Source: a virus | Taxonomy: Duplodnaviria; Caudoviricetes | Length of the DNA stretch: 59,161 bases | Reading direction: 5' to 3' (one strand) | IMG/VR virus record: IMGVR_UViG_3300033067_001135 | Span: 1 to 59,161 of that record | In this document: positions 1 to 59,161 of the stretch, piece by piece | How positions within the stretch are numbered: position 1 is the stretch's first letter | Layout: the number at the start of each line of letters is the position of its first letter | Translations under genes and position numbers: made by a program | Notes under the pieces: model-generated | Database searches by the model: none | Told to the model about the DNA's origin: nothing | What the model saw: only the letters and a program-made list of their open reading frames with translations

Positions 1-1
1 A

Positions 2-769
2 ATACGAGCTGACCTGGAAGGAGTGGGATATGCCTGCGGGGGTGCCGATCTGTGCTCTGCGGGGGTCGGCGCGCCGAACATCCGGCAGCGGCTCTACTGG
101 GTGGCCGACTCCACGGGCGGAAGATTCGGAGAGCAGCGGGGCGAGATTGAGCAGGGGGAAGTGCGACACGCTGACGAGCGTTGCCAGGCTGACCGGCTGG
201 CCGACGCCGAAAACGACGGACAGCAAAGGCGGCATGGAAACCAGGGCGGTGTCGCATCGGAAGAATCTGAACGACGCGGCGACGCTGGCGGGCTGGTCGA
301 CGCCGACGGCAACAGACGCGACAAAGGCCGGCGACGTGTCGGCGAGGCCGGGCGCGATGGGTCTGTCCGAACAGATGTCGCTCGTCGGGTGGTCGACTCC
401 GAGCAGCCGAGACTGGAAGGACACCGAAGGGATGGCGACGACCGGAACGAATCCGGACGGGTCGAAAAGAATGAGGCTGGATCAATTGCCGAGGCAGGCG
501 CAGCTGGCGGGTTGGAGGACGCCGCAAGTGGAAGACGGGGAGCGGGGAGCGGGGAGCGGCCGTCAGGATCTGGATGCACAGGCGAAATTGGTTTCTGGAG
601 CGGATACGATCTCCTCCCCTGTATTGACGGGAAAACGCGGCGTGTTGAACCCGGCACATTCCCGCTGGTTAATGGGTTTCCCTGCCGTGTGGGACTGTTG
701 CGGGGTTACGGCAATGCAATCAATCCGTGGGTCGCGGCGCTCTTCATCAAAGCCAGCCGGGGCGGCTGA
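2..769 (+). CDS. C5-cytosine DNA methyltransferase, C-terminal part (alpha frame); 5' part lies at the window end (58855..59161)
   Basis: Frame is open from base 2: IRADLEGVGYACGGADLCSAGVGAPNIRQRLYWVAD (motifs VII-VIII, 'RQRLYWVA') and ends ...LRGYGNAINPWVAALFIKA (motif X, 'GYGNAI'). Confidence 0.88.
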   Translation: MRADLEGVGYACGGADLCSAGVGAPNIRQRLYWVADSTGGRFGEQRGEIEQGEVRHADERCQADRLADAENDGQQRRHGNQGGVASEESERRGDAGGLVDADGNRRDKGRRRVGEAGRDGSVRTDVARRVVDSEQPRLEGHRRDGDDRNESGRVEKNEAGSIAEAGAAGGLEDAASGRRGAGSGERPSGSGCTGEIGFWSGYDLLPCIDGKTRRVEPGTFPLVNGFPCRVGLLRGYGNAINPWVAALFIKASRGG

Positions 770-773
770 ATGA
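3..773 (+). CDS. Overlapping second-frame (beta) polypeptide of the C5 MTase, carrying motif IX and repeated modules
   Basis: Alternative frame, open across the whole alpha C-terminal region. Five GW[PSR]TP repeats at 99, 195, 291, 387 and 510. Ends with LNPAHSRWLMGFP, the motif IX-like segment missing from the alpha frame. True start may lie upstream of the window. Confidence 0.72.
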   Translation, partial: YELTWKEWDMPAGVPICALRGSARRTSGSGSTGWPTPRAEDSESSGARLSRGKCDTLTSVARLTGWPTPKTTDSKGGMETRAVSHRKNLNDAATLAGWSTPTATDATKAGDVSARPGAMGLSEQMSLVGWSTPSSRDWKDTEGMATTGTNPDGSKRMRLDQLPRQAQLAGWRTPQVEDGERGAGSGRQDLDAQAKLVSGADTISSPVLTGKRGVLNPAHSRWLMGFPAVWDCCGVTAMQSIRGSRRSSSKPAGAAE

Positions 774-774
774 C

Positions 775-3477
775 ATGCCAAATCTCGACGACAAGTTCAA
801 CACGCCGGGACCGGCGACGAAGATCGCGCTGACCAGGGATGACATCCTCGGCGCGCTGAAGTGGAGCGATCCGCGGGAAGTGACGACGAAGGTCGGTCAG
901 CGTATCACGCGGGAAGCCAAACCCTCGCCGGAGTTTTTCGAGCTCTACGATCGTGAAGGTCCGGCCTTGCGCGAACTCGGCTACACGCTCGGCCGCTGGC
1001 CGAAGGATACCGGCCCGTGGAAGGTCACGAAATGGGAGAAGGTCCCGGAGAAGGTCGTGATCGAGCGCCAGCAGGCAAACGAACTCTCCAGGGCGACCGA
1101 TGCCGACATCCGGATCCCGTCTCCCGAAGGGATGTCGTTCTTCGGCTACCAGAAGGCCGGCGTGGCGTTCGCGGTCAGCCGGCCGTCGACGCTGATCGCC
1201 GACGAACCGGGCTTGGGCAAGACTTGCCAGGCCATCGGCGTCGTGAACTGCTTGCCGGACGCGAAGCGCATCCTGGTCATCTGCCCGGCTTCGCTGAAGG
1301 AAAACTGGCGGCGCGAGATCTTGCGCTGGCAGGTCGTGAACCGGCCGGTGTTCATTGCCGACGCGAAGATGCTGCCGGACATGCACGGCTGGGTCGTGGT
1401 GAATTACGATGTGCTGACCAGGCACGAAGACATCCTGCATCGGCTCGAATTCGACGTGCTGATCGCCGACGAAATCCACTACTGCTTTCCTGCTGGCACG
1501 ATGGTCGAAACCGTTTCCGGGTTGATGCCTATTGAGCGCATCGTAAATCTGAATTTATCGTCCTCGGTTTACTGTGTTAATCCGCAGACGCGAAAAACCG
1601 AAGTGCGGACTGTTTCCGGATGGTATTCGCACCTGAATTCTAGGAGTATCGTCAAAATCACCCATGAGCACGGAATCTTGCGTTGCACCGAGGATCACCC
1701 CATCTGCGTCCGCAGCAAAGGCTGGGTTCGCGCCGGGGAAATCTTGGCAGGTGATGAGTTGTATCGAGTGTCGGGAGAAATTTGCGATACCTCGGCATCA
1801 GGTCGGCAAGAGGAAGTTTTGCACGAAGCGATGCAATGCGCTGAACAGGAACAAAAATCCCGGCTACATGAGGGGGCGTTTGGAAATGATGTGGGAGGGT
1901 CGTCGCAAGTCGGCCGGGAAGAAGAAAAGGCCGGATTCGGCGCTGCGAATGAAGACGGACAATCCGATGAACGATCCGGAAATCAGGGAGCGCGCGAGAA
2001 AAAGCAAAATCGGGAAGACCTTCTTATCCAGGGGTGGAAACGGCCAGCTAACTACGCAACAGCGCACCCTTCATTCAGCACTTTGCTCCGGGTGGCAGAT
2101 GGAATACGCGATTCCGACCGCAGCGGTCAGGGGGCGGTTTCCGTCGCTCCCAACGAACTACAAAGTCGATCTGGCGTTTCCCGCGATGAAGTTGGCCGTA
2201 GAGGTCGACGGGCGAACGCACACGATGAAGAAATGGCGTTTCTTGGATCGCCGGAAGGAATCGGTCTTAGCGGCTCTCGGGTGGAGAGTGTTGAGATTCT
2301 GGAATCAGCAGGTGGATACCGATCTCGCGTCTATTGTATCGACGTTGACGAGCATCACAATTTCTTCGCCGACGGAATCCTAGTTCATAACTGCAAGAAC
2401 AAGGACAGCCAACGGTCGAAGATGGTGTTCGGCATCAAGCCGACGAAGAAGCAGCGCGACGCTGGCGTGCCGGAGGTTCCCGGCATCCGGGCGAAGAAGA
2501 AGCTGCTGCTGACGGGCACGCCGATCTGCAATCGGCCGATGGAACTCTTTCCGCTGATCAACTACCTGGATCCGGTCGCGTGGCCGGACTTCTTCAAATA
2601 CGCGCTGCGCTACTGCGATGCGGATCGGGATGGCGGGTATTGGAATTTCAAGGGCGCGAGCAACCTGTTCGAGCTGCAGCAGAAGCTGCGGTCGACGCTG
2701 ATGGTCCGCCGGCTGAAGAAGGACGTGCTGAAAGACCTGCCGCGGAAGCTGCGGCGCGTGGTCGAATTCAGTCCCTCGGGCGAGATGCTGGACGTGGTGA
2801 AGGAAGAGCGCGCGAAGTTCGGGTCGGATGAGGATTACAAGAAGGAGGTCGAACGCATGATGCTGAAGGCCGACTTCAACGGAGATCGGGCGACGTATCG
2901 AAAGAACTGCGCCATCGCCAAGGTGAAGATGAAGGAGGTTCTGGCGTATCTGGATGACGCGATCGAGGAATCGGGCAAGATCATCGTCTTCATCTGGCAT
3001 CACGAGGTCGCGCGGATCCTGAAGGAACACTTTGGGCACAAGATGCTGCTGATCATGGGCGACACGCCGCTGCCGGCGCGCCAGGCCGCGGTCGACGCGT
3101 TTCAGAACGACGCGAACATGCCGGTGATCGTCGGCGGCATCAAGCCGATGGGCGTCGGCCTGACGCTGACGGCGGCGAGCCGGGTGATCTTCCTGGAGTT
3201 GGACGACGTTCCGGGCAACGTGACCCAGGCCGAAGACCGGGCGCATCGTATCGGCCAGCAGGACAACGTGCTGGTCGAGCATTTGATCGTCACGGGGACC
3301 TTGGACGCGGTGCAGGCGCGCAACTGCGTCGAAAAGCAAGAGATCATCGACAAGGCGCTGGACCTGGAAAAGAACCCGGGCGCGCGGCCGAAGCCGGTGG
3401 GCGAAAGCGTGACGACGGTCGCGGCGGCCGTGGCGCAGCCGGCCGACATTCCTGGTCAGCAACTGAAACTTTTATGA
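775..3477 (+). CDS. SNF2/HARP-like SF2 helicase, interrupted by an intein
   Basis: ADEPGLGKT (Walker A), ICPASL, DEIHY|CKN (motif II split by the intein), LTGTP, VRRLKKDVL, GVGLTLTAA, QAEDRAHRIGQ. ATG at 775 directly follows the MTase stops. Confidence 0.93.
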   Translation: MPNLDDKFNTPGPATKIALTRDDILGALKWSDPREVTTKVGQRITREAKPSPEFFELYDREGPALRELGYTLGRWPKDTGPWKVTKWEKVPEKVVIERQQANELSRATDADIRIPSPEGMSFFGYQKAGVAFAVSRPSTLIADEPGLGKTCQAIGVVNCLPDAKRILVICPASLKENWRREILRWQVVNRPVFIADAKMLPDMHGWVVVNYDVLTRHEDILHRLEFDVLIADEIHYCFPAGTMVETVSGLMPIERIVNLNLSSSVYCVNPQTRKTEVRTVSGWYSHLNSRSIVKITHEHGILRCTEDHPICVRSKGWVRAGEILAGDELYRVSGEICDTSASGRQEEVLHEAMQCAEQEQKSRLHEGAFGNDVGGSSQVGREEEKAGFGAANEDGQSDERSGNQGAREKKQNREDLLIQGWKRPANYATAHPSFSTLLRVADGIRDSDRSGQGAVSVAPNELQSRSGVSRDEVGRRGRRANAHDEEMAFLGSPEGIGLSGSRVESVEILESAGGYRSRVYCIDVDEHHNFFADGILVHNCKNKDSQRSKMVFGIKPTKKQRDAGVPEVPGIRAKKKLLLTGTPICNRPMELFPLINYLDPVAWPDFFKYALRYCDADRDGGYWNFKGASNLFELQQKLRSTLMVRRLKKDVLKDLPRKLRRVVEFSPSGEMLDVVKEERAKFGSDEDYKKEVERMMLKADFNGDRATYRKNCAIAKVKMKEVLAYLDDAIEESGKIIVFIWHHEVARILKEHFGHKMLLIMGDTPLPARQAAVDAFQNDANMPVIVGGIKPMGVGLTLTAASRVIFLELDDVPGNVTQAEDRAHRIGQQDNVLVEHLIVTGTLDAVQARNCVEKQEIIDKALDLEKNPGARPKPVGESVTTVAAAVAQPADIPGQQLKLL
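1483..2391 (+). mobile_element. Intein (303 aa) in helicase motif II
   Basis: Begins CFPAGTMVET (block A), has LRCTEDHPI (block B TxxH), ends VYCIDVDEHHNFFADGILVHN followed by +1 Cys. Removal restores DEIHYCKN. Codons are visibly more AT-rich than the flanks. Confidence 0.93.
1664..2383 (+). CDS. DUF559/Vsr-like endonuclease nested out of frame inside the intein
   Basis: CIEC...FCTKRC zinc-ribbon, NPMND segment, then YKVDLAFPAMKLAVEVDGRTH...DRRKESVLAALGWRVLRFWNQQV (DUF559/Vsr signature). Start may be ATG 1754. Confidence 0.8.
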   Translation: MSTESCVAPRITPSASAAKAGFAPGKSWQVMSCIECREKFAIPRHQVGKRKFCTKRCNALNRNKNPGYMRGRLEMMWEGRRKSAGKKKRPDSALRMKTDNPMNDPEIRERARKSKIGKTFLSRGGNGQLTTQQRTLHSALCSGWQMEYAIPTAAVRGRFPSLPTNYKVDLAFPAMKLAVEVDGRTHTMKKWRFLDRRKESVLAALGWRVLRFWNQQVDTDLASIVSTLTSITISSPTES

Positions 3478-5165
3478 GAACCTTGCACATCGGAACCAAA
3501 GAACGCGGCGGGGATTTCACCCTGCCGCTCGATCTCGTCACGCAAACGCTGGCCATCCTCGCAAAGAAGGGTGCTGGCAAGTCCTACACGGCGTCGGTCG
3601 TGGTCGAAAACCTGCTGACCAACGGGCGCATTCCGGTGATCCTGGATCCGACGGGCGCATGGTGGGGGCTGAAGTCGTCTGCCGATGGCCTGGCAGCCGG
3701 GTTTCCGGTCGTGGTTTTCGGCGGCGATCACGCTGACCTTCCGCTCGAAGAGAACGCTGGCGAGGCGCTGGCGAGGGCTATCGTCGAGCAGCGTTTTCCC
3801 GCGATCATCGACCTATCGCTCTTCCGCAAGGGTCAGGTGAAGCGGTTCGTGACGCCGTTTCTCGAAACGATCTACCGGCTGAATCGGCAGCCGTTGCACC
3901 TGGTCGTCGACGAGGCCGATGACATCTGCCCGCAGAAGCCGTTCGGCGACGAGGCGCAGATGGTCGGCGCGTTGGAGGATGTCGTGAAGCGCGGCCGGAA
4001 GAAGGGCATCGGCTGCACGCTGATCACGCAACGGCCGGCGGATTTGGCGAAGCAGGTGCTGACCCAGTGCGAGATGCTGGTTGCCATGCGGCTGACCCAT
4101 CCGCTCGACATCAAGGCGGTGATGGAGTGGATCAACGTCCATGCGGATCCGCAGGCCGCGGCCGACATGGTTCGCAGCCTGCCCGGTCTACCGATCGGCA
4201 CGGCCTGGTTCTGGTCCCCGGGCTGGGGTGACATTTTCGAGCGGGTAAAGGTGAAGAAGCGTCTGACGTTCGACTCGGGCGCGACGCCGAAGGAGGGGGA
4301 TCCGGCGGTCATGCGGCCGAAGCTGGCGCAGATCGACATCGTGAAGCTCGGGGCAGACATCACGGCCGCGGTCCAGCGCGCCAAGGACAACGATCCGAAG
4401 GAACTGCGCGCCAGGATCGGCAAGCTCGAGCTGCAACTGCACGAGCAGCGCACGGTTCCGGCGCAGACCGTGACCGAAACGGTCGAGATCCCGGTGTTCG
4501 GGAAGGAGGATCGCGATGTCCTGGTCGACATGCAGCAGACGGTGAAATTCCTGTCGAAGCAGTGCGACGACCTGATGCAGGGCATCGAGGCGCGCCTGAA
4601 GTTCCCGAAGTGGCCGACGCCGGCAGTTCGGAGCGTGCCAGCCGTTGTCGAGCCGGTCCGTCTGGTCCGGGCGCAACCGGATGCGCTGGTGTCGATCCGG
4701 TGCGACGAAGACCTGCCGGAGGGCGAGAAACGCATCCTGACCGCGGTCGCGCAGCATCCCGATGGCTGCACGCGCGAACAGTTGACCGTGCTGACCGGCT
4801 ACAAGAAGTCGTCGCGGGATACCTACCTTCAGCGGATGCGCGCCAAGGATCTCGTTCAAGAGACGGCCGGCCGGATTGTGGCGACGGACCAGGGCGTTGC
4901 GGCGCTCGGGTCGGACTACGAGCCGTTGCCGACTGGCCGCGCGCTCTGCGACTACTGGCTCGCGAAACTGCCGCAGGGCGAGCAGCGTGTGCTCGCGGTG
5001 CTTGTCGGGTTCGCCGGCAGGGAATGCCAGCGCGAGGCGATCACGAATCAGACCGGCTACAAGAAATCCAGCCGTGACACCTATCTTCAGCGTCTCATGG
5101 CGCGGGAGTTGGTGCAGACGGATCGCAAGCACGTTTGGGCCAGTCCCATCCTTTTCGAGTCATGA
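3474..5165 (+). CDS. HerA/FtsK-superfamily (DUF87-like) ATPase with two C-terminal winged-helix repeats
   Basis: AKKGAGKS (Walker A), ILDPTG, LVVDEAD (Walker B), GRKKGIG, TQRPA. Duplicated TGYKKSSRDTYLQR segment near the C-terminus. Confidence 0.85.
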   Translation: MRTLHIGTKERGGDFTLPLDLVTQTLAILAKKGAGKSYTASVVVENLLTNGRIPVILDPTGAWWGLKSSADGLAAGFPVVVFGGDHADLPLEENAGEALARAIVEQRFPAIIDLSLFRKGQVKRFVTPFLETIYRLNRQPLHLVVDEADDICPQKPFGDEAQMVGALEDVVKRGRKKGIGCTLITQRPADLAKQVLTQCEMLVAMRLTHPLDIKAVMEWINVHADPQAAADMVRSLPGLPIGTAWFWSPGWGDIFERVKVKKRLTFDSGATPKEGDPAVMRPKLAQIDIVKLGADITAAVQRAKDNDPKELRARIGKLELQLHEQRTVPAQTVTETVEIPVFGKEDRDVLVDMQQTVKFLSKQCDDLMQGIEARLKFPKWPTPAVRSVPAVVEPVRLVRAQPDALVSIRCDEDLPEGEKRILTAVAQHPDGCTREQLTVLTGYKKSSRDTYLQRMRAKDLVQETAGRIVATDQGVAALGSDYEPLPTGRALCDYWLAKLPQGEQRVLAVLVGFAGRECQREAITNQTGYKKSSRDTYLQRLMARELVQTDRKHVWASPILFES

Positions 5166-5341
5166 AAACCACGAAAATCATCATCCTCGCGCTGCTGACC
5201 TTGGTCGCGGCGCAGTCGGCCTTTGCCAGGCCGCAAGCCGATCAAACCGAACGCGGGTTCATCATCGTCGACTACTATTATCCGCCGCGGCCGGTCTGCT
5301 TCTGGTGGCGCTGGCTCTGGCGGATGCCGCATTGGCCGTAA
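5162..5341 (+). CDS. Small secreted peptide, Trp/Arg-rich C-terminus
   Basis: ATGA overlap with the upstream stop. MKTTKIIILALLTLVAAQSAFA signal peptide, ends CFWWRWLWRMPHWP. Confidence 0.6.
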   Translation: MKTTKIIILALLTLVAAQSAFARPQADQTERGFIIVDYYYPPRPVCFWWRWLWRMPHWP

Positions 5342-5383
5342 GGGCTTGATTTTTCGCCTGGACGGCCGCAGTAGTGAGTTCCC

Positions 5384-5467
5384 ATGAAAATCCTCAATGC
5401 CAACGTCGACGGCAAGGATTCCATCCTGACGGGCACGGTGTTGAATCCGCGTCCGACCGGGAAGTAA
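5384..5467 (+). CDS. 27-aa hypothetical peptide
   Basis: MKILNANVDGKDSILTGTVLNPRPTGK*, behind TTGATT-N17-CAGTAG (5346). Confidence 0.35.
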   Translation: MKILNANVDGKDSILTGTVLNPRPTGK

Positions 5468-5492
5468 TCGCCTCGCCGAACCCCTGATCACC

Positions 5493-5951
5493 ATGTCCGA
5501 TCCGACCACGCCGGAAACCCCGGCCAGCACGCCGGCCGATGCCGGTTCCGCCCCTGCCGAAGTGCAGCCAAATTCCTCCCCCAGCACGGGGAGCGAGTCG
5601 CCTGCCCCGACCCCCGCGGTCGAGGCAGCGCCCGCCCCCACCGAACAGCCGACCACGCCGGAAACCCCGGCTGCGCCGGAGCCGACCCTGAACCCGCCGA
5701 CCGTGCAGCCCCCGCTGCCCGTGGCCGGTGTGTTCGCGGAGCACGGCAAACCCGACGACACGGCCGTCCAGCCGAAGGTGAAGAAAGCGACCTACGTCGA
5801 CGCCGAAGGCACGGAGCACGCGGTTGAGGTCGTCGCCGAACGCAAGGACGGCAGCGTCGACATCATGCTGCCCGCGACCATTGGCGGCTACCGGCGCGAT
5901 GCCGTGCGCCGTCGTGAGTCCGACGAGCAGAAGGGCGATTACCTGAAGTAA
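5493..5951 (+). CDS. Hypothetical protein, Pro/Thr/Ala-rich N-terminus
   Basis: ORF with phage-typical codon usage, followed by a terminator. Confidence 0.65.
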   Translation: MSDPTTPETPASTPADAGSAPAEVQPNSSPSTGSESPAPTPAVEAAPAPTEQPTTPETPAAPEPTLNPPTVQPPLPVAGVFAEHGKPDDTAVQPKVKKATYVDAEGTEHAVEVVAERKDGSVDIMLPATIGGYRRDAVRRRESDEQKGDYLK

Positions 5952-5972
5952 GGCACTTTTTTGGTCATCTCT

Positions 5973-6009
5973 AAGGCACGCTGGCGCAGGCTGGCGTGCC
6001 TTTTTGTTT
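5973..6009 (+). terminator. Intrinsic terminator
   Basis: AAGGCACGCTGGC...GCTGGCGTGCC hairpin followed by TTTTTGTTT. Confidence 0.7.
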
Positions 6010-6043
6010 GCCCGGCAGGATGCCCGAAGTAGGTATTATCCCC

Positions 6044-6256
6044 ATGACGAACGAATCCCCCGCGCTGACTCCGCGGATGAAGCAGGTGCTGGACGGAATC
6101 GCGGCCGGCCGGAACAACGAGCACATCGCGGCCGACCTGCGGATCTCCAGGAAGACGGTCGAGAAGCATCGGGCCGCGCTCTACACGGCCTTCAAGGTCG
6201 ACAACGCGGTCAGCCTGGTCATGTCTGCGCTCCGGGCCAGGGCCATCAGCCTATGA
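6044..6256 (+). CDS. LuxR/GerE-type HTH regulator
   Basis: LTPRMKQVLDGIAAGRNNEHIAADLRISRKTVEKHRAALY matches the LuxR HTH consensus (LT.RE..VL..i..G..n.eIA..L.IS.kTV..H). Confidence 0.85.
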   Translation: MTNESPALTPRMKQVLDGIAAGRNNEHIAADLRISRKTVEKHRAALYTAFKVDNAVSLVMSALRARAISL

Positions 6257-6570
6257 GCGACGTGATCACCATTCCCCCAGTTCACCCGCCGACCGGCCCG
6301 GTCGTCGTCGGGATCGACCCTGCCGGCCGCTCGGCTGCGATCTGCTACGCGTTCGACCCGGAGAAGCCGGCCGAACGGGAGATGATCCGGCATCTGGCGA
6401 TCCTTCCTGGCACAAAGATCAGCAAATACATGGGCTTCACGTTCATCTCGACGGACGAACCCGAACGGGCCGTCTGGAAGTATCGCCTGATCCACAAGCT
6501 CGAAGCGTGGCGTAAGGCGCGGGACGAGTTCCGCGCAGCGCACGACCCGCTGAAGGCCCCGCAAGCGTAA
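6253..6570 (+). CDS. Hypothetical protein
   Basis: ATGA-coupled ORF (MSDVITIPP...). Confidence 0.6.
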   Translation: MSDVITIPPVHPPTGPVVVGIDPAGRSAAICYAFDPEKPAEREMIRHLAILPGTKISKYMGFTFISTDEPERAVWKYRLIHKLEAWRKARDEFRAAHDPLKAPQA

Positions 6571-6577
6571 GTCCGCC

Positions 6578-6790
6578 ATGAGCGAGGCGATCACCTGCGT
6601 ATTCTGCGGTGCCCCGGTGAATTACTTTTACGAGGGTTCATCGGACCACGTTTTCGAATGCACCGAAGGCGCGAACATCTGTGGGGCGCGTGTCTCGTTT
6701 TGGGTGCATCCGGTGCCCTACAAGGATGAGGTCGCCGAAGCGAAGCGGCGGTATGCGTGCGTCGCCCCGGCGCGGGAGGCGCGGCGATGA
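6578..6790 (+). CDS. Small zinc-finger protein (Lar-like)
   Basis: CVFCG...VFEC...ICGA. Confidence 0.55.
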   Translation: MSEAITCVFCGAPVNYFYEGSSDHVFECTEGANICGARVSFWVHPVPYKDEVAEAKRRYACVAPAREARR

Positions 6791-7299
6791 GCGCACTCTG
6801 GAAGAAGCTCACGCCGCAGCAACTGCGGTTCGCCGACTACCTGGTCGAAGGGAAGAACCCGTCGGAGTCCTACCGGCTGTCCTACCCTAACCAATCCCTC
6901 TCGCCCGGCGCGCTGAAGGTCGAGGCTGCCAGGCTCAAGGCGAACCCGAAGATCGAGGCGTATATCGCCGACTGCTTGGCCGAACGCCGGCACGAATCGC
7001 TGCTGACGCGCGATCAGAAGCGGCAGATCTTGGGCGGTATCGCGAAGAAGCAGTCAGCGCCGGAGACCGCGCGCATCGCGGCGATCATGGCGGACAACAA
7101 GATGACGGGCGACGACGCGCCGATCCGGATCCAGGAAGAGATCACCCTGTTCGCGGTATTCAACAGCCTGGGGCTGTCGACCGGCCTGCCGTCGGCCGAC
7201 GAGCTCGAGCAGCTGAAGAACGTCACGCCGAAGAAGCGCAAGGCGCTGCCGCCGGCCGATGCTGCGCCGGCAACGACGGCGATGGAGCGCGCCGGATGA
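6787..7299 (+). CDS. terS: Terminase small subunit
   Basis: LTPQQLRFADYLVEGKNPSESYRLSYP...AARLKANPKIEAYI, a typical TerS N-terminal HTH. Lies just upstream of TerL. Confidence 0.8.
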   Translation: MSALWKKLTPQQLRFADYLVEGKNPSESYRLSYPNQSLSPGALKVEAARLKANPKIEAYIADCLAERRHESLLTRDQKRQILGGIAKKQSAPETARIAAIMADNKMTGDDAPIRIQEEITLFAVFNSLGLSTGLPSADELEQLKNVTPKKRKALPPADAAPATTAMERAG

Positions 7300-7502
7300 C
7301 CAGGCTCGAACAGGCCGTGAAGGATACTGCCGCGGGCGTCGACATCGTGTCGCGCGACCAGCTGCTCGGGCTGCTCGAAGCCGTGCAGTGCGGGAAGGTC
7401 AATCGCGACGACGCCGCGAAGCGCCTGGAGCGGTGGGTCGACGTGCGGATGATGGACGCTGCCAAGTTCACGCGGGACAAATTCGAACCAGGACTGTCAT
7501 GA
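7296..7502 (+). CDS. Hypothetical protein
   Basis: Short ORF translationally coupled between TerS and TerL. Confidence 0.55.
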   Translation: MTRLEQAVKDTAAGVDIVSRDQLLGLLEAVQCGKVNRDDAAKRLERWVDVRMMDAAKFTRDKFEPGLS

Positions 7503-9184
7503 CGCCGGCCGAACAGGAAGCAGCCTACGCCAAGGCCATCGCCGACAAGCTCCGGGACCGGGCCTGGCGGCTGAATAATCTCTACTGGATCGAGGACGAG
7601 CACGGGGTGAAGCGGAAGTTCAAGATGAACTGGGCGCAGCGCGCGTTCTTCAGCGCGATGTGGTGGCTGAACTGCGTGCTCAAGGCGCGCCAGTTGGGCC
7701 TGTCAACCCTGTCGCTGATCCTGATGCTCGATCGCTGTCTGTTCAACAAGGGCCAGACCTGCGGCATCATCGACAAGACGGACGACGACGCGAAGAAGAA
7801 GCTCGACCGCATCGAATACGCTTACGATCACCTGGACGATCCGGACGATCCGGCGACGGCGATGGTCGGCGCGGCCGTGAAGCAGGCGGTCCGGCTGCTG
7901 AAGAACAACGAGAAGGAACTGGCGTTCTCGAACGAGTCGAAAGTGTGGTGTGGCACGTCGTTGCGCGGTGGCACGATCCAGTTCCTGCTGATTTCGGAAC
8001 TCGGTTACACGGCGTTCTACAACCCGAAGCGGGCGCAGGAAATCAAGACCGGCGCGCTGAACACGGTTCACAAGGGCAACATCGTGATCAGTGAGGCGAC
8101 GCACGAGGGCGGGAAATACGGGGTGAACTACGATCTGATCAAGATCGCGCAGGAATCGCCGGCCGAACCGCCAGAGCTGACGGAAATGGATTGGCGCTTT
8201 CACTTCTTCGCCTGGTGGCAGAATCCGGAATACGTCCTGCCGGTCGTGGGCAAGCTGCAGCTGCCGCCGGAGTTGGTCACTTACTTCGCCGATCTGGCGA
8301 AGGGCGATGGCGTGAAGCCGGGCATCAAACTGACGCCGGAGCAAAAGCACTGGTATTGGAAGAAGAGCGCAGTCCAGGGCGATGCCATGTGGAAGGAATT
8401 CCCGTCGACGCCGGAAGAGGCGGTCAACGCGGTCGTGAAGGGCGCGATCTACGGGAAGCTGATGTCGAAGCTGCGCGCGGCGAAGCACATTCACGACTTC
8501 GCGCACGACGGGTCGTGTCCGATCTTCGCCTTTTGGGACATCGGGTATTCTGACTTCACGTCGATCTGGCTGCTGCAACTCGTAGGACGCGACATCTGTG
8601 CGCTGCGCTACTACTGCAACTCGAACGAGAACGCGGCGTTCTACATGCGGCGGGTGGTCGAGTGGGAAAAGCTCTACGATCAGCCGATTGCCTGGCACTT
8701 CCTGCCGCACGACGCCGACAAGAAGGAGGGCATGGGCAGCGGGAAGAGCACGAAGGAGTTCCTGATCGAGGCCGGCATGGACAAGCGTCGGATCACCGTC
8801 GTCCCGGTCACGCCGGACCGCTGGATCGGCATCAACGCGCTGCGGGCGCTGCTGCCGCGGTTCTACTTTCACAAGACGGAATGCGGCCAAGAATGGATGC
8901 TGGACAAGCAGCGGATGCCGTCGGGCATCGCCTGCCTGGAGAACTATCACACGAAGGAGATGGACGCGGGCGGTGTGATCCGTGACGAGCCGGTCCACGA
9001 CGCGGCGTCGCACGGCTGCGACTCGCTGCGCGTCTTCGCCGAAGCGCACACGCAGGGCCTGCTCGAAGGCATCAGCCTGACGGCGCGCGAGACGAAGAAC
9101 CGGCCGGTCAATGTGATCCGGACCGGAGCGATCGCGCCGGCAGGCGAGGCTGGCCGCAAGAAGCAGATCAACGTCCGCCGCTGA
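7499..9184 (+). CDS. terL: Terminase large subunit
   Basis: LKARQLGLST (Walker A), LLISELG (Walker B), FFAWW, KEFPSTPEEA, nuclease WDIGYSD...LPHDA...HDAASHGCDSLR. Confidence 0.93.
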   Translation: MTPAEQEAAYAKAIADKLRDRAWRLNNLYWIEDEHGVKRKFKMNWAQRAFFSAMWWLNCVLKARQLGLSTLSLILMLDRCLFNKGQTCGIIDKTDDDAKKKLDRIEYAYDHLDDPDDPATAMVGAAVKQAVRLLKNNEKELAFSNESKVWCGTSLRGGTIQFLLISELGYTAFYNPKRAQEIKTGALNTVHKGNIVISEATHEGGKYGVNYDLIKIAQESPAEPPELTEMDWRFHFFAWWQNPEYVLPVVGKLQLPPELVTYFADLAKGDGVKPGIKLTPEQKHWYWKKSAVQGDAMWKEFPSTPEEAVNAVVKGAIYGKLMSKLRAAKHIHDFAHDGSCPIFAFWDIGYSDFTSIWLLQLVGRDICALRYYCNSNENAAFYMRRVVEWEKLYDQPIAWHFLPHDADKKEGMGSGKSTKEFLIEAGMDKRRITVVPVTPDRWIGINALRALLPRFYFHKTECGQEWMLDKQRMPSGIACLENYHTKEMDAGGVIRDEPVHDAASHGCDSLRVFAEAHTQGLLEGISLTARETKNRPVNVIRTGAIAPAGEAGRKKQINVRR

Positions 9185-9187
9185 CTT

Positions 9188-9442
9188 ATGACATCCGACG
9201 AAGCTCGTAAACTCCTGGACGACACGGCCGCGGCGATCTCCGAACATTTCGAGTCGGTCGTGATCATTGCGACGCGCAGCAATCCCGAAGCCGAACGCTA
9301 CACGGAACTGCTGACCGGCGGCCGTGGGAACTGGTATGCGCAGCGCGCGTCGATGCGCGAAGTCCTGGTCAACGACGACGCGTTCGTCCTGGCCGACCAG
9401 ATCCGAAAGGCGCAGAACGGCGAGGGCCCGGGCGGACCATGA
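9188..9442 (+). CDS. Hypothetical protein
   Basis: ORF 3 nt after the TerL stop. Confidence 0.6.
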   Translation: MTSDEARKLLDDTAAAISEHFESVVIIATRSNPEAERYTELLTGGRGNWYAQRASMREVLVNDDAFVLADQIRKAQNGEGPGGP

Positions 9443-9804
9443 GTCCCTACGAGACAGTGATGCTCGACTGGCTGCAACGGCCGCGGGACCGGCCGCTCGA
9501 CCATTACGAGCGGATCCACAAGCAGCGCGGGTTCGTCTTCGCGACGCCGGAGTTCTACATCATGGGCCGGCCGGTGCGGAAATACGCGCCGATCGAGGAC
9601 ATCCTGAACGTCGAATGCGACTTCGCGCCGTCGACCTGCGACACCTGGTTCATCTTTCAACTGGCCGGCGACATGCGCGCGGCCTGGAAGATCATGCCTT
9701 GGGAACTGCCGTGGATGTGCTGGACCAGGGACAACGATCCGCAGCAGGAACTGATGTTTTTCGAGACGAGGCGGCTGATGCGGCTGACTGGCGTAAATCA
9801 GTAA
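9439..9804 (+). CDS. Hypothetical protein
   Basis: ATGA-coupled ORF, Trp-rich. Confidence 0.65.
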   Translation: MSPYETVMLDWLQRPRDRPLDHYERIHKQRGFVFATPEFYIMGRPVRKYAPIEDILNVECDFAPSTCDTWFIFQLAGDMRAAWKIMPWELPWMCWTRDNDPQQELMFFETRRLMRLTGVNQ

Positions 9805-9808
9805 CGAA

Positions 9809-9837
9809 TTGACAAGCCGGGAGCGCGCCAGCAGTTG
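9809..9837 (+). promoter_or_regulatory. sigma70-like promoter of the portal operon
   Basis: TTGACA-N17-CAGTTG immediately after a stop codon. Confidence 0.55.
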
Positions 9838-9848
9838 TTCGGCGTGGT

Positions 9849-9929
9849 CATGGACACCCCGCCCTAGCGGATCCTGCTGGCCCGTTTCCCGTCCGCGCAC
9901 GATCCCCGGTGGGACACCCGCAGCAGGAC
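9849..9929 (+). ncRNA. Structured 5' leader, copy 1 of 3 (GGACACC two-hairpin motif)
   Basis: GGA-CACC-CCGC-ccta-GCGG-A-TCC, then GTCC-GCG-cacga-TCCC-cggt-GGGA-cacc-CGC-agca-GGAC. Same architecture at 17469 and 36212. Confidence 0.7.
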
Positions 9930-9955
9930 ACAAACCGCAGTCGCCGAAGAGTGTC

Positions 9956-10207
9956 ATGGGCAAATCTCCGTCACAGACCGTTATTCAGCAGGCAGCGCCT
10001 GTTCCCGATCCGGCTCCCCCAGTGCAGCCGACGGCATCCGAGGTCGTGCAGGCCGGCATGGACCTTCGCCAGCAGGAAATGCTGAAGAAGGGCATCAAGA
10101 GCACGATCAAGGCGGGCGACACGGGCGGCTTCAAGCCGGCCGGCGGTGGCAAGATGGCAGGCGGCGTCGGCGGCAATCCCTACACCCCGCCGCAGGGCAA
10201 GGTCTGA
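9956..10207 (+). CDS. Small virion-associated protein upstream of the portal
   Basis: MGKSPSQTVIQQAAPVPDPAPP...KKGIKSTI, typical of the small gene preceding podoviral portals. Confidence 0.65.
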   Translation: MGKSPSQTVIQQAAPVPDPAPPVQPTASEVVQAGMDLRQQEMLKKGIKSTIKAGDTGGFKPAGGGKMAGGVGGNPYTPPQGKV

Positions 10208-10383
10208 TGTCGAAGCAGGTCAGATTCCGCGGTGAAACGCTTCAGGCGGTGAAGACCGATCCGTCGCTCCGGCGCTCGGCGGTCCTGCACAAGCATCGCA
10301 GCGGCAACGAGCCCCACGTCGGGGCGAAACAACTGGCGAAGATGCGCGAGCGCGGTCTTCTGCCGAAGGAAGCCAATGGCTGA
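10207..10383 (+). CDS. 58-aa basic hypothetical protein
   Basis: MSKQVRFRGETLQAVK...LLPKEANG*, coupled to both neighbours. Not in the supplied ORF track. Confidence 0.5.
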   Translation: MSKQVRFRGETLQAVKTDPSLRRSAVLHKHRSGNEPHVGAKQLAKMRERGLLPKEANG

Positions 10384-12103
10384 CGCTCTGGCAAAAGAAC
10401 TGATCGACCGCTACCAGGATCTGAAGTCGTCACGCGACTCGCAGTTCCTGCCGACGTGGCAGGATTTGGCGAACTACTTCCTGCCGTCGCAGTCGGCGAT
10501 CAACACGCAGAAGCTGCCTGGCACGGTCAGCGGCTGGACGGATCGCGTGTATGAGACGACGCCGATCCATTGCGGCCAGGTCTTGTCCGCCGGGCAACGC
10601 AACTGGCTGACACCCTCGAACGAAAAATGGTTCGACTACGAGGTTCCCGAATTCCTGTCGGCCGAAGGTCGCGAAGACGACAAGGACGAGGCGTCGCAGT
10701 GGCTGGCGAATGCGACGGAAGTGGCGACGCGCGAACTGGCGCGCTCGAACTTCTACGGGATGATGAACATCGACTACGAGCAGGTCGGCATCTTCGGGAC
10801 CGGCATGGTCATGGCCGAAGAGGGCAAGAAGACGGCGCTCAATTTCCGGCAGTTCAAGCCCTGGTTCCTCGCGATCGAGGAAGACGACGAGGGCGTCGTC
10901 GACACGGTGTTTCGCGAATTCGAACTGACGACGCGCCAGGCCGTGCAGCAGTTCGGCGTCGACGCGCTCGGCGAGCAGATTCGCAAGGCGTGGGCGAACC
11001 CGGCGCAGTTGGCGAAGCGGTGGAAGTTCCTGCACTTCTGCGGGCCGCGCGACGACTCGAAGCGGATCAAGGGACGGATGGACGGTCCGAACAAGCCGGT
11101 CGCGTCGGTGTATATCTCGCTCGACGACACGGTTTGCGTGCAGGTTAGTGGCTACGAGGAAATGCCCTACCTGTGCAGCCGGTTCAAGTCCTGGGGCGCG
11201 CCGACGTGCTGGGGCTACGGGCCGGCCTACCTGACGCTGCCGGCGGCGCGGCAGATCAACTATGTCGAGCAATACACGGACGCGCTGTCCGAGTTGAAGG
11301 CCGTTCCGCGGTTCATTACCCCGGATTCCATCGACGGCGATGTCGACCTGCGACCAGGCGGCGCAACGGTCGTGGCGGCTGACGACATGGTGCGCGGTGC
11401 GGTCCCGAAGGAGTGGATGACGATGGCCGATGAGAAGGCCGCGGTCGACAAGATCGAGGGCAAGAAGCAGCAACTCTACGATGCGTTCTATGTGAACATG
11501 TTCACGATGCTCGAACAGTTGGCCGACAAGAAGATGACGGCCTACGAGATCGCGCAGCGGCTGGCCGAAAAGCTCGAACAGTTCACCCCGATTTTCGACC
11601 GTCGCGTGACGGAGTTCCTGAATCCGCTGCTGCTCCGCATCTTTGGCATCCTGTTTCGCCAGGGCAAGTTTGGGCCCGCTCCGCGCTCGCTGATGGTCCC
11701 GGTCGACGGCGGCAAGGGCCTGGCGCTGGCGATGCCGGTCGTGGCGATCACGAGCCGGATCAGCATGGCGCTGAAGGCGCTTCAGAACCAGGCCATCGTC
11801 AACACGCTGTCGGTCTTGCAGCCGATGGCGCAGCAGCAGCCGGACGTGCTCGACAATTTCGACTTGGACAAGCTGGTCCGCAAGATGTCGCGCAACTACG
11901 GCGTGACGCCGGACCTGATCCGGTCGATGCCGGACGTGAAGAAGATTCGCGAGGCTCGCCAGCAGCAGGCCGCGGCGCAGCAGGCCGCGCAGTTGGCGCA
12001 GTCGATGTCGGTCAGCGCCGACAAGCTCGGGAAGGCCCCGAAGCCGATTCAGGACGCCGTGGTCAGTCAGTTCGTGGGGCATCCGGCCGTCGCGACGGGC
12101 TGA
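10376..12103 (+). CDS. Portal (head-to-tail connector) protein
   Basis: 575 aa. WQDLANYFLP, GIFGTG, SGYEEMPYLCSRF, WGYGPA, MTAYEIAQRLAEKL: motifs of T7/BPP-1-type connectors. Confidence 0.92.
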   Translation: MADALAKELIDRYQDLKSSRDSQFLPTWQDLANYFLPSQSAINTQKLPGTVSGWTDRVYETTPIHCGQVLSAGQRNWLTPSNEKWFDYEVPEFLSAEGREDDKDEASQWLANATEVATRELARSNFYGMMNIDYEQVGIFGTGMVMAEEGKKTALNFRQFKPWFLAIEEDDEGVVDTVFREFELTTRQAVQQFGVDALGEQIRKAWANPAQLAKRWKFLHFCGPRDDSKRIKGRMDGPNKPVASVYISLDDTVCVQVSGYEEMPYLCSRFKSWGAPTCWGYGPAYLTLPAARQINYVEQYTDALSELKAVPRFITPDSIDGDVDLRPGGATVVAADDMVRGAVPKEWMTMADEKAAVDKIEGKKQQLYDAFYVNMFTMLEQLADKKMTAYEIAQRLAEKLEQFTPIFDRRVTEFLNPLLLRIFGILFRQGKFGPAPRSLMVPVDGGKGLALAMPVVAITSRISMALKALQNQAIVNTLSVLQPMAQQQPDVLDNFDLDKLVRKMSRNYGVTPDLIRSMPDVKKIREARQQQAAAQQAAQLAQSMSVSADKLGKAPKPIQDAVVSQFVGHPAVATG

Positions 12104-12150
12104 TTCCGCTTGCTCCGGCGCTTCGCCAGTAGGTATTACCCTACTGACTT

Positions 12151-12627
12151 ATGGGTGACTCTGCCGGAAAGACCTATTTCACGATGGATCGTGACGAGCT
12201 GCAGGCTGCTGCCTTGGGCCTGGAAGCCAGGCTGCGCGACGCCAGCATCCGCCTGAACAACGCCGAAAGTGAGCGCGACGCCGCGATCCAGTGGCGTGCC
12301 AGGATCACGCGCGAGGCGGCGAACCAGCGGGATCTCGTGCCGGAGCATTACCTGGTCATGGCGTCGAACCTGCGGACGGCGCACGAGATCAACGGCGTGC
12401 TGACGGACCAGCGCGACGCGGCCGAAGGGCGGTTCGTCCGAATCCGGGCGGAAAACGACGACCTTCAGGACGCGCTGAAGCGTGCCGAAACCCTGGAGCG
12501 CGTGGCCAAGGTGAAGATCGTCAACCTGCGCGCCGATCTCGACGCGCTTAACCTGCGCAGCCTGATCCTCGGCATCCTGGCGGTCGCCGCGACGGTTTCG
12601 CTGATCCTGGTCCTCTGTCATGCCTGA
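12151..12627 (+). CDS. Coiled-coil protein with C-terminal TM helix
   Basis: Heptad-like helix, then LILGILAVAATVSLILVLC. Confidence 0.65.
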   Translation: MGDSAGKTYFTMDRDELQAAALGLEARLRDASIRLNNAESERDAAIQWRARITREAANQRDLVPEHYLVMASNLRTAHEINGVLTDQRDAAEGRFVRIRAENDDLQDALKRAETLERVAKVKIVNLRADLDALNLRSLILGILAVAATVSLILVLCHA

Positions 12628-12985
12628 AAAACCCAACCCTTTCGACGGCGCGCTGGTCAGTCTGCGCACTGGCTTTCCGAAGACCTTCCAATTCCAGGTC
12701 GAGGAACACGTATTCCGGGATCTGCCGTCGCTGGCCGAAGCGCACGCGATGTCGGCCAGCATGGAGCGCATGAAGGAGCAGGCCGCGGCGATGGGCTACA
12801 TCGTGAAGACGGCGTTCGACAAGGGCCTGCGTCGCTGGACCTACGATTTCAAGCTGCGGCCGGGCTTTGTGAAGCCGGGTCGTGATGCGGACGTGAAGCA
12901 CATCGAGCCGGCTGTCCGTCCGGATCCGGTCGCGTCACTCCCTGAACCCGCGGTCGAAGAGAAGAAGGAAGAAGCCAGTGAGTGA
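12620..12985 (+). CDS. Hypothetical protein
   Basis: Overlap-coupled ORF. Confidence 0.6.
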   Translation: MPEKPNPFDGALVSLRTGFPKTFQFQVEEHVFRDLPSLAEAHAMSASMERMKEQAAAMGYIVKTAFDKGLRRWTYDFKLRPGFVKPGRDADVKHIEPAVRPDPVASLPEPAVEEKKEEASE

Positions 12986-13307
12986 TTCATCTTCCTCGCC
13001 AGCGGCCGACGTGCCGAAGCCTTCGCAGGCGCGGGTGCTGGCGCTGTCATTCCAGGCGGTGTTCGGCCAGCCCGGTCGCAATGCGCGCGGACCGGACCAG
13101 CGACGGGTGCTGGCGCACCTGCGCACCGTCTGCGCGGTCGACACGAACATGTTTCAGTTCACCCCGGGCGTGCCGGCCGATCCGATTGCGGCGGCGCATC
13201 GCGATGGCGCGCGGGCGGTGTTCATGATCATCGAGCGCCAGCTGGCGGCGGCGCGGAAGGACGATGAAGTCGAGAAGCCGAAAATCAGGGTGAAGAAAAA
13301 GGCATGA
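12978..13307 (+). CDS. Bbp19-like head-module protein
   Basis: FQAVFG...RVLAHLRTVC...DPIAAAHRDGARAVFMIIERQL, the usual portal-adjacent small protein. Confidence 0.7.
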   Translation: MSDSSSSPAADVPKPSQARVLALSFQAVFGQPGRNARGPDQRRVLAHLRTVCAVDTNMFQFTPGVPADPIAAAHRDGARAVFMIIERQLAAARKDDEVEKPKIRVKKKA

Positions 13308-13774
13308 GCGAAACCACGACGCTTCCCGTTCCCGAAGAGATCAGCCTGGTCCCGTCGACCGCGGCGATCCTGCGCGAGAAAGCGGCCGACGTGCCGCTGG
13401 ACAAGATCGACGACTTGGTTGTCCCCTACATCTATCCGATGCGCGACATCATGCGCGGCGGACAGGGTATCGGCCTGGCAGCGCCACAGGTCGGCATCGG
13501 GCTGCGCTTCTTCCTCATGGTCGACCAGGCGCGCGGCAAGGTCCATGTCGCGATCAACCCGGTCATTCATCAGCGCCAGGGCCTGCGGATTTCGAAGGAA
13601 GAGGGCTGCCTATCCTTTCCCGGCCGGATCAACTTCGTGCCGCGGTGGCAGAAGATCCTGCTCGAATGGCGCATGACGAACGGCGACAAGCGCGTGATGT
13701 GGTTCACCGGGCGCGACGCGCGCGTGATCCAGCACGAGACCGATCACTTGGACGGCATCTGCATTTTCCAGTAA
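13304..13774 (+). CDS. def: Peptide deformylase (short, no C-terminal helix)
   Basis: All three PDF motifs: GIGLAAPQVG, EGCLSFP, QHETDHLDG. Confidence 0.95.
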   Translation: MSETTTLPVPEEISLVPSTAAILREKAADVPLDKIDDLVVPYIYPMRDIMRGGQGIGLAAPQVGIGLRFFLMVDQARGKVHVAINPVIHQRQGLRISKEEGCLSFPGRINFVPRWQKILLEWRMTNGDKRVMWFTGRDARVIQHETDHLDGICIFQ

Positions 13775-13798
13775 GCGAACCCAAACCCAAATCCGATC

Positions 13799-14566
13799 AT
13801 GGCAACCAACGAAGACGACAAGAAGCCGCAGTTTGAACTGCGTGAAGACGGCGAAATCCACCTGAACAAGAAGGGCAAGTCGACGCTCCTCGCGAAATAC
13901 GACGAGGATACCGGCATCCTGACGTTCGAAACCTTCGCCATCGATCAGAAGTATCGCACGCAAATCTGCCGCGCCGTGATGGAGGATTGGGAGACCGGCG
14001 AGTTGAAGGGCAACGCGATCAAGGCGTATGCCATCCACGGCCGCCCCGTCGACCAGCGGCAGAAGGGCGAGCCGCTTCCCCCGAAGAAGGACAAGATGCT
14101 CGGCGACAAGACGCCGGAGTTCGTGAAGTGGCTCTATCGCTGGCGTCGCCAGGCGTTCTATGCGCGCTATGGCGTGCATCTGGACAGCAACGGCGAGCCG
14201 CAGACGGCCAGTTACGTCCGCATCGAGCAGGGCCTGCTGAAGCCCCAGGGCGCGAAACCCCTGGAGATCGGGGACCGGGCCGTCGAGGCGCTGGGCCAGA
14301 CGGTCGTCGAGAAGGACGACTGGATCATCGCCGAACGCGCGACGTGTCTGACCGTGACCAGGAAGGAACTGGCCGGCAGCGAGCACGGCGAGGAAGACGA
14401 GGACAATGACGAGCCGACGGCGGGCGTTTCCCGGGCCCGGGCGGCGCAAGACGAAGACGATCCGGAGCCGACGCCGGAAGCGCCGGCTGCCAAGCCGAAG
14501 GCCAAGGCCAAGGCCAAGCCCCGCAAAGCGAAGCTGGTCGAGAGCACGGAGTCCGACGACTCGTGA
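13799..14566 (+). CDS. Hypothetical protein with acidic/basic tail
   Basis: 255-aa ORF with phage-typical codon usage. Confidence 0.7.
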   Translation: MATNEDDKKPQFELREDGEIHLNKKGKSTLLAKYDEDTGILTFETFAIDQKYRTQICRAVMEDWETGELKGNAIKAYAIHGRPVDQRQKGEPLPPKKDKMLGDKTPEFVKWLYRWRRQAFYARYGVHLDSNGEPQTASYVRIEQGLLKPQGAKPLEIGDRAVEALGQTVVEKDDWIIAERATCLTVTRKELAGSEHGEEDEDNDEPTAGVSRARAAQDEDDPEPTPEAPAAKPKAKAKAKPRKAKLVESTESDDS

Positions 14567-14709
14567 CTGTTGTCGAGTCATTCCTGCTTTGCCTCGGCCT
14601 GACGGTCGGGCTGGTCATTGGTCTGATGGCTGGTGACACGCTCGGCTGGCGGTTGGGGCGGCGGGAAGGGCGCCGCGATTTCAAACGCAACCTTCATCAA
14701 CGCAATTAA
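14563..14709 (+). CDS. Small membrane protein
   Basis: GTG start overlapping the upstream stop. MTVVESFLLCLGLTVGLVIGLMAG...RN*. Confidence 0.45.
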   Translation: MTVVESFLLCLGLTVGLVIGLMAGDTLGWRLGRREGRRDFKRNLHQRN

Positions 14710-14712
14710 CCC

Positions 14713-15756
14713 ATGAAAAATCTCTTCTTTCCCCTCTTCTCTCCCGATGCCGGCGCAGCCGGTGGCGGCGGTGGCGCTCCCGCAGGCGCTGGTGCGGTCG
14801 CGGCCGGTGCTCCCCCCGCGGGCGCAGCTGGCGGCGCTCCGGCTGGCGGTGCCGGCGGTGCTCCCGCGGGCGGCGCGCCTGGTGGCGGGGCTGCCCCTGC
14901 CCCGTATTACGCGGACCTGATCGGCAAGGACGGCGCGCTGAATCACTCGGCGTTCGAACGGCTGCCGGACAACCTGAAGCCGCTCGCCCCCAGCCTGGCG
15001 AATGTCAAGACGGTCGACGACCTGTTCGCGAAGTTGTCGAACCTCAACACGGCCGTCGGCAAGAAGGCGCTGGCTCCCCTGCCGGCGAACGCGACGCAGG
15101 AAGATCGCGACGCGCAGGCGGCAATCCTCCGGGCGGTCAACGGCGTGCCGGAGAAGCCGGAAGGTTACGCTTTCAAGCGGCCGGACGCACTACCTGAAGC
15201 CGCGTGGGACGATAAGTATGCCGGCGAGATCCAGGGCATCCTGCACAAGCACAACGCGTCGCCTGCCTTGGCGGCTGAACTGCTGGCCGCGCAGACGAAG
15301 CAGGTCGGTGGCAACATCCAGGCGCAGCTGCAATACGAGAAGGATTTCTACGCGCAGCAGGATCAGGAGTTCCGCGCGTCCTTGCAGAAGGACGGCCTGG
15401 ACTACGACAAGACGATGAACCTGATCACGCGGGCCGCGGCGCAGTTCGGGATGCCGGCCGACGCTCCGATGCTGAAGAACGCGGGCGTTCGGTCGATGAT
15501 GCTGAAGGTCGCGCAGGCCATCGGCGAAGCCAAGTTCATCGGCGGCGAGGGCGGCGCTCAGGGCACGAAGAGCGATCGCGCGACGGCCGAAGCCATCATG
15601 CACGACAAGTCGAACCCCGACTATCTCGCCTATTGGGCGAACGTGAACGGCAACCCGGATCACCCGAAGGCGGGCGAAGTCCGCAAGCGGGTCAACGACC
15701 TGCTGTCGGCCGCGGCTATCGCGGAGAAGCAGGCGCAGGCTGGTGGCAAACGCTGA
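14713..15756 (+). CDS. Capsid scaffolding/assembly protein
   Basis: Gly/Ala/Pro-rich N-terminus, GVPEKPEGYAF, helical core, C-terminal YW...DHPKA...V. Lies between portal and capsid. Confidence 0.8.
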   Translation: MKNLFFPLFSPDAGAAGGGGGAPAGAGAVAAGAPPAGAAGGAPAGGAGGAPAGGAPGGGAAPAPYYADLIGKDGALNHSAFERLPDNLKPLAPSLANVKTVDDLFAKLSNLNTAVGKKALAPLPANATQEDRDAQAAILRAVNGVPEKPEGYAFKRPDALPEAAWDDKYAGEIQGILHKHNASPALAAELLAAQTKQVGGNIQAQLQYEKDFYAQQDQEFRASLQKDGLDYDKTMNLITRAAAQFGMPADAPMLKNAGVRSMMLKVAQAIGEAKFIGGEGGAQGTKSDRATAEAIMHDKSNPDYLAYWANVNGNPDHPKAGEVRKRVNDLLSAAAIAEKQAQAGGKR

Positions 15757-16463
15757 TGTCGATCCTGTCCAAACTCGCACGACGGCCGTCGAAGAACGCG
15801 GTGGCCGTCCCTTCCTCGAAGATCGAGGACGTGATCGCAACGGCCGAAGAGCGCGCCGGGCTCAAGCCTGGCGTTACTCCGGAGCTCGAGCGATTGCTGG
15901 ACGACAGCCTGCTCGTCGCCAAGGGGAAGACGATCCAGACGCTCGGCGACAAGATCGCGGTCGAACTGCTCCCTGGTCTTGGCAAGATCGGGTCGCTGTT
16001 TATCACGGACACGATGAAGGACACGCGCAACCAGACGTTCACGCGCGCCAAGGTCGTGTCGGCCGGTCCGAAGGTCGAGTCGGCGAAGGCCGGCAAGATC
16101 GTCGTCGTCAGCGATTACTTCGGCCAGGAAGTGAAACTGGACGACGGGTCGCTGAAGGGCCGGCGGCTGAAGATCGGTCGCGAACGCGACATCGTGGGCA
16201 TCGAGACGAAGGGCGGCATCGTGCCGGTCGGAAACCGGCTGCTGCTCGAACGGCTCGAAGCGCCGAAGATGGCGGGCGCGCTCTATCTGCCTGAAGACAT
16301 GATGGCCGTCCATTTCGACGCGCTCGTCGTGGCCGTCGGGCCGGAGGCGACGGTGAAGGTCGGCGACAAGGTGTGCGTCGCCAAGGACACGAGCGTCCTG
16401 GTCCGGATCGAGATGAAGAACTACCTACTGATCGACGAACCCGCCCTACTCGCAGTCCTATGA
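15756..16463 (+). CDS. Tandem double-GroES (Cpn20-like) co-chaperonin
   Basis: Domain 1: IQTLGDKIAVE...GSLFIT...AKVVSAGP...YFGQEVKLDDG...RERDIVG. Domain 2: IVPVGNRLLLE...GALYLP...VVAVGP...VKVGDKV...YLLIDEPALLAVL. Confidence 0.85.
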   Translation: MSILSKLARRPSKNAVAVPSSKIEDVIATAEERAGLKPGVTPELERLLDDSLLVAKGKTIQTLGDKIAVELLPGLGKIGSLFITDTMKDTRNQTFTRAKVVSAGPKVESAKAGKIVVVSDYFGQEVKLDDGSLKGRRLKIGRERDIVGIETKGGIVPVGNRLLLERLEAPKMAGALYLPEDMMAVHFDALVVAVGPEATVKVGDKVCVAKDTSVLVRIEMKNYLLIDEPALLAVL

Positions 16464-16735
16464 GCAACGAAGAAGCCAAAGCCGTTCGCGAGGCGCTTGC
16501 GCCTGGATTCGACCCGATCCAGTTCGAGATCGTCGAAGGGATGGAGAAATATGTCGAAGGGAAGCTGATGTCCGACCAGCACAAACGCGAGTGCATGGCG
16601 GCGTATCTCTCCGGGATGCAGCACGCGATGAACATGCTGAAGGCGAAGCGCAAGGGGTTCATCCTGCTGCCGGCGGTCCTGCATCAGAAGATCATGACGT
16701 TCGCGAAGTTGTTGGGCCTGCAATTCGAGAAATGA
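16460..16735 (+). CDS. Hypothetical protein
   Basis: ATGA-coupled ORF (MSNEEAK...). Confidence 0.6.
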   Translation: MSNEEAKAVREALAPGFDPIQFEIVEGMEKYVEGKLMSDQHKRECMAAYLSGMQHAMNMLKAKRKGFILLPAVLHQKIMTFAKLLGLQFEK

Positions 16736-16902
16736 CTGCGCTCCGGATTTATGAGCTTTGGCGCGGGATCCGTCTGGAATCGGGCGAGCGGTTGCCGACC
16801 TGGTGGGAGATGAAAGCCGAAGCGCGCGCGTGGTGGCGACGGTATGCCAGGCGGGAAGCGCCGAAGGTCCGGGCCGGGTCGCGGCCGGTCGCGGAAGTCT
16901 GA
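16732..16902 (+). CDS. Small hypothetical protein
   Basis: ATGA-coupled ORF (MTALRIYELWRG...). Confidence 0.5.
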   Translation: MTALRIYELWRGIRLESGERLPTWWEMKAEARAWWRRYARREAPKVRAGSRPVAEV

Positions 16903-16980
16903 TTCGGCTTGCGTCACGCAAATCGGCCCCCATTGGTCGAGTTACGCAACTAACGCGCAACCTCAACCAAAGTTATTCCC

Positions 16981-17364
16981 ATGCAAGGTCCGAACAACAT
17001 CTTCACGGCTGACGCGAATGCGCTGGCCGCATTCACCGGCCGCGGTTCCCCGAACCTCAAGGCCGTGCAGCTGACTTCCGGCGGCACGGACACCCTGGAC
17101 GTGGATTTCGGCATGGCGCAGTCGCTGACGACCGCGGCCGGCAACACGACGATCAGCATCAATCGCGTCGGTCTTCCCGGCCAGCGCCTGACGCTGACCG
17201 TCCTGAACGACGCGGGCGGCGCGCGCACGCTGACGTTCGACGCGACGAAGTTCCGCACGACTGCGACGCTCGTCGGCACGGCCAGCCAATACCGCACGAT
17301 TGGATTCGTGTCGGACGGCACGAAGTGGAACGAGGTCAGCCGCGTGGCTGCGATGGTGGCGTAA
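16981..17364 (+). CDS. Probable structural/decoration protein (beta-rich)
   Basis: Thr/Gly-rich. PGQRLTLTVLNDAGGARTLTF...FVSDGTKWNEVSR. Own promoter-like site (TTGCGT, 16909) and terminator. Confidence 0.6.
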   Translation: MQGPNNIFTADANALAAFTGRGSPNLKAVQLTSGGTDTLDVDFGMAQSLTTAAGNTTISINRVGLPGQRLTLTVLNDAGGARTLTFDATKFRTTATLVGTASQYRTIGFVSDGTKWNEVSRVAAMVA

Positions 17365-17386
17365 ACGTCCCTGAATCGCTCTTTCG

Positions 17387-17418
17387 AAGCCGTCCCTCGC
17401 CGGGCGGCTTTTTTGTTT
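17387..17418 (+). terminator. Intrinsic terminator
   Basis: AAGCCGTCC-ctcgcc-GGGCGGCTT followed by TTTTGTTT. Confidence 0.8.
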
Positions 17419-17422
17419 GCGC

Positions 17423-17451
17423 TTGACCGGGGGCGCGCACGACCGCATTTG
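17423..17451 (+). promoter_or_regulatory. sigma70-like promoter of the capsid/tail operon
   Basis: TTGACC-N17-CATTTG right after a terminator. Confidence 0.55.
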
Positions 17452-17468
17452 TCGCGCAGAGAGGATTA

Positions 17469-17557
17469 GGACACCCGCGCATAGCGATCCGGTGTTCTCT
17501 CGGATCAATCACCGTCCGAGTTGCGGCCCCGCTCTGCGGGACACCCGATTGGCGGAC
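17469..17557 (+). ncRNA. Structured 5' leader, copy 2 of 3
   Basis: GGA-CACC-CGC-gcata-GCG-A-TCC, then GTCCG-AGTTG-cggc-CCCGC-tct-GCGGG-acacc-CGATT-gg-CGGAC. Confidence 0.7.
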
Positions 17558-17597
17558 AGTTTGCAACCCGTTTCGGGACTTCCGTCCCCCTTTCCTC

Positions 17598-18503
17598 ATG
17601 TCATCCGGTGTTTTCACCCTCCCGCCGCACTACCAGACGGCGTTCGACAACAACTGGAAGGAGATCATGGCGCAGCAGAAGCAGCATCGCCTCGCCGGTC
17701 TCTACCAGGTCGATTCCAACATTGCCGGGAACCAAAAGCGTTACGACCAGATCGGTTCCCAGTCCTACGCGATGCGCCAGAAGACGGCGCGCGCGCAGAA
17801 GACCGAACCGTCGGACATTCCGACGAGCTTCCGGTGGGTTCGCCCCCGCCCCTACGACAAGACCACCTGGATCGACGAGCACGATTCCATCATGCTCGGC
17901 TCGCTCCCCGACCCGCAATCGCCGACCGCGAAGAATCACGCCATCGCCGTGAATCGTCTCCGCGACATCGTGCTGATCAACGCGGCGCTCGGCACGAACT
18001 ACACGGGCGCGCAGGGCACGACCGCCACGGCGCTCCCGGCCGGCCAGCAGATCGCGGTCAACCTGGGCGGCGGTGCCAACACCGGCCTGACCCTGGCGAA
18101 GCTGATCGCGTCGAGCTACAACCTCGACGTGAACGATGTCGACGAGATGGACCGCGTGTTCGTCTACGCCGCCAAGCAGCTGAACAACCTGCTGGTGAAC
18201 GTCGACCAGGTGAATTCCGTCCTCTACAACGAGGTCCGCGCGCTCTTCAAGGGCCGTGTCGAGGAGTTCATGGGCTTCAAGTTCATCCGCACGCAGCTGC
18301 TGCCGATCACGGCGAACATCCGGTCCTGCTTCTGCTACCAGAAGGAGTTCCTCCAGATGGGCATCGGTGCGGACCTGAAGACGCACATCGACATCCTGCC
18401 TGACCAGTCGCACGCCGTGCAGGTCCGGTCGGTCATCCTTCTCGACGCGACCCGTCTGGAAGAGTCGGGCGTGGTCTCCATCGCCTGCGACGAGTCCGTC
18501 TAA
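17598..18503 (+). CDS. Major capsid protein
   Basis: 301 aa after the scaffold. QQKQHRL, RYDQIG, GLTLAKLI, QLNNLL, L.KG.VEEFMGFKFIRT, ATRLEESGVV: pattern of Bbp17-like podoviral capsids. Confidence 0.88.
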   Translation: MSSGVFTLPPHYQTAFDNNWKEIMAQQKQHRLAGLYQVDSNIAGNQKRYDQIGSQSYAMRQKTARAQKTEPSDIPTSFRWVRPRPYDKTTWIDEHDSIMLGSLPDPQSPTAKNHAIAVNRLRDIVLINAALGTNYTGAQGTTATALPAGQQIAVNLGGGANTGLTLAKLIASSYNLDVNDVDEMDRVFVYAAKQLNNLLVNVDQVNSVLYNEVRALFKGRVEEFMGFKFIRTQLLPITANIRSCFCYQKEFLQMGIGADLKTHIDILPDQSHAVQVRSVILLDATRLEESGVVSIACDESV

Positions 18504-18542
18504 CCCGCGTCCATAACCGTTAACCCATAAGGAAAACCAAAC

Positions 18543-19061
18543 ATGGCTACGCTCTACACGGACATCGCGCAGAATCAGCGCGACGGTCTCAACTTCCCCG
18601 GCGGTCCCGGCGGTCTCACGACCCAGCCCGGCGGGTTCAACGATCCCGTCTTCGAACTCGGCGACTGCTCGATCGTGGTCGCGGTCTACACGATGACCGG
18701 CGCGGAGGCGCAGAATGACGTGATCAACGTCCTGCGTGTCGGCGGCGGTTGCGTCGTGGATCCGGTTCGCTCGAACGTCGCCGGCAACGGCGTCGGCACG
18801 ACGGCCTCGGTCCAGATCGGCGACACGGACACGGCCGGCGGCACGATTGCCGCCAGTCCGACCCGCTACTCCGCTGCCATCGCGGTCAACGCCGACATGT
18901 CGGCCACGACCGGGGTGAGCTTCGCAGGCGGCGCGGCGCTGATCACGCCGTTCGAGACCACCGATGATCCCTGCTGGATCACGGCGACGTTCTCGGTCCT
19001 GACCGTCCCGGTCGTCGGCAAGAAGCTGATCTTCCGCCTGTTCCTGGGCTGGAATCGCTAA
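18543..19061 (+). CDS. Capsid decoration/minor capsid protein
   Basis: Beta-rich ORF directly after the MCP, with AAGGA RBS, followed by a terminator. Confidence 0.7.
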   Translation: MATLYTDIAQNQRDGLNFPGGPGGLTTQPGGFNDPVFELGDCSIVVAVYTMTGAEAQNDVINVLRVGGGCVVDPVRSNVAGNGVGTTASVQIGDTDTAGGTIAASPTRYSAAIAVNADMSATTGVSFAGGAALITPFETTDDPCWITATFSVLTVPVVGKKLIFRLFLGWNR

Positions 19062-19087
19062 AGCTTGGGTTCGTCATAAGTCACAAC

Positions 19088-19132
19088 CCCGGCAGGGAGC
19101 GCGCGAAAGTTCGTTCTCTGCCGGGTTTTTTT
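19088..19132 (+). terminator. Intrinsic terminator inside the virion operon
   Basis: CCCGGCAGGGAGCG...CGTTCTCTGCCGGG followed by T7. Confidence 0.85.
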
Positions 19133-19137
19133 CAGTT

Positions 19138-19617
19138 ATGCCCCCATCAAAAACCGTCGACGGAATGAGGCAATGCCTGGGCTGCCAGGATGTTCTTCCG
19201 CTGGCTGCGTTCTATTCGTCCGCCAAGGTGATTCGGGGGCGGTCCTACACCTGCGTCAGCTCGAGGTGCAAGACGTGTTCAAACGAGAAGAACAAAGCGA
19301 ATGTTCGGAAAAATCCGGCCAGCAAACGACGGGCTGGCGTGAAATTCAAATACGGTCTGACATGGCCGCAATTCACGAAACTTTATGAGGATCAGCACGG
19401 TGTTTGTGCCATCTGCACGACGCCGCTGCGGATCGAATTTGGTCTGGCGCGCGGACAGTCGAAGCTGTGCGTTGATCATTGCCATGACACCGGAAAGGTT
19501 CGTGGACTGCTGTGTAAGCGGTGCAATACGGGACTCGGCCAGCTTGGTGAGACGAAGGACAAGCTGCTGAAGGCAATCGCCTATCTCGAAAATCCTCCGT
19601 TCAAAGGAGCAGAGTAA
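19138..19617 (+). CDS. Endonuclease VII-family HNH nuclease (probably a free-standing homing endonuclease)
   Basis: CLGC...RCKTC, KYGLT, CAIC, LCVDHCHDTGKVRGLLCKRCNTGLG. Atypical codon usage, inserted among structural genes. Confidence 0.85.
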   Translation: MPPSKTVDGMRQCLGCQDVLPLAAFYSSAKVIRGRSYTCVSSRCKTCSNEKNKANVRKNPASKRRAGVKFKYGLTWPQFTKLYEDQHGVCAICTTPLRIEFGLARGQSKLCVDHCHDTGKVRGLLCKRCNTGLGQLGETKDKLLKAIAYLENPPFKGAE

Positions 19618-19618
19618 A

Positions 19619-20458
19619 ATGCCTACGAGCCTCGCCCAAATCGACATCGTGAACTCGGCGCTGTCGCGCATCGGTGTGAAGCCGATCCAGGACATCAACG
19701 CGCAGGACGACGTTCCGGCCGAACAGGCGAGGATCAACTGGCAGCTGGCGCTCGGGGCAGTCGGGCGCGCGCACGCGTGGAACTGTCTCACGAAGGCCGC
19801 GAAGCTCGAGGCGGTCGCGCAAGATCCCATTGTTGCGACTGATCCGGTGCCGGCGGCGACGCCGTGGGCTCCGGCTACGAATTACCTGGCGGGCGATTAT
19901 GTGACGTTCGGCAGTCCGGCCTACACCTACCAGGCGCTGATCGCGAACCTGTCCAGTGCGTCGTTCACGAACGACCTGACGAAAGGCTGGTGGTTTCAGA
20001 CGGACATCTTCAATCCGAACCCGTTCGGATCGTCCGTCGGCGCTGGGGCGCTTTACGCGTCTGGCTGGGCCTACAAATACAACCTGCCCGAAGACTGCCT
20101 GCTGGTCACGGCGCTGAATGACAGCGGCTGCGAGGGCAAGGAAGAGGATTTCGAGATCATGGGTGCGTCGCTCTACACGGACGAGTCCGAGGCGATCATC
20201 AAATACACCTGGGCCGATCCGGACACGACGCGCTACGACACGCTGTTCGTCGAATGCCTGGTCCTGAAGTTGGCGTCGATGATGTCGACCGTGCTTCGCC
20301 AGGATGACACGACGATCGAGCAGACGATGGAAGGCTTCTACATGAAGAAGCTGGCGTCGGCGCGGGCGCGGGATGCGGGCGAGAAGAAGCCGCGGCGCTA
20401 CGATCCGGTGGCGAACTCGCGGTTCGTGGGCAGCCGGTATCGCTCGACGAATTCCTGA
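19619..20458 (+). CDS. Tail tubular protein A / adaptor (T7 gp11-like) with CBM-like insert
   Basis: IDIVNSALSRIG, HAWNC, GWAYKYNLPEDCL, LYTD, FVECLVLKLAS. Confidence 0.82.
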   Translation: MPTSLAQIDIVNSALSRIGVKPIQDINAQDDVPAEQARINWQLALGAVGRAHAWNCLTKAAKLEAVAQDPIVATDPVPAATPWAPATNYLAGDYVTFGSPAYTYQALIANLSSASFTNDLTKGWWFQTDIFNPNPFGSSVGAGALYASGWAYKYNLPEDCLLVTALNDSGCEGKEEDFEIMGASLYTDESEAIIKYTWADPDTTRYDTLFVECLVLKLASMMSTVLRQDDTTIEQTMEGFYMKKLASARARDAGEKKPRRYDPVANSRFVGSRYRSTNS

Positions 20459-23145
20459 TGCCGAAGTCACTCGACAATCAACTGGCCTATTCGGGCGGCG
20501 AGTGGTCGCCGCTGCTGGATGCGCGCATCGATCATCCGAAGTATTCGTCCGCCTGCCGGCAGATGCAGAACATGATCGCGCTGAAGAACGGCGGCGCTAC
20601 CCGGCGGCCGGGCACGATCTTCAAAGCGGCGTGCAAGTATCAGAATACGGACATTCGCCAATACGCGACGCGGCTGATGGAATTCCAGTATTCGCCGACG
20701 ACTTCGTTCATCCTGGAGTTCGGGCATCAATACATCCGGTTCTACTCGAATCAGCAGCAGGTCGTGCTGTCGCTTGGCGCGGTGTCGGCCTGGGTGGCGC
20801 TGACGCCGTATGTCGTGGGCAACTACGTCAAGGACGGCGGGATCATCTACTACTGCATCTCGGCGGTCACGAGCGCGATCGCTCCGGCCGGTGATCCTGG
20901 CCATTGGGTCGCGCAGAGCATCTACGAGATTCCGTCTCCGTTCAACGGCCGGCAGTTCTACGGGCCGTCGATCTACGAGATCGACGTCTGGCGGCTGATC
21001 CCCTGCCAGATCAACGACGTGGTGTATCTCGTGCATCCGTCATATCCGCCCTACAAGTTGGAGCGGCTGGCGGACACGAACTGGGTGCTGTCCCTGGTCG
21101 ACTTCAACGTGCCGGCGCTGCTGGATCCGAACCCGACGGGCATCCTGCTGGCGGCGACGGCGACGACCGGCGCGGTCACGCTGAACGCGAGCGCCCCGGC
21201 GTGGGCCGGCGCGACGTATTACAGCGTCGGTCGCAGCGTGTCGAACGGTGGCCTGCTCTACACCTGCATCGTGGCGCACGTCTCGAACGTGTTCGCGACG
21301 GACCTGGCGGCCGGCTTCTGGCGGCTGGAAACGATCTTCACGGCCGGGAACGTCGGCGCGTCATTCCAGGTCGGGCATATCCGCAACTCCTCGGCGATCA
21401 CGCAGGCGCTGACGGGCAACGGCACTTCGGCAACGATCGAGGCGGAAGGCGAATGCTCGCTGGAAACTTACGGCACATGGTCGGCGACGGTCGACCTGGA
21501 GCGGTCGGACGACGGGGGCACGACATGGTATAAGGTCCGGACGGTCGTCTCTCTGAACGACCACAACACGAGCATTCCGATCACCGTCGACGGGGTGGCG
21601 CTCTTTCGCCTGGTGGTCTCGAACTACACGGCGTCGGTCGGCACGCCGCGGGCGACGTTCACCATTGTCAGCGGCATCGCCTACGGCCTGGTCAAGATCA
21701 CTGGCTACAACAACGCTTATCAGGTCACGGGTGTCGTCGCGACGCGGCTGGCGTCGACGAACACGACGACGATCTGGTCCGAAGGCGCGTGGTCGCCGCG
21801 GCGCGGGTTCCCGCAAGCGATCACGGCATTCCAGCAGCGCATGATCTACGGCGGTTCGAGCTACGAGCCGCAACGCATTTGGGGCACGAAGACGGACGAC
21901 CTGGAGAATTTCGACCTTGGGGACCAGACCAAGGCGACGGATTCCATTGCGTTCGACCTGGCGGCTGTCGGCCGCGGCCGGATCCAGTGGCTGATCGGTC
22001 AGGTCGACCTGTTCGTCGGGTTCTCCGCGGCGGAATGGATCGTCAACGCCGGCCAGGGTTCGTTTGGTGGGTCGAACGAGCCGATCACGGCGACGGCGAT
22101 CAACGCGGGCGAACATTCGGCCTGGGGCAGTGCGGAGGGCATCCCGCCGGCACTGGTCGGCAACGCGGTGCTTTATCCCCAGCGCGCGGCGCGGACGATG
22201 CAGCAGATGGTGTTTTCCGTCTACACGAACAAATACATGTCGTCGGACCTGACGAGCCTGTCGGAACACATGTTCGGCGTGGGCATCGCGCAGTTGGCCT
22301 ATCAGCCGCAGTTCCGCAACCAGAGCATCGTGTGGGCCGTGACGAAGGGCGGGGCCTTGTGCGGCATGACTTATGAGATGCAGGAACAGGTCTATGCCTG
22401 GCATCGGCACATCAGCAATTACAACGCGGACATCGACGCCATCGACTATTTCGAGTCTGTCGCGTCCATCGACGGCCAGGGAGATCAGGACGACGAGGTG
22501 TGGGTCATCGTGAGTCGGCCGGGTGGTCGCTACGTCGAACTGGTGAACCCGAACAACTGGGAGACGGCCGGCGGATCCAGCAAGGGCATCGCCAAGCCGG
22601 ACATGAAGCTCGCGATCTACGTCGATTCGGCGATCACCGTGGCTTACCCGGTGTCGAACGTGATCACGGGCCTGGATCATCTCAACGACCTGAATGTTAT
22701 CGGCCTGTTGAACGGGAACATGACGTTCGGGCCCTACCTGGTGGCCGGTGGCTCGATCACAATCGACGGGTTCGTGCCAGGCGGCAGCGACATCCTGCAA
22801 ATCGGGCTGCCGATCAACTACGCTGTGCAGGGGATGAGGCTGGATGTCGACGGCCGGGCCGGGATCATCGTCGGCGTCACGAAGGCGCTGTCGAAGGTCT
22901 TCCTGCGCGTGTTCAATTCGCTCGGCGGGAAGGTCAAGGGCAACGGCCTGAAGGAGATTCCGATCAACTACCGGCCGCAGGCGCTGCCGATTGACCAGGG
23001 GCCGCCGCTCTTTACCGGCGAGAAGGAAGTCATCCCGGAAAGCACGCAGACGGACGATCCGATCATGGTGATCCAGGGCAGCGATCCGCTTCCTTTGACC
23101 TTGCTCGCGACGACCGTTCGAGTGGGTATTACCGGATCAGCATGA
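20458..23145 (+). CDS. Tail tubular protein B / nozzle (T7 gp12-like) with two CBM-like inserts
   Basis: YSGGEWSPLL..R, GGATRRPGT, LEFGHQYIRFY, GFPQAITAFQQRMIYGG, VYAWHRH, PLFTGEKEV, PLPLTLLA. Confidence 0.88.
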   Translation: MPKSLDNQLAYSGGEWSPLLDARIDHPKYSSACRQMQNMIALKNGGATRRPGTIFKAACKYQNTDIRQYATRLMEFQYSPTTSFILEFGHQYIRFYSNQQQVVLSLGAVSAWVALTPYVVGNYVKDGGIIYYCISAVTSAIAPAGDPGHWVAQSIYEIPSPFNGRQFYGPSIYEIDVWRLIPCQINDVVYLVHPSYPPYKLERLADTNWVLSLVDFNVPALLDPNPTGILLAATATTGAVTLNASAPAWAGATYYSVGRSVSNGGLLYTCIVAHVSNVFATDLAAGFWRLETIFTAGNVGASFQVGHIRNSSAITQALTGNGTSATIEAEGECSLETYGTWSATVDLERSDDGGTTWYKVRTVVSLNDHNTSIPITVDGVALFRLVVSNYTASVGTPRATFTIVSGIAYGLVKITGYNNAYQVTGVVATRLASTNTTTIWSEGAWSPRRGFPQAITAFQQRMIYGGSSYEPQRIWGTKTDDLENFDLGDQTKATDSIAFDLAAVGRGRIQWLIGQVDLFVGFSAAEWIVNAGQGSFGGSNEPITATAINAGEHSAWGSAEGIPPALVGNAVLYPQRAARTMQQMVFSVYTNKYMSSDLTSLSEHMFGVGIAQLAYQPQFRNQSIVWAVTKGGALCGMTYEMQEQVYAWHRHISNYNADIDAIDYFESVASIDGQGDQDDEVWVIVSRPGGRYVELVNPNNWETAGGSSKGIAKPDMKLAIYVDSAITVAYPVSNVITGLDHLNDLNVIGLLNGNMTFGPYLVAGGSITIDGFVPGGSDILQIGLPINYAVQGMRLDVDGRAGIIVGVTKALSKVFLRVFNSLGGKVKGNGLKEIPINYRPQALPIDQGPPLFTGEKEVIPESTQTDDPIMVIQGSDPLPLTLLATTVRVGITGSA

Positions 23146-23576
23146 GCACGATCCGCGCAATCGACCTGGAAACCGATCTTCCGATGCTCCGGAAGTGGTG
23201 GGAATTGCACAAGGCGGTTCCCTGTCCGGAGGCGTTCCTTCCCCAGGGCTTTATCGTGTCGGCCGGTGGCGTCGACGTGGCCGCGGCGTTCCTTTACCTG
23301 GATGTCGGCGGCAAGTTGGCGATGATCGAGTATCTGACGACGAACCCGTCGGTCGCTTTCAGCCGTTACCTGGTCGAGGACGTGAAGCAACTGATCACGC
23401 ATGTCGAATCGGTGGCGCTGGCGCAGGGCTGCACGGGGATCATCAGCATGGTCGCGCCGGGGACCGGCGAGTATCGCCTGATGCAGCGCATGGGCTATCT
23501 TCCGCCGGACGACGGCGCGAAGCCGCATGTGATGTTCGGCAAACGTCTCGTGAAGGAGGCCGTGCCATGCCCGTAG
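23142..23576 (+). CDS. GNAT-fold protein (T7 gp13 position)
   Basis: Position after the nozzle gene. AAAFLYLD...IEYLTTNP...LMQRMGY. Confidence 0.6.
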   Translation: MSTIRAIDLETDLPMLRKWWELHKAVPCPEAFLPQGFIVSAGGVDVAAAFLYLDVGGKLAMIEYLTTNPSVAFSRYLVEDVKQLITHVESVALAQGCTGIISMVAPGTGEYRLMQRMGYLPPDDGAKPHVMFGKRLVKEAVPCP

Positions 23577-24214
23577 TCCCGGTTATGGCGGCAATCGGTG
23601 GCGCGCTCGGCGCTTCGGCCGGAACTGCAGCTGCGGTCGGCACGATGGCGACGCTGACGGCTGTCTCCGTCGGTGCGCAGGGTTACGCGATGGTGAAGCA
23701 GAACCAGGCGAACAAGGCGTCCGCCAGGCTTGCGACGGACACGGCCAGCTACAACCAGCTGGTGAACGAGACGAACGCGACGCAGACGGAGATGGACGCC
23801 GATGCCAGCACGCGGGCGGCGCGCAGGGACGCGCAGGTCTACACATCGAGGCAGAAGGCTGCCTATGCGGCGAGCGGCGTGCTGAACTCGGGATCCGCCT
23901 TGGCGGCGCAGGTCGAGACGGCCGGGCGCATGGAACAGCAGATTCTTCAGAGCCGGTCGAACAGCCTTCGCGAAGCGGAGAAGATGCGGGCCGCGGGCCG
24001 GATGGGCATCCTCTACGGCAACGCGCAGGCGGACGCGATCAAGCGCCAGAACTCCATCGACATGCTGCGCGGTGGCGTGGGCATCCTTTCGACCGTCGGC
24101 AGCTTTTATCAGGCCGGGATGTTTGCTGGCATGGGTGCCGGCGGCGCGAACACGCGGGCCGGGATGCTGGCTGCCGGCGCTCCGGCCGGCCTGGCGGCAC
24201 GTTCTGGGCTTTGA
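23567..24214 (+). CDS. Internal virion/ejection protein (gp14-like)
   Basis: Hydrophobic Gly/Ala N-terminus, QKAAYAASGV..SGSAL, helical. Confidence 0.75.
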   Translation: MPVVPVMAAIGGALGASAGTAAAVGTMATLTAVSVGAQGYAMVKQNQANKASARLATDTASYNQLVNETNATQTEMDADASTRAARRDAQVYTSRQKAAYAASGVLNSGSALAAQVETAGRMEQQILQSRSNSLREAEKMRAAGRMGILYGNAQADAIKRQNSIDMLRGGVGILSTVGSFYQAGMFAGMGAGGANTRAGMLAAGAPAGLAARSGL

Positions 24215-24217
24215 TCA

Positions 24218-25678
24218 ATGGCGAACATCCCCACAGTTCCGGGCTCGTATCAGCAGCAGAGCACGCCGACGCCGGCCGTGCAGGCTGACTTCAGCACGCT
24301 CGACGCGCCGAACCGGGCGGCATCCGCGCAGGGCGCGGCCATTGGCGAGGTCGGCCGGCAGGTGGGCGATGTCGCGCTGAAACTTCAGTCGGCCGTCAAT
24401 TACGGCATGGCGGCGGATGCTGATCGGCAGATGCGGGCAGCCGCGGCGGAATTCCAGCAGTCGCGCATCGGCCGCACGGACGAAGACCAGTGGCAAACGC
24501 AGTGGAAGGAGAAGTCCGACGAGGTGTGGCAGGGCATCCAGGAAACGATGCCGATCGGTCCGTTGCTGCGCCGGCAGTTGACCGCGAATTTCAAGGACTG
24601 GCAGGCGTCGAACGCGATCGAGGTCTCGACGATGGCGAACAAGCAGCGGATCAACCGCGCTGTCGACCGCGTGGGCCTGGCGGCGGACGAGGCCGCGCGC
24701 GACGGGGACGAACACGGGATCGTCGCGGCGTTCGACGGTGCGGTCGTGAATCACCTGATGCTTCCGGAGCAGGCGGATAAGCTGAAGAAGGAATACCTGA
24801 CGAAGGTCGACGAGTATTCGGCGCGGAACTACATCATGAACAACCCGGCCGGAGCGGTCGACTTCCTGGAGGAGCAGACGAAGGGCGGGAAGTATGTGAA
24901 CCTGACGCGGCTGACGGCGGACCAGCGCCTGACGCTGATCAACACGGCGCGCGTGCAGTTCACGAAATACCAAACGGACAACTACGACGATCTGATCAAG
25001 GGTTTGCAGCAGGGCACGGTGGCGACGCCGGCCGAACTGACCGGCCTGGTCGCGAACAAGGTCATCAGCGCGAAGCAGCGCAAGACCTACGAAGACGCTT
25101 ACCGGCATGGGAACTACAACACGTCGGTCGACTCCATCGGGAAGATGTTTTCGGACCTGAACGACTACGATCCGCAGAAGGATCCGCAGTTCCGGGACCG
25201 GGCGAAACTCCTGGGCCAGATCGCGACATCGGGCTTTCCGCAAAACGTGCAGACGGAGATGAACCAGCTGCTGTCGCAGAAGACCGATCCGAAGCACGTC
25301 CTGAACTCTCCGGTCGCGAAGGATGCGTTCGAGGGCATCGACCAGCGGTTCCGGCTGGGCCTTTACGGCAAGTTCGAGACGAAGGTCGAGGACAAGGAAG
25401 GCAATATCCGGACCGTGGTGAACCCAAAGGTCTACGAGAGCGCGATGCAGGTGAAGCGCCGGGTCGAGGATGCCGCTCGCAAGTTCCTGAACGAGAATCC
25501 GCAGGCGAGCGCCGAAGACGTGAACAATTTCGTGTCGAACGTGCAGATGACTAACGTCGTGCGTTCGGGCCGGCAGACGCTGCTCGGCGCGCTGGGCCAG
25601 GGCCTGCCGACGGTCAACGAGACGGCCGATCAGAAGAAGGCGCGCCTTGACGCCATCCTGGCCAAGGCCAAAAAGTGA
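24218..25678 (+). CDS. Internal virion/ejection protein (gp15-like)
   Basis: MANIPT start, all-helical 486 aa, in the expected position. Confidence 0.7.
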   Translation: MANIPTVPGSYQQQSTPTPAVQADFSTLDAPNRAASAQGAAIGEVGRQVGDVALKLQSAVNYGMAADADRQMRAAAAEFQQSRIGRTDEDQWQTQWKEKSDEVWQGIQETMPIGPLLRRQLTANFKDWQASNAIEVSTMANKQRINRAVDRVGLAADEAARDGDEHGIVAAFDGAVVNHLMLPEQADKLKKEYLTKVDEYSARNYIMNNPAGAVDFLEEQTKGGKYVNLTRLTADQRLTLINTARVQFTKYQTDNYDDLIKGLQQGTVATPAELTGLVANKVISAKQRKTYEDAYRHGNYNTSVDSIGKMFSDLNDYDPQKDPQFRDRAKLLGQIATSGFPQNVQTEMNQLLSQKTDPKHVLNSPVAKDAFEGIDQRFRLGLYGKFETKVEDKEGNIRTVVNPKVYESAMQVKRRVEDAARKFLNENPQASAEDVNNFVSNVQMTNVVRSGRQTLLGALGQGLPTVNETADQKKARLDAILAKAKK

Positions 25679-25681
25679 CCA

Positions 25682-28600
25682 ATGCCCTACGTTCCCGACG
25701 ACAACGAGGCGGCGCTATTGCTCGATTCAGTTGAGGGCGAGCAGGACGCTGGCCGCAAGGCGGTCATGGTCGACCTGTTGGGCCGCTATCGGGATCAGAA
25801 GGCGTCGGCCGGGCTTCAGCCTTTTCAGCCGGACCAGGCGTCGCAGCGCGCCAGTCGCGAACGGCTCGAAGGCATGTTCGGCGGGCTCGACAAGATGGAC
25901 GCCGGGCTGGATCCCGCGCAGAAGTCGGCGTTTGCGACCGCGGTCGACGCGTCGACGGACAAGGATGAGGCGAAGGCGCGCATGGCGAACCAGACCTGGG
26001 TGCTGGCGCAGTATCCGCAACTCGGCGGGGCGGTCGATGCGGACTGGACGACGGTCAAGCATCATGTCGCGAAGGAACTCTTTGGGAACGACGCGCAGGC
26101 CATTCCGGACACGGCGTTCTACGCGCAGATCGGCGGGCACATCAAGAAGCAGAAGGACGAGCGCGACATGCTCGCCGACGTGTTGTCGAAGGTGCAGGTC
26201 GAGGCTGCCAAGGGCACGGGCGACTGGCTCGCTGCCTGGAAGAAGAGCGCGACCGGCATCAGCACGAACGCCGGCTACCAGCCGACGAACTGGGATCGGT
26301 ATCGCCAGGCCGCGAAGAAGGTTTTCGACGACACGCAGCAGTCGATCCAGACGCTCCGTCCTGCGATTGCGGCCGGGCAAGAATACTACCGGCTGGCGAC
26401 GAGCGGGCCGGCGACGCTGCCCGGCAAGAAGGACGACCAGGGCAAGGTCGTGCCGAAGAGTGGTGACGAGATGGACGCTGATTTTCAGCAGGTCGTCACG
26501 GCACGGCAGGCTTTCCTCGGCGAACTGATGCGGTTGCCGGCGGGGCAGCGCGATCAGGCGCTGAACCTCGCGATTGCGGGCGCGGCAGATCTCGCGCCGA
26601 AGACGATGGGTGCGGAAGGGTCGGCCGGCGGGATCGAGAAGACCGCGGTCAGCCTGGAACGCGCCATCGGCAACTTCTTCCCGAATGCCGGCCGGTTCCT
26701 TCTCCAGGGCGTGCGCGCGGCGTCGGAAACCACGCTTCAGGCCAGGAACGCTTATTACGGGGAGGCGGACACCCCACAGCAGTCGGTCTACAACGAGCAG
26801 AACGCGATGCAGCGGACGGACATGTCGGCCGCAATCGACGCCGGCCTGGTCGACGCCGTGGATCCGATCAAGTCGAAGAGCCGGCTGGCGCAGGGTGTCT
26901 ACGACGCGATGCAGTCGATCCCCTACATGATCGCTGCCGGCGCGCAGCCGGAGGTCGGAATCCCGCTGACCTTGGCGGCGATGGCCGAAGACAACCGCCG
27001 GCAGTTCGTGGCGAATGGCGTGCCCCCGCAGGAAGCGGCGACGCTGGCGCTGGCGTCGGCCGTTCCCCAGGTGGCGATCGAGCGGCTTCAGGCGCACATG
27101 CTTTTTCACGGCAAACTGCCGGGCGCGGAGAAGTGGCTGACGAAGGCCGTCGGCTCGAAGCTGCAGCTGGCGACGAAACTCCTGGCGGTCGGCGGGCTCG
27201 AAGCTCTGCACGAAAACGCCGAAGAGGCGCTTCAGGACATTACCCCGCTGGCCTATCAGGAACTGGGGTCGATCCTGTCGAAGGACGTGCCGGACGTGAA
27301 CTGGAAGCAGGAACTGGCGCAGTATGCCGGCCAGCGCGTCGACACGTTCTTCGCACTGCTGCCGATGGTTTTGGTCGGCACGGGCACGGCTTCGTTCAAG
27401 GAATCGGCCTACGGCCGACAATACCTGTCCAGCAAGAACATGCTGAAAGCGGCCGGGTTCACGGATGCCGTGGCCGAAGAGATCTCGCAGACCGCGGTCA
27501 AGGGCGATGTCGAGAAGGCGCAGGCGATGGTGCAATCCGGGTGGGAGGATCCGGAGCAGCGGCCGAAGGCGCAGGTCGAGAAGGACACGGCCGCGGCGAA
27601 GGCCGATGTCGAGGCGGTCGGCAAGTTCAACACGGAAGAGCAGCAGCGCGCGTTCGACGAACTGGACGCGCAGATGAAGGCATCCTGGAACGAGCAAGCG
27701 AACCCGACGGGCGCGCGCGCGATCAAGAACGAGGACGGCACATGGACGGTCGTCGATTCGAAGGATCAGTATGTCGACCAGGCGAATTCCCCGGAGCACG
27801 CGGTCGACCTTGTGAACGAGGTCAATCGGGCCGACTCGGCGAGCCTGACGAATGTCGTCGACGACATGATCGACTATTTTAAGCAGCGCGGCCGGGGCGG
27901 CGAGATCGTCAAGACAGGCGACATCCGGACCGTGCAGGATACGGTGGATGAAGGGCAAATGGCGCAGGACAAGGCGCATCAGTTGGTCAATCTCTACGTC
28001 GAACTGGGCGTCCTGCCGAAGGGCACGACGACGCAGGAAGCGCGCATCTACGGCGAAAGCGCCAAGGTCTACAACGCTCGGCAGAAGGTGTTCGAATACG
28101 TCAGCCGGCTGCACGACGGCGCGGATCCGCTCGTCCTGGTCGAGGAAGAGGCCGAAGGGTATTTCAAGCAGTCGCTGGATAACGGCCTGTTCTCAATCGA
28201 GGATGTCGAGAACTGGCGCGCGGCGGTCGAGGGAAAGCCGGTGCAGCCGAAGGCCGACAAGCAGATGCGGGCCCGGGAGGCGACGGAATGGTTCTCGCGC
28301 TACGCGCAGGCGTATATCACGGGCAAGACGCAGGCGGACGCGCCGGTCCCGCTGACCTTCCGGCGTTGGCTGGACAAGGTGAAGAAGGTCTTCGCGGAGA
28401 TCTTCACGCTCGCGCGCGACCTGATCGAAAAGGAGAAGGCCGGGCAGTTGCCGGACGACTTCAAGAAGCATCTGGCGCGGGCCGTCGGCCTGGACGAGAC
28501 GTTCATCGAAGACCGGATGCGCCAGGAAGAGCGCCAGCAGGCGGCGAAGAGCGCGTCGGGCAACTGGCGCGCGGCCGAAGCACTCCAGGAGATCAAACTT

Positions 28601-31600
28601 CCGACGCCGGGCCGGGAGCAGGCCGGCATGAGTGGCGAACTGCAAAACCTCTGGACGAGCCTGAAGTTCGACCAGCGGATGAAGCTATTCGCGGCGCACG
28701 ACAAATCGCTGGATGCGGTCGCCGAACTGCTGCGCGAGGATTACGGCTTCAGTTGGGTGCAGGGGCCTGACGACGTGGTGAAGCTGGCCGAAGACACGTT
28801 CCTGCACGGGAAGGAGATCACGAGTGATCGGTCGTTCTCGCTTCGCAAAACCCCGGCGATCAAAGGAACGGTTTCCTCGTTCGAAGACAGCGAGACCGGG
28901 AAGACGTTCACGACCGGAAAGCCGGTGGAATTCAATTTCGTCCGCAATCCGGTGAAAGCCCCGAACATGGGCAGTCGCTTCGGCCAGGACATCGAGCCGG
29001 CCGGCAAATACGTTTCCCCGATTTCAAAGGAGACGGCGGTTCTCGACGGCCTGGAATCGGGGACCATTGCCTTCAAAAGCCCGCTTGTCCTGGAATGGAG
29101 TGGCTACGGGTCGGATGGCTGGAAGGCGCGACTGTCCGCGGCCTACGGTGGGAAGACGGGCGCTGCGCTGTCGAAAGCCATCGTTGCATCCGGATATGAT
29201 GGGGTCGTCACGCAGTCGGAGGTCCGCGGGCAAAAGTATGCGTCCGAAGTGGTCGACCTGCGTGGATTCGTGGAAGGCGATCTTCCTGAAGTCACGATGG
29301 CCGTGCGCAAGGGCGACCAGACCGGCGACCTTTTTGACCAGGGCGACATGCCTTTCAACCTGTCCGGCGAGGCGGCGCAGGATCACACGGGCGCGATGGA
29401 CCGGAAGGCCGAAGCGGACCAGGCGAAGTCGAAGGCGACGGCCGCGCAGCAACTGATCGACGACCGGGCCGAATACGACCGCCTGCAGGCCGAACTGAAT
29501 AAGCTCGGGCCGGAGAAGTTCGGCACGCCGGAGTATAACGCGGTCTGGCAGAAGTCCGAAGACATCAAGAACCGGCATGGCGGGATGCCGCCGGGCGAGC
29601 AGGTCGGGGGATCGACCTACGCGGTCCGGCAGACGGAGCGTCCGGAATTCAAGAAGTGGTTCGGCGACTCGAAGGTTGTCGACGAAAAGGGCAATCCTTT
29701 GGTCGTCTATCACGGTTCGCCTGAAGCGACGTTTTCCGAGTTCCGCGGGAGCGAGGCCGAAAAGGGCGGTCTGTTCTTCACGGACAGTCCGGCCGTCGCG
29801 GAGGGCTATCACGCGAATCGCGGCGCGTGGATGTCGCCGGGCAAGGCGTCCGGGACGTTCCCGGTCTACCTGTCGTTGCAGAATCCGCTGGTGATCGACG
29901 CGCTCGGCAAGCGGCACGACAACATCCCGGTTCCGTGGCAGCCGTGGCAGCAGAAGGTCTTCGGCCGGCTGCCGAAGAACGCGGTGAACGTGCGCGATGC
30001 GCTGGTCTACGCGCGCGAGCACGGGCATGACGGGGTGATCGTGAAGAATGTTCACGACACGGCAGATCAGTATGAGCAAGGGAAGTCGACGGTCTATGGC
30101 GTCGTGAAGCCGACGCAGATCAAGTCGGCGATTGCGAACCGCGGCGTCTTTGATCCGAACAATCCGGACATTACTTATTCGCTGAAGACGACTTGGAACG
30201 AGGCGCACGGCGCGAGCGGGGACCGCGAAGGCGTCCTGGGCACGGTCAGCGCCAGCGGCAACGTCGTCGCGAAGCGTGGTGATCTCTACGAGGCCAGTCA
30301 TGCGTCGATGGGTCTCTACACGCGCAACGGCGTGCCGTGGCGTTACAGCAAAAAGACGCAGGCGGTCTACTGGTGGGGGAACGCTGATGAAGTGCAGCGC
30401 GAGAACGTCACGGCTCGTCTCATGAAGATGGGCTACGAGGTGAAGGCGCAGAAGATGATCAGCGACGCCAGCACGCCGGAGTTCCGGGAGTCGCACGAAA
30501 GTCGGCGGCCGTCCGCGCTGACGGTCGACGGGCATGGCGACGAGTGGATCGTCCGGGACGCCGACACGGGTTCCGGGGTGCATCCGGCTTTCAAGACCGA
30601 AGCGGAGGCGAAGGCATGGATGAACGAGAACTGGGATCGCCTGGTCGAGCCGTCGGAACCGGACACGTTTGCGCTGCGCCGGCAGACGGAGACGCCGGAG
30701 TTCAAAGCCTGGTTTGGGGATTCGAAGGTCGTCGACGAGGCCGGGCAACCGAAGGTTCTTTATCATGGGACCGGCGCGAAGGATTACGCGTGGGATGACA
30801 ACGGCCGGCGTGTTCCTGTGAATTTTCCGTTCACGAAGTTCGACAAGGACATGCCAGGGTCGAAGACGGACGAAGGGTATTTGGGTCGCGGGTTCTACTT
30901 TTCGGATCGGCCGGACATCGCCGGCTGGTATGGGAACATGACGACGAGCGAATCCGAGGCGGCGATGAAGCAGGCCGGCGATCAACCCTGGGGGGTGCAT
31001 CCGAAGATGAAGGGCAGCGCAATCGGTGCGTTCTTCCTTAGCCTGAGAAATCCCCTGGTGATAGAAGAGGCGGGGCAGAACGAATCTGCGTTCGACAAGC
31101 GGCGCGACATGCAGGCGGCGCTCGGTCTGGATCCCGGCGCGAACTGGGATGTGAATTATCTCACGTTCAAGTTGAAGGATGCCGGGTATGACGGGGTGAT
31201 TTATCGCTTCAAGAAAGGAGGCATGGAGGCGGTGGCTTTTGAGCCGGAGCAGATCAAGAGCGCGACGGGCAACCGCGGGACGTTCGACGCCAGCAATCCG
31301 GATATTACCTTCGCGCTGCGGCCGGCTGCGAACGGCGACCTGATCGCGGTTCACAACACGAACGCCGAAAAACTGAAACTGATCGACGAACTGGGCGGGC
31401 TGGCCGTCCCGTCGGTGGCGATCATCAAGCACGGCACGTCGGAATACGACTCGTTCGGCGACATCACGCTGATTGCGCCGAAGAGTCTGGTCGACCCGAA
31501 GAAGTCGGCGAAGGCCAAGGTGTTCAACACGGACATCTATTCGCCCCGCTTCCCGAACACGCGGTTCGATGTGAGCCTGCCGAACCTGCGGAAGGCGTGG

Positions 31601-34600
31601 AAGGATTTGGGCGACGCGAGCGAAGCGATTGGCGTCGGCAGTCTTTCGTCGGAAATCGACCATGACGAGGTTGAGCGCGAGGGGCTGGACGCTTTCGAGA
31701 AGGCGACGGCCGTGAAGTATGCTTTCCTGAAGGAACAGGGCCAGGTTCCGGACCTGAAGAACAAGCCGACGGAGACGCCGAAGGAGTGGGCCGCGGCGTG
31801 GGCCCGGGCTAAGACGAAATGGGAACTGGCGGACGATCCGGCTTTCCAGCAGGCGGCGCTCGAACACTTCAAAGAGGTTTACAAGGATCACCCCGATCTC
31901 TTGGCGGATATGGTCGACGAGGAAGGCAAACTGATGTCGAACCCGATCAATCGGTTCGCCGACGATGTGTTCACGACGAACAATCCGGAGGTCGACCGCT
32001 ACAGTTCGGGCCAGGCGATGAGTGATCAGATCAACAACCTCGGGCTGCGCGCCAAGTTCGAGTCCTGGGTGAAGTCGCGGTTTAGCGACGTGATCAAGCG
32101 CAAGGTGATTCGCGACTACAACGAGCGGACGGAGAAATGGGCGACGCGTCCCTACGATCTCGACACGGTGGTCAGCATCATGAAGCGGGGCCTTCAGGAT
32201 TCCGAAGGGTTCGACTACGGCGGCGCGTCCATCCGGGCGAACTACGCGCAGCAGTTTTCGTCCTTGGCTGAGATGAAGGATCTGGCGGGCTCGATCGTGT
32301 CCGACGAGGACATCAAGCGGCTGAAGGAACAGACGAACGACGAGTTCAACAGCCTGGCGACCGAACTCGCGCCATACTATCGGTTCGACACGAAACGCTT
32401 CGGGTATCTTGACCAGGTTGCGTCGGCGATGAAGCGGTTGGGCAAGTTCAACGGCGAAAAGCTGTGGGCTGAAGACTTCAAGCCGGTGCCGGCGGAACTG
32501 ATGGGCAAGGTCCGGGCGTTCCTCGCGATGCTCCGCGACGCGCCTACGGAGTATTTCGAGGCGAAGGTGCAGCGCGGCGTGAAGTTGTCCGAGATTGCCG
32601 GCGCGGTGATCCCCAGTGATTCGACGGAGGACGTGCGCGACATCCTCGCGCGCGCGGGCGTGCCGGTGGTCGAATACAAGCGTTCCGACCTGAAGGCGCG
32701 GGCGGCGGCCGTGGCGAATTTCGGCGACGAGTCGTGGGCGTTGGGGACCGGCAAGCGGGCGGAAGACGTGCAGGACGCGATGCGCGAGCGGAAGATCGGC
32801 ATCCGGGTGCAGGATTCGCCTGACTTCGCGCAGGAAGTGAAGGACATGGTGGGCCGGCCGGAATACGCCGTCCGCGGGATGACCGTGAACGAGCGCGAGG
32901 CGAAGAAGATCATCGCCGAACATGACGGCAACCTGGCGAAGCTCGTCCAGGTGCTCGCTGATCCGACGCAGACCTTTCATCCGGCGACGAAGGTCGCGCT
33001 GGCGTTCTTCGTGGCTGAGTCGGCGAACAAGGTGGGCGATTTCGCGACGGCCGCGGAAGTCGCCAAGCAGGCGGCGATGGAGGCGACGAGCCTGGGCCAG
33101 GGCGTCAACGAATTGAAGCGGTGGTCGATCTTCTCGCAGCCGGAGACGGCGCAGCAACTTCTCCAGGGCGAGATCGAAAAGGAGAACAACCGGCGCAAAG
33201 AGCGCGAGCCGGCGATCAAGGCCGTGCAGGACGTTTACGCCGAAGTGCAGCGGGAGGCGCGCAAACTCCTCCGGCAGTGGCTGGACGAGATCAACGGTGT
33301 CGCTGGCAAGGACGCCGCGGAGATCGAGCCGGTCGACGTATCTTCGCTTCCGGATGTGACGTTCGCGCTCCGGGCGGACGTTCGCGAGTCGGGCATCGTG
33401 CAGGTCGTGGCGAAGATGCTGAAGAAGAGCGGCGCGGAGGCGACGGAGAGGGCGCTGGTCGAGAAATACGGCCAGGCGGTCGAGGCGCACATCCCGGACA
33501 TCCTGATCGAAGCGCAGCGCAGCCTGATGAAGCGCGACGGCAAGGGTGAAAAGAAGTTCAAGACCCGGATCCCGGTCCTGTCCGACGAGCAGATCGAACA
33601 CACCCTGCGGTCGACGCGTGGGAAGGTCGAAGAGCAGGCGACGATGCCGACGGTCGAGGAACTGAAGGCGAAGGGCATGTCCGACGACCAGGTTGAAGAG
33701 ACGCTTCGCCAGTTCCGGAATCGCCAGGAATCGCAGGCCGACCTGATCCCGAAGGACGAGCCGGCCGGCGGCCGGCTGACGCCGGAGCAGATCGACGCTG
33801 CCATGCAGGCCGCTGCCAAGGGTGGCGCGCAGGGAGCGCAGACGTTCGCCGATATGCCGGAACTCTACGACCGGCTGTTCGAACACCTAATGCTGCGGAT
33901 CAAAGAGAAGGTCGAGGGCGAGCAAAACGTCCCGGTCCCGCGTGGCATCAAAGAGCAGATCGGCGAGATCCTGAATCGGCACGGCCTGAAGGCGACGGAG
34001 GACGACGTGAAGCGGATCATCGGCGCGCGCCAGTTGCTGCCGAACATGACGCCAGCGCAGGCCGAAGACCTGGCGAATTTCGCGCGCCGGATCGCCAGCA
34101 CGCCGCTCGGCTCGTTCGAGCGCGGGCAGCAGACGATGGAACTCTTCAGCTACGTTCACGACCAGCTTCAGCCCTACGATCTTGTCGATGTGGCGTTCGG
34201 GCTTTGGTATGCGAACGTCCTGTCGTCCCTGCTGACGACGGCTAGGAACGTCGCCGGCAACGCGTCGATGCTCTTCCTGGACCAGGCGGCTGAAACCCTC
34301 TTCCGCAATCCGGCCAGCTATTTCCCGTATATCGAGCAACTGGCGAAGGCGACGGGCGAAAGCATCGAGGCGTCGACCAGCCAAGGGAAGAACACGATGA
34401 AGACCGGCCAGGAAGGGCTGACGCGCAGCCTGTCGCTGGGCGACGAGCGCCGGCAGGGCGTCCTGGAGTCGAAAACCGCCCCGTTGCAGACGATGCGCTT
34501 GATCAGCCGGGTGGCGACGCGCTTCCTTTCGGTGCAGGATCTGTTCTTCGCGAACACGGCCTACGAGATGAAGGCGCGGCAACTGGCCTGGGATCAGGCA

Positions 34601-36154
34601 CGCAAAGAGGCCGGCACGGGCAAGATCAAGCCGGAGCAGGTCGAGGAACGCGTGTCGCGGTTACTCAACCAGGCGACGGACCAGATCCAGACGTTCACCG
34701 ATCGGGCCCGGGTGGAGTGGCAGAATCTGACGCCGGAGATCAGGGCGAACTACGACGAAGCCAACTGGCAGAAGCGTCGGGTTAAGGAATTGCAGATGTT
34801 CGAGCGCGACAAGCAGTTGGTCAGCCGGTCGCTGGATTTCGCGCAGAAGGTCACGCTCGACTACGAGCCGGAGGGCCTGATGGGGCTGCTGCTCGGCGGG
34901 TTGAGCCGCGTCTTCACGACGGCCGAAAACGCCGCGGCGCAGGTGCAGAACCCGAAGGTCAAGATGCTGACGAAGGCGGCGGCGAAGTATGGCCGGACCA
35001 GGGTGATCCCGTTCATGCGCGTGCCGGTCAACGTCTTCAACCGGGCGCTGGACTACGGGCCGGTCGGCTACGGCCGCGCGCTGATGGACGCCGCGGGCAT
35101 CCCGGTGATCCAAGGCACGAAGACGCGCGTCCGCACGGCCGACGAGCGGGCGGACCTGTTGAAGCGGGCGACGCTCGGCACGATGGCGCTGCTGCCGCTG
35201 GCGATCCTCGCCCGGCCGCCGTCGCCGGACGACGAACCGGAGGAATTTCCCTGGTTGCAGATTCACAGCGCCGGATCCGGGAACCCGAACACGAACATCG
35301 CGCTCAACGGGCCGAAGTATCGCCCCTACTCGATTGAGATCCGGGCCGGCGGCAACCAGACGTTCATCGACTACCGGATGTTTCCGCTCGCCCCCTACCT
35401 GGCAGCAATCGGGTCGCTGCACGACCGCACGCGTTACAAGAAGGCGATGGACGACAAGTCGGCGCTCGTGCAGGGCTGGATCATCGCGCAGGCGATGAAA
35501 GAGAGTTTCATGTCGAGTTCGCCGATCACGTCGCTGCGGGAGTTGAGCGAAGCCGCGGCCGAAAACCAGCCGATGTCGGAGCGGTCGGTGAACCGCACGC
35601 TGGCGCGCGGGTCGGTCGGCATCGCCGGCAACCTGATCCCGCTGTCCGGCCTGTGGCGGTCGCTCGACCAGCTTGCGGGCGGGGACCGGAACACGCGCGA
35701 CACGCTGCTGGCCGCGTCGATGGCGGAAATCCCGGTCGCGGGCCGGCTGAACGTGCCGTCGGTCGATGTCCTGGGCGACAACATGTCGTCGCGCGCGGGG
35801 ATCGGCTGGCTCGCCGACTGGTCGAAGCGAGAGACGCCGGAGTCGCGCATCTACGCAGCCTTTGCGGAGAAGGACGTGACGCCGACGGACATCTCGCGCT
35901 ACCAGTCGAAGATGACGCCGGAAGAGTATTACGCATTCGCGCAGGCGCGCGGGAAACTGCTGAAGGAGACCCTGCTGTCGCCGAACGAGGAAGGGCAGTT
36001 GGGCCTGGATCACCTGCTCGAACTGAGCGACAAGGCGAAGACGAAGGACGAGGATTCTCCCGCGAAGAAATACCTGATGCGGATCAGCCGCTCGGCGACG
36101 CGGCGGGCGCTTGTGCAGGTCGGCGCGAAGGTGCCGGCGGAAGTCGAGCCGTGA
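25682..36154 (+). CDS. Giant (3490 aa) ejection/polyvalent protein with several ADP-ribosyltransferase-like domains
   Basis: gp16 position. Two (E/T)xPEFKxWFGDSKVVDExGxPxVxYHG...G.(F/Y)F(T/S)D...LxNPLVI...G(H/Y)DGVI...QIKSA..NRG.FD domains, a third related domain at 28847-29290, a degenerate zincin-like segment, and a C-terminal PFMRVPVN...RPYSI region. Confidence 0.85.
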   Translation: MPYVPDDNEAALLLDSVEGEQDAGRKAVMVDLLGRYRDQKASAGLQPFQPDQASQRASRERLEGMFGGLDKMDAGLDPAQKSAFATAVDASTDKDEAKARMANQTWVLAQYPQLGGAVDADWTTVKHHVAKELFGNDAQAIPDTAFYAQIGGHIKKQKDERDMLADVLSKVQVEAAKGTGDWLAAWKKSATGISTNAGYQPTNWDRYRQAAKKVFDDTQQSIQTLRPAIAAGQEYYRLATSGPATLPGKKDDQGKVVPKSGDEMDADFQQVVTARQAFLGELMRLPAGQRDQALNLAIAGAADLAPKTMGAEGSAGGIEKTAVSLERAIGNFFPNAGRFLLQGVRAASETTLQARNAYYGEADTPQQSVYNEQNAMQRTDMSAAIDAGLVDAVDPIKSKSRLAQGVYDAMQSIPYMIAAGAQPEVGIPLTLAAMAEDNRRQFVANGVPPQEAATLALASAVPQVAIERLQAHMLFHGKLPGAEKWLTKAVGSKLQLATKLLAVGGLEALHENAEEALQDITPLAYQELGSILSKDVPDVNWKQELAQYAGQRVDTFFALLPMVLVGTGTASFKESAYGRQYLSSKNMLKAAGFTDAVAEEISQTAVKGDVEKAQAMVQSGWEDPEQRPKAQVEKDTAAAKADVEAVGKFNTEEQQRAFDELDAQMKASWNEQANPTGARAIKNEDGTWTVVDSKDQYVDQANSPEHAVDLVNEVNRADSASLTNVVDDMIDYFKQRGRGGEIVKTGDIRTVQDTVDEGQMAQDKAHQLVNLYVELGVLPKGTTTQEARIYGESAKVYNARQKVFEYVSRLHDGADPLVLVEEEAEGYFKQSLDNGLFSIEDVENWRAAVEGKPVQPKADKQMRAREATEWFSRYAQAYITGKTQADAPVPLTFRRWLDKVKKVFAEIFTLARDLIEKEKAGQLPDDFKKHLARAVGLDETFIEDRMRQEERQQAAKSASGNWRAAEALQEIKLPTPGREQAGMSGELQNLWTSLKFDQRMKLFAAHDKSLDAVAELLREDYGFSWVQGPDDVVKLAEDTFLHGKEITSDRSFSLRKTPAIKGTVSSFEDSETGKTFTTGKPVEFNFVRNPVKAPNMGSRFGQDIEPAGKYVSPISKETAVLDGLESGTIAFKSPLVLEWSGYGSDGWKARLSAAYGGKTGAALSKAIVASGYDGVVTQSEVRGQKYASEVVDLRGFVEGDLPEVTMAVRKGDQTGDLFDQGDMPFNLSGEAAQDHTGAMDRKAEADQAKSKATAAQQLIDDRAEYDRLQAELNKLGPEKFGTPEYNAVWQKSEDIKNRHGGMPPGEQVGGSTYAVRQTERPEFKKWFGDSKVVDEKGNPLVVYHGSPEATFSEFRGSEAEKGGLFFTDSPAVAEGYHANRGAWMSPGKASGTFPVYLSLQNPLVIDALGKRHDNIPVPWQPWQQKVFGRLPKNAVNVRDALVYAREHGHDGVIVKNVHDTADQYEQGKSTVYGVVKPTQIKSAIANRGVFDPNNPDITYSLKTTWNEAHGASGDREGVLGTVSASGNVVAKRGDLYEASHASMGLYTRNGVPWRYSKKTQAVYWWGNADEVQRENVTARLMKMGYEVKAQKMISDASTPEFRESHESRRPSALTVDGHGDEWIVRDADTGSGVHPAFKTEAEAKAWMNENWDRLVEPSEPDTFALRRQTETPEFKAWFGDSKVVDEAGQPKVLYHGTGAKDYAWDDNGRRVPVNFPFTKFDKDMPGSKTDEGYLGRGFYFSDRPDIAGWYGNMTTSESEAAMKQAGDQPWGVHPKMKGSAIGAFFLSLRNPLVIEEAGQNESAFDKRRDMQAALGLDPGANWDVNYLTFKLKDAGYDGVIYRFKKGGMEAVAFEPEQIKSATGNRGTFDASNPDITFALRPAANGDLIAVHNTNAEKLKLIDELGGLAVPSVAIIKHGTSEYDSFGDITLIAPKSLVDPKKSAKAKVFNTDIYSPRFPNTRFDVSLPNLRKAWKDLGDASEAIGVGSLSSEIDHDEVEREGLDAFEKATAVKYAFLKEQGQVPDLKNKPTETPKEWAAAWARAKTKWELADDPAFQQAALEHFKEVYKDHPDLLADMVDEEGKLMSNPINRFADDVFTTNNPEVDRYSSGQAMSDQINNLGLRAKFESWVKSRFSDVIKRKVIRDYNERTEKWATRPYDLDTVVSIMKRGLQDSEGFDYGGASIRANYAQQFSSLAEMKDLAGSIVSDEDIKRLKEQTNDEFNSLATELAPYYRFDTKRFGYLDQVASAMKRLGKFNGEKLWAEDFKPVPAELMGKVRAFLAMLRDAPTEYFEAKVQRGVKLSEIAGAVIPSDSTEDVRDILARAGVPVVEYKRSDLKARAAAVANFGDESWALGTGKRAEDVQDAMRERKIGIRVQDSPDFAQEVKDMVGRPEYAVRGMTVNEREAKKIIAEHDGNLAKLVQVLADPTQTFHPATKVALAFFVAESANKVGDFATAAEVAKQAAMEATSLGQGVNELKRWSIFSQPETAQQLLQGEIEKENNRRKEREPAIKAVQDVYAEVQREARKLLRQWLDEINGVAGKDAAEIEPVDVSSLPDVTFALRADVRESGIVQVVAKMLKKSGAEATERALVEKYGQAVEAHIPDILIEAQRSLMKRDGKGEKKFKTRIPVLSDEQIEHTLRSTRGKVEEQATMPTVEELKAKGMSDDQVEETLRQFRNRQESQADLIPKDEPAGGRLTPEQIDAAMQAAAKGGAQGAQTFADMPELYDRLFEHLMLRIKEKVEGEQNVPVPRGIKEQIGEILNRHGLKATEDDVKRIIGARQLLPNMTPAQAEDLANFARRIASTPLGSFERGQQTMELFSYVHDQLQPYDLVDVAFGLWYANVLSSLLTTARNVAGNASMLFLDQAAETLFRNPASYFPYIEQLAKATGESIEASTSQGKNTMKTGQEGLTRSLSLGDERRQGVLESKTAPLQTMRLISRVATRFLSVQDLFFANTAYEMKARQLAWDQARKEAGTGKIKPEQVEERVSRLLNQATDQIQTFTDRARVEWQNLTPEIRANYDEANWQKRRVKELQMFERDKQLVSRSLDFAQKVTLDYEPEGLMGLLLGGLSRVFTTAENAAAQVQNPKVKMLTKAAAKYGRTRVIPFMRVPVNVFNRALDYGPVGYGRALMDAAGIPVIQGTKTRVRTADERADLLKRATLGTMALLPLAILARPPSPDDEPEEFPWLQIHSAGSGNPNTNIALNGPKYRPYSIEIRAGGNQTFIDYRMFPLAPYLAAIGSLHDRTRYKKAMDDKSALVQGWIIAQAMKESFMSSSPITSLRELSEAAAENQPMSERSVNRTLARGSVGIAGNLIPLSGLWRSLDQLAGGDRNTRDTLLAASMAEIPVAGRLNVPSVDVLGDNMSSRAGIGWLADWSKRETPESRIYAAFAEKDVTPTDISRYQSKMTPEEYYAFAQARGKLLKETLLSPNEEGQLGLDHLLELSDKAKTKDEDSPAKKYLMRISRSATRRALVQVGAKVPAEVEP

Positions 36155-36171
36155 CCGGATGGGGTTTTGGC

Positions 36172-36201
36172 TTGCCTGACGATACGGTGATCACCTACTC
36201 C
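36172..36201 (+). promoter_or_regulatory. sigma70-like promoter of the tail-fibre/lysis operon
   Basis: TTGCCT-N18-TACTCC after the giant gene. Confidence 0.45.
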
Positions 36202-36211
36202 TTCGCACAGA

Positions 36212-36299
36212 GCACTGGACACCCCGCCTAGCGGATCCAGCGCCTGGTCAGGTCAAAGTCCCCGGTCGATCTGCGAGCGCAGACACCCGTGCGGCGGAC
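36212..36299 (+). ncRNA. Structured 5' leader, copy 3 of 3
   Basis: CTGGA-CACC-CCGC-cta-GCGG-A-TCCAG, then GTCC-c-CGG-tcga-TCTGC-gagc-GCAGA-cac-CCG-tgcggc-GGAC. Confidence 0.7.
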
Positions 36300-36328
36300 G
36301 GAACGTCGGTCAACCCATTGGTTTCACG

Positions 36329-38116
36329 ATGAAAGTCTTCCGCCTTTTCACGCTCGTTCTCGCCTTGGCGCTGGCCATCCCGGTCCTGGCGAACATCTCA
36401 AGCCAGACCAATCGCGCCGGGCCCTACACCCTGTCGGTGCTGCCGGCGACCGTCTCCGTCGTTTTCCCGTTTCAGCAGGCGTCCGACATCATGGTCCTGA
36501 ACACGGGCCAGAGCGGCACGAGCATCGACCCGCCGACCGTCCTGACGCTGAACTCCGACTACACGGTCACGGGCGGCGGCTACAATCCGACGACGAACAT
36601 GCAGTCTGGCAACGTCGTGGTGAACACGGGCGGCGCGCACAATGTCCAGGTGAACGACCGGATCGTGATCATCCGAAACGTGCCGTTCAACCAGTTGACT
36701 TCGTTCACGTCCGGGGTGCTGACGGCCGCGGCGATCGAGAAGGCGCTGGATAAGACGGCGACGATCTCGCAGCAGTTGGCGGAAGCCGGGTCGCGAACGC
36801 TCCGCTTTCAGCCTGGCGAACTGATCGACGGCACGCTGAGTCGCACGGCGCGCAAGAGCAAGGTGCTCGGGTTCGACAGCAACGGGAACATCTCTTTCTA
36901 CGCGTTTCAGGCCGGCACGATTCTTCCCCAGTCGATTCAGGGAACGGCGAATCAGGTCCTGGTGAACGGTTCCTTCGGGACGCCGGTCACGGGGGCGGCG
37001 ACGTTGACGACGCCGCAGGACATCGGGACGACGAGTTCGGTGCAGTTCGGCAAGATGGGCATCAACACGGCCCCGGTCGGGAACACGGATTTGCTGGTCA
37101 ATCGCGTGCTGCCAGGTGCGACCGCGCAGGCGTCGGTCATCGTGTCGGGGTCGCTCGCACCCCCGCCGGCAACCGATCTGCATCCGAACGCGTTTCGCGA
37201 TGTGACGAATTTCGTTCCGACGATGGTGGCGGACGCCTACTGCTCGTTCGACGCGCAGTCGAGCATGGGCGGCACGGTCAACCTGAACCACTATCGCGGG
37301 TATCAGGCGCGCTTCGGCTACTACGGCAGCGGCACGATTGGCGAGATGTCGGGCTACATGACGGCGAATTTCGGGCCGAACGGTCCGGGCAATGTCACGT
37401 TCCTCCGCAGCTTCTACGTCTCGCAGCCGACGATCTCCGGCGGCGCAACCGTAGGCCAGTTTGACGGCATCTACATGGATCAGTTGTCGAATCCGACCGG
37501 CAACGTGAACGCGATCTACATCGCCGGCAACAACCGCATTTTCATGGCCGGCGGTCAGATCGTGACTTCCGACCTGCTGACGCCGATCAACACGAACAAC
37601 CGCGTCGACGTGACGTTCGACCAGACGACGCAACACGGCATCGGCATCCGGAACAAGAACGCGACCGCGACCGGATACATGATCCAGTTCTACAACAACA
37701 ACCCCACGCAGCAGGGGTCGATCCAGCAGGCGAATTCGACGACTGTGGCGTTCAACACCACGTCGGATGCCAGGCTGAAGACGAATGTCCGGCCGATGCG
37801 GGACAGCGGCAAGATCATCGACGCGATGCAGCCGCGGCTGTTCGACTGGCGATGGGGCGGGAAGGACTATCACGGGTTTGTCGCGCAGGAATTGTTCAAG
37901 GTCTATCCCGAAGCCGTGTCCAAGGGCGACGCAGGCGACGAGATCAAGGAACCCTGGTCGGTCGACTACTCGAAGCTGACGCCGGTCCTGGTCTCTGAAG
38001 TGCAAGACCTTCGTCGCCGGACGCGCAACCTCGAGCTGATCGTCGGGTTCATGGCTTTCTTTGTCGTCACGCAGGCCGGCATTCTCGCTTTCCGTTTCAA
38101 CCGCAAATCCTCATGA
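36329..38116 (+). CDS. Tail fibre/spike with N-terminal signal peptide, T7 gp17-like attachment domain, S74 chaperone and C-terminal TM helix
   Basis: MKVFRLFTLVLALALAIPVLA|NISSQTNR...FPF...LNSDYTVTG...IIRNVP.NQ...EKALDK...QQL. TSDARLKTNV...GFVAQEL...YPEAV...VDYSKLTPVL. Ends LIVGFMAFFVVTQAGILAF-RFNRK. Confidence 0.88.
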   Translation: MKVFRLFTLVLALALAIPVLANISSQTNRAGPYTLSVLPATVSVVFPFQQASDIMVLNTGQSGTSIDPPTVLTLNSDYTVTGGGYNPTTNMQSGNVVVNTGGAHNVQVNDRIVIIRNVPFNQLTSFTSGVLTAAAIEKALDKTATISQQLAEAGSRTLRFQPGELIDGTLSRTARKSKVLGFDSNGNISFYAFQAGTILPQSIQGTANQVLVNGSFGTPVTGAATLTTPQDIGTTSSVQFGKMGINTAPVGNTDLLVNRVLPGATAQASVIVSGSLAPPPATDLHPNAFRDVTNFVPTMVADAYCSFDAQSSMGGTVNLNHYRGYQARFGYYGSGTIGEMSGYMTANFGPNGPGNVTFLRSFYVSQPTISGGATVGQFDGIYMDQLSNPTGNVNAIYIAGNNRIFMAGGQIVTSDLLTPINTNNRVDVTFDQTTQHGIGIRNKNATATGYMIQFYNNNPTQQGSIQQANSTTVAFNTTSDARLKTNVRPMRDSGKIIDAMQPRLFDWRWGGKDYHGFVAQELFKVYPEAVSKGDAGDEIKEPWSVDYSKLTPVLVSEVQDLRRRTRNLELIVGFMAFFVVTQAGILAFRFNRKSS

Positions 38117-38490
38117 AAAACACGCTTCGTTTCATTTCCGCCCTGGTCCTGATGCTGGGGTTGTCGGCGCTGCCGGCGCACGCGATCATCAAGCAGGTCA
38201 CGTCCGTCTCCGGCACGGTCTCGACGATCCTGACACCCGGGCCCAACGTCCGCACGGTCATCATCCAGAACAACGGTTCCGGCAATGTCCGGCTGACGAT
38301 CGATAACGGCTCGATCACGAGTCCGGCCGGCACGAACCCGACGGCGACGACCGGTTACAAGCTGGTGGCTGGCGCGCAGCTGATCATCACCTACCCGGGC
38401 GACAAGCGTCCGCCGATCATTCGCGCGATCCTGGAGACGGCGACGACGACCACGCTCGACATCTGCACGGACGACACGGGTTCGACCTAA
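38113..38490 (+). CDS. Beta-rich structural-type protein with signal peptide
   Basis: MKNTLRFISALVLMLGLSALPAHA|..., RTVIIQNNGSGNVRL, TATTGYKLVAG. Confidence 0.75.
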   Translation: MKNTLRFISALVLMLGLSALPAHAIIKQVTSVSGTVSTILTPGPNVRTVIIQNNGSGNVRLTIDNGSITSPAGTNPTATTGYKLVAGAQLIITYPGDKRPPIIRAILETATTTTLDICTDDTGST

Positions 38491-38496
38491 CGCGCG

Positions 38497-40653
38497 ATGA
38501 AGGCTTTTCAGAGGGCGGTGATTTGGCTGGCGCTGGCGTTGCTTGCGCCTGGTCTGTTCGGCCAGACGGCCAAGGGAGGGTCGTGGGTGCAGGGTGGACT
38601 GGTGACGCCGGCCGGTGTGTCGAGCGCGAGCAAGATCCTGAAGCCTTACATGCCGTTCTTGGGCGGCGGATCGTTCGAGGCCGGAAGCGTCACGTTCCTG
38701 GATCCGCGAAACCTGGGCAACATGGCGGCGTGGTATGATTCGAGCGACGCGAATTCGCTGATCTACAACTCGTCGAATCAGGTTGCGCTATGGTCGGACA
38801 AGTCGGGCAACAGTGGCACGGGGACGAGTCAGAGCACGGGGCTTTATTTGACGGGAGCAGCGACGGATTACGCGAGTGCGCCGAACGCAGCCGCTTTGCA
38901 GATCACGGGCGACATTGATCTCCGGATTTATGGGGCATCGAATTCGTGGGTATCCGCGAATCTTCAGATGTTGATTTCGAAAAATACGTCGGGCGCTGGC
39001 CAGTGGGCGTATGACTGCTATGTAAACACATCTGGAAATCTGGTGTTTCGGTATAGTCCAGACGGGACAACCCTGCGGACGGCGACAAGTTCGGTTGCTT
39101 TGTCCACGCCCAACAGGACCGCGACATGGATGCGCTGCACATACGCGACGGCGAGCGGAAACGTCATTTTCTATACGAGCGCAGACGGCTCGAACTGGAC
39201 CCAACTAGGCACGACTCAAGTCGTAACATCGGGAACGATTTTTGCCGGCACGAATTCGCTGTCTATCGGTGCGAACAGTGGTGGCGGACTCAATCTTTTC
39301 AGTGGGGCAATTTACCGCGCGCAAATCTACAACGGGATCAATGGCACGCTGGCGTTCGATGCGAATTTCGTCGGCCAGCGCACCAACGCCACGACCTTCA
39401 CCGAGTCCAGCAGCAATGCCGCCACGGTCACGATCAACGGCACGGCGCTGCTCGGGTGGGTGGATGCGGCGAACGTGCTGTGCTTAGATGGAAATGCGGG
39501 AAACTATGCATCAAGCCCGAGCGCAGCCCCGGTAAAAATCACTGGGAGCATAGACCTTAGGGCTGACGCTGCATTGGTTAATTGGGCAACTGGTTCAAAT
39601 CAGGGGCTTATTTCAAAGGTAGATGGAACAAGTTCATGCTCGTATGACATGTTCATTTCCGCCGCTGGACGGGTTGTTTTTAGATATACTCCTGACGGAA
39701 CGGTTGCCTCCCTAAGAACGGCAACTTCTTCTGTAAATCCGAGCGTGTCTGCTCTTGGCCGTCTCTCCGTAAGGGCAACGTATAATTCAGCAACCGGAGA
39801 TGTTACATTTTATACGGCCAGTGATTTTGCTTCATGGGTTCAGCTCGGAACCGTTCAGACGCTAACGGCGGCGGCTATTTTTGATGGAAACAACGCCATA
39901 GCTATTGGTGCTGGTTCTGGCGGCGCAGCCCCTAGGACTGCCGGTATTTTTTACCGCGCCCAAATCTACAACGGTATCGCCGGAACGCTGGCCTTTGACG
40001 CCAACTTCGCCACCGCCGCCAAGCTCGCCACCAGCTTCACCGAATCCTCCTCCAACGCCGCCACTGTCACGATCAACACCAGCGGAGCGACTGGGGCGCG
40101 AATCTCGGGAGCACGGGACTTGTATCAGGGGACGGCGGCTAACCAGCCCATCCTGACCATCGCAGCGGGGGGCAACTACGTGACGTTTGACGGCTCCAAC
40201 GACTATCTGAAGGCGGCGGCGTTCTCACTGAGCCAGCCGGAGACGGTTTACTTTGTCGGAAGCCAGATTTCTAACACGGTTTCAGATTCACTCATCGATG
40301 GGCAGGCGGCCACCTCAACCTTGCGTATAAGCCAGACGGGAACGGGGAGCGAAATCGTTGCGACGGCGGGCACCTCGCTTGGTCCTATTTCTACCGGCCT
40401 AAATACCCCCTCTGTTGTAACCGCAGTATTCAACTCAACCTCGTCCTCAATCAGAAACAATAGGGCGGCGGCTACGGTTGGAAATGCCGGAACGGGAACG
40501 CCCAACGGCGTCGTTCTTGGCGCACAGACCACCCCCGGCAACTACGCCAACATCACCGCCTCTGAAATCGCGATTTATTCGGTCGCGCATGATGCAAGCA
40601 CGCAGGACAGCATGGCGATTTACGAGAATATCAAGTGGGTGCTCGGCTTCTGA
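38497..40653 (+). CDS. LamG/concanavalin-like adhesin (tail-associated) with signal peptide
   Basis: MKAFQRAVIWLALALLAPGLFG|..., AAWYDSSD...WSDKSGN, two internal ~200-aa repeats (ITG.IDLR...W.QLGT...IYRAQIYNGI), ...FDGSNDYL...EIAIYS. Confidence 0.78.
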   Translation: MKAFQRAVIWLALALLAPGLFGQTAKGGSWVQGGLVTPAGVSSASKILKPYMPFLGGGSFEAGSVTFLDPRNLGNMAAWYDSSDANSLIYNSSNQVALWSDKSGNSGTGTSQSTGLYLTGAATDYASAPNAAALQITGDIDLRIYGASNSWVSANLQMLISKNTSGAGQWAYDCYVNTSGNLVFRYSPDGTTLRTATSSVALSTPNRTATWMRCTYATASGNVIFYTSADGSNWTQLGTTQVVTSGTIFAGTNSLSIGANSGGGLNLFSGAIYRAQIYNGINGTLAFDANFVGQRTNATTFTESSSNAATVTINGTALLGWVDAANVLCLDGNAGNYASSPSAAPVKITGSIDLRADAALVNWATGSNQGLISKVDGTSSCSYDMFISAAGRVVFRYTPDGTVASLRTATSSVNPSVSALGRLSVRATYNSATGDVTFYTASDFASWVQLGTVQTLTAAAIFDGNNAIAIGAGSGGAAPRTAGIFYRAQIYNGIAGTLAFDANFATAAKLATSFTESSSNAATVTINTSGATGARISGARDLYQGTAANQPILTIAAGGNYVTFDGSNDYLKAAAFSLSQPETVYFVGSQISNTVSDSLIDGQAATSTLRISQTGTGSEIVATAGTSLGPISTGLNTPSVVTAVFNSTSSSIRNNRAAATVGNAGTGTPNGVVLGAQTTPGNYANITASEIAIYSVAHDASTQDSMAIYENIKWVLGF

Positions 40654-41063
40654 TGATCCTGACCGCAACAGAGCTTCGCGAACGGGTTCCTGGCGCAGTC
40701 TGTGCCGATCAGGATTATGCCGTGCCGACATCAGCCTGGTTGCTGAAGGAGTTCTATCCGTGGTTCTGGCAGATGCGGACGGCGATGGGCCTGCGCGTCT
40801 ACTCGCGGAAGAACGACTGCGACAACTACGCCAGGGCCGCGGCGCAGGCGGCGGAAGACTGCCATTCGCTGACCGCCGGCGGTCCCGTGGCCGAAGGGCT
40901 GTCCGTCGGGGAATTCTTCTATCGCAAGGACAGCGGCGAGGGTCACGCGATTTGCGTGGCGATTGTCGACGACGGCCGCCGCATGTTTTTCGAACCGCAG
41001 TCCGGGGCTGAACTGCAACTGAGCAACCAGGAGATCGCATCATGCTATTTCGCACGCTTCTGA
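40653..41063 (+). CDS. Papain/transglutaminase-like cysteine peptidase
   Basis: NDCDNYA...GHAICV...FFEPQ gives a Cys-His-Glu triad. Confidence 0.7.
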   Translation: MILTATELRERVPGAVCADQDYAVPTSAWLLKEFYPWFWQMRTAMGLRVYSRKNDCDNYARAAAQAAEDCHSLTAGGPVAEGLSVGEFFYRKDSGEGHAICVAIVDDGRRMFFEPQSGAELQLSNQEIASCYFARF

Positions 41064-41146
41064 TCGTGGTCGTGTTGGCCGTCGCCGGCTGTGCGTCGAA
41101 CCCGATCACCATTCCGCAACCCCCACCGGTCAAATACGCGCCATGA
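41042..41146 (+). CDS. 34-aa lipoprotein
   Basis: MLFRTLLIVVVLAVAG|CASNPITIPQPPPVKYAP*, lipobox VAGC. Not in the supplied ORF track. Confidence 0.6.
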   Translation: MLFRTLLIVVVLAVAGCASNPITIPQPPPVKYAP

Positions 41147-41532
41147 ACCTCGAGCTCGCATCCGATGTCTTCCCCTTCGTCTGGCCGCTGATCGTCCTGC
41201 TGATCCTGCTGATCATCATCCGGAAGATCGAGAGCACGATCAATCCCATCGTCGTCAACGTGGTGAACGGCCTAGCGAACCAGGCGGGCAGCAATGCGCT
41301 GACCTATGGGCTGATGATCGGCTACGGTCTCAGCGCGAGCCTTCAATCGCTCGCCGAACAGGCGACGATCCTGCATTGGGTGACCTTGGCGGCGATGGCC
41401 AAGGTCATTAACCCGTGCATCGTGGCGATGCTGGCGTTCGCGGCGAAGAACGACCTGGGCATTGCGCGCAAGCTTCCGCCGGCAAATAAGGCTGGCGAGA
41501 CGACTCCTCCCTTCCAAAATCCGAACCCATGA
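41143..41532 (+). CDS. Holin-like membrane protein
   Basis: Three hydrophobic segments in 129 aa, lysis-cassette position. Confidence 0.6.
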   Translation: MNLELASDVFPFVWPLIVLLILLIIIRKIESTINPIVVNVVNGLANQAGSNALTYGLMIGYGLSASLQSLAEQATILHWVTLAAMAKVINPCIVAMLAFAAKNDLGIARKLPPANKAGETTPPFQNPNP

Positions 41533-41966
41533 ATACCCGAATCCTGATTAGCATTATCGCGCTGGCGTTCTTCGCTGGTTGCACGTCCGTTCCCGTGGAT
41601 CCCACCCCGAAGCAGCAGGTGATCGCAAACGCGGTCGAGGACACGATGGCCATCGGCCTGGTCCCGGTTCTGACGAAGAATCGGGCCTACATTCCATCCG
41701 CGGCGGCCGTGGCCGGGACGCTCGGTTCGTTCACGGGCGACACGATTTCGCCGGCCGATGTCGACGCCGTTTTGGCGAGGTGCGGGGTCACGGGCGAGGA
41801 TGCCGCGGTGATCGCCGGCATGGTGAACGCGGCCTGGGAAACCTACACCCTGCGCTATTCGCAGCAGGTGAACGCCAGCGTCAGGCCAGACGTGAAGCTC
41901 TTCCTGTCCGCAATTTCGAACGGCATTCGGCGAGCGATCGCTGCCGTGCCGAAGCCGGCTGCATAA
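41529..41966 (+). CDS. Lipoprotein
   Basis: MNTRILISIIALAFFAG|C lipobox. Confidence 0.75.
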   Translation: MNTRILISIIALAFFAGCTSVPVDPTPKQQVIANAVEDTMAIGLVPVLTKNRAYIPSAAAVAGTLGSFTGDTISPADVDAVLARCGVTGEDAAVIAGMVNAAWETYTLRYSQQVNASVRPDVKLFLSAISNGIRRAIAAVPKPAA

Positions 41967-41973
41967 TTTCGCG

Positions 41974-42279
41974 ATGCTTTCGACGATCAACGTCCTCCTG
42001 AACCTGTCGCCGCTGGCGGCGGTCATTCTCGCGCAGGTCGATGGCGTGGCTGCAGCTGCGCCGTCGCTCTATTCGTATGGGCCGCTCGGAATTATGTGCG
42101 GCTGGTTCATGCTGCGCGGGGAGGCGCTGATCAAGGAAGTCCGGAGCTACGGGCACAAGATCGACGGACTGCGGCTGGCGCTCCTGGCGTCGGCCGCGGC
42201 GTCGGACAGCGCAGGGCCAAACCTGCGCAAGATGTGCGAGGAAGAGATCACCAGGATCAACGCAAAGGGGGAAAAATGA
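41974..42279 (+). CDS. Membrane protein (holin-like)
   Basis: YGPLGIMCGWFML hydrophobic segment followed by a charged helix. Confidence 0.55.
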   Translation: MLSTINVLLNLSPLAAVILAQVDGVAAAAPSLYSYGPLGIMCGWFMLRGEALIKEVRSYGHKIDGLRLALLASAAASDSAGPNLRKMCEEEITRINAKGEK

Positions 42280-42473
42280 TCGGCGAACTGATCAGCAACG
42301 GCCTGGGTTTCCTGAAGGAGTTGTTCGGGTGGAAGCGCGAGGAAGCGAACCGCCAGAACACTCCGGAGATGCAGGCGAACGCGAAGTCCGGCCAGGATGC
42401 GCAGGTTGTCGACGACGCGCGTAAGACCGTGGCCAAGGGCGACGCAGACGACATCCGGAGGGGCCTGTCATGA
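42276..42473 (+). CDS. Small protein, possible inner spanin-like
   Basis: Amphipathic N-terminus and helical tail, directly precedes a lipoprotein. Confidence 0.45.
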   Translation: MIGELISNGLGFLKELFGWKREEANRQNTPEMQANAKSGQDAQVVDDARKTVAKGDADDIRRGLS

Positions 42474-42925
42474 AGACCAGCTGGGAAAGGCAGGAAGAGA
42501 AGTCGCGGCGCGACGCGGTGCTGCTGAAGTGGGCGTTTGGCCTGTTCTTTGCGGCCATCGTCCTGATCATCGTGTTTTTCGCCGTCGGCTGCTCGAGCCC
42601 GGTCATCCCGGGGCGGGTCGAGTCGACCGCGGTGGCCTACGAGGGCAACCAGCAGAACGCCGGGGTGCTGGCGGTCACGGACCAGGGCGCGGTCCTGACG
42701 GAGCACAAGAAGGCCGAATACGACGCGCTGGTTGCGCGCTACGGCCGCGGCACGCCGGACTACCCGATCAACCCGCCAGTCGACCCCAGGGCGGGCCTGG
42801 CACGCGTTTCCGGGGCGTCCGCGGGCTTTCCAGACCAGGGCTGGGTGTGGCGCATGGATCGCGAGCATCTGACCTGGTTCCTGACCTTTCGGGAGTGGCA
42901 GCGCGCCGGACGGCCATCCCGGTAA
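42470..42925 (+). CDS. Lipoprotein, possible outer spanin-like
   Basis: WAFGLFFAAIVLIIVFFAVG|C lipobox, last gene of the cassette. Confidence 0.6.
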   Translation: MKTSWERQEEKSRRDAVLLKWAFGLFFAAIVLIIVFFAVGCSSPVIPGRVESTAVAYEGNQQNAGVLAVTDQGAVLTEHKKAEYDALVARYGRGTPDYPINPPVDPRAGLARVSGASAGFPDQGWVWRMDREHLTWFLTFREWQRAGRPSR

Positions 42926-43020
42926 ACGACGAGGCCCGGCGGGTCGTGACCGCCGGGCCCCTGAAGGTTAACGCCTGATCAGTTTGCCGCGGGATTGCCG
43001 CAGCGCGCCAGTGCTCTTGC
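42924..43020 (-). ncRNA. Candidate ~95-nt small RNA
   Basis: Minus-strand TTGACA(43054-43049)-N17-CAGTTT promoter, no ORF, 10-bp hairpin 42933-42959 followed by TCGTCGTTT on the minus strand. Confidence 0.5.
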
Positions 43021-43150
43021 CCGGGAAACTGGGGCGGTTGCCCCGTTCTGTCAAGAATCGGCTTGAAAGCGGGTCAGGGATATGCGGGATTTACCCCATC
43101 CCGGCAGCCTAAGCGGCCAGGCCGGGTCTTAACCTGACAGCAGATACAAC

Positions 43151-43987
43151 ATGGAAAATGCAATTGTGCCGGTCGCTCCGGCTGAACTGATGCGCCTGGC
43201 GACGGATGTTTCCGGGCTTTGTAGGGACATCGTGGTGAAGACCGCGGTCGACATCCAGGGCCGGAAATACGTGAAGGTCGAGGGCTGGATGGCCATCGCG
43301 ACGGCGCACGGCTGTTCGGCTGGTGCGGCCGAAGTGAAGCAGGATGAGCGCGGCACGAGCGCCATCGGCGAGATTCGCCGGATCAGCGATGGCACGCTGA
43401 TCGCGCGCGCGGAGGGTTTCGTCGGCGTCGACGAGCCGACTTGGTATGGCGGCGAAGTCGAGAAGTGGCGCGACGGCAAGAAGGAGATCAAGACCATGCC
43501 GCGCCGGCCCGACTACGCGATTCGGGCGATGGCGCAGACGCGCGCGATCAGCCGCGCGTGCCGTTCGGCGTTCGCGCATGTCGTGGTGATGATGGATTCG
43601 GGTCTGTCGACCACGCCGGCCGAAGAAGTTCCGCATGGCGGATTCGACAACGACCAGGACCAGCAGCGTCCGCCTCAGTCCGGCCAGCAGTCGCAGACGC
43701 AGGGCCAGACGCAGCAGCAGAAGACGGTCGAGGTTCCCCGCGATGAGAACGGCGACTGGACGCTGCCGAAGGGCGTCAAGTGGCAGGACGTGAAGGTCCA
43801 TTTCGGCAAGAACAAGGGCATCCCGCTCGGCAAACTCGAAGACCGCAGCATCGAGTGGTATCTGACGAAGTGGGAACCGAAGCCCTACGGCCAGAACACG
43901 GACATCTCGCACGACGACAAGATGCTGCTCGCCGCGGTCAACGCGTTGGCCGCGGAAGCCGACGCGCACGCCGGGAACTCGCACTAA
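43151..43987 (+). CDS. Probable single-strand annealing/recombination protein
   Basis: IQGRKYVKVEGW...YAIRAMAQTRAISRACR...TPAEEV, Gln-rich linker, C-terminal HFGKNKG.PL domain. First gene behind TTGAAA (43063). Confidence 0.65.
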   Translation: MENAIVPVAPAELMRLATDVSGLCRDIVVKTAVDIQGRKYVKVEGWMAIATAHGCSAGAAEVKQDERGTSAIGEIRRISDGTLIARAEGFVGVDEPTWYGGEVEKWRDGKKEIKTMPRRPDYAIRAMAQTRAISRACRSAFAHVVVMMDSGLSTTPAEEVPHGGFDNDQDQQRPPQSGQQSQTQGQTQQQKTVEVPRDENGDWTLPKGVKWQDVKVHFGKNKGIPLGKLEDRSIEWYLTKWEPKPYGQNTDISHDDKMLLAAVNALAAEADAHAGNSH

Positions 43988-44032
43988 TTTCGTCCGCATA
44001 GGACGACGAACCCAAACCACCCAAACAACGCC

Positions 44033-44062
44033 GCCGGCTGCGTAGAAGGCCGGCTTTTTCTT
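44033..44062 (+). terminator. Intrinsic terminator
   Basis: GCCGGCT-gcgtagaa-GGCCGGC followed by TTTTTCTT. Confidence 0.65.
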
Positions 44063-44077
44063 AACCTGAATCCTACC

Positions 44078-45991
44078 ATGAAACTGAATCGCATCCGGGC
44101 CACTGGCCTACAGAACGGGGACTTTGATTATCAACTGTCTCCCTTCGCCGTGTTCATCGGCGACAACGAATCCGGAAAGACGCGCGTGCTGAATGCCGCG
44201 ACCGTCCTTCTCCTCGGCTACGTGCCGAAGCTCGGCAAGCAGCCGAAGGCGACCTTCAAGCTTTCGAATGGCGTCGAGATGACGATCGAGGGCTGGCTGG
44301 ACGACGGCCGCAAGATCTCGCGTCGGTTCTGGCTGGCCGGGAGCACGGTGAAGAGCGAATCCGACGTGCCCGAAGAGATCGCGAAATACGACGGCATGGC
44401 GACGATGCTCGACGCGAACGAATACTTCGCGCTGACCGACACGCCGCGGATGCAATACATCGCGTCGCATTGCGCGGTGAGCACGAAGCTCAACCGGCTG
44501 GGGATCATCGACCGTCTGAAGGCGAAGATCGAAGACGGGGCGGAAGAGATCGACAGTCTGAACGGCAGCGTGATCGGCCGGGAGGACCCGGTGTCCGCCT
44601 GGATCGAACTGTTCATTACCCGCGTGGCCGACGAGTGGAAGCTGACGAAGGCGTCGGCGCAGCGCGCGGAGAAGACGATCCAGCAGCTGACGGACATGCG
44701 GCTGAAGGACGAGCCGACGACGCCGTTGTCCGCCCTGGAGTCGAAGCGCGCCGGCCTGCTGGCCGAACTCGCGCAGTTGAACGAGAAGAAGGGCGGGGTC
44801 ATCGGCAAGTTCTCGCAGATGAAGAACGACGCGCAGCGCCGGGCGTCGATCAACCGCGAACTGGCGAGCGGCGAGAAGACGCGGGCGGCGCTGGTCGACG
44901 CGCGGCAGCAGCTGGCGACCTTGGCCGAACAGATTGCGGCCGAAGAGCCGGTCACGGACGACATGATCCGGGCCGCGTCGGACAAGCTCGAAGAACTGTC
45001 GCATCAGCGGATTGAGGCGACCAGGCTGAAGGACGAGGCGAAGAAGCGCCGGGACCTGCTCGAAAAGCAGTTGTCCGAACTGGATGGCCGCGACGAATGC
45101 CCCTATTGCGGGGCGAAGGGCGATGGCTGGAAGGCGTTCAAGGCTGCCGAACTGGCGACGGAGATCGACACAGCGAAGGCCGAAGAAGAGAAGCAGGCGG
45201 CGCTCGTGCCCGAACTCCTGAAGCAGGTGAACGCCGCGCGCGACGCGCAACTCGTGAAGTTGCAGCAGCAGCGTAATCAGGGCGACATGCGGGTGCAGAA
45301 GTCGCAGATGGAGACGAAGGTCGCGCAACTCGAAGGGCAGGTCCGTCAACTCGACGCGCTGCTCGCCGAACAGGGCCGGCTGATGGCCGACGATCCGCAG
45401 GTGACGACGCAGGTCGAACTGATCCAGACGGAGATCAACGTGAAGAACGGGGACATCCGGGAAGTCGACCAGGAGATCACGCGGGTCAACGGCCGGGCGT
45501 TCGAACTGAAGCGGCTGGCCGATGCCGAAAAGGAACGGGACGACGCCAAGGTGAAGGCGAAGATCCAGGAACAGGTCGGCAAGGAACTGCGCGTCATTCA
45601 GTCGGAGATGGTGGCCGACGCGTTCAAGCCGCTGCTCGAAACCGCGAACCGGATCTTCGGGCCGTTGTTCCGGACGCCGCTGGCCTATCACGACGGCACA
45701 ATCGGCACTTGGCGCGACGGCGTGTGGGTGTCGCATGTGACCTTCAGCGGGTCGCAGCAACTGATGACCTACTGCGCGATCCAGGCGGCGCTGTCGGCAT
45801 CCTCGCCGATCAAGCTCTTCCTGACGGACGAGTTGAAGGACATCCACAGCAGCCGGCTGTCCCTGTTCATCGACTGCGTGAAGAAGGCGATCGAGCGCGG
45901 GGAAATCGATTCGGTTCTGGCGGCGGAACCGGAGCGCGGAGAAATCTATCGCGCGCACGCCGATTCGGTCTTGCAGGTCGTCGAAGTCTAA
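44078..45991 (+). CDS. SMC/Rad50(SbcC)-like ATPase
   Basis: GDNESGKT, long coiled coil with central CPYCG zinc hook, FSGSQ signature, FLTDE Walker B. Confidence 0.88.
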   Translation: MKLNRIRATGLQNGDFDYQLSPFAVFIGDNESGKTRVLNAATVLLLGYVPKLGKQPKATFKLSNGVEMTIEGWLDDGRKISRRFWLAGSTVKSESDVPEEIAKYDGMATMLDANEYFALTDTPRMQYIASHCAVSTKLNRLGIIDRLKAKIEDGAEEIDSLNGSVIGREDPVSAWIELFITRVADEWKLTKASAQRAEKTIQQLTDMRLKDEPTTPLSALESKRAGLLAELAQLNEKKGGVIGKFSQMKNDAQRRASINRELASGEKTRAALVDARQQLATLAEQIAAEEPVTDDMIRAASDKLEELSHQRIEATRLKDEAKKRRDLLEKQLSELDGRDECPYCGAKGDGWKAFKAAELATEIDTAKAEEEKQAALVPELLKQVNAARDAQLVKLQQQRNQGDMRVQKSQMETKVAQLEGQVRQLDALLAEQGRLMADDPQVTTQVELIQTEINVKNGDIREVDQEITRVNGRAFELKRLADAEKERDDAKVKAKIQEQVGKELRVIQSEMVADAFKPLLETANRIFGPLFRTPLAYHDGTIGTWRDGVWVSHVTFSGSQQLMTYCAIQAALSASSPIKLFLTDELKDIHSSRLSLFIDCVKKAIERGEIDSVLAAEPERGEIYRAHADSVLQVVEV

Positions 45992-46050
45992 TCGTAGCGT
46001 CCGGATGCGGGTCGATTACGTCGGCCCGCATCCTCCTCCTTACTCTTACC

Positions 46051-47802
46051 ATGAATCCGACAACATCGCAGCGTCAGGCGATTGATTCCGACGCAAAGAA
46101 CATCCTCGTCGTGGCCGGGCCTGGCAGCGGCAAAACGGCGACGACCGTCGCGCGAATCCAGCGACTGATAGAAATGCAGGTCAATCCGCGCGCGATTGTC
46201 GCGCTGACGTTCACGAATGCCGCGGCCGACGAACTTCGCAAGCGGCTGAGTTATATCCCGCGGGGAAGCACGACGGTAGTGGATCCGCCGCTCGGTTATT
46301 GCGGCACGCTGCACGGGTTTGCGCTGAAGATGCTGAAGCAGCATGGCACGGGCATCGGCTTCGGCAACCGGACGGCGCTGATCGGCGAGGAAGCCGTCGC
46401 CGACTTGATTGAGGCGAAGGCCAAGCAACTCGGCTGCAAGAAGCCGCTGAAGCGCCTGCTGGAATTGAAGGCGGAAATGTATCCGTCCGGGTTCGAGGGC
46501 GGTCGTCTGTCGGACGAGGCGCGGGTGATCGCGTCCTATTACGCTGACTTGCGGGAGGGCGGGATGGTCGATTTCGACACGATCCTGTCCGAGTTCCTTC
46601 GCATGGTGAAGGAATACGGGTCGCTGCGGCAGCCGTTCGTCTGGCCGTTCACGCATTTGTTCGTCGATGAAGTCCAGGATTCGGCCGCAATCGACTGGGA
46701 CATCTATTGGTCGTTGCCGATGATGCAGCGGTTCTTCGTCGGTGATCAGGATCAGTCGATCTATGCCTTCCGGGGTGGCCGGCCGGACCTGATGAAGCTC
46801 CGGGATGACGGCGAGATCATCATGCTCGAAGAGAATTTCCGGTCGCGGGTTGAAATCTGCACGGCCGCGCAACGGCTGATTGATCACACGTCGGGCGCGC
46901 GGTATCCGAAGGCGACGATCAGCATGCGGGGCACGGGTGGCCTGGTCCTGCGTGTCCCGGCCGAAGGGAATTCCGGGGCGGAAGCTGCGGAGATCTCGCG
47001 CATCGTGCGCGCGGAGTCGGCCATCGGTGCGTCGTGGAACGAGATCGCGGTGCTGGCGCGGACGAACCTGATCTGCGCGGAGATTCGCGACCAGTTGAAG
47101 GCCGAAGGCGTCCCGGTGGCGGAAGGCGCGAAGTCCGGGCTGCCGAAGGATTGGGCGCTGGCGAAGGCGCTGGTCGAGTGGGCAGCAAATCCGCTGAACG
47201 ACACGCTGGGGTATTTCTTTCTGCTGGCGCAGCGTCGCCAGATGGGCAACCCGGAGAAGATTGCGCGGCAAATCGTGAACGAAATCCAGCGCAGTGCCCG
47301 GTCTAAGATGCAGACCCTGCATCGGGCGACTGGCGCGCTGCTGATGGATCGCTATTACGTCGGCGATGTCGGAATCCTCCTGTCCGATCATCAGATTTCA
47401 ACTGAAACCCGGATGCGGGTTGTCGGCCTGATGCGGCTGTTGCCGGTCGACGCCGACCTGCTTCAGTTGGCGCTGGCCATGACGCAGGATCATGGGACAT
47501 CGGTGCCGGCGGAAACCGGGGTCACGGTCACGACGATGCACGGCGCGAAGGGTCGCGAGTGGGATGTCGTGATCCTGGCCGGGTTCGAAGAAGAGGAAAT
47601 GGTCAGCCGGTCGAACGTCGACCCGTCGTCGGAAGTGGTCGACGAGGCGCGGCGACTGGCCTACGTCGCTGTGACCAGGGCGCGCCATCGGCTCTTTATC
47701 ACTCATTCTCGAATGCGGAAGACCAGTTGGGGCGCGATTGAACTGCATCGGCCGTGTCGGTTTTTGGAGGAGATGGAAGGCCTGGGATGGGGCGGATATT
47801 GA
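46051..47802 (+). CDS. UvrD/Rep/PcrA SF1 helicase
   Basis: AGPGSGKT, LTFTNAAA, VDEVQD, GDQDQSIYAFRG, LEENFRS, VLARTN, TMHGAKGREW, AYVAVTRAR. Confidence 0.93.
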   Translation: MNPTTSQRQAIDSDAKNILVVAGPGSGKTATTVARIQRLIEMQVNPRAIVALTFTNAAADELRKRLSYIPRGSTTVVDPPLGYCGTLHGFALKMLKQHGTGIGFGNRTALIGEEAVADLIEAKAKQLGCKKPLKRLLELKAEMYPSGFEGGRLSDEARVIASYYADLREGGMVDFDTILSEFLRMVKEYGSLRQPFVWPFTHLFVDEVQDSAAIDWDIYWSLPMMQRFFVGDQDQSIYAFRGGRPDLMKLRDDGEIIMLEENFRSRVEICTAAQRLIDHTSGARYPKATISMRGTGGLVLRVPAEGNSGAEAAEISRIVRAESAIGASWNEIAVLARTNLICAEIRDQLKAEGVPVAEGAKSGLPKDWALAKALVEWAANPLNDTLGYFFLLAQRRQMGNPEKIARQIVNEIQRSARSKMQTLHRATGALLMDRYYVGDVGILLSDHQISTETRMRVVGLMRLLPVDADLLQLALAMTQDHGTSVPAETGVTVTTMHGAKGREWDVVILAGFEEEEMVSRSNVDPSSEVVDEARRLAYVAVTRARHRLFITHSRMRKTSWGAIELHRPCRFLEEMEGLGWGGY

Positions 47803-49012
47803 GCTGCTGCAAAAGGCTCGAATGAAGTATTCACTCGAACAGGGGAAAAAAGCGGGGAAATCCGGCAGTCATGTCAGTGCGGCCGCGCTTGCTGGCAAGT
47901 ATGACACTCGCGCAGTTGCTAGTGTCGCGTTTCAGGAATTCAGTGAAGCCTGGGCGCGGGAGGCGTTACGCGTGCTTAAACCAGGCGGTCATCTTGTCAG
48001 TTTTGCGTCGACGCGGACTTATCATCGCATGGTCGTCGGCATCGAAGACGCCGGTTTTGAGATTCGCGATCAGCTGGCTTGGACGTTTGGCAGTGGATTT
48101 CCGAAGTCGCTGAATCTCGAGGGTGACCGTGAAGGCTGGGGCACGGCGCTGAAACCGGCCTGGGAGCCGATCGTGCTGGCGCGTAAGCCGCTGGATGGGA
48201 CGGTGGCCGAGAACGTCGCGAAGTGGGGCACGGGCGCGCTGAACATCGATGGCTGTCGTATTGAAGGCGAGAAGGGCAGCGGTAACTGGAAGGGTGTTGG
48301 CGGAACGGCCGGCAAACTTTACGAGGGAGGTTTTTCTAAAAAGTCGGCGAGCTCGCAGAACGCAAAGGGTCGTTGGCCGGCGAATCTCTGCCATGACGGC
48401 AGTGAAGAAGTAATATGCGGTTTTCCGGAGAGTGATGGGCAGCAGGGCGATCTGGTTGGACACTCCAAAGACCGGAAGACGAAGACGTGTTACGGAGACA
48501 TGGGCGCCGCGCGCGATGCGATCGCGCGCAATGATTCGGGTAGTGCGGCGCGGTTTTTCTATTGTGCGAAGGCGAGTGCGGTAGATCGGGAGGAAGGGCT
48601 AGAGGCGTTCGACGTTCAAGTCGTTGCTCGCTCGAATGGCGCGCAAGGCGAGCAGGGTCGGGAGGAAGAAGAGTATGGCGAAAAAACGGACATCGGTCTG
48701 AATAAGATCAATCGGCGTCGGAATATTCATCCGACGGTCAAGCCGACGAAGCTGATGCGGTGGCTCGTTCGTCTTGTCACGCCGCCAGGCGGTCGCGTTC
48801 TTGATCCGTTTAACGGGTCGGGATCGACGGGAAAGGCGTGTATGCTTGAGGGGTTTCATTACATGGGAATCGACGTGGATACGGAGGGGGAATATCTGCC
48901 AATAGCCAAGGCGAGGATTGTTTACGCGTTGGCGCATCGTGATAGATGGGAGCAGATTCACGGGGCATCTACGTCGGTCGCTGATGTTCCTGGTCAAACT
49001 TCATTTCTATGA
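47777..49012 (+). pseudogene. Beta-class N6-adenine/N4-cytosine methyltransferase lacking its N-terminal DPPY motif
   Basis: Starts abruptly at KAWDG. Has RVLKPGGHL, GFEIRDQ, GSGFPKS, ALKPAWEPI, GRWPAN, HPTVKP, VLDPFNGSGSTG, but no DPPY in frame upstream. Confidence 0.7.
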
Positions 49013-49605
49013 CGCACGGTGTTCAAATCCTTCAGGCGCTTCGGGCAGAGATGGCGTTTCTCGGGCGCAAGCCGTCGGACATCGAGTCGGCCGCGGTGAT
49101 TGACGAATATCTGGCAAGAAACGGCGTGAAGATGAAGCGGATCCGGAAGAACGCGCCGAAGCCGCGGGCGCGTTGCGCGATTTTCGACCTGCTGGCGGCG
49201 CTGGAAGGCGTGACGGACACGAAGCAGCTGACCAGGCACGGCGGTTCGAAGATTGCCGGGGCGAAGAAGCAGATCCTGGACGTGATGCAGGCGGTCAACC
49301 CGGAGGTCACGACGGACCAGGTGATCGCGGAAATCCGCCTGCGGTGGGACCGCTGGTGTCGGAAGCATCCGGACAAGAAGGTGCAGACGGTCATGGCGCT
49401 GGTTTCTCACTGGGCGGAACTCGGCGGCGGTCCGAAGACGAAGGCCGCGGCGATGGACATTTATCAGATCCCGGATGGGGACTGGCTCGCCGACCTGTGC
49501 GTCGTGATGAAATGCACGCGGGAAGCCGCGCAGGGACGCGAATGGCTGGATTTTTCACCTGACACGCGGAAGAGCATCCTGGAGTATCGGGCAAAGAAAT
49601 CATGA
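49009..49605 (+). CDS. Hypothetical protein (possibly replication-related)
   Basis: ATGA-coupled 198-aa ORF. Confidence 0.6.
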   Translation: MTHGVQILQALRAEMAFLGRKPSDIESAAVIDEYLARNGVKMKRIRKNAPKPRARCAIFDLLAALEGVTDTKQLTRHGGSKIAGAKKQILDVMQAVNPEVTTDQVIAEIRLRWDRWCRKHPDKKVQTVMALVSHWAELGGGPKTKAAAMDIYQIPDGDWLADLCVVMKCTREAAQGREWLDFSPDTRKSILEYRAKKS

Positions 49606-50576
49606 CCATGCACATCATTTCCCTCGGGGCTGGCGTTCAAAGTTCGACGGTCGCGCTGATGGCGGCGGCCGGGCAGATCATGCCGATGCCGACGGCCTCG
49701 ATCTTTTCCGACACGCAGGCCGAACCGAAGTCGGTCTACACATGGCTGGACTGGCTCGTCCAGCAGCTACCGTTTCAGACGTTTCGTGTGACTTCCGGCA
49801 GCCTGACGAAGGCCAGCCTGGAAGTGAAAAAGAACCGGAAGACCGGGAAGCCGTATTATTCGAACCTGATCCCGGCTTTCATCGAAAATCCGGACGGCAC
49901 GAAGGGCATCGTCGGGCGGCACTGCACGAAGAATCACAAACTGGATCCGCTGATGAAGCAGGTCCGTCTGCTGATCGGAAAGCCTGCGTTTCTCGCCTGG
50001 CGGCGGAAATACAAGGCGGAATTGGCGGTGTGGCGGGCGTTCAAGAAGGAAGACGCGCGGGTAAAGAAGCTGAACAAAAAAGCTGGGTGGGATAAATTCC
50101 CGCGGCCTCCTTTCCCGTCCGCTGAATGGAAGAAGATGCAGGCCGATCCGCTGGTCGTGCAGTGGATCGGGATCTCTCTGGACGAAGTGAGCCGGATGAA
50201 GCCGTCGCGCGAACCTTGGTGCGTCCATCGGTTTCCGCTGATCGAGATGGAAATGACCAGGCACGACTGCATTCTCTGGATGCAGCGCGCGAAGTTCCCC
50301 GAACCCCCGCGGTCGGCCTGCACCTATTGCCCGTTTCATTCCGATCACGAGTGGCGGCGGCTGAAGGAGGAAGAGCCGGCGGCGTTTGCTGAAGCGGTCA
50401 AGTTCGAACGTGACCTGCAAAACCTGCACGCCGGCTTTCCGATGAACGGCCGGATCAAGGGCATCCCGTTCCTTCACGACTCGCTGAAGCCGCTCGACAA
50501 GGTGGATTTCAGCCTGGACGAGCGGCAGGGGTCGCTGAAGTTCGTCAACGAGTGCGAAGGCATGTGCGGCGTATGA
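49602..50576 (+). CDS. PAPS-reductase-like (PP-loop) protein
   Basis: IISLGAGVQSS, FSDTQAEP, RHCT..HKL.P, WIGISLDE..RMK, RSACTYCPF, terminal ECEGMCGV. Confidence 0.8.
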   Translation: MTMHIISLGAGVQSSTVALMAAAGQIMPMPTASIFSDTQAEPKSVYTWLDWLVQQLPFQTFRVTSGSLTKASLEVKKNRKTGKPYYSNLIPAFIENPDGTKGIVGRHCTKNHKLDPLMKQVRLLIGKPAFLAWRRKYKAELAVWRAFKKEDARVKKLNKKAGWDKFPRPPFPSAEWKKMQADPLVVQWIGISLDEVSRMKPSREPWCVHRFPLIEMEMTRHDCILWMQRAKFPEPPRSACTYCPFHSDHEWRRLKEEEPAAFAEAVKFERDLQNLHAGFPMNGRIKGIPFLHDSLKPLDKVDFSLDERQGSLKFVNECEGMCGV

Positions 50577-51010
50577 AAAACAGCGGCATATCCAGAGGGG
50601 CGATAAATCCGAGGTATCACGCGCAGATCGCGGCGGCGCTGGGCGAAAAGCCGGCGGGCGCGAAGCCGATGATCCGCCAGGATCGCGCCGGGCTGAACAA
50701 GACGGAAGCGGCATTCCTGGAGTATTTGAAGGAGCGGTTTCCTCATGTCGATGTGCTGTCGCAAGGGATCACGCTGAAGCTCGGGAATGGCACACGCTAC
50801 ACTCCGGATTTCTTCGTCTCGACGGATGCGACGAACGAGCACGCTCTGCCGGTTTGCCAGTGCCAGGCTTGGGAGGTCAAAGGCTTCATGCGCGACGACG
50901 CGAACGTGAAGTTGAAGGTTGCCGCGGCGAAGTTCAGCTGGATCACGTTCTATCTGGTCCGCCGGCAGGGGAAGACCGGCGGCTGGAACATTCAGCGCAT
51001 CCTGCCATGA
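50573..51010 (+). CDS. DUF1064-like PD-(D/E)XK nuclease
   Basis: LNKTEAAF, RYTPDFFV, WEVKGF, VKLKVAA. Confidence 0.8.
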   Translation: MKNSGISRGAINPRYHAQIAAALGEKPAGAKPMIRQDRAGLNKTEAAFLEYLKERFPHVDVLSQGITLKLGNGTRYTPDFFVSTDATNEHALPVCQCQAWEVKGFMRDDANVKLKVAAAKFSWITFYLVRRQGKTGGWNIQRILP

Positions 51011-51501
51011 GCCATTTCACGATCTTCTGCTGTCCGATCTGCTCCGTGCTGAAGCCGCGGGCCTCGATCATGGACGATCATCCGGGCTTTGCCTCGGGGC
51101 CTTGGCGTCGGGTCGGGCCGCGGTCGAAGAAGGTCTTCTTTTCCCGGTCGGCCGGCTGCTCGCATGGCCCGGCAGTTCCCGAACTGGCCGAAGACGATCA
51201 GGCTTTCCACACCTGGAACGAGTGGGCCCGGGCGGAAGCCGAAGTCCGGGCGAAGAAGCTCGAGCTGACGCCGCGGCGGCGAGTGCTGTTTTTTTACCTG
51301 CTGGGCATGGTCGAGATGAACGACGTGCTGGCCGTGCCTGACGATCCGCCGGTCCCGGTTCCGCCAGCTGGCGCGCCGGATCCGTTCAAGCCGATGGTCG
51401 ACCTGGAAGACCGGAAGCGTCTTCTGCCTGTGGGCAACGCAGTGCCGGCGGTCGACGCGATGCAGGGCGTCGCTCGGCAGATCAAAGACCCTCTTTCTTA
51501 A
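51007..51501 (+). CDS. Hypothetical protein
   Basis: ATGA-coupled ORF with CPIC. Confidence 0.55.
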   Translation: MSHFTIFCCPICSVLKPRASIMDDHPGFASGPWRRVGPRSKKVFFSRSAGCSHGPAVPELAEDDQAFHTWNEWARAEAEVRAKKLELTPRRRVLFFYLLGMVEMNDVLAVPDDPPVPVPPAGAPDPFKPMVDLEDRKRLLPVGNAVPAVDAMQGVARQIKDPLS

Positions 51502-51508
51502 CCCTACC

Positions 51509-52171
51509 ATGAGCACACAGAAAAAACCGAAGCGTCCGTTCAAAGAAATCGACCGCCTGGTCAACGAGAACATCCGGCTGGCCTACTTCTTCGCGCGAAA
51601 ATGGGCCTGGCGCATGGGCGAGAACGAGGCGCTGAGTCTCGCGCTCGACGGGCTGCTGATCGCCGCGCAGACCTGGGAGTCCGAGGGCGGGCCGTTCGGG
51701 ACGTGGGCCGGCAACCGGATCAAGTGGCGGTTTTCCCTGGAGTTGCAGCGGCAGAAGGCGGTGAAGCGTGGCGGACCAGGCGCGTCCGATCTGCGGAAGC
51801 CGGCCGTGCATGTCTTTCTCGACTCGCCGGTCAACTTTGAGAGCGACATGACCTTGGGCGATGTCATCCCGGACGACCGGGCTCGCGCGCCAGGCGAGGA
51901 AATCCGGGAATCGGAGCGGATCGGCGGGAACGACGCCGAAGTCCGCCGGCTGCTCGGGCTGCTGAACAAGCGCGACGCGGAGATCATGCGGCTGCGCTAC
52001 GGCCTGCACGGGCGGAAGCCGCACATCCTGGAGGAAATCGCGAAGAAATACGGGCTGACGCGCGAACGCGTGCGGCAGATCGAGTCCGGCGCGCTCCGGA
52101 AGTTCTGGCGGGACAAGCGCCGGAAGAAGCTCGTGCCGGTGTCGGTGGCTGATTTTCAGGCCGTGGCATGA
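51509..52171 (+). CDS. sigma70-family sigma factor (regions 2 and 4)
   Basis: LVNENIRLA...GLLIAA...FGTWAGNRI, LDSPV, LNKRDAEIMRLRYGL...LEEIAKKYGLTRERVRQIE. Confidence 0.88.
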   Translation: MSTQKKPKRPFKEIDRLVNENIRLAYFFARKWAWRMGENEALSLALDGLLIAAQTWESEGGPFGTWAGNRIKWRFSLELQRQKAVKRGGPGASDLRKPAVHVFLDSPVNFESDMTLGDVIPDDRARAPGEEIRESERIGGNDAEVRRLLGLLNKRDAEIMRLRYGLHGRKPHILEEIAKKYGLTRERVRQIESGALRKFWRDKRRKKLVPVSVADFQAVA

Positions 52172-52428
52172 CTCCGCAGGAAGCAGGCGACATGCTGGAC
52201 TGGATCGCGCGGCGGCCGGCGCGCGTCCATCGGTATCGCCTGGAAGGTGGCACGCGGCGGCGGTTCGACTGCATCCGCTGCAAATGCGCGACAGAGGCGG
52301 AAAGCCCGGAGCAGGCGGGCGCGAATCTGACGGAGTTCGGCGAGATCAACATTCACGCGGCGCTTTGCTACGGCGAGCACTGCCTGGTCGAGACGGGCAT
52401 CCTGATGCCGCCGTCCGACTTCTCCTGA
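52168..52428 (+). CDS. Hypothetical protein
   Basis: ATGA-coupled ORF. Confidence 0.55.
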   Translation: MTPQEAGDMLDWIARRPARVHRYRLEGGTRRRFDCIRCKCATEAESPEQAGANLTEFGEINIHAALCYGEHCLVETGILMPPSDFS

Positions 52429-52950
52429 TCGGACCTGGGTGAGTTTAGCATTTGCGGTTCGGGTCTCAGTGCGTCCCGACACGTCCCCCGGTGTGGGAGA
52501 CGTGTAGTTGGGAGAGAATCGCACTCACGGACTGGGAAGTTGCGTTGCCCTTCAGTCTTCCCCGCTCGGCTGGCCCACAGGCACACGGTTGAAATGGAAG
52601 ACTGCACGATACGGCCGAAGCCGCGCAGATTTATCCCCGGTTGGAGTTGAGGCGTCGACACGCTCCGGGGGACCGATCAAACAAATTCGTTGCGCTCTGT
52701 TCCCTGCACGGGCGGCGTCGAAGGTTCCGTTTGTTATCCGAGTCTACGGGGGCTCGGTCCTGCCAAGGACATCCGCAATCAGGTGAACACCTACCTTTAG
52801 GGCAAGGAAAACCTGATGTTCCCCTCGGGGAAAAAGAAAACCCGCCGATCCTTGGCAGGAAAAATTCGGCGGGTTTTCGAAAGTGGCCTTATGCACAGGG
52901 GGCACACTCTCCTCGACGGAAAAACTTGCTTAATGGGGTGACTCCCGCAA
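52429..52950. other. Long, highly structured non-coding region (candidate ncRNA/origin)
   Basis: Largest intergenic gap. Multiple hairpins, a 13-bp stem 52836-52878 whose loop is complementary to 52758-52769, and a minus-strand TTGCGG-N17-AAGTTT promoter-like site at 52950. Confidence 0.55.
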
Positions 52951-52983
52951 GAAGAAATAATCACCTTAATCTGATCCTTACGA

Positions 52984-53202
52984 ATGAAGACGATGACTGC
53001 ACGTTTGCGCTGGCGCATGTATTGGCGCGCGCTACGGATTGCCCAAAAGGCTGCCTGGCAGGTCGCGCACGACGCGGCGCTCTACGGCGTTGGCGCGGTG
53101 CAGTTCTGTCCGGATGGCACGGTTCGGCGCATTGATCCGACGAAGATCCTGGTGAACGACAGCCTTTCGCCGGACGGCCGGCACGAACCCAAACCACAAT
53201 AA
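52984..53202 (+). CDS. Hypothetical protein
   Basis: 72-aa ORF at the start of a coupled gene run. Confidence 0.5.
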   Translation: MKTMTARLRWRMYWRALRIAQKAAWQVAHDAALYGVGAVQFCPDGTVRRIDPTKILVNDSLSPDGRHEPKPQ

Positions 53203-53206
53203 AAAT

Positions 53207-53767
53207 ATGGCCGCTAAAGCCCAACCGAAGATCGTCGTCGCGGGGAAATCCTACGACTTCGACAAACTCGAAGATGTCGCCCAATTACAGGCGATTCTTC
53301 TGCCCGATAACTGGCCGATCGCCAAGCGCGACGGTGTTCGCCTGTTCCTGAACCTGAAGGAAATGGCGACGCAGGAATTCCAGCGCCACTTCGCGCACAA
53401 CTTCAGCAAGGTCGTGAAGACCGCCCTGGAGCAGTCGAAGGAAGGCGAGGATGCGGTCGTCAACCTCGGGTTCTCGTTCGAGGTCAACCTGTCGGCGCTG
53501 ACGGTCGCGGCGCTGGGCAAGACGAAGATGTCCTTCGCCCACAAGTATTCGACGGAGGGCAAGCCGAAGTCGCACGACATCAATCAGGGCGACTTCTACG
53601 CCGACATGGGCGCGGCGCTCGACACGGCCGCGCTCGACGCGGAGATGCAGCCGGAGGAAAAGCCCGAAGAAGAAAAGTCGGACAAGAAGGACGAGAAGTC
53701 CGAAGAGCCGACGGCCGGTGAAGAGCAGGGCCACAAGAAGCCGAAGAAGCGTCCGGGTAAGAAGTAA
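53207..53767 (+). CDS. Hypothetical protein with charged tail
   Basis: Strongly biased codons, A-rich leader. Confidence 0.7.
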   Translation: MAAKAQPKIVVAGKSYDFDKLEDVAQLQAILLPDNWPIAKRDGVRLFLNLKEMATQEFQRHFAHNFSKVVKTALEQSKEGEDAVVNLGFSFEVNLSALTVAALGKTKMSFAHKYSTEGKPKSHDINQGDFYADMGAALDTAALDAEMQPEEKPEEEKSDKKDEKSEEPTAGEEQGHKKPKKRPGKK

Positions 53768-53811
53768 GTTCAATCCCCGCGGGCCGGCGGGTTATCCGGT
53801 CCATCTATTTC

Positions 53812-54393
53812 ATGACCGCACAAGACATCGCCGAAGAGGCATCCATCCTTCTGCGCCGGACGATCGAGACGATCATCGACCATCCGCGCGACCTGAACAT
53901 CGACTACCGTCTGTTGCATGGCCGCGTCGATTTCATCGTGCTGCCGAACATCAACGACCAGGGCAAGGTCGTCGGCAAGATGGGGGCGCACATCAAGGCG
54001 CTGAAGCTGCTGATGTCGTTGCTTGGCGAGCGGCAGGGCGTGCAGTTCGTGCTGCGCCTGGAAGAGGACACGGAAGGCACGCGGTTGCCGGATCCGGTCC
54101 GCAAACCCGCGCAGCCGACCTACAGCTGCTCGGCGCACAAGCAACTGCTGTCCGACATCCTGAAGGCGATCCTGGACGAAGCGCCGTCGGTCACGGTCGA
54201 ACGCGATTTGACGGGCGGGTCGGTGCTCTACGTCTTCCGGATCGAAGCGCAGCGCGTGCAGGATTACGAGCGGCTGGTCGTGCCGGGCGAAGATCAGGAC
54301 GGCCAGACGGTGATCAGCGCGCTGGGCACACTCTTCCGGGCCGCTGGCCTGCGGGATGGCGTCGGCTTTAAGTTGGAGATTCCCAGCCGATGA
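53812..54393 (+). CDS. KhpA-like KH-domain RNA-binding protein (two tandem KH-like units)
   Basis: IIDHPRDLNI...NDQGKVVGKMGAHIKALKLLM (KhpA D.GkvIGk.G..i.Ai). Second degenerate unit AILDEAPSVTV...DGQTVISALGTLFRAAG. Confidence 0.8.
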   Translation: MTAQDIAEEASILLRRTIETIIDHPRDLNIDYRLLHGRVDFIVLPNINDQGKVVGKMGAHIKALKLLMSLLGERQGVQFVLRLEEDTEGTRLPDPVRKPAQPTYSCSAHKQLLSDILKAILDEAPSVTVERDLTGGSVLYVFRIEAQRVQDYERLVVPGEDQDGQTVISALGTLFRAAGLRDGVGFKLEIPSR

Positions 54394-54614
54394 TCCGCGG
54401 GTCTTTATCCGTTGCGAAGCTCGAGGCCGACGGATGGCCGATCTTCTCGCACGTCCATGACCTTTGCGAGCGGGAGGCGGCGCTGCCGTTCGCGCTGAAG
54501 CACATGCGGGAGAACGGCGAGCAGGCCGTGTTCTTCATCCGCCAGGATGGCGCGCACGAAGTTTGGGACCGCGGGCAGTTGGAGAAATGGGCGGCGGGTC
54601 GGCCTGGTCTATGA
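54390..54614 (+). CDS. Hypothetical protein
   Basis: ATGA-coupled ORF. Confidence 0.55.
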   Translation: MIRGSLSVAKLEADGWPIFSHVHDLCEREAALPFALKHMRENGEQAVFFIRQDGAHEVWDRGQLEKWAAGRPGL

Positions 54615-55120
54615 CGACGCAGATCGACGAGCCGGCGACGGAGAAGGCGATCATCCGGTCGCTGATGTCGCGGCGCTTTCCGAAGCACTTCTGCCTGCCG
54701 AATTACAGTCCTTGGCAGTGGTGGGAGTGCGATCTGTTCACGATCACGCCGGCCGGCTACTGGTGGGAGTTCGAAGTGAAGTTGAGCCTGGCAGACTTTC
54801 GAGCCGACGCGAAGAAGACGCAGCAAGTGCCGGGCACGGCCTGGGAGTTCGGGAAATCGCGGCCGATGGAGATGAAGCACGACGTGCTGGCGGCGAGCGG
54901 TCGAGGGCCCGCGCGCTTTCACTACGTCGCGCCGGTCGGCGTGATCCCGGTCGAGATGGTGCCGGCGTGGGCCGGGCTGATCGAACTCAACCAGGTGGGG
55001 AAGGCGTATTACGAGCGGGTGGTTGTCGAGGCCCCGGTCCGCCACAAGAACAAGGTCGACGACTCCGTTCGCCGGCAGGCGCTGGAAACCTGCTACTGGC
55101 GGATGCATCGGATGCTATGA
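54611..55120 (+). CDS. PD-(D/E)XK nuclease-like protein (MmcB-like)
   Basis: ECDLFTI...EFEVKLSLADFRAD...FHYVAP...PAWAGLI. Confidence 0.75.
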   Translation: MTTQIDEPATEKAIIRSLMSRRFPKHFCLPNYSPWQWWECDLFTITPAGYWWEFEVKLSLADFRADAKKTQQVPGTAWEFGKSRPMEMKHDVLAASGRGPARFHYVAPVGVIPVEMVPAWAGLIELNQVGKAYYERVVVEAPVRHKNKVDDSVRRQALETCYWRMHRML

Positions 55121-55401
55121 ATCCAGGTCAGGAAGATCTTTTCGGTGAACCGATCACGAGTCCGGAACCCGTGGCGAACTCGACGAAGCGAAAGAAGACG
55201 CAGCCGAAAGGCTACGCTGCCCCGCCTGGGACCGGGCCGAAGGGCGAGACGTGCAAGACCTGCGAGCACTATTGTCGGATCAGGTATGCGAAAACGTATC
55301 TGAAATGCGCGAAGGTGCGCGCGCGTTGGACGAATGGGCCCGGGACGGACATCCTCGCGAAGTCGCCGGCCTGCGCCTACTGGGAGAAGGCAAAGAAATG
55401 A
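55117..55401 (+). CDS. Small Cys-rich (zinc-binding) protein
   Basis: PGTGPKGETCKTCEH...YLKC...TDI...PAC. Confidence 0.65.
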   Translation: MNPGQEDLFGEPITSPEPVANSTKRKKTQPKGYAAPPGTGPKGETCKTCEHYCRIRYAKTYLKCAKVRARWTNGPGTDILAKSPACAYWEKAKK

Positions 55402-55772
55402 GCGCGATGGACCGGCCGGATCCGGCCGAATTCTACGACACGGCGCTGCGGTTCCTCGTCCCCAGTGAGTCGGATCCGCATGTCAAATACATGGTCGAAC
55501 TCGACAGTTACGCCGGGAATGGCGAATGCGACTGTCCGAATTTCAACTTTCCGCCGAAGGGAATGGAGTTCTCTAAGCGGGATCTCTGTGCCAGGCGGGT
55601 CACGCCGGAGCAGGCGCTGGCAGCCGGCTGGGTGAAGCTGCCGAAGTCGGGCAAGATCGCCGACGCGCTCCGCTGCAAGCACATCGTCAACGGCCGCGAT
55701 GAACTCGCGACGGGCACGATCCGGGTTTTATCACTCCATGCAAAGAAGAACCTACCTAAAACGCAGCAGTAA
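55398..55772 (+). CDS. SWIM zinc-finger protein
   Basis: VPSES...YMV...ECDCPNF...RCKHI. Confidence 0.7.
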   Translation: MSAMDRPDPAEFYDTALRFLVPSESDPHVKYMVELDSYAGNGECDCPNFNFPPKGMEFSKRDLCARRVTPEQALAAGWVKLPKSGKIADALRCKHIVNGRDELATGTIRVLSLHAKKNLPKTQQ

Positions 55773-56238
55773 GCCGTTACGCAGGACCAGGCTGGCGCGG
55801 ATCAGTCCGAAGCGCCGGAAGCAGCGGGCGGTGTATCGCGATGTCCGGCTCGATCATCTGCGGGATCATCCGCTCTGCCAGCTGACGATTGCGTATCATC
55901 GGTTTGACGAGCGGGAAGTGCTGGCGGCGCTCGAAGGTGCCGGCGGCCGGGATCGGTGGGCCGATGTTCATGGTGGCCGGTTTCAGTTCCGGGGCATCAG
56001 CATCCCTTTCGCGACGGAAATCCATCATCGGAACAAGTGCGACGGCGAGCGGCTGACGGATCCGCGGTGGTTCGCCTCGTCGACCAGGCGGCTGCATGAC
56101 TGGGTAGAGGATCACAAGGACCAGGCGCGCCAGGAAGGCTTCCTGCTGCCGTTGGAGGCGGACAAGGACGGCCGGCTGCCCGATGGGTCGCAATGCCTGA
56201 CGACGGACGAATGGATTCGCGCGCGGGCGCGAAAATAG
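55738..56238 (+). CDS. HNH-like nuclease
   Basis: Basic N-terminus, HPLCQ, TEIHHR, LHDWVEDH...A..EGFL. Confidence 0.6.
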   Translation: MQRRTYLKRSSKPLRRTRLARISPKRRKQRAVYRDVRLDHLRDHPLCQLTIAYHRFDEREVLAALEGAGGRDRWADVHGGRFQFRGISIPFATEIHHRNKCDGERLTDPRWFASSTRRLHDWVEDHKDQARQEGFLLPLEADKDGRLPDGSQCLTTDEWIRARARK

Positions 56239-56240
56239 AT

Positions 56241-56272
56241 TTGACGAAGGTAGGTGGTTCCCCCATCAGTGT
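56241..56272 (+). promoter_or_regulatory. sigma70-like promoter
   Basis: TTGACG right after a stop codon in a short intergenic gap; -10 not clear. Confidence 0.4.
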
Positions 56273-56316
56273 TCTCAAGCGGTCAATCCTGATCGTGAGT
56301 CCACCCTACTCTGAAC

Positions 56317-56940
56317 ATGAATGCTATCACCTCGTTTGATAAGAAGTCTGCGAACCTGCTCGGCGATGAAGCCATCGCTCTTTTGAAGATCCTGGAATCG
56401 AAATACGGCGTCAAAATCCGTCCCGCTGGCGGCACGTTCGCCGAAGACAAATTCACGATGAAGGTGGAAATCCGCCTCGTCGGCGAAGGCGCGGAGAAGG
56501 CGGCGTTCGACGCGAACTGCGCGCTGTTTCACTGCAAGCCGGAAGACTACGGTCGCATCGGCATCATCAACGGTCAGAAGATCAAACTCGTCGGGTTCGA
56601 ACTGAAGCGTTCGAAGTTCCCCATCCGCGGCCTCGGTTTGGACACGAACAAGGTCATGCTCTACACGGAAGACGCGCTGTGGAAGAACTGGAAGGTCGAA
56701 GGCGCGATGCGCTTTCACGCGATTGAGACGGGCACGCCGGAGCAGCGCCAGCAGGCGCAGGACGCGGAGATGAAGGCGGTCGGTTTCACGCATCGCGTCA
56801 ACGGGTGGGTGCATCCGGAGGCGGGCGGCTCGGACTATCCGGTCGAGCAGTATTTCAAGGCCAAGCCGACGGACAAGGAAGTCGCGTCGCTGTTCGCCCG
56901 GTCCTGCGTGAAGGATGACTTCAAGATCACCGTGCTCTGA
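56317..56940 (+). CDS. Hypothetical protein
   Basis: 207-aa ORF behind the promoter. Confidence 0.7.
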   Translation: MNAITSFDKKSANLLGDEAIALLKILESKYGVKIRPAGGTFAEDKFTMKVEIRLVGEGAEKAAFDANCALFHCKPEDYGRIGIINGQKIKLVGFELKRSKFPIRGLGLDTNKVMLYTEDALWKNWKVEGAMRFHAIETGTPEQRQQAQDAEMKAVGFTHRVNGWVHPEAGGSDYPVEQYFKAKPTDKEVASLFARSCVKDDFKITVL

Positions 56941-56941
56941 C

Positions 56942-57391
56942 ATGAAACTCTCGAAGAAATTCACCCCGGCGACGCGCTACACGGTCACGCTGACCCATTG
57001 CGCGAATTGCGACATCGGCGGCGGGTATTGGCAGCCCCCGGTCGACCCGAAGAACAAACTCGTCTGCGTTTCGTCCTTGGAGGAAGCGCAGACGGTGTTC
57101 GAGGCGTGGCGTGACCGGAACGGGCTTGGCGGCGGGAACATGGCGCGCGACTGCGGCGATGTTCGCGACGGTGAGCAGCAGGGCAAGGTCATCGCGCGCT
57201 TCAGTTACAACGGCCGTTGCTGGACGCCGTTCGAATACGGTCATCCGGAGCACAAGGAAATCGACGTTCGGACCGGCAAGGTCATGGACGACCGGACGAC
57301 GCTCGAACAGCGCATCGCGAAGGAGTCGGGCATCGAAGACAGCGGCACGATGGAACGGATGTTCGCGGAAAACCCGGACGCTGCCTTCTGA
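56942..57391 (+). CDS. Hypothetical protein
   Basis: NGLGGGN...IARFSYNGRCW motif. Confidence 0.7.
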   Translation: MKLSKKFTPATRYTVTLTHCANCDIGGGYWQPPVDPKNKLVCVSSLEEAQTVFEAWRDRNGLGGGNMARDCGDVRDGEQQGKVIARFSYNGRCWTPFEYGHPEHKEIDVRTGKVMDDRTTLEQRIAKESGIEDSGTMERMFAENPDAAF

Positions 57392-57600
57392 TGGAGTCGA
57401 ACGATAAAGTCACGGTTGCGCGTTTCAGCAGCCCGCTGGCGCGCGACCTTTTTGCGATGGGGGCGGAGTTCATGCGAGACATGGCTTCGCCCCCGATGTC
57501 CGAAGCCGACGCTGGCCGTTCGCGGCGCGCGGCCGAAGCGGACGAGATTTTTACGGAAGGTCACGTTCACCGGAATACGAGGATTCAGCGCCATGAGTAA
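57391..57600 (+). CDS. Hypothetical protein
   Basis: TGATG-coupled ORF. Confidence 0.5.
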   Translation: MESNDKVTVARFSSPLARDLFAMGAEFMRDMASPPMSEADAGRSRRAAEADEIFTEGHVHRNTRIQRHE

Positions 57601-57826
57601 CGATAAGGAGGCGGCGCTGCTGATTCATTTGGAGGTCGAACAGGCGTGCAAGAAGCAGGGCCTTCCGTTCGTCCTGATCATCGGCTTGCCGGACACGGAA
57701 GCGGGGTCGGTGCGGTCGTCCTACGGGCTTATTCATGAGCAGGCGAACCGCGACTTCATGACGGCGCAATTTCTGGATTACATGCACAAGATTTCGCAAC
57801 CAGGCTTTAAGCCGAAGGACAGATGA
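57593..57826 (+). CDS. Hypothetical protein
   Basis: Overlap-coupled ORF (MSNDKEAA...). Confidence 0.55.
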   Translation: MSNDKEAALLIHLEVEQACKKQGLPFVLIIGLPDTEAGSVRSSYGLIHEQANRDFMTAQFLDYMHKISQPGFKPKDR

Positions 57827-57924
57827 TCGACGCGTTCCCGACATTTCTGGCCGTGATCGGCATCGGCTGCGTGATCGTGATTGCGGCGTGTATCGTCTAC
57901 ATCCTGGAACAGGGCGAAAAATGA
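57823..57924 (+). CDS. 33-aa single-TM peptide
   Basis: MIDAFPTFLAVIGIGCVIVIAACIVYILEQGEK*, ATGA-coupled on both sides. Confidence 0.5.
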   Translation: MIDAFPTFLAVIGIGCVIVIAACIVYILEQGEK

Positions 57925-58322
57925 GCACGCAGCACGTCAGCAAGATCGACGACTCGTTCCTGCGCGCCTGCCTGCTGAAGGTGGCATTCCATCCGGAGCA
58001 GTTGCGGCGGTGTCAGGCTATGATCATGTATGCGGCCCTGGAGGGCGGCGAATTCACGGCCGACGAATGTCTGCCAGGAGAAGCGACGACGAAGGATGGC
58101 GGCGAGCAGGATCCGAAGATCGCGGGCATCGCGTTCGGGTCGCTGGCGTCGATGAAGATCATCACCTGGGTCGACCGGAAGAAGGCCGAGCGCGCCAGCC
58201 GGAACGGGGCCTACACGAATGTCTGGATGCTGGCCGAGGGGAAGCGCGAGACGGCGCTGACTTGGCTGGACCGCAATGGCTTCCCGCGTCCGGAAGCCCG
58301 ACAGGCTGAATTTGCGATATGA
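57921..58322 (+). CDS. Hypothetical protein
   Basis: ATGA-coupled ORF (MSTQHVSK...). Confidence 0.6.
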   Translation: MSTQHVSKIDDSFLRACLLKVAFHPEQLRRCQAMIMYAALEGGEFTADECLPGEATTKDGGEQDPKIAGIAFGSLASMKIITWVDRKKAERASRNGAYTNVWMLAEGKRETALTWLDRNGFPRPEARQAEFAI

Positions 58323-58858
58323 AAGCCATCTCACTCTGGCAACCGTGGGCGAGCGCGATCGCTCTCGACCTGAAACATTTCGAGACGCGCAGCTGGCGTC
58401 CGCCGCAGAAGCTGATCGGTCAGCCGCTGGCGATCCATGCGGCGAAGCGGAAGGACGAAACCGGCGTCTGGCGCTGGATGCAGCACAAGCTCGACATCCA
58501 GCCCGGCCAGCAACCCGAGGATTTCCATCCGGCGGCGCTGAACGATGCCGCCGAGTCTTTCCACGCGTTGCCGTTCGGCGCGATTGTCTGCCTGGTCCGC
58601 GTCGAAGCCGTCTGGCAGGTGACGCACCGGGCGAGCACGCTGAAGCAGATCGGCGAGAAGGAAGAGAAGTGGGGCGACTATTCCGAGGGCCGCTATTACT
58701 GGCAGCTGAAGCCGTTCTACATCTTCAAGGATCCGATCCCGTGCATCGGCCGCCAGGGCATCTTCGACTGGACGATTCCGGACGAATGGATGAAGGCCGA
58801 GGCCGACCGGACCGGCCAGCCTGGACTCTTTGAAATCTGGAAGGCTGTGAAGTCGTGA
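58319..58858 (+). CDS. ASCH-domain protein
   Basis: MKAISLWQPWA...KHFETRSW...LAIHAAK...GAIV...PIPCIGRQGIF. Confidence 0.88.
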   Translation: MKAISLWQPWASAIALDLKHFETRSWRPPQKLIGQPLAIHAAKRKDETGVWRWMQHKLDIQPGQQPEDFHPAALNDAAESFHALPFGAIVCLVRVEAVWQVTHRASTLKQIGEKEEKWGDYSEGRYYWQLKPFYIFKDPIPCIGRQGIFDWTIPDEWMKAEADRTGQPGLFEIWKAVKS

Positions 58859-59161
58859 ATTACTACAACGAATTTGATCCTAAAGCCGCTGCGTGGCTTC
58901 GCGAACTGATCAAGGCCGGTCTGATTCCGGCTGGTGATGTCGACGAACGCAGCATCACCGAAGTCAAACCGCATGAACTCGCCAAATACACGCAATGCCA
59001 TTTCTTCGCCGGCATCGGCGGCTGGTCTTTCGCGCTCCGACTCGCCGGAGTCCCTGACGACGCAAAAATCTGGACCGGATCCTGTCCGTGTCAGCCGCTT
59101 TCGAGCGCGGGACTCCGAAAAGGCCATGCCGACGAACGACACTTGTGGCCCGCTTTTTTTA
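58855..59161 (+). CDS. C5-cytosine DNA methyltransferase, N-terminal part (runs off the window end)
   Basis: GTG start. MNYYNEFDPKAAAWLRELI...HFFAGIGGW (motif I)...WTGSCPCQP (catalytic motif IV)...DERHLWPAF. Confidence 0.92.
   Translation, partial: MNYYNEFDPKAAAWLRELIKAGLIPAGDVDERSITEVKPHELAKYTQCHFFAGIGGWSFALRLAGVPDDAKIWTGSCPCQPLSSAGLRKGHADERHLWPAFF

What the first reader, a model, noticed from the sequence alone, without database searches (positions are those of the whole stretch)
9849..36299. A covarying two-hairpin RNA leader heads all three virion operons (put-like antiterminator?)
Seen: three copies (9849-9929, 17469-17557, 36212-36299), each with GGACACC 43-46 nt after a TTG -35 box, i.e. 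near the transcript 5' end. Hairpin A is GGA-[CACC bulge]-stem-loop-[A]-UCC. Hairpin B is closed by GUCC...GGAC and contains a second GACACCCG after an inner stem. The inner stems differ in sequence but keep pairing (UCCC/GGGA, CCCGC/GCGGG, UCUGC/GCAGA), which is compensatory variation. The copies precede the portal, capsid-tail and fibre-lysis operons, and a strong terminator (19088-19132) lies inside the 18-kb capsid operon. Known: HK022 put RNAs are two-stem nascent leaders that make RNA polymerase termination-resistant; CAC/A asymmetric loops resemble C-loops. Inference: a late-gene RNA switch I do not recognise, acting by antitermination or protein binding.
Basis: partly seen in the sequence, partly recalled or inferred. 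Interest (0 to 1): 0.8.

Follow-up and report, generated by a model that had tools for sequence, protein, structure and literature searches.

The report
Conserved structured leader RNA of phage virion genes
Three virion operons of this uncultured phage begin with the same folded ~90-base RNA leader, and the copy before the capsid gene belongs to an undescribed RNA family kept throughout a clade of related phages; what it does is untested.

Summary
The window, a 98%-complete 59-kb podovirus record, holds exactly three + strand copies (9850-9931, 17467-17558, 36215-36300), each 43-46 nt after a TTG -35-like box.

A covariance model built without copies 1 and 3 ranks them second and third in the window. 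The capsid copy belongs to a leader family found before the major capsid gene in 72 of 80 related loci (40 distinct sequences), and its helices covary. No Rfam family matches, and the model finds nothing in HK022.

Five relatives of about 40 kb have one copy each, at the capsid gene. They lack the window's sigma and KH genes where searched.

The RNA has two like modules, each a helix with a 4-nt A/C-rich bulge. The closing helix of module 2 competes with an upstream strand in most capsid leaders.

My best reading is a cis-acting two-state leader that sets translation or stability of virion mRNAs. Put-like antitermination stays possible but is disfavoured by the conserved terminators. Function is inferred, not shown.

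The parts
9809..9814 (+). TTGACA, -35-like box of copy 1
   Evidence: Unchanged in a ~90%-identical relative whose spacer has 5 substitutions.
9850..9931 (+). Leader copy 1, before an 83-aa ORF (9956-10207), a 58-aa ORF and the portal gene (10376-12103). GGA 9852-54 pairs with UCC 9872-74. Bulge CACC 9855-58. P2 9859-62/9867-70. M GUCC 9891-94. P4 UCCC 9903-06/GGGA 9911-14. Bulge CACC 9915-18. D GGAC 9926-29. Alternative closing helix CCUGCUG 9873-79/CAGCAGG 9921-27.
   Evidence: R1 23.5 bits, E 7e-4, and it was not in the training set. In a ~90%-identical contig, 6 changes fall in this copy and none in a helix.
17386..17414 (+). Intrinsic terminator that ends the portal/scaffold block, just before the capsid promoter
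   Evidence: 10-pair stem plus T run. A run of 4 or more T before the -35 box occurs in 18 of 38 distinct family members.
17424..17429 (+). TTGACC, -35-like box of copy 2
   Evidence: A TTG[AC]N box lies 43-55 nt before the motif in 38 of 40 distinct leaders.
17467..17558 (+). Leader copy 2, before the major capsid gene (17598-18503). GGA 17469-71 pairs with UCC 17488-90. Bulge CACC 17472-75. P2 17476-78/17484-86. U CUCGGA 17499-504. M 17514-20. P4 CCCGC 17528-32/GCGGG 17536-40. Bulge ACACC 17541-45. D CGGAC 17553-57.
   Evidence: R1 51.8 bits. Member of the capsid-leader family. U:M and M:D helices.
19087..19133 (+). Strong intrinsic terminator after the capsid gene and the next gene (18543-19061). 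The next ORF starts at 19138 with no room for a promoter.
   Evidence: An equivalent terminator, followed directly by the next gene, is seen in G001, G002 and G005.
36171..36176 (+). TTGCCT, weak -35-like box of copy 3
   Evidence: No comparative support.
36215..36300 (+). Leader copy 3, between the 3490-aa gene (ends 36154) and the tail-fibre gene (36329-38116). GGA 36217-19 pairs with UCC 36236-38. Bulge CACC 36220-23. P2 36224-27/36231-34. M GUCCCCG 36258-64. P4 UCUGC 36270-74/GCAGA 36279-83. Bulge CACC 36284-87. D CGGCGGAC 36292-99.
   Evidence: R1 16.4 bits, E 0.03, third-best hit and not in the training set. No relatives of this junction were found.

Best explanation
The three sites are copies of a structured 5' leader RNA of about 85-95 nt. 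It is probably made by host RNA polymerase from TTGAC-type promoters and starts roughly 10 nt after the transcription start.

The RNA has two like modules. Each is a helix interrupted by a 4-nt A/C-rich bulge (GGA-YAMC-C on one strand, G-A-YCC on the other).
- Module 1 is capped by hairpin P2.
- Module 2 is capped by hairpin P4 and closed by a long-range helix between segments M and D.

In most capsid leaders an upstream strand U is also complementary to M, so the RNA has two mutually exclusive folds, U:M and M:D.

I propose a cis-acting regulatory leader that sets the yield of virion proteins after initiation. A trans factor (protein or small ligand, unknown) binds the twin bulged modules and stabilises the M:D fold. 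That fold leaves the start region more open, or the mRNA more stable. The U:M fold is the default, less productive state.

Shown: the copies, the family, the helices, the competing complementarity and the conserved genomic setting.
Inferred: transcription start, the factor, and the effect on translation or stability.
For: Family:
- 72 of 80 related loci match R1.
- Of the 8 misses, 3 (L125, L158, L164) hold under 70 nt of upstream sequence, L172 holds 117 nt with a cut leader, and 4 (L163, L166, L168, L179) carry a visibly diverged version.

Structure:
- On a MAFFT alignment not fitted to the structure, 78.2% of cells pair against 69.1% in shuffles, 0 of 500 shuffles reach that, and 10 of 16 pairs change on both sides.
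- On the model-fitted alignment of 40 distinct rows, 83.7% pair against 68.8%, and 12 of 16 pairs change on both sides. P2 is 89% paired (4 of 4 pairs covary) and M:D is 90.5% paired (4 of 5 covary).
- The G-U pairs in these helices fit only the + strand.

Switch:
- In 40 distinct leaders the mean best U:M score is 6.2 and the mean best M:D score is 5.6. Shuffled partners give 3.8 and 3.7 (maxima 4.2 and 4.0). Partners taken from other M classes give 4.7 and 4.3.
- M:D is present in all 40. U:M is weak or absent in copy 1, L021 and L150. Copy 3 was not in that alignment and shows no U strand by eye.
- With U:M enforced the fold is more stable in 38 of 39 leaders (mean -48.1 against -40.5 kcal/mol).
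- The -18..+10 start region is more open with M:D enforced in 20 of 39, more open with U:M in 1 of 39, and within 0.05 in 18.

Setting:
- The -35 box keeps a narrow distance to the motif.
- The motif ends 26-56 nt before the start codon in 39 leaders.
- The order terminator, promoter, leader, capsid, next gene, terminator is conserved.
- Only the structural module is shared with relatives.
- No T7-type RNA polymerase was found, but that search had no positive control.
Against: - No expression data exist. No RNA run was listed, so the transcription start is inferred.
- The accessibility difference is small (mean unpaired 0.50 against 0.56) and comes from nearest-neighbour folding under forced constraints.
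- Single-sequence folds are not unusually stable.
- No binding factor is identified. The only RNA-binding candidate in the window (KH protein, 53812-54393) is absent from the 4 relatives searched.
- Copies 1 and 3 lack the competing U strand, so in them there would be no switch.
- Nearly all genes of this phage lack a Shine-Dalgarno sequence, so I cannot point to a ribosome-binding site that is masked.
- Helix alpha-1 is only 2-3 bp long.
Confidence: 0.4

Rival explanations
1. Put-like processive antiterminator. The nascent leader folds on and stays bound to host RNA polymerase, without protein factors. The polymerase then reads through the terminator after the capsid cassette and transcribes the promoter-less tail genes.
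For: - Position and form resemble putL: promoter-proximal, two irregular stem-loop modules with bulges, several copies at operon heads (passages of PMC9378689).
- In the window and in G001, G002 and G005 the genes after the terminator have no room for their own promoter, so they depend on read-through.
- The nearly fixed distance from the -35 box would suit co-transcriptional folding on the polymerase.
Against: - No similarity to HK022: R1 gives only 4 noise hits (E above 2) in the whole genome.
- All transcription that reaches the conserved terminator after the capsid cassette comes from the leader-linked promoter, because an upstream terminator blocks other transcripts. A constitutive antiterminator would make that conserved terminator useless. 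An efficient terminator instead gives the expected excess of capsid over tail proteins.
- Copy 1's block ends at a strong terminator (17386-17414).
- The U:M/M:D competition has no counterpart in the put passages I read.
Confidence: 0.2
2. Constitutive 5' stabiliser or translation enhancer. The folded leader protects the 5' end of the most abundant late mRNAs from RNases, or helps ribosome loading in a host that does not use Shine-Dalgarno sites. There is no switch and no specific ligand.
For: - It sits at the extreme 5' end of the capsid mRNA, the most highly needed product.
- The cassette is closed by a 3' terminator hairpin.
- Genes lack Shine-Dalgarno sequences.
Against: - A generic protective hairpin would not need two copies of a conserved bulged module. 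The bulge and flanks are nearly invariant.
- It would not need a conserved third strand that competes for M.
Confidence: 0.2
3. Self-cleaving ribozyme or RNase processing site that creates a defined 5' end for the virion mRNAs.
For: Two conserved internal loops that could dock. Conserved unpaired nucleotides. Phage and metagenome setting. All of this is inference only.
Against: No match to any Rfam ribozyme family even at permissive thresholds. No candidate cleavage site is identified.
Confidence: 0.05
4. DNA-level element (operator for a DNA-binding regulator) or a chance repeat.
For: The GACACCC word occurs twice per copy on one strand.
Against: - Compensatory changes and G-U pairs fit an RNA of the + strand.
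- The spacing of the two words varies (60, 70 and 65 nt), out of helical phase.
- The model-based ranking excludes chance.
Confidence: 0.03

Closest known systems
HK022 put RNAs (putL, putR)
   Same: - Cis-acting nascent leader just downstream of a promoter.
- About 70-90 nt.
- Two stem-loop parts with bulges.
- More than one copy per genome, at operon heads that contain terminators (passages of PMC9378689).
   Different: - No sequence or structure similarity by covariance model.
- Found on late virion operons of podoviruses, not on early operons of a lambdoid phage.
- Twin 4-nt A/C bulges.
- A long-range closing helix with a competing strand.
- Activity on RNA polymerase is untested.
Riboswitch-type leaders with tandem similar bulged-stem modules (for example the nadA/NAD+-I motif, recalled from memory)
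   Same: Two like modules in a 5' UTR, conserved bulge nucleotides, and mutually exclusive helices that could act as an expression platform.
   Different: - No Rfam riboswitch matches, even at E up to 10 on the capsid copy.
- No metabolic gene context.
- No ligand is known.
Candidate structured RNAs mined from IMG/VR (PMC10690425)
   Same: That survey used intergenic regions of the same collection and reports 5 candidates typically upstream of a major capsid protein family (passages read).
   Different: I cannot tell whether this motif is among its 8495 unnamed candidates. No function is assigned there.
T7 gene 10 cassette (promoter, leader, capsid gene, T-phi terminator; recalled from memory)
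   Same: The capsid gene has its own strong promoter and 5' leader, and a leaky terminator sets the ratio of capsid to downstream tail genes.
   Different: Here transcription uses TTGAC-type promoters and no T7-type polymerase gene was found (no positive control). The leader is a conserved two-module fold.

Membership tests
HK022 put antiterminator RNA | Sequence and structure homology to putL/putR | tested here: not met
   R1 with filters off over the whole HK022 genome gives only 4 hits, at E 2.3-4.9, one of them inside IS903. This tests likeness to my model, not a put model. Whether Rfam holds a put family I did not check; no Rfam family of any name matched the window.
HK022 put antiterminator RNA | Promoter-proximal nascent RNA of about 70 nt with two stem-loops | tested here: inconclusive
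   The motif is promoter-proximal and has two modules, but it is 82-92 nt in the window and has a long-range helix plus a competitor strand.
HK022 put antiterminator RNA | Suppresses downstream terminators in cis, without protein factors, through the beta-prime zinc-binding domain | not testable with these tools
   Needs in vitro transcription. A terminator does lie downstream.
Any Rfam 15 family | Score at or above the family's gathering threshold | tested here: not met
   0 hits in the window at gathering thresholds. Only noise at E 0.15 or above on the capsid copy and on 8 relatives.
Riboswitch (generic) | Conserved ligand pocket plus mutually exclusive helices coupled to an expression signal | tested here: inconclusive
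   Mutually exclusive U:M and M:D helices are supported. Coupling to the start region is weak. The ligand is unknown.
New capsid-leader RNA family (this report) | Twin bulged modules, P2, P4 and the M:D helix, placed between a TTGAC box and the capsid start codon | tested here: met
   Copy 2 scores 51.8 bits. Copies 1 and 3 share the modules and M:D but sit before other genes and lack U.

The most novel reading that the evidence does not exclude
The leader is a second, unrelated class of factor-independent RNA that binds bacterial RNA polymerase and makes it terminator-resistant. It would be the first outside lambdoid phages. It would be tuned by an internal U:M/M:D switch, so that only a fraction of polymerases carries capsid-promoter transcription on into the tail genes.
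Probability: 0.2. Interest if true: 0.85.

Novelty: new variant of a known kind. Interest (0 to 1): 0.62.

Why it matters
Phages without their own RNA polymerase must still time and dose their virion genes, and how uncultured podoviruses do so is unknown.

This element is kept in every clade member that had enough upstream sequence to judge. It sits exactly where the capsid dose is set, and one phage has copied it to two further virion operons.

It gives a defined 90-nt object with clear compensatory-mutant designs for testing RNA-based control of late genes. The candidates are a switch, an antiterminator or a stabiliser. Any of them would add a new RNA family to a very short list of characterised phage late-gene leaders.

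Tried and rejected
- **Exact-pattern scan of IMG/VR**: 12 loci, one match each. None has the second module and several lie in coding-looking sequence. I treated them as chance.
- **Raw alignment folding:** RNAalifold on the raw MAFFT alignment A2 gave only 3 pairs, so I set the structure by hand.
- **Copies elsewhere in relatives:** a word search for paired motif words in 28 portal loci, plus reading the portal-upstream region of 6 of them, found no copy there. Whole-record model searches of 5 relatives found only the capsid copy. Of 5 further handles, 4 were not held and the fifth again had only the capsid copy.
- **Relatives of copy 3's junction:** none found with the C-terminal 499 aa of the 3490-aa protein.
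- **Distant cultured or named relatives** (Ralstonia phage RpY1 and two Manatee Spring podoviruses, capsid 28-33% identical): no model hit. Their leaders carry ordinary GGAGG sites.
- **Host:** the genome-contig scan gave one 5-kb contig binned with a Nitrososphaerales MAG and four alphaproteobacterial MAG loci at 33-34% identity. That is not enough to name a host.
- **Expression:** no RNA holder was listed. Contigs of 4 DNA runs were laid. Only one relative covered copy 1, and the listing was cut, so variants in copy 2 were not seen.
- **CsrA-type twin GGA sites:** considered and rejected. The first G of module 1 pairs and covaries (G-C in 30, A-U in 9 of 40), so GGA is not conserved as such.
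- **Leader masking a Shine-Dalgarno site:** rejected, because almost no gene here has one.
- **Phage KH or sigma as obligatory partner:** rejected for the family.
- **Wider IMG/VR scan with a degenerate two-gap pattern:** not run. My estimate was hundreds of chance hits.
- **Supplements of PMC10690425** were closed. They may already list this motif.
Full report
**What the window is**

The window is a whole virus record of 59,161 bp, estimated 98% complete. GC content is 62.7%. The ORFs that match protein families all lie on the + strand.

Family scans give a podovirus-type virion module:
- terminase at 7259-9184
- portal (named head-tail adaptor in PHROGs) at 10376-12103
- major head protein at 17598-18503
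- tail protein at 20458-23145
- tail fibre at 36329-38116

Other genes:
- a 3490-aa polyvalent protein at 25682-36154
- a sigma-70-family protein at 51509-52171
- a KhpA-like KH protein at 53812-54393

No T7-type RNA polymerase was found, though that search had no positive control.

**The observation**

GGACACC starts 43, 45 and 46 nt after TTGACA (9809), TTGACC (17424) and TTGCCT (36171).

Each copy reads as follows:
- GGA, CACC, a short stem-loop (P2), A, UCC
- a variable linker
- a second hairpin (P4) followed by (A)CACCCG
- a distal segment (D) that pairs with a segment (M) upstream of P4

The joint pattern occurs 3 times on the + strand and never on the other strand or in the backwards control.

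I built model R1 from 24 capsid-gene leaders of relatives plus copy 2, without copies 1 and 3. R1 ranks the three copies first, second and third in the window at 51.8, 23.5 and 16.4 bits. The next hit scores 12.5 bits and lies inside a helicase gene. There are three copies and no fourth.

**The family**

Searching IMG/VR with the capsid protein gave 60 related loci. The 230 nt before the capsid gene turned out to be conserved in all of them. A scan of metagenome contigs added 64 loci.

I gave R1 the window and 80 of these loci: 23 distinct viral loci and 57 of the 64 metagenome loci. I left out the 7 whose capsid match starts at query residue 42 or later, within 130 nt of the contig end. R1 matched 72 of the 80 loci, giving 40 distinct aligned sequences once the window's copies 1 and 2 are counted.

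The 8 loci without a match split as follows:
- 3 hold under 70 nt of upstream sequence (L125, L158, L164).
- L172 holds 117 nt and shows a cut leader.
- 4 (L163, L166, L168, L179) carry a visibly diverged version, for example GAACACYCC next to each hairpin.

Five relatives of 38-40 kb, two of them rated 100% complete, have exactly one copy each, before the capsid gene. I saw no copy before the portal gene in relatives: a word search covered 28 portal loci and I read 6 of them. The closest named phages (Pelagibacter HTVC010P-type, Ralstonia RpY1; capsid about 30-33% identical) are far away. The three named records I tested lack the motif.

**Structure**

On a MAFFT alignment that was not fitted to any structure:
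- My 16 pairs are 78.2% paired, against 69.1% in column shuffles (0 of 500 reach it).
- Sliding the partners by one column drops pairing to 54% or less.
- 10 of 16 pairs change on both sides.

On the model-fitted alignment of 40 distinct rows, which leans towards the model's structure:
- Pairing is 83.7% against 68.8%.
- P2 is 89% paired and all 4 of its pairs change on both sides.
- M:D is 90.5% paired and 4 of 5 pairs change on both sides.
- The outer pair of helix alpha-1 switches between G-C (30) and A-U (9).
- Many G-U pairs occur, which fit only an RNA (or single strand) of the + sense.

Against this, single-sequence folding energies are ordinary (z -1.64, -1.72, +0.10), and RNAalifold on a raw alignment recovered only P4.

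Read together, the two halves are the same module seen from two sides. Each is a helix (GGA/UCC) next to a 4-nt A/C-rich bulge (CACC, CAAC or UAAC) that faces zero or one nucleotide, followed by a second helix. That second helix is P2 in module 1. In module 2 it is C-G plus M:D.

**A competing strand**

In most capsid leaders the M segment is complementary both to D and to an upstream segment U.
- In copy 2, U is CUCGGA 17499-504, M is 17514-20 and D is CGGAC 17553-57.
- When M changes (GUUCGA, GUCCGAG, UUCUGAG, UUUCAAG, UGCGAG), both partners follow.
- Mean best-helix scores are 6.2 (U:M) and 5.6 (M:D). Shuffled partners give 3.8 and 3.7, and partners from other M classes give 4.7 and 4.3.
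- M:D is found in all 40 distinct sequences.
- U:M is weak or absent in copy 1, L021 and L150. Copy 3 was not in that alignment and shows no such strand by eye.

The two helices use the same nucleotides of M, so they exclude each other.

By nearest-neighbour energies the U:M fold is the more stable in 38 of 39 leaders. The region around the start codon is more open in the M:D fold in 20 of 39, in the U:M fold in 1 of 39, and about equal in 18. This is a modest effect obtained under forced constraints.

**Setting**

- A TTG[AC]N box lies 43-55 nt before the motif in 38 of 40 distinct leaders, most often 45-47 nt.
- The -10 regions are poor.
- The motif ends 26-56 nt before the start codon.
- In the window, a terminator (17386-17414) precedes the capsid promoter.
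- A strong terminator (19087-19133) follows the capsid gene and one more gene. The next ORF starts 5 nt later.
- The same terminator-then-next-gene arrangement is seen in G001, G002 and G005.
- Only the structural module is shared between the window and these relatives.
- The sigma and KH genes are absent from the four relatives searched.

A contig of a relative about 90% identical carries copy 1 with 6 substitutions:
- two in the P2 loop
- two in the linker
- one in an internal loop
- one in the bulge, at a position that also varies in the family
- none in a helix

**What it most likely does**

The RNA is conserved, strand-specific, at the 5' end of the capsid message and built to adopt two folds. 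I favour a cis-acting leader that sets translation or stability of virion mRNAs. An unknown factor would bind the twin bulges and favour the M:D fold. My confidence is about 0.4 for the mechanism and about 0.9 that it is a real structured leader family.

**The put-like rival**

Its position and general form match what is described for putL (passages of PMC9378689), and the tail genes depend on read-through.

Three things count against it:
- R1 finds nothing in HK022.
- All transcripts that reach the conserved terminator after the capsid cassette would carry the leader. Constitutive antitermination would make that terminator pointless, whereas an efficient terminator explains the needed excess of capsid over tail proteins.
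- Copy 1's own block ends at a strong terminator.

**Novelty**

No Rfam 15 family matches. My full-text search for structured RNA, major capsid protein, covariation and phage returned one paper. That survey of IMG/VR (PMC10690425) lists 8495 unnamed candidates, 5 of them typically upstream of a major capsid family (passages read). Its tables are in supplements I could not open, so the motif may already be catalogued without a function. I found no functional description.

Noticed in passing
window 25682-36154 (+): A single 3490-aa ORF carries an ADP-ribosyltransferase domain of polyvalent proteins (residues 1334-1490, E 2e-40) and a PBECR5 nuclease domain (residues 1885-2031, E 1e-24). It sits where podoviruses keep internal or ejected proteins. 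Only a weak partial relative was seen in G001, and no relative of its C-terminus in IMG/VR.
   Followed up: partly
window 13304-13774 (+): A peptide deformylase gene (PF01327, E 8e-33) lies inside the virion module, between the portal and scaffold-like genes.
   Followed up: no
window 51509-52171 and 53812-54393 (+): The phage encodes a sigma-70-family protein (regions 3-4) and a KhpA/KhpB-type KH protein of 193 aa. Both are absent from the four related phage records searched.
   Followed up: partly
window, about 49 gene starts: Almost no gene has a Shine-Dalgarno sequence. Start codons are preceded by A/C/T-rich tracts such as CCUUUCCUC or AACCCUACC. This points to a host that starts translation without one.
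   Followed up: partly
window 19138-19617 (+): An endonuclease VII gene (phrog_2633, E 2.5e-37) sits between the terminator after the capsid cassette and the tail tubular gene. In G002 the tail gene homologous to window 19619-20458 comes first after the terminator.
   Followed up: no
window 3474-5165 and 7259-9184 (+): Two ORFs both match terminase large-subunit families. The first matches only over its N-terminal 230 residues.
   Followed up: no
L163, L166, L168 (about 200 nt before the capsid gene): A diverged form of the leader has GAACACYCC instead of GGAYAMCC beside each hairpin. R1 misses it. A broader model should include it.
   Followed up: partly
family alignment A5, columns 52-60; window 17491-17498: The linker after module 1 is conserved as AUCAC or CUCAC in most capsid leaders, but not in the window's three copies. 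Its role is unexplained.
   Followed up: no
L118: A 5-kb contig with a capsid gene 61% identical to the window's is binned in a Nitrososphaerales (archaeal) MAG. This is most likely a binning error rather than a host signal.
   Followed up: no
L058, L060, L063, L065, L066, L067, L162, L165, L167, L152 (P2 loop): In one subgroup the P2 loop is enlarged and contains GCCAC. This is a possible tertiary or pseudoknot contact that I did not resolve.
   Followed up: no

What the first reader, a model, noticed from the sequence alone, without database searches (positions are those of the whole stretch)
36329..40653. Tail fibre and two partner proteins all carry Sec signal peptides: exported receptor-binding apparatus
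Seen: three consecutive genes begin with basic-hydrophobic-cleavage signal peptides (MKVFRLFTLVLALALAIPVLA, MKNTLRFISALVLMLGLSALPAHA, MKAFQRAVIWLALALLAPGLFG). In the first, the mature N-terminus (NISSQTNR...) begins where a T7 gp17-like virion-attachment domain normally begins, and there is no Met at that point. Capsid, adaptor and nozzle have no such peptides. Known: tailed-phage fibres normally fold and attach in the cytoplasm. Inference: fibres are exported and join virions only in the periplasm or at lysis, or act there as receptor-masking/exclusion factors. This would be a compartmentalised assembly pathway I do not know to be described.
Basis: partly seen in the sequence, partly recalled or inferred. 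Interest (0 to 1): 0.85.

Follow-up and report, generated by a model that had tools for sequence, protein, structure and literature searches.

The report
Phage tail fibre module carrying export signals
In this uncultured short-tailed phage, the only tail fibre and the two genes after it start with ordinary bacterial secretion signals, so the host-recognition parts are probably sent outside the cytoplasm where the rest of the particle is built.

Summary
Genes at 36329-38116, 38113-38490 and 38497-40653 each start with a basic, then hydrophobic, then small-residue leader. By my own rule, only 4 of 60 window ORFs have such a start.

The leaders look functional, on four grounds:
- Fibre relatives have either 0-1 or 16-33 extra N-terminal residues, nothing between, and the junction is the predicted cleavage site.
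- The small second protein shows the same split: 55 with a leader, 11 without, 1 truncated, of 67.
- Leader state matches between fibre and second gene in all six loci holding a whole fibre and that gene.
- A C-terminal membrane anchor after the self-cleaving S74 chaperone occurs only in leader-bearing proteins, 10 of 10 (three rows reclassified by eye).

The fibre's N-domain model resembles tail-bound fibre domains of T7-like phages, and it is the genome's only such gene.

Export itself, and how exported fibres would reach particles, remain untested. No trained predictor was available and the host is unknown.

This scan has noted the same phenomenon on other DNA. I found no published description.

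The parts
36329..38116 (+). g1, tail fibre precursor (595 aa)
   Evidence: ORF. It lies directly after the internal-virion and giant protein genes, the position of the T7 fibre gene. It is the only match to itself in the 98%-complete record.
36329..36391 (+). g1 leader, residues 1-21, predicted cleavage after VLA
   Evidence: In the 44 aligned relatives the matching extension is 16-33 residues in 20 and 0-1 residues in 24.
36392..36955 (+). g1 N-terminal tail-attachment-type domain (residues 22-209 modelled)
   Evidence: AlphaFold2 model with mean pLDDT 80.6. The listed Foldseek PDB matches down to rank 16 are all fibre-proximal or tail-complex chains of podophages: LME-1, Carin-1, PhiM1, P-SCSP1u, T7 gp17 N-terminus 7boz, Kp9 and HRP29. 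E-values reach 1.3e-5 and TM by query is 0.30-0.47.
37763..37918 (+). S74 intramolecular chaperone core (Pfam stretch, residues 479-530), starting at the SDARLK motif
   Evidence: PF13884, 40.3 bits against a cut-off of 22. The motif lies at residue 479.
38036..38098 (+). C-terminal hydrophobic segment (residues 570-590), followed by the basic tail NRKSS (to 38113)
   Evidence: Such a segment occurs in 10 proteins of 176 examined, all of them leader-bearing (three rows corrected by eye, see report).
38113..38490 (+). g2, small jellyroll protein (125 aa); leader is residues 1-24 (38113-38184)
   Evidence: Model mean pLDDT 89.1, one helix (the leader) followed by eight strands. Of 67 family members, 55 have a leader, 11 are leaderless and 1 is truncated.
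38497..40653 (+). g3, protein with two LamG/ConA-like repeats (718 aa); leader is residues 1-22 (38497-38562)
   Evidence: phrog_5313, E 5.4e-37, function unknown. The family has 6523 representatives at E <= 0.001. Among the best 150, 9 carry a leader. Atlas look-alikes carry Laminin_G_3.

Best explanation
g1, g2 and g3 carry working Sec-type signal peptides, so the fibre module leaves the cytoplasm.

Proposed pathway for g1:
1. The leader takes the chain through SecYEG.
2. Signal peptidase cuts after residue 21. This leaves the same mature N-terminus that leaderless relatives make directly.
3. The C-terminal hydrophobic segment with its basic tail stops transfer, so the precursor sits in the inner membrane with its body in the periplasm.
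4. The S74 chaperone drives trimer folding there and then cuts itself off at Ser479. That releases a soluble fibre of about 457 residues per chain and leaves the chaperone in the membrane.
5. g2 (a small jellyroll protein) and g3 (lectin-like) fold in the same compartment.
6. The particles are built in the cytoplasm. Fibres would therefore dock on the tail only once the holin has opened the inner membrane, or afterwards in the lysate.

Shown here: the leaders, their conservation, the exact junction, the matching state in neighbouring genes, the anchor-with-leader rule, and the tail-attachment fold of the N-domain.

Inferred: translocation, both cleavages, the topology, and above all the late docking step.
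For: 1. Bimodal extension. In 44 aligned relatives of the N-domain, the residues before the window's residue 22 number 0-1 in 24 and 16-33 in 20, with none between. All 20 long extensions start with M then K or R. All have a hydrophobic core, A or G at -1, and a small or aliphatic residue at -3.
2. Same split in g2, an unrelated family. Leader-bearing forms end ...A|IIKQVT and leaderless forms start MIKQVT: 55, 11 and 1 truncated, of 67.
3. Neighbours agree. Fibre and g2 are both leader-bearing in the window, L002, L039 and L040, and both leaderless in L050 and L051. No locus pairs a leader-bearing fibre with a leaderless g2. L006 and L008 (GC 0.41 and 0.39) also have three consecutive leader-bearing fibre-module genes of other families.
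4. Anchor only with leader. After correction by eye, 10 of 10 proteins with a C-terminal anchor carry a leader, against 38 of 166 without an anchor (Fisher p about 1e-6, rows not independent). The 10 have at least three unrelated N-terminal regions. In a further IMG/VR sample of 58 distinct complete S74 ORFs, 57 had neither feature and 1 had a leader only.
5. Leader state changes at least 3 times on well-supported branches of the N-domain tree, and 8 times by parsimony (7 once P0016 is counted as leader-bearing). The leader is therefore gained or lost as a unit.
6. g1 is the only fibre with an attachment domain in a 98%-complete genome, and that domain stays conserved in leader-bearing lines.
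7. No upstream tail or internal protein is flagged in the window or in L002, L003, L005, L006, L007, L008, L009, L039 or L040.
Against: - No trained signal-peptide predictor and no experiment were available. My rule misjudged at least four rows: it missed P0013 and P0016, wrongly counted P0065 as anchored, and in its first form falsely flagged L007.
- No route is known by which an exported fibre reaches a cytoplasmic particle.
- In L007 the attachment-domain protein is leaderless while the three genes after it carry leaders. That fits late docking only awkwardly.
- The residues just before the g1 anchor are also basic (RRRTR), so the positive-inside rule does not fix the topology on its own.
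- g1 and g2 each have a single cysteine, and there is no enrichment of Bacteroidota-type glycosylation motifs. Neither of these marks of periplasmic maturation, which earlier notes relied on, is present here.
- The g3 cleavage site is not canonical, and 141 of its 150 best relatives are leaderless.
- Later checks of the same claim on other DNA priced the virion-export reading at about 10 in 100.
Confidence: 0.5

Rival explanations
1. The three proteins are exported but act in the envelope, not (or not only) as virion parts. They could mask or destroy the receptor from inside, giving superinfection exclusion or keeping progeny from sticking to debris. They could also loosen surface glycans before release. 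Virions would then carry few or none of these fibres.
For: - Relatives with the same N-domain carry pectate-lyase or beta-helix bodies (P0006, P0029, P0071).
- g3 is lectin-like.
- Bacteria do export tailspike-fold enzymes, for example WceF through the Tat pathway (PMC7949094, passages read).
- In L007 the attachment protein has no leader while its neighbours do.
Against: - g1 keeps a conserved tail-attachment-type N-domain. Cleavage would leave exactly the N-terminus of leaderless fibres. That precision is pointless for a free enzyme.
- No second fibre gene exists in the 98%-complete genome.
- No internal start codon could yield a leaderless copy near the junction.
Confidence: 0.2
2. The hydrophobic N-termini do not lead to translocation of the body. 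Either they are uncleaved tethers that hold fibres at the inner membrane until particles pick them up, or export fails late in infection. In both cases fibres fold and attach in the cytoplasm as usual.
For: - This needs no new assembly route.
- Leader gain and loss is frequent, as expected if the leader matters little for where assembly occurs.
- Basic residues flank the g1 C-terminal segment on both sides.
Against: - A basic N-terminus followed by a hydrophobic core normally places the downstream chain outside.
- All 20 leaders keep A or G at -1, which matters only if they are cleaved.
- The basic C-terminal tails (RRRR, RKTNRR, IKRK and the like) fit a stop-transfer anchor and would fit a tail-anchor poorly.
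- Leader state matches between neighbouring genes.
- A neutral 16-33 residue leader would not stay canonical across such diverged sequences.
Confidence: 0.2
3. Artefact: translation starts downstream, or the three leaders are chance hydrophobic stretches.
For: - No Shine-Dalgarno motif lies before any of the three starts.
- In-frame TTG, GTG or ATG codons exist inside the leaders.
Against: - Shine-Dalgarno motifs are rare throughout this genome (11 of 60 ORFs), so their absence here says nothing.
- Leader GC3 equals gene GC3.
- Leaders of different sequence but the same design recur in 20 of 44 fibre relatives and 55 of 67 g2 relatives.
- No relative has an extension of intermediate length.
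- The chance of three adjacent hits among 60 ORFs is about 0.0017.
Confidence: 0.03

Closest known systems
T7 gp17-type tail fibres of short-tailed phages (solved in tail complexes of T7, Carin-1, PhiM1, LME-1, Kp9); nearest annotated relative is the Ralstonia phage RpY1 putative tail fiber
   Same: Gene position after the internal virion proteins. Fold of the N-terminal domain. 37% identity over residues 23-162 to the RpY1 and DU_RP_II fibres.
   Different: Those fibres have no leader: the RpY1 match starts at residue 3 of its gene. They are taken to assemble in the cytoplasm (recalled). There is no Pfam PF03906 sequence match here.
Endosialidase-type tailspikes and fibres with a C-terminal S74 intramolecular chaperone (Pfam PF13884)
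   Same: PF13884 above its cut-off, and an intact SDARLK start motif.
   Different: Here the chaperone is followed by a membrane segment and a basic tail, and the precursor has a signal peptide. Of 58 distinct complete IMG/VR S74 proteins sampled, none had the segment.
MYRF, the eukaryotic membrane-bound transcription factor released by a phage-type S74/ICA domain
   Same: A trimerising, self-cleaving S74/ICA domain sits just before a transmembrane anchor, so cleavage frees the N-terminal trimer from the membrane (PMC3742443 and PMC3742440: titles and the opening lines of the abstracts shown in the search listing).
   Different: In MYRF the released part is cytosolic (recalled from those papers). 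Here the signal peptide implies that the released part is outside the cytoplasm. There is no DNA-binding domain.
Filamentous phage pIII (receptor-binding protein of Ff phages)
   Same: A receptor-binding protein made with a Sec signal peptide and a C-terminal membrane anchor, which waits in the inner membrane until it joins the particle (recalled; not checked in a paper here).
   Different: Ff particles are assembled at and extruded through the membrane. This is a tailed phage with a cytoplasmic head and tail pathway and a lysis cassette.
Sec-exported and SAR phage endolysins; signal-peptide genes in Porphyromonas phages (Matrishin et al. 2023)
   Same: Phage late proteins that use the host's general secretion pathway (PMC7143992, opening lines of the abstract in the search listing; PMC8951688, passages; PMC10367356, passages).
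   Different: Those are lysis enzymes, spanins, capsid proteins or unknowns. None of the passages mentions tail fibres.
Pantoea stewartii WceF
   Same: A trimeric tailspike-fold protein exported to the envelope through an N-terminal signal (PMC7949094, passages).
   Different: It is a bacterial enzyme, uses the Tat pathway, and has no tail-attachment domain.

Membership tests
Sec (signal peptidase I type) signal peptide | Basic n-region, hydrophobic h-region of about 10-15 residues, and a c-region with small residues at -3 and -1 | tested here: met
   Read from the sequence and scored with my own rule. g1 has VLA|N and g2 has AHA|I. g3 has LFG|Q, where L at -3 is marginal. There is no twin-arginine and no lipobox in any of the three (by eye).
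Sec (signal peptidase I type) signal peptide | Call by a trained predictor (SignalP, DeepTMHMM) | not testable with these tools
Sec (signal peptidase I type) signal peptide | Translocation and cleavage in a cell | not testable with these tools
   This needs reporter fusions, fractionation or N-terminal mass spectrometry.
T7 gp17-type fibre N-terminal tail-attachment domain (Pfam PF03906) | Sequence match to PF03906 | tested here: not met
   No hit at E <= 0.01 for the whole protein or at E <= 5 for residues 22-209. A profile of 22 relatives searched against PDB sequences found no fibre.
T7 gp17-type fibre N-terminal tail-attachment domain (Pfam PF03906) | Fold like that of fibre domains seen bound to adaptor and nozzle in solved tails | tested here: met
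   The listed Foldseek PDB hits down to rank 16 are all such chains, including 7boz, 7ey9 and 8dsp of T7. TM scores are modest: 0.30-0.47 by query and 0.17-0.66 by target.
T7 gp17-type fibre N-terminal tail-attachment domain (Pfam PF03906) | Gene placed after the internal virion proteins of a T7-like structural module | tested here: met
   The gene order is portal, capsid, tubular A, tubular B, internal proteins, the 3490-aa protein, then g1.
Peptidase S74 intramolecular chaperone (PF13884) | Pfam match above the gathering score | tested here: met
   40.3 bits against a cut-off of 22, residues 479-530.
Peptidase S74 intramolecular chaperone (PF13884) | Serine and lysine of the cleavage motif at the start of the domain (the roles of these residues are recalled) | tested here: met
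   SDARLK at residues 479-484. S479 and K484 are invariant in the 10-sequence alignment A4.
Peptidase S74 intramolecular chaperone (PF13884) | Self-cleavage after trimer folding | not testable with these tools
   This needs expression of the protein.
MYRF-like membrane-anchored S74/ICA release | S74/ICA domain directly followed by a transmembrane segment | tested here: met
   Residues 570-590 are hydrophobic and are followed by NRKSS. Nine further examples were found.
MYRF-like membrane-anchored S74/ICA release | Released part faces the cytosol | tested here: not met
   All 10 anchored proteins carry an N-terminal leader, which predicts the opposite side. The topology is inferred, not measured.
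LamG / concanavalin A-like lectin domain (g3) | Pfam Laminin_G_3 (PF13385) match | tested here: not met
   No Pfam hit even at E <= 5. Support comes only from Atlas look-alikes (score 0.96, a lead only) and from phrog_5313, of unknown function.

The most novel reading that the evidence does not exclude
One family of podophage fibres has two interchangeable assembly routes, switched by gaining or losing a signal peptide. This happened at least three times on the N-domain tree, and the neighbouring g2 gene switches with it.

In the leader-bearing route, the receptor-binding apparatus matures in the periplasm. The fibre precursor is a type I membrane protein. Its S74 chaperone works like MYRF in mirror image and releases only correctly folded trimers from the inner membrane. 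Fibres dock on finished, fibreless particles in the short interval after the holin opens the membrane, or in the lysate.

A possible benefit, which is pure speculation, is keeping the fibre away from cytoplasmic defences that sense or tag tail fibres. Another is pre-loading the envelope with receptor-blocking protein.
Probability: 0.4. Interest if true: 0.85.

Novelty: new variant of a known kind. Interest (0 to 1): 0.7.

Why it matters
Textbook assembly of tailed phages takes place entirely in the cytoplasm. If these fibres really mature outside it, several things follow:
- Fibre attachment becomes a separate, compartmentalised last step.
- A phage uses Sec, signal peptidase and a membrane-anchored self-cleaving chaperone to build a virion part.
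- The timing of lysis becomes part of morphogenesis.

There are practical consequences too. Fibres and depolymerases of such phages would need periplasmic expression to fold. Annotation pipelines that treat a signal peptide as evidence against a structural role would mislabel them.

The leaderless and leader-bearing pairs found here give matched natural controls for a direct test.

Tried and rejected
Start-codon artefact: rejected.

Tat or lipoprotein signals on g1-g3: none, by eye.

Marks of periplasmic maturation that earlier notes relied on:
- Paired cysteines: not present. g1 has 1 Cys, g2 has 1 and g3 has 4.
- Bacteroidota-type D-S/T-aliphatic glycosylation motifs: 0 in g1, 0 in g2 and 2 in g3, no higher than in other genes.

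Host identification failed:
- No tRNA genes.
- The nearest cultured phages are HTVC010P-like pelagiphages and Ralstonia phage RpY1, at about 30-33% identity for capsid and tubular B.
- The single genome-contig scan returned 5 metagenome-assembled contigs labelled with different phyla.
- I infer a two-membrane host only from the lipobox proteins in the lysis cassette.
- The low Shine-Dalgarno count (11 of 60) and a Gln at +1 of g3 made me consider Bacteroidota. However, g1 and the g2 family do not follow that Q rule, so I dropped the idea.

Searches that gave nothing useful:
- A sequence profile of the N-domain against PDB gave only a chance 23-residue match.
- Pfam found nothing for the N-domain, g2 or g3.
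- The g2 fold search gave only generic small jellyrolls (Ena pilins, cupins, many unnamed phage proteins) at TM 0.34-0.61. g2's role stays unknown.
- The promoter and terminator scan was at the level of shuffled sequence.

Wider sampling of fibre and g2 pairs was limited. IMG/VR held 2 g2 loci and the metagenome scan 17, most of them short. Four more pairs are suggested only by equal 'longest contig' lengths: three where both have a leader and one where neither does. I did not verify these.

Complex prediction was not used. I could not say which part of g1 would touch g2, because g2 also sits next to capsid-like genes in L037 and L042. That g2 and g3 are physical partners of the fibre therefore rests on adjacency and matching leader state only.

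Sequencing-run tools were not used. Supplements of papers were closed; Supplementary Data 4 of PMC10367356, which lists its signal-peptide genes, may bear on whether tail genes are among them.

Corrections to my rule's output, made by eye before the anchor count:
- P0013 was counted as leader-bearing (long n-region).
- P0016 was counted as leader-bearing (hydrophobicity 2.2, below my cut-off).
- P0065 was dropped as a false anchor (no S74 domain, no basic tail).
- One search used 127 and 184 where 128 and 185 are correct. The p-values barely change.

Full report
WHAT THE WINDOW IS

The window is a whole IMG/VR virus record of 59,161 bp, linear, with completeness estimated at 98%. Almost all genes lie on the + strand.

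PHROG matches give a T7-like structural module:
- portal at 10376-12103 (phrog_332, E 1.4e-101)
- major capsid protein at 17598-18503 (E 2.9e-50)
- tail tubular A at 19619-20458
- tail tubular B at 20458-23145 (E 4.1e-142)
- internal proteins, then a 3490-aa protein at 25682-36154

After a 174-nt gap come the three genes of the finding. A run of small membrane and lipobox proteins follows and looks like the lysis cassette.

The nearest cultured phages are HTVC010P-like pelagiphages and Ralstonia phage RpY1, at only about 30-33% identity for capsid and tubular B. The host is unknown.

THE OBSERVATION

The three ORFs are real. Each ATG is the first start codon after the previous in-frame stop. 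The leaders have the same third-position GC as the gene bodies.

Each leader has lysine or arginine near the start, an uncharged hydrophobic core, and a small residue at -1.

With a rule I wrote myself (not a trained predictor), 4 of 60 GC3-supported ORFs qualify. These are the three genes plus one lipobox protein at 41529. No head, tail-core or internal protein qualifies. Three adjacent hits among 60 ORFs has a chance of about 0.0017.

Shine-Dalgarno motifs are absent before all three genes. They are rare in the whole genome (11 of 60), so this says nothing about the starts.

WHAT THE THREE PROTEINS ARE

g1
- The C-terminus holds a Peptidase_S74 intramolecular chaperone (PF13884, 40.3 bits against a cut-off of 22, residues 479-530). 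It starts at an intact SDARLK motif.
- After the chaperone's last helix come a 21-residue hydrophobic segment (570-590) and a short basic tail.
- The N-terminal 190 residues have no Pfam match. A profile of relatives finds no solved fibre by sequence.
- An AlphaFold2 model of residues 22-209 has mean pLDDT 80.6. All its listed PDB matches down to rank 16 are fibre-proximal chains in solved podophage tails, including the T7 gp17 N-terminus. E-values reach 1.3e-5 and TM scores are modest.
- tblastn matches to the annotated fibres of Ralstonia phages RpY1 and DU_RP_II begin at query residue 23, with 37% identity. In RpY1 that is residue 3 of the gene.
- g1 therefore has the position, the fold and the only copy of this phage's tail-attached fibre. 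Its mature part starts where leaderless fibres start.

g2
- It models confidently (pLDDT 89.1) as one helix, which is the leader, followed by an eight-stranded jellyroll.
- Fold matches are generic.

g3
- It belongs to a very large, mostly viral family: 6523 representatives at E <= 0.001.
- It has two lectin-like repeats (phrog_5313 of unknown function).

ARE THE LEADERS FUNCTIONAL? FOUR TESTS

1. Junction. I aligned 44 relatives to the window's residues 22-209 and counted the residues before residue 22.
   - 24 relatives have 0 or 1.
   - 20 relatives have 16 to 33.
   - None lies between.
   - All 20 long extensions start with M then K or R. All have a hydrophobic core, A or G at -1, and a small or aliphatic residue at -3.
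   - Leaderless forms read M-S-I-S-S-Q where leader-bearing forms read A|N-I-S-S-Q. After cleavage, the two kinds have N-termini of the same length.

2. A second family. Of 67 g2 relatives, 55 carry a leader ending ...A|I-I-K-Q-V-T. Eleven start M-I-K-Q-V-T, and one has a truncated leader.

3. Neighbours.
   - In loci holding both genes, fibre and g2 are both leader-bearing in the window, L002, L039 and L040.
   - Both are leaderless in L050 and L051, which are two related contigs.
   - I found no locus with a leader-bearing fibre next to a leaderless g2.
   - L039 has a third leader-bearing gene that also ends in a membrane segment and a basic tail.
   - L006 and L008 have only 41% and 39% GC, so they probably have other hosts. 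They also show three consecutive leader-bearing fibre-module genes of other families.
   - No upstream tail or internal protein is flagged in any of these loci.

4. Anchor.
   - Among the 176 proteins from the whole-protein and S74-region searches, my rule found a C-terminal hydrophobic segment in 11.
   - One (P0065) is a false call: it has no S74 domain and no basic tail.
   - The other 10 all carry a leader: 9 by rule, and P0013 by eye.
   - Among the 166 without an anchor, 38 carry a leader: 37 by rule, and P0016 by eye.
   - Fisher p is about 1e-6, but the rows are related, so this number overstates the evidence.
   - More telling, the 10 include at least three unrelated N-terminal regions: the fibre N-domain, the P0025 type, and the lipobox-like P0073.
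   - A further IMG/VR sample of 80 S74 loci gave 58 distinct complete ORFs. Of these, 57 had neither feature and 1 had a leader only.

A strongly basic C-terminal tail is what a stop-transfer anchor has, and it would be a poor fit for a tail-anchor. Together with the leader, this predicts a type I membrane precursor with its body outside the cytoplasm.

EVOLUTION

On a tree of the N-domain, with the leader columns left out, leader state changes 8 times by parsimony. The count is 7 once P0016 is treated as leader-bearing. At least 3 changes fall on well-supported branches. None of 500 label shuffles needed as few changes.

The leader is thus a unit that has been gained or lost repeatedly, and both states give viable phages.

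MECHANISM I THINK MOST LIKELY

1. g1 is exported by Sec and cut after residue 21.
2. It is held in the inner membrane by its C-terminal anchor.
3. It trimerises under the S74 chaperone.
4. It cuts itself at Ser479, and the fibre trimer is released into the periplasm.
5. g2 and g3 fold in the same compartment.
6. Head and tail core have no leaders and are cytoplasmic. Fibres could therefore dock only once the holin has opened the inner membrane, or afterwards in the lysate.

The candidate endolysin at 40635-41063 has no leader. It would then need holes large enough for it to cross the inner membrane, which fits this timing. The link between a leaderless endolysin and large holes is my own recalled knowledge, and this point is a weak inference.

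Every step after 'has a leader' is inferred. I put about 0.75 on export and about 0.5 on the whole pathway.

EVIDENCE AGAINST, AND RIVALS

- No trained predictor was available, and my rule made at least four errors.
- No route is known for exported fibres to reach particles.
- In L007 the attachment-domain protein (248 aa) is leaderless, while the three genes after it, one of them g2-like, carry leaders. There, the tail-bound piece and its presumed distal parts would be in different compartments.
- Basic residues also precede the g1 anchor.
- g1 and g2 have one cysteine each, and no host-type glycosylation motifs are enriched.
- g3's site is marginal, and only 9 of its 150 best relatives have leaders.
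- g2-like genes with leaders also sit directly after capsid-like genes in L037 and L042. g2 may therefore not be a fibre partner at all.

Rival readings:
- Exported envelope factors that are not virion parts: 0.2.
- Membrane tethers or failed export, with ordinary cytoplasmic assembly: 0.2.
- Artefact: 0.03.

COMPARISON WITH WHAT IS KNOWN

- By fold and gene position, g1 works like a T7-type fibre. By sequence it is not a member of PF03906.
- It is a member of the S74 chaperone family.
- Having an S74 domain next to a membrane anchor parallels MYRF (titles and the opening lines of the abstracts in the search listing), but with the released part predicted on the other side of the membrane.
- A receptor-binding protein with a Sec leader and a C-terminal anchor is the design of filamentous-phage pIII (recalled).
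- Phage endolysins that use Sec are known (passages; opening lines of an abstract in the listing).
- Porphyromonas phages have signal peptides on capsid, spanin and unknown genes, with no mention of tail parts in the passages I read (PMC10367356).
- A bacterial tailspike-fold enzyme, WceF, is exported by the Tat pathway (passages).
- Five full-text searches returned no paper describing a tailed-phage fibre with a secretion signal. I judged this from titles, the opening lines of abstracts, and term passages in seven papers. Subscription journals are not covered.

EARLIER NOTES OF THIS SCAN

The same phenomenon has been noted and followed up on several other genomes. Later checks there kept the observation but priced the virion-export reading at about 9-10 in 100.

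What this window adds:
- the anchor-only-with-leader rule
- the strictly bimodal extension length
- the matching fibre and g2 leader state

It does not add the paired cysteines that some of those notes relied on.

VERDICT

The leaders are very probably functional. The compartmentalised assembly route is plausible but unproven. I class this as a new variant of a known kind, with interest 0.7.

Noticed in passing
L007:10010-13272: In a relative with 60% GC, the fibre attachment domain is a separate leaderless 248-aa protein. The three genes after it (392 aa, a g2-like gene, and 344 aa) all carry leaders. The tail-bound adaptor and its presumed distal parts would therefore be made in different compartments.
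   Followed up: partly
L039:6357-7295: The gene after g2 in this close relative (312 aa) has both a leader and a C-terminal hydrophobic segment with a basic tail. This is the same bracket as g1, but on an unrelated protein without a recognised S74 domain.
   Followed up: no
L037:5752-6363 and L042:634-1068: Leader-bearing g2-like genes sit directly after a capsid-like gene, not after a fibre. The small jellyroll protein is therefore not tied to fibres in all phages.
   Followed up: partly
window 5135-5341: A small ORF reads as a signal peptide followed by about 40 residues if it starts at its internal Met (codon 10). It lies between terminase-like genes.
   Followed up: no
window, all gene starts: Shine-Dalgarno-like motifs occur before only 11 of 60 ORFs. 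Many leaders are A/C-rich instead, which suggests a host that starts translation without this motif.
   Followed up: partly
proteins P0124, P0128, P0133, P0137, P0148 and others: Many S74-domain proteins on long, apparently cellular contigs (one of 4.7 Mb) carry leaders ending in AQ or AQA followed by Q or T. Exported S74 proteins therefore seem common outside phage particles.
   Followed up: no
window 40635-41063: The gene in the endolysin position has only weak papain-fold hits (Gln_amidase, E 0.015, below the cut-off) and no leader. No standard lysozyme or amidase was seen among the genes I scanned.
   Followed up: no
window 25682-36154: This is a single 3490-aa ORF in the position of the T7 ejection proteins. 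It matches only two PHROGs of unknown function. L040 ends a similar giant gene just before its leader-bearing fibre.
   Followed up: no
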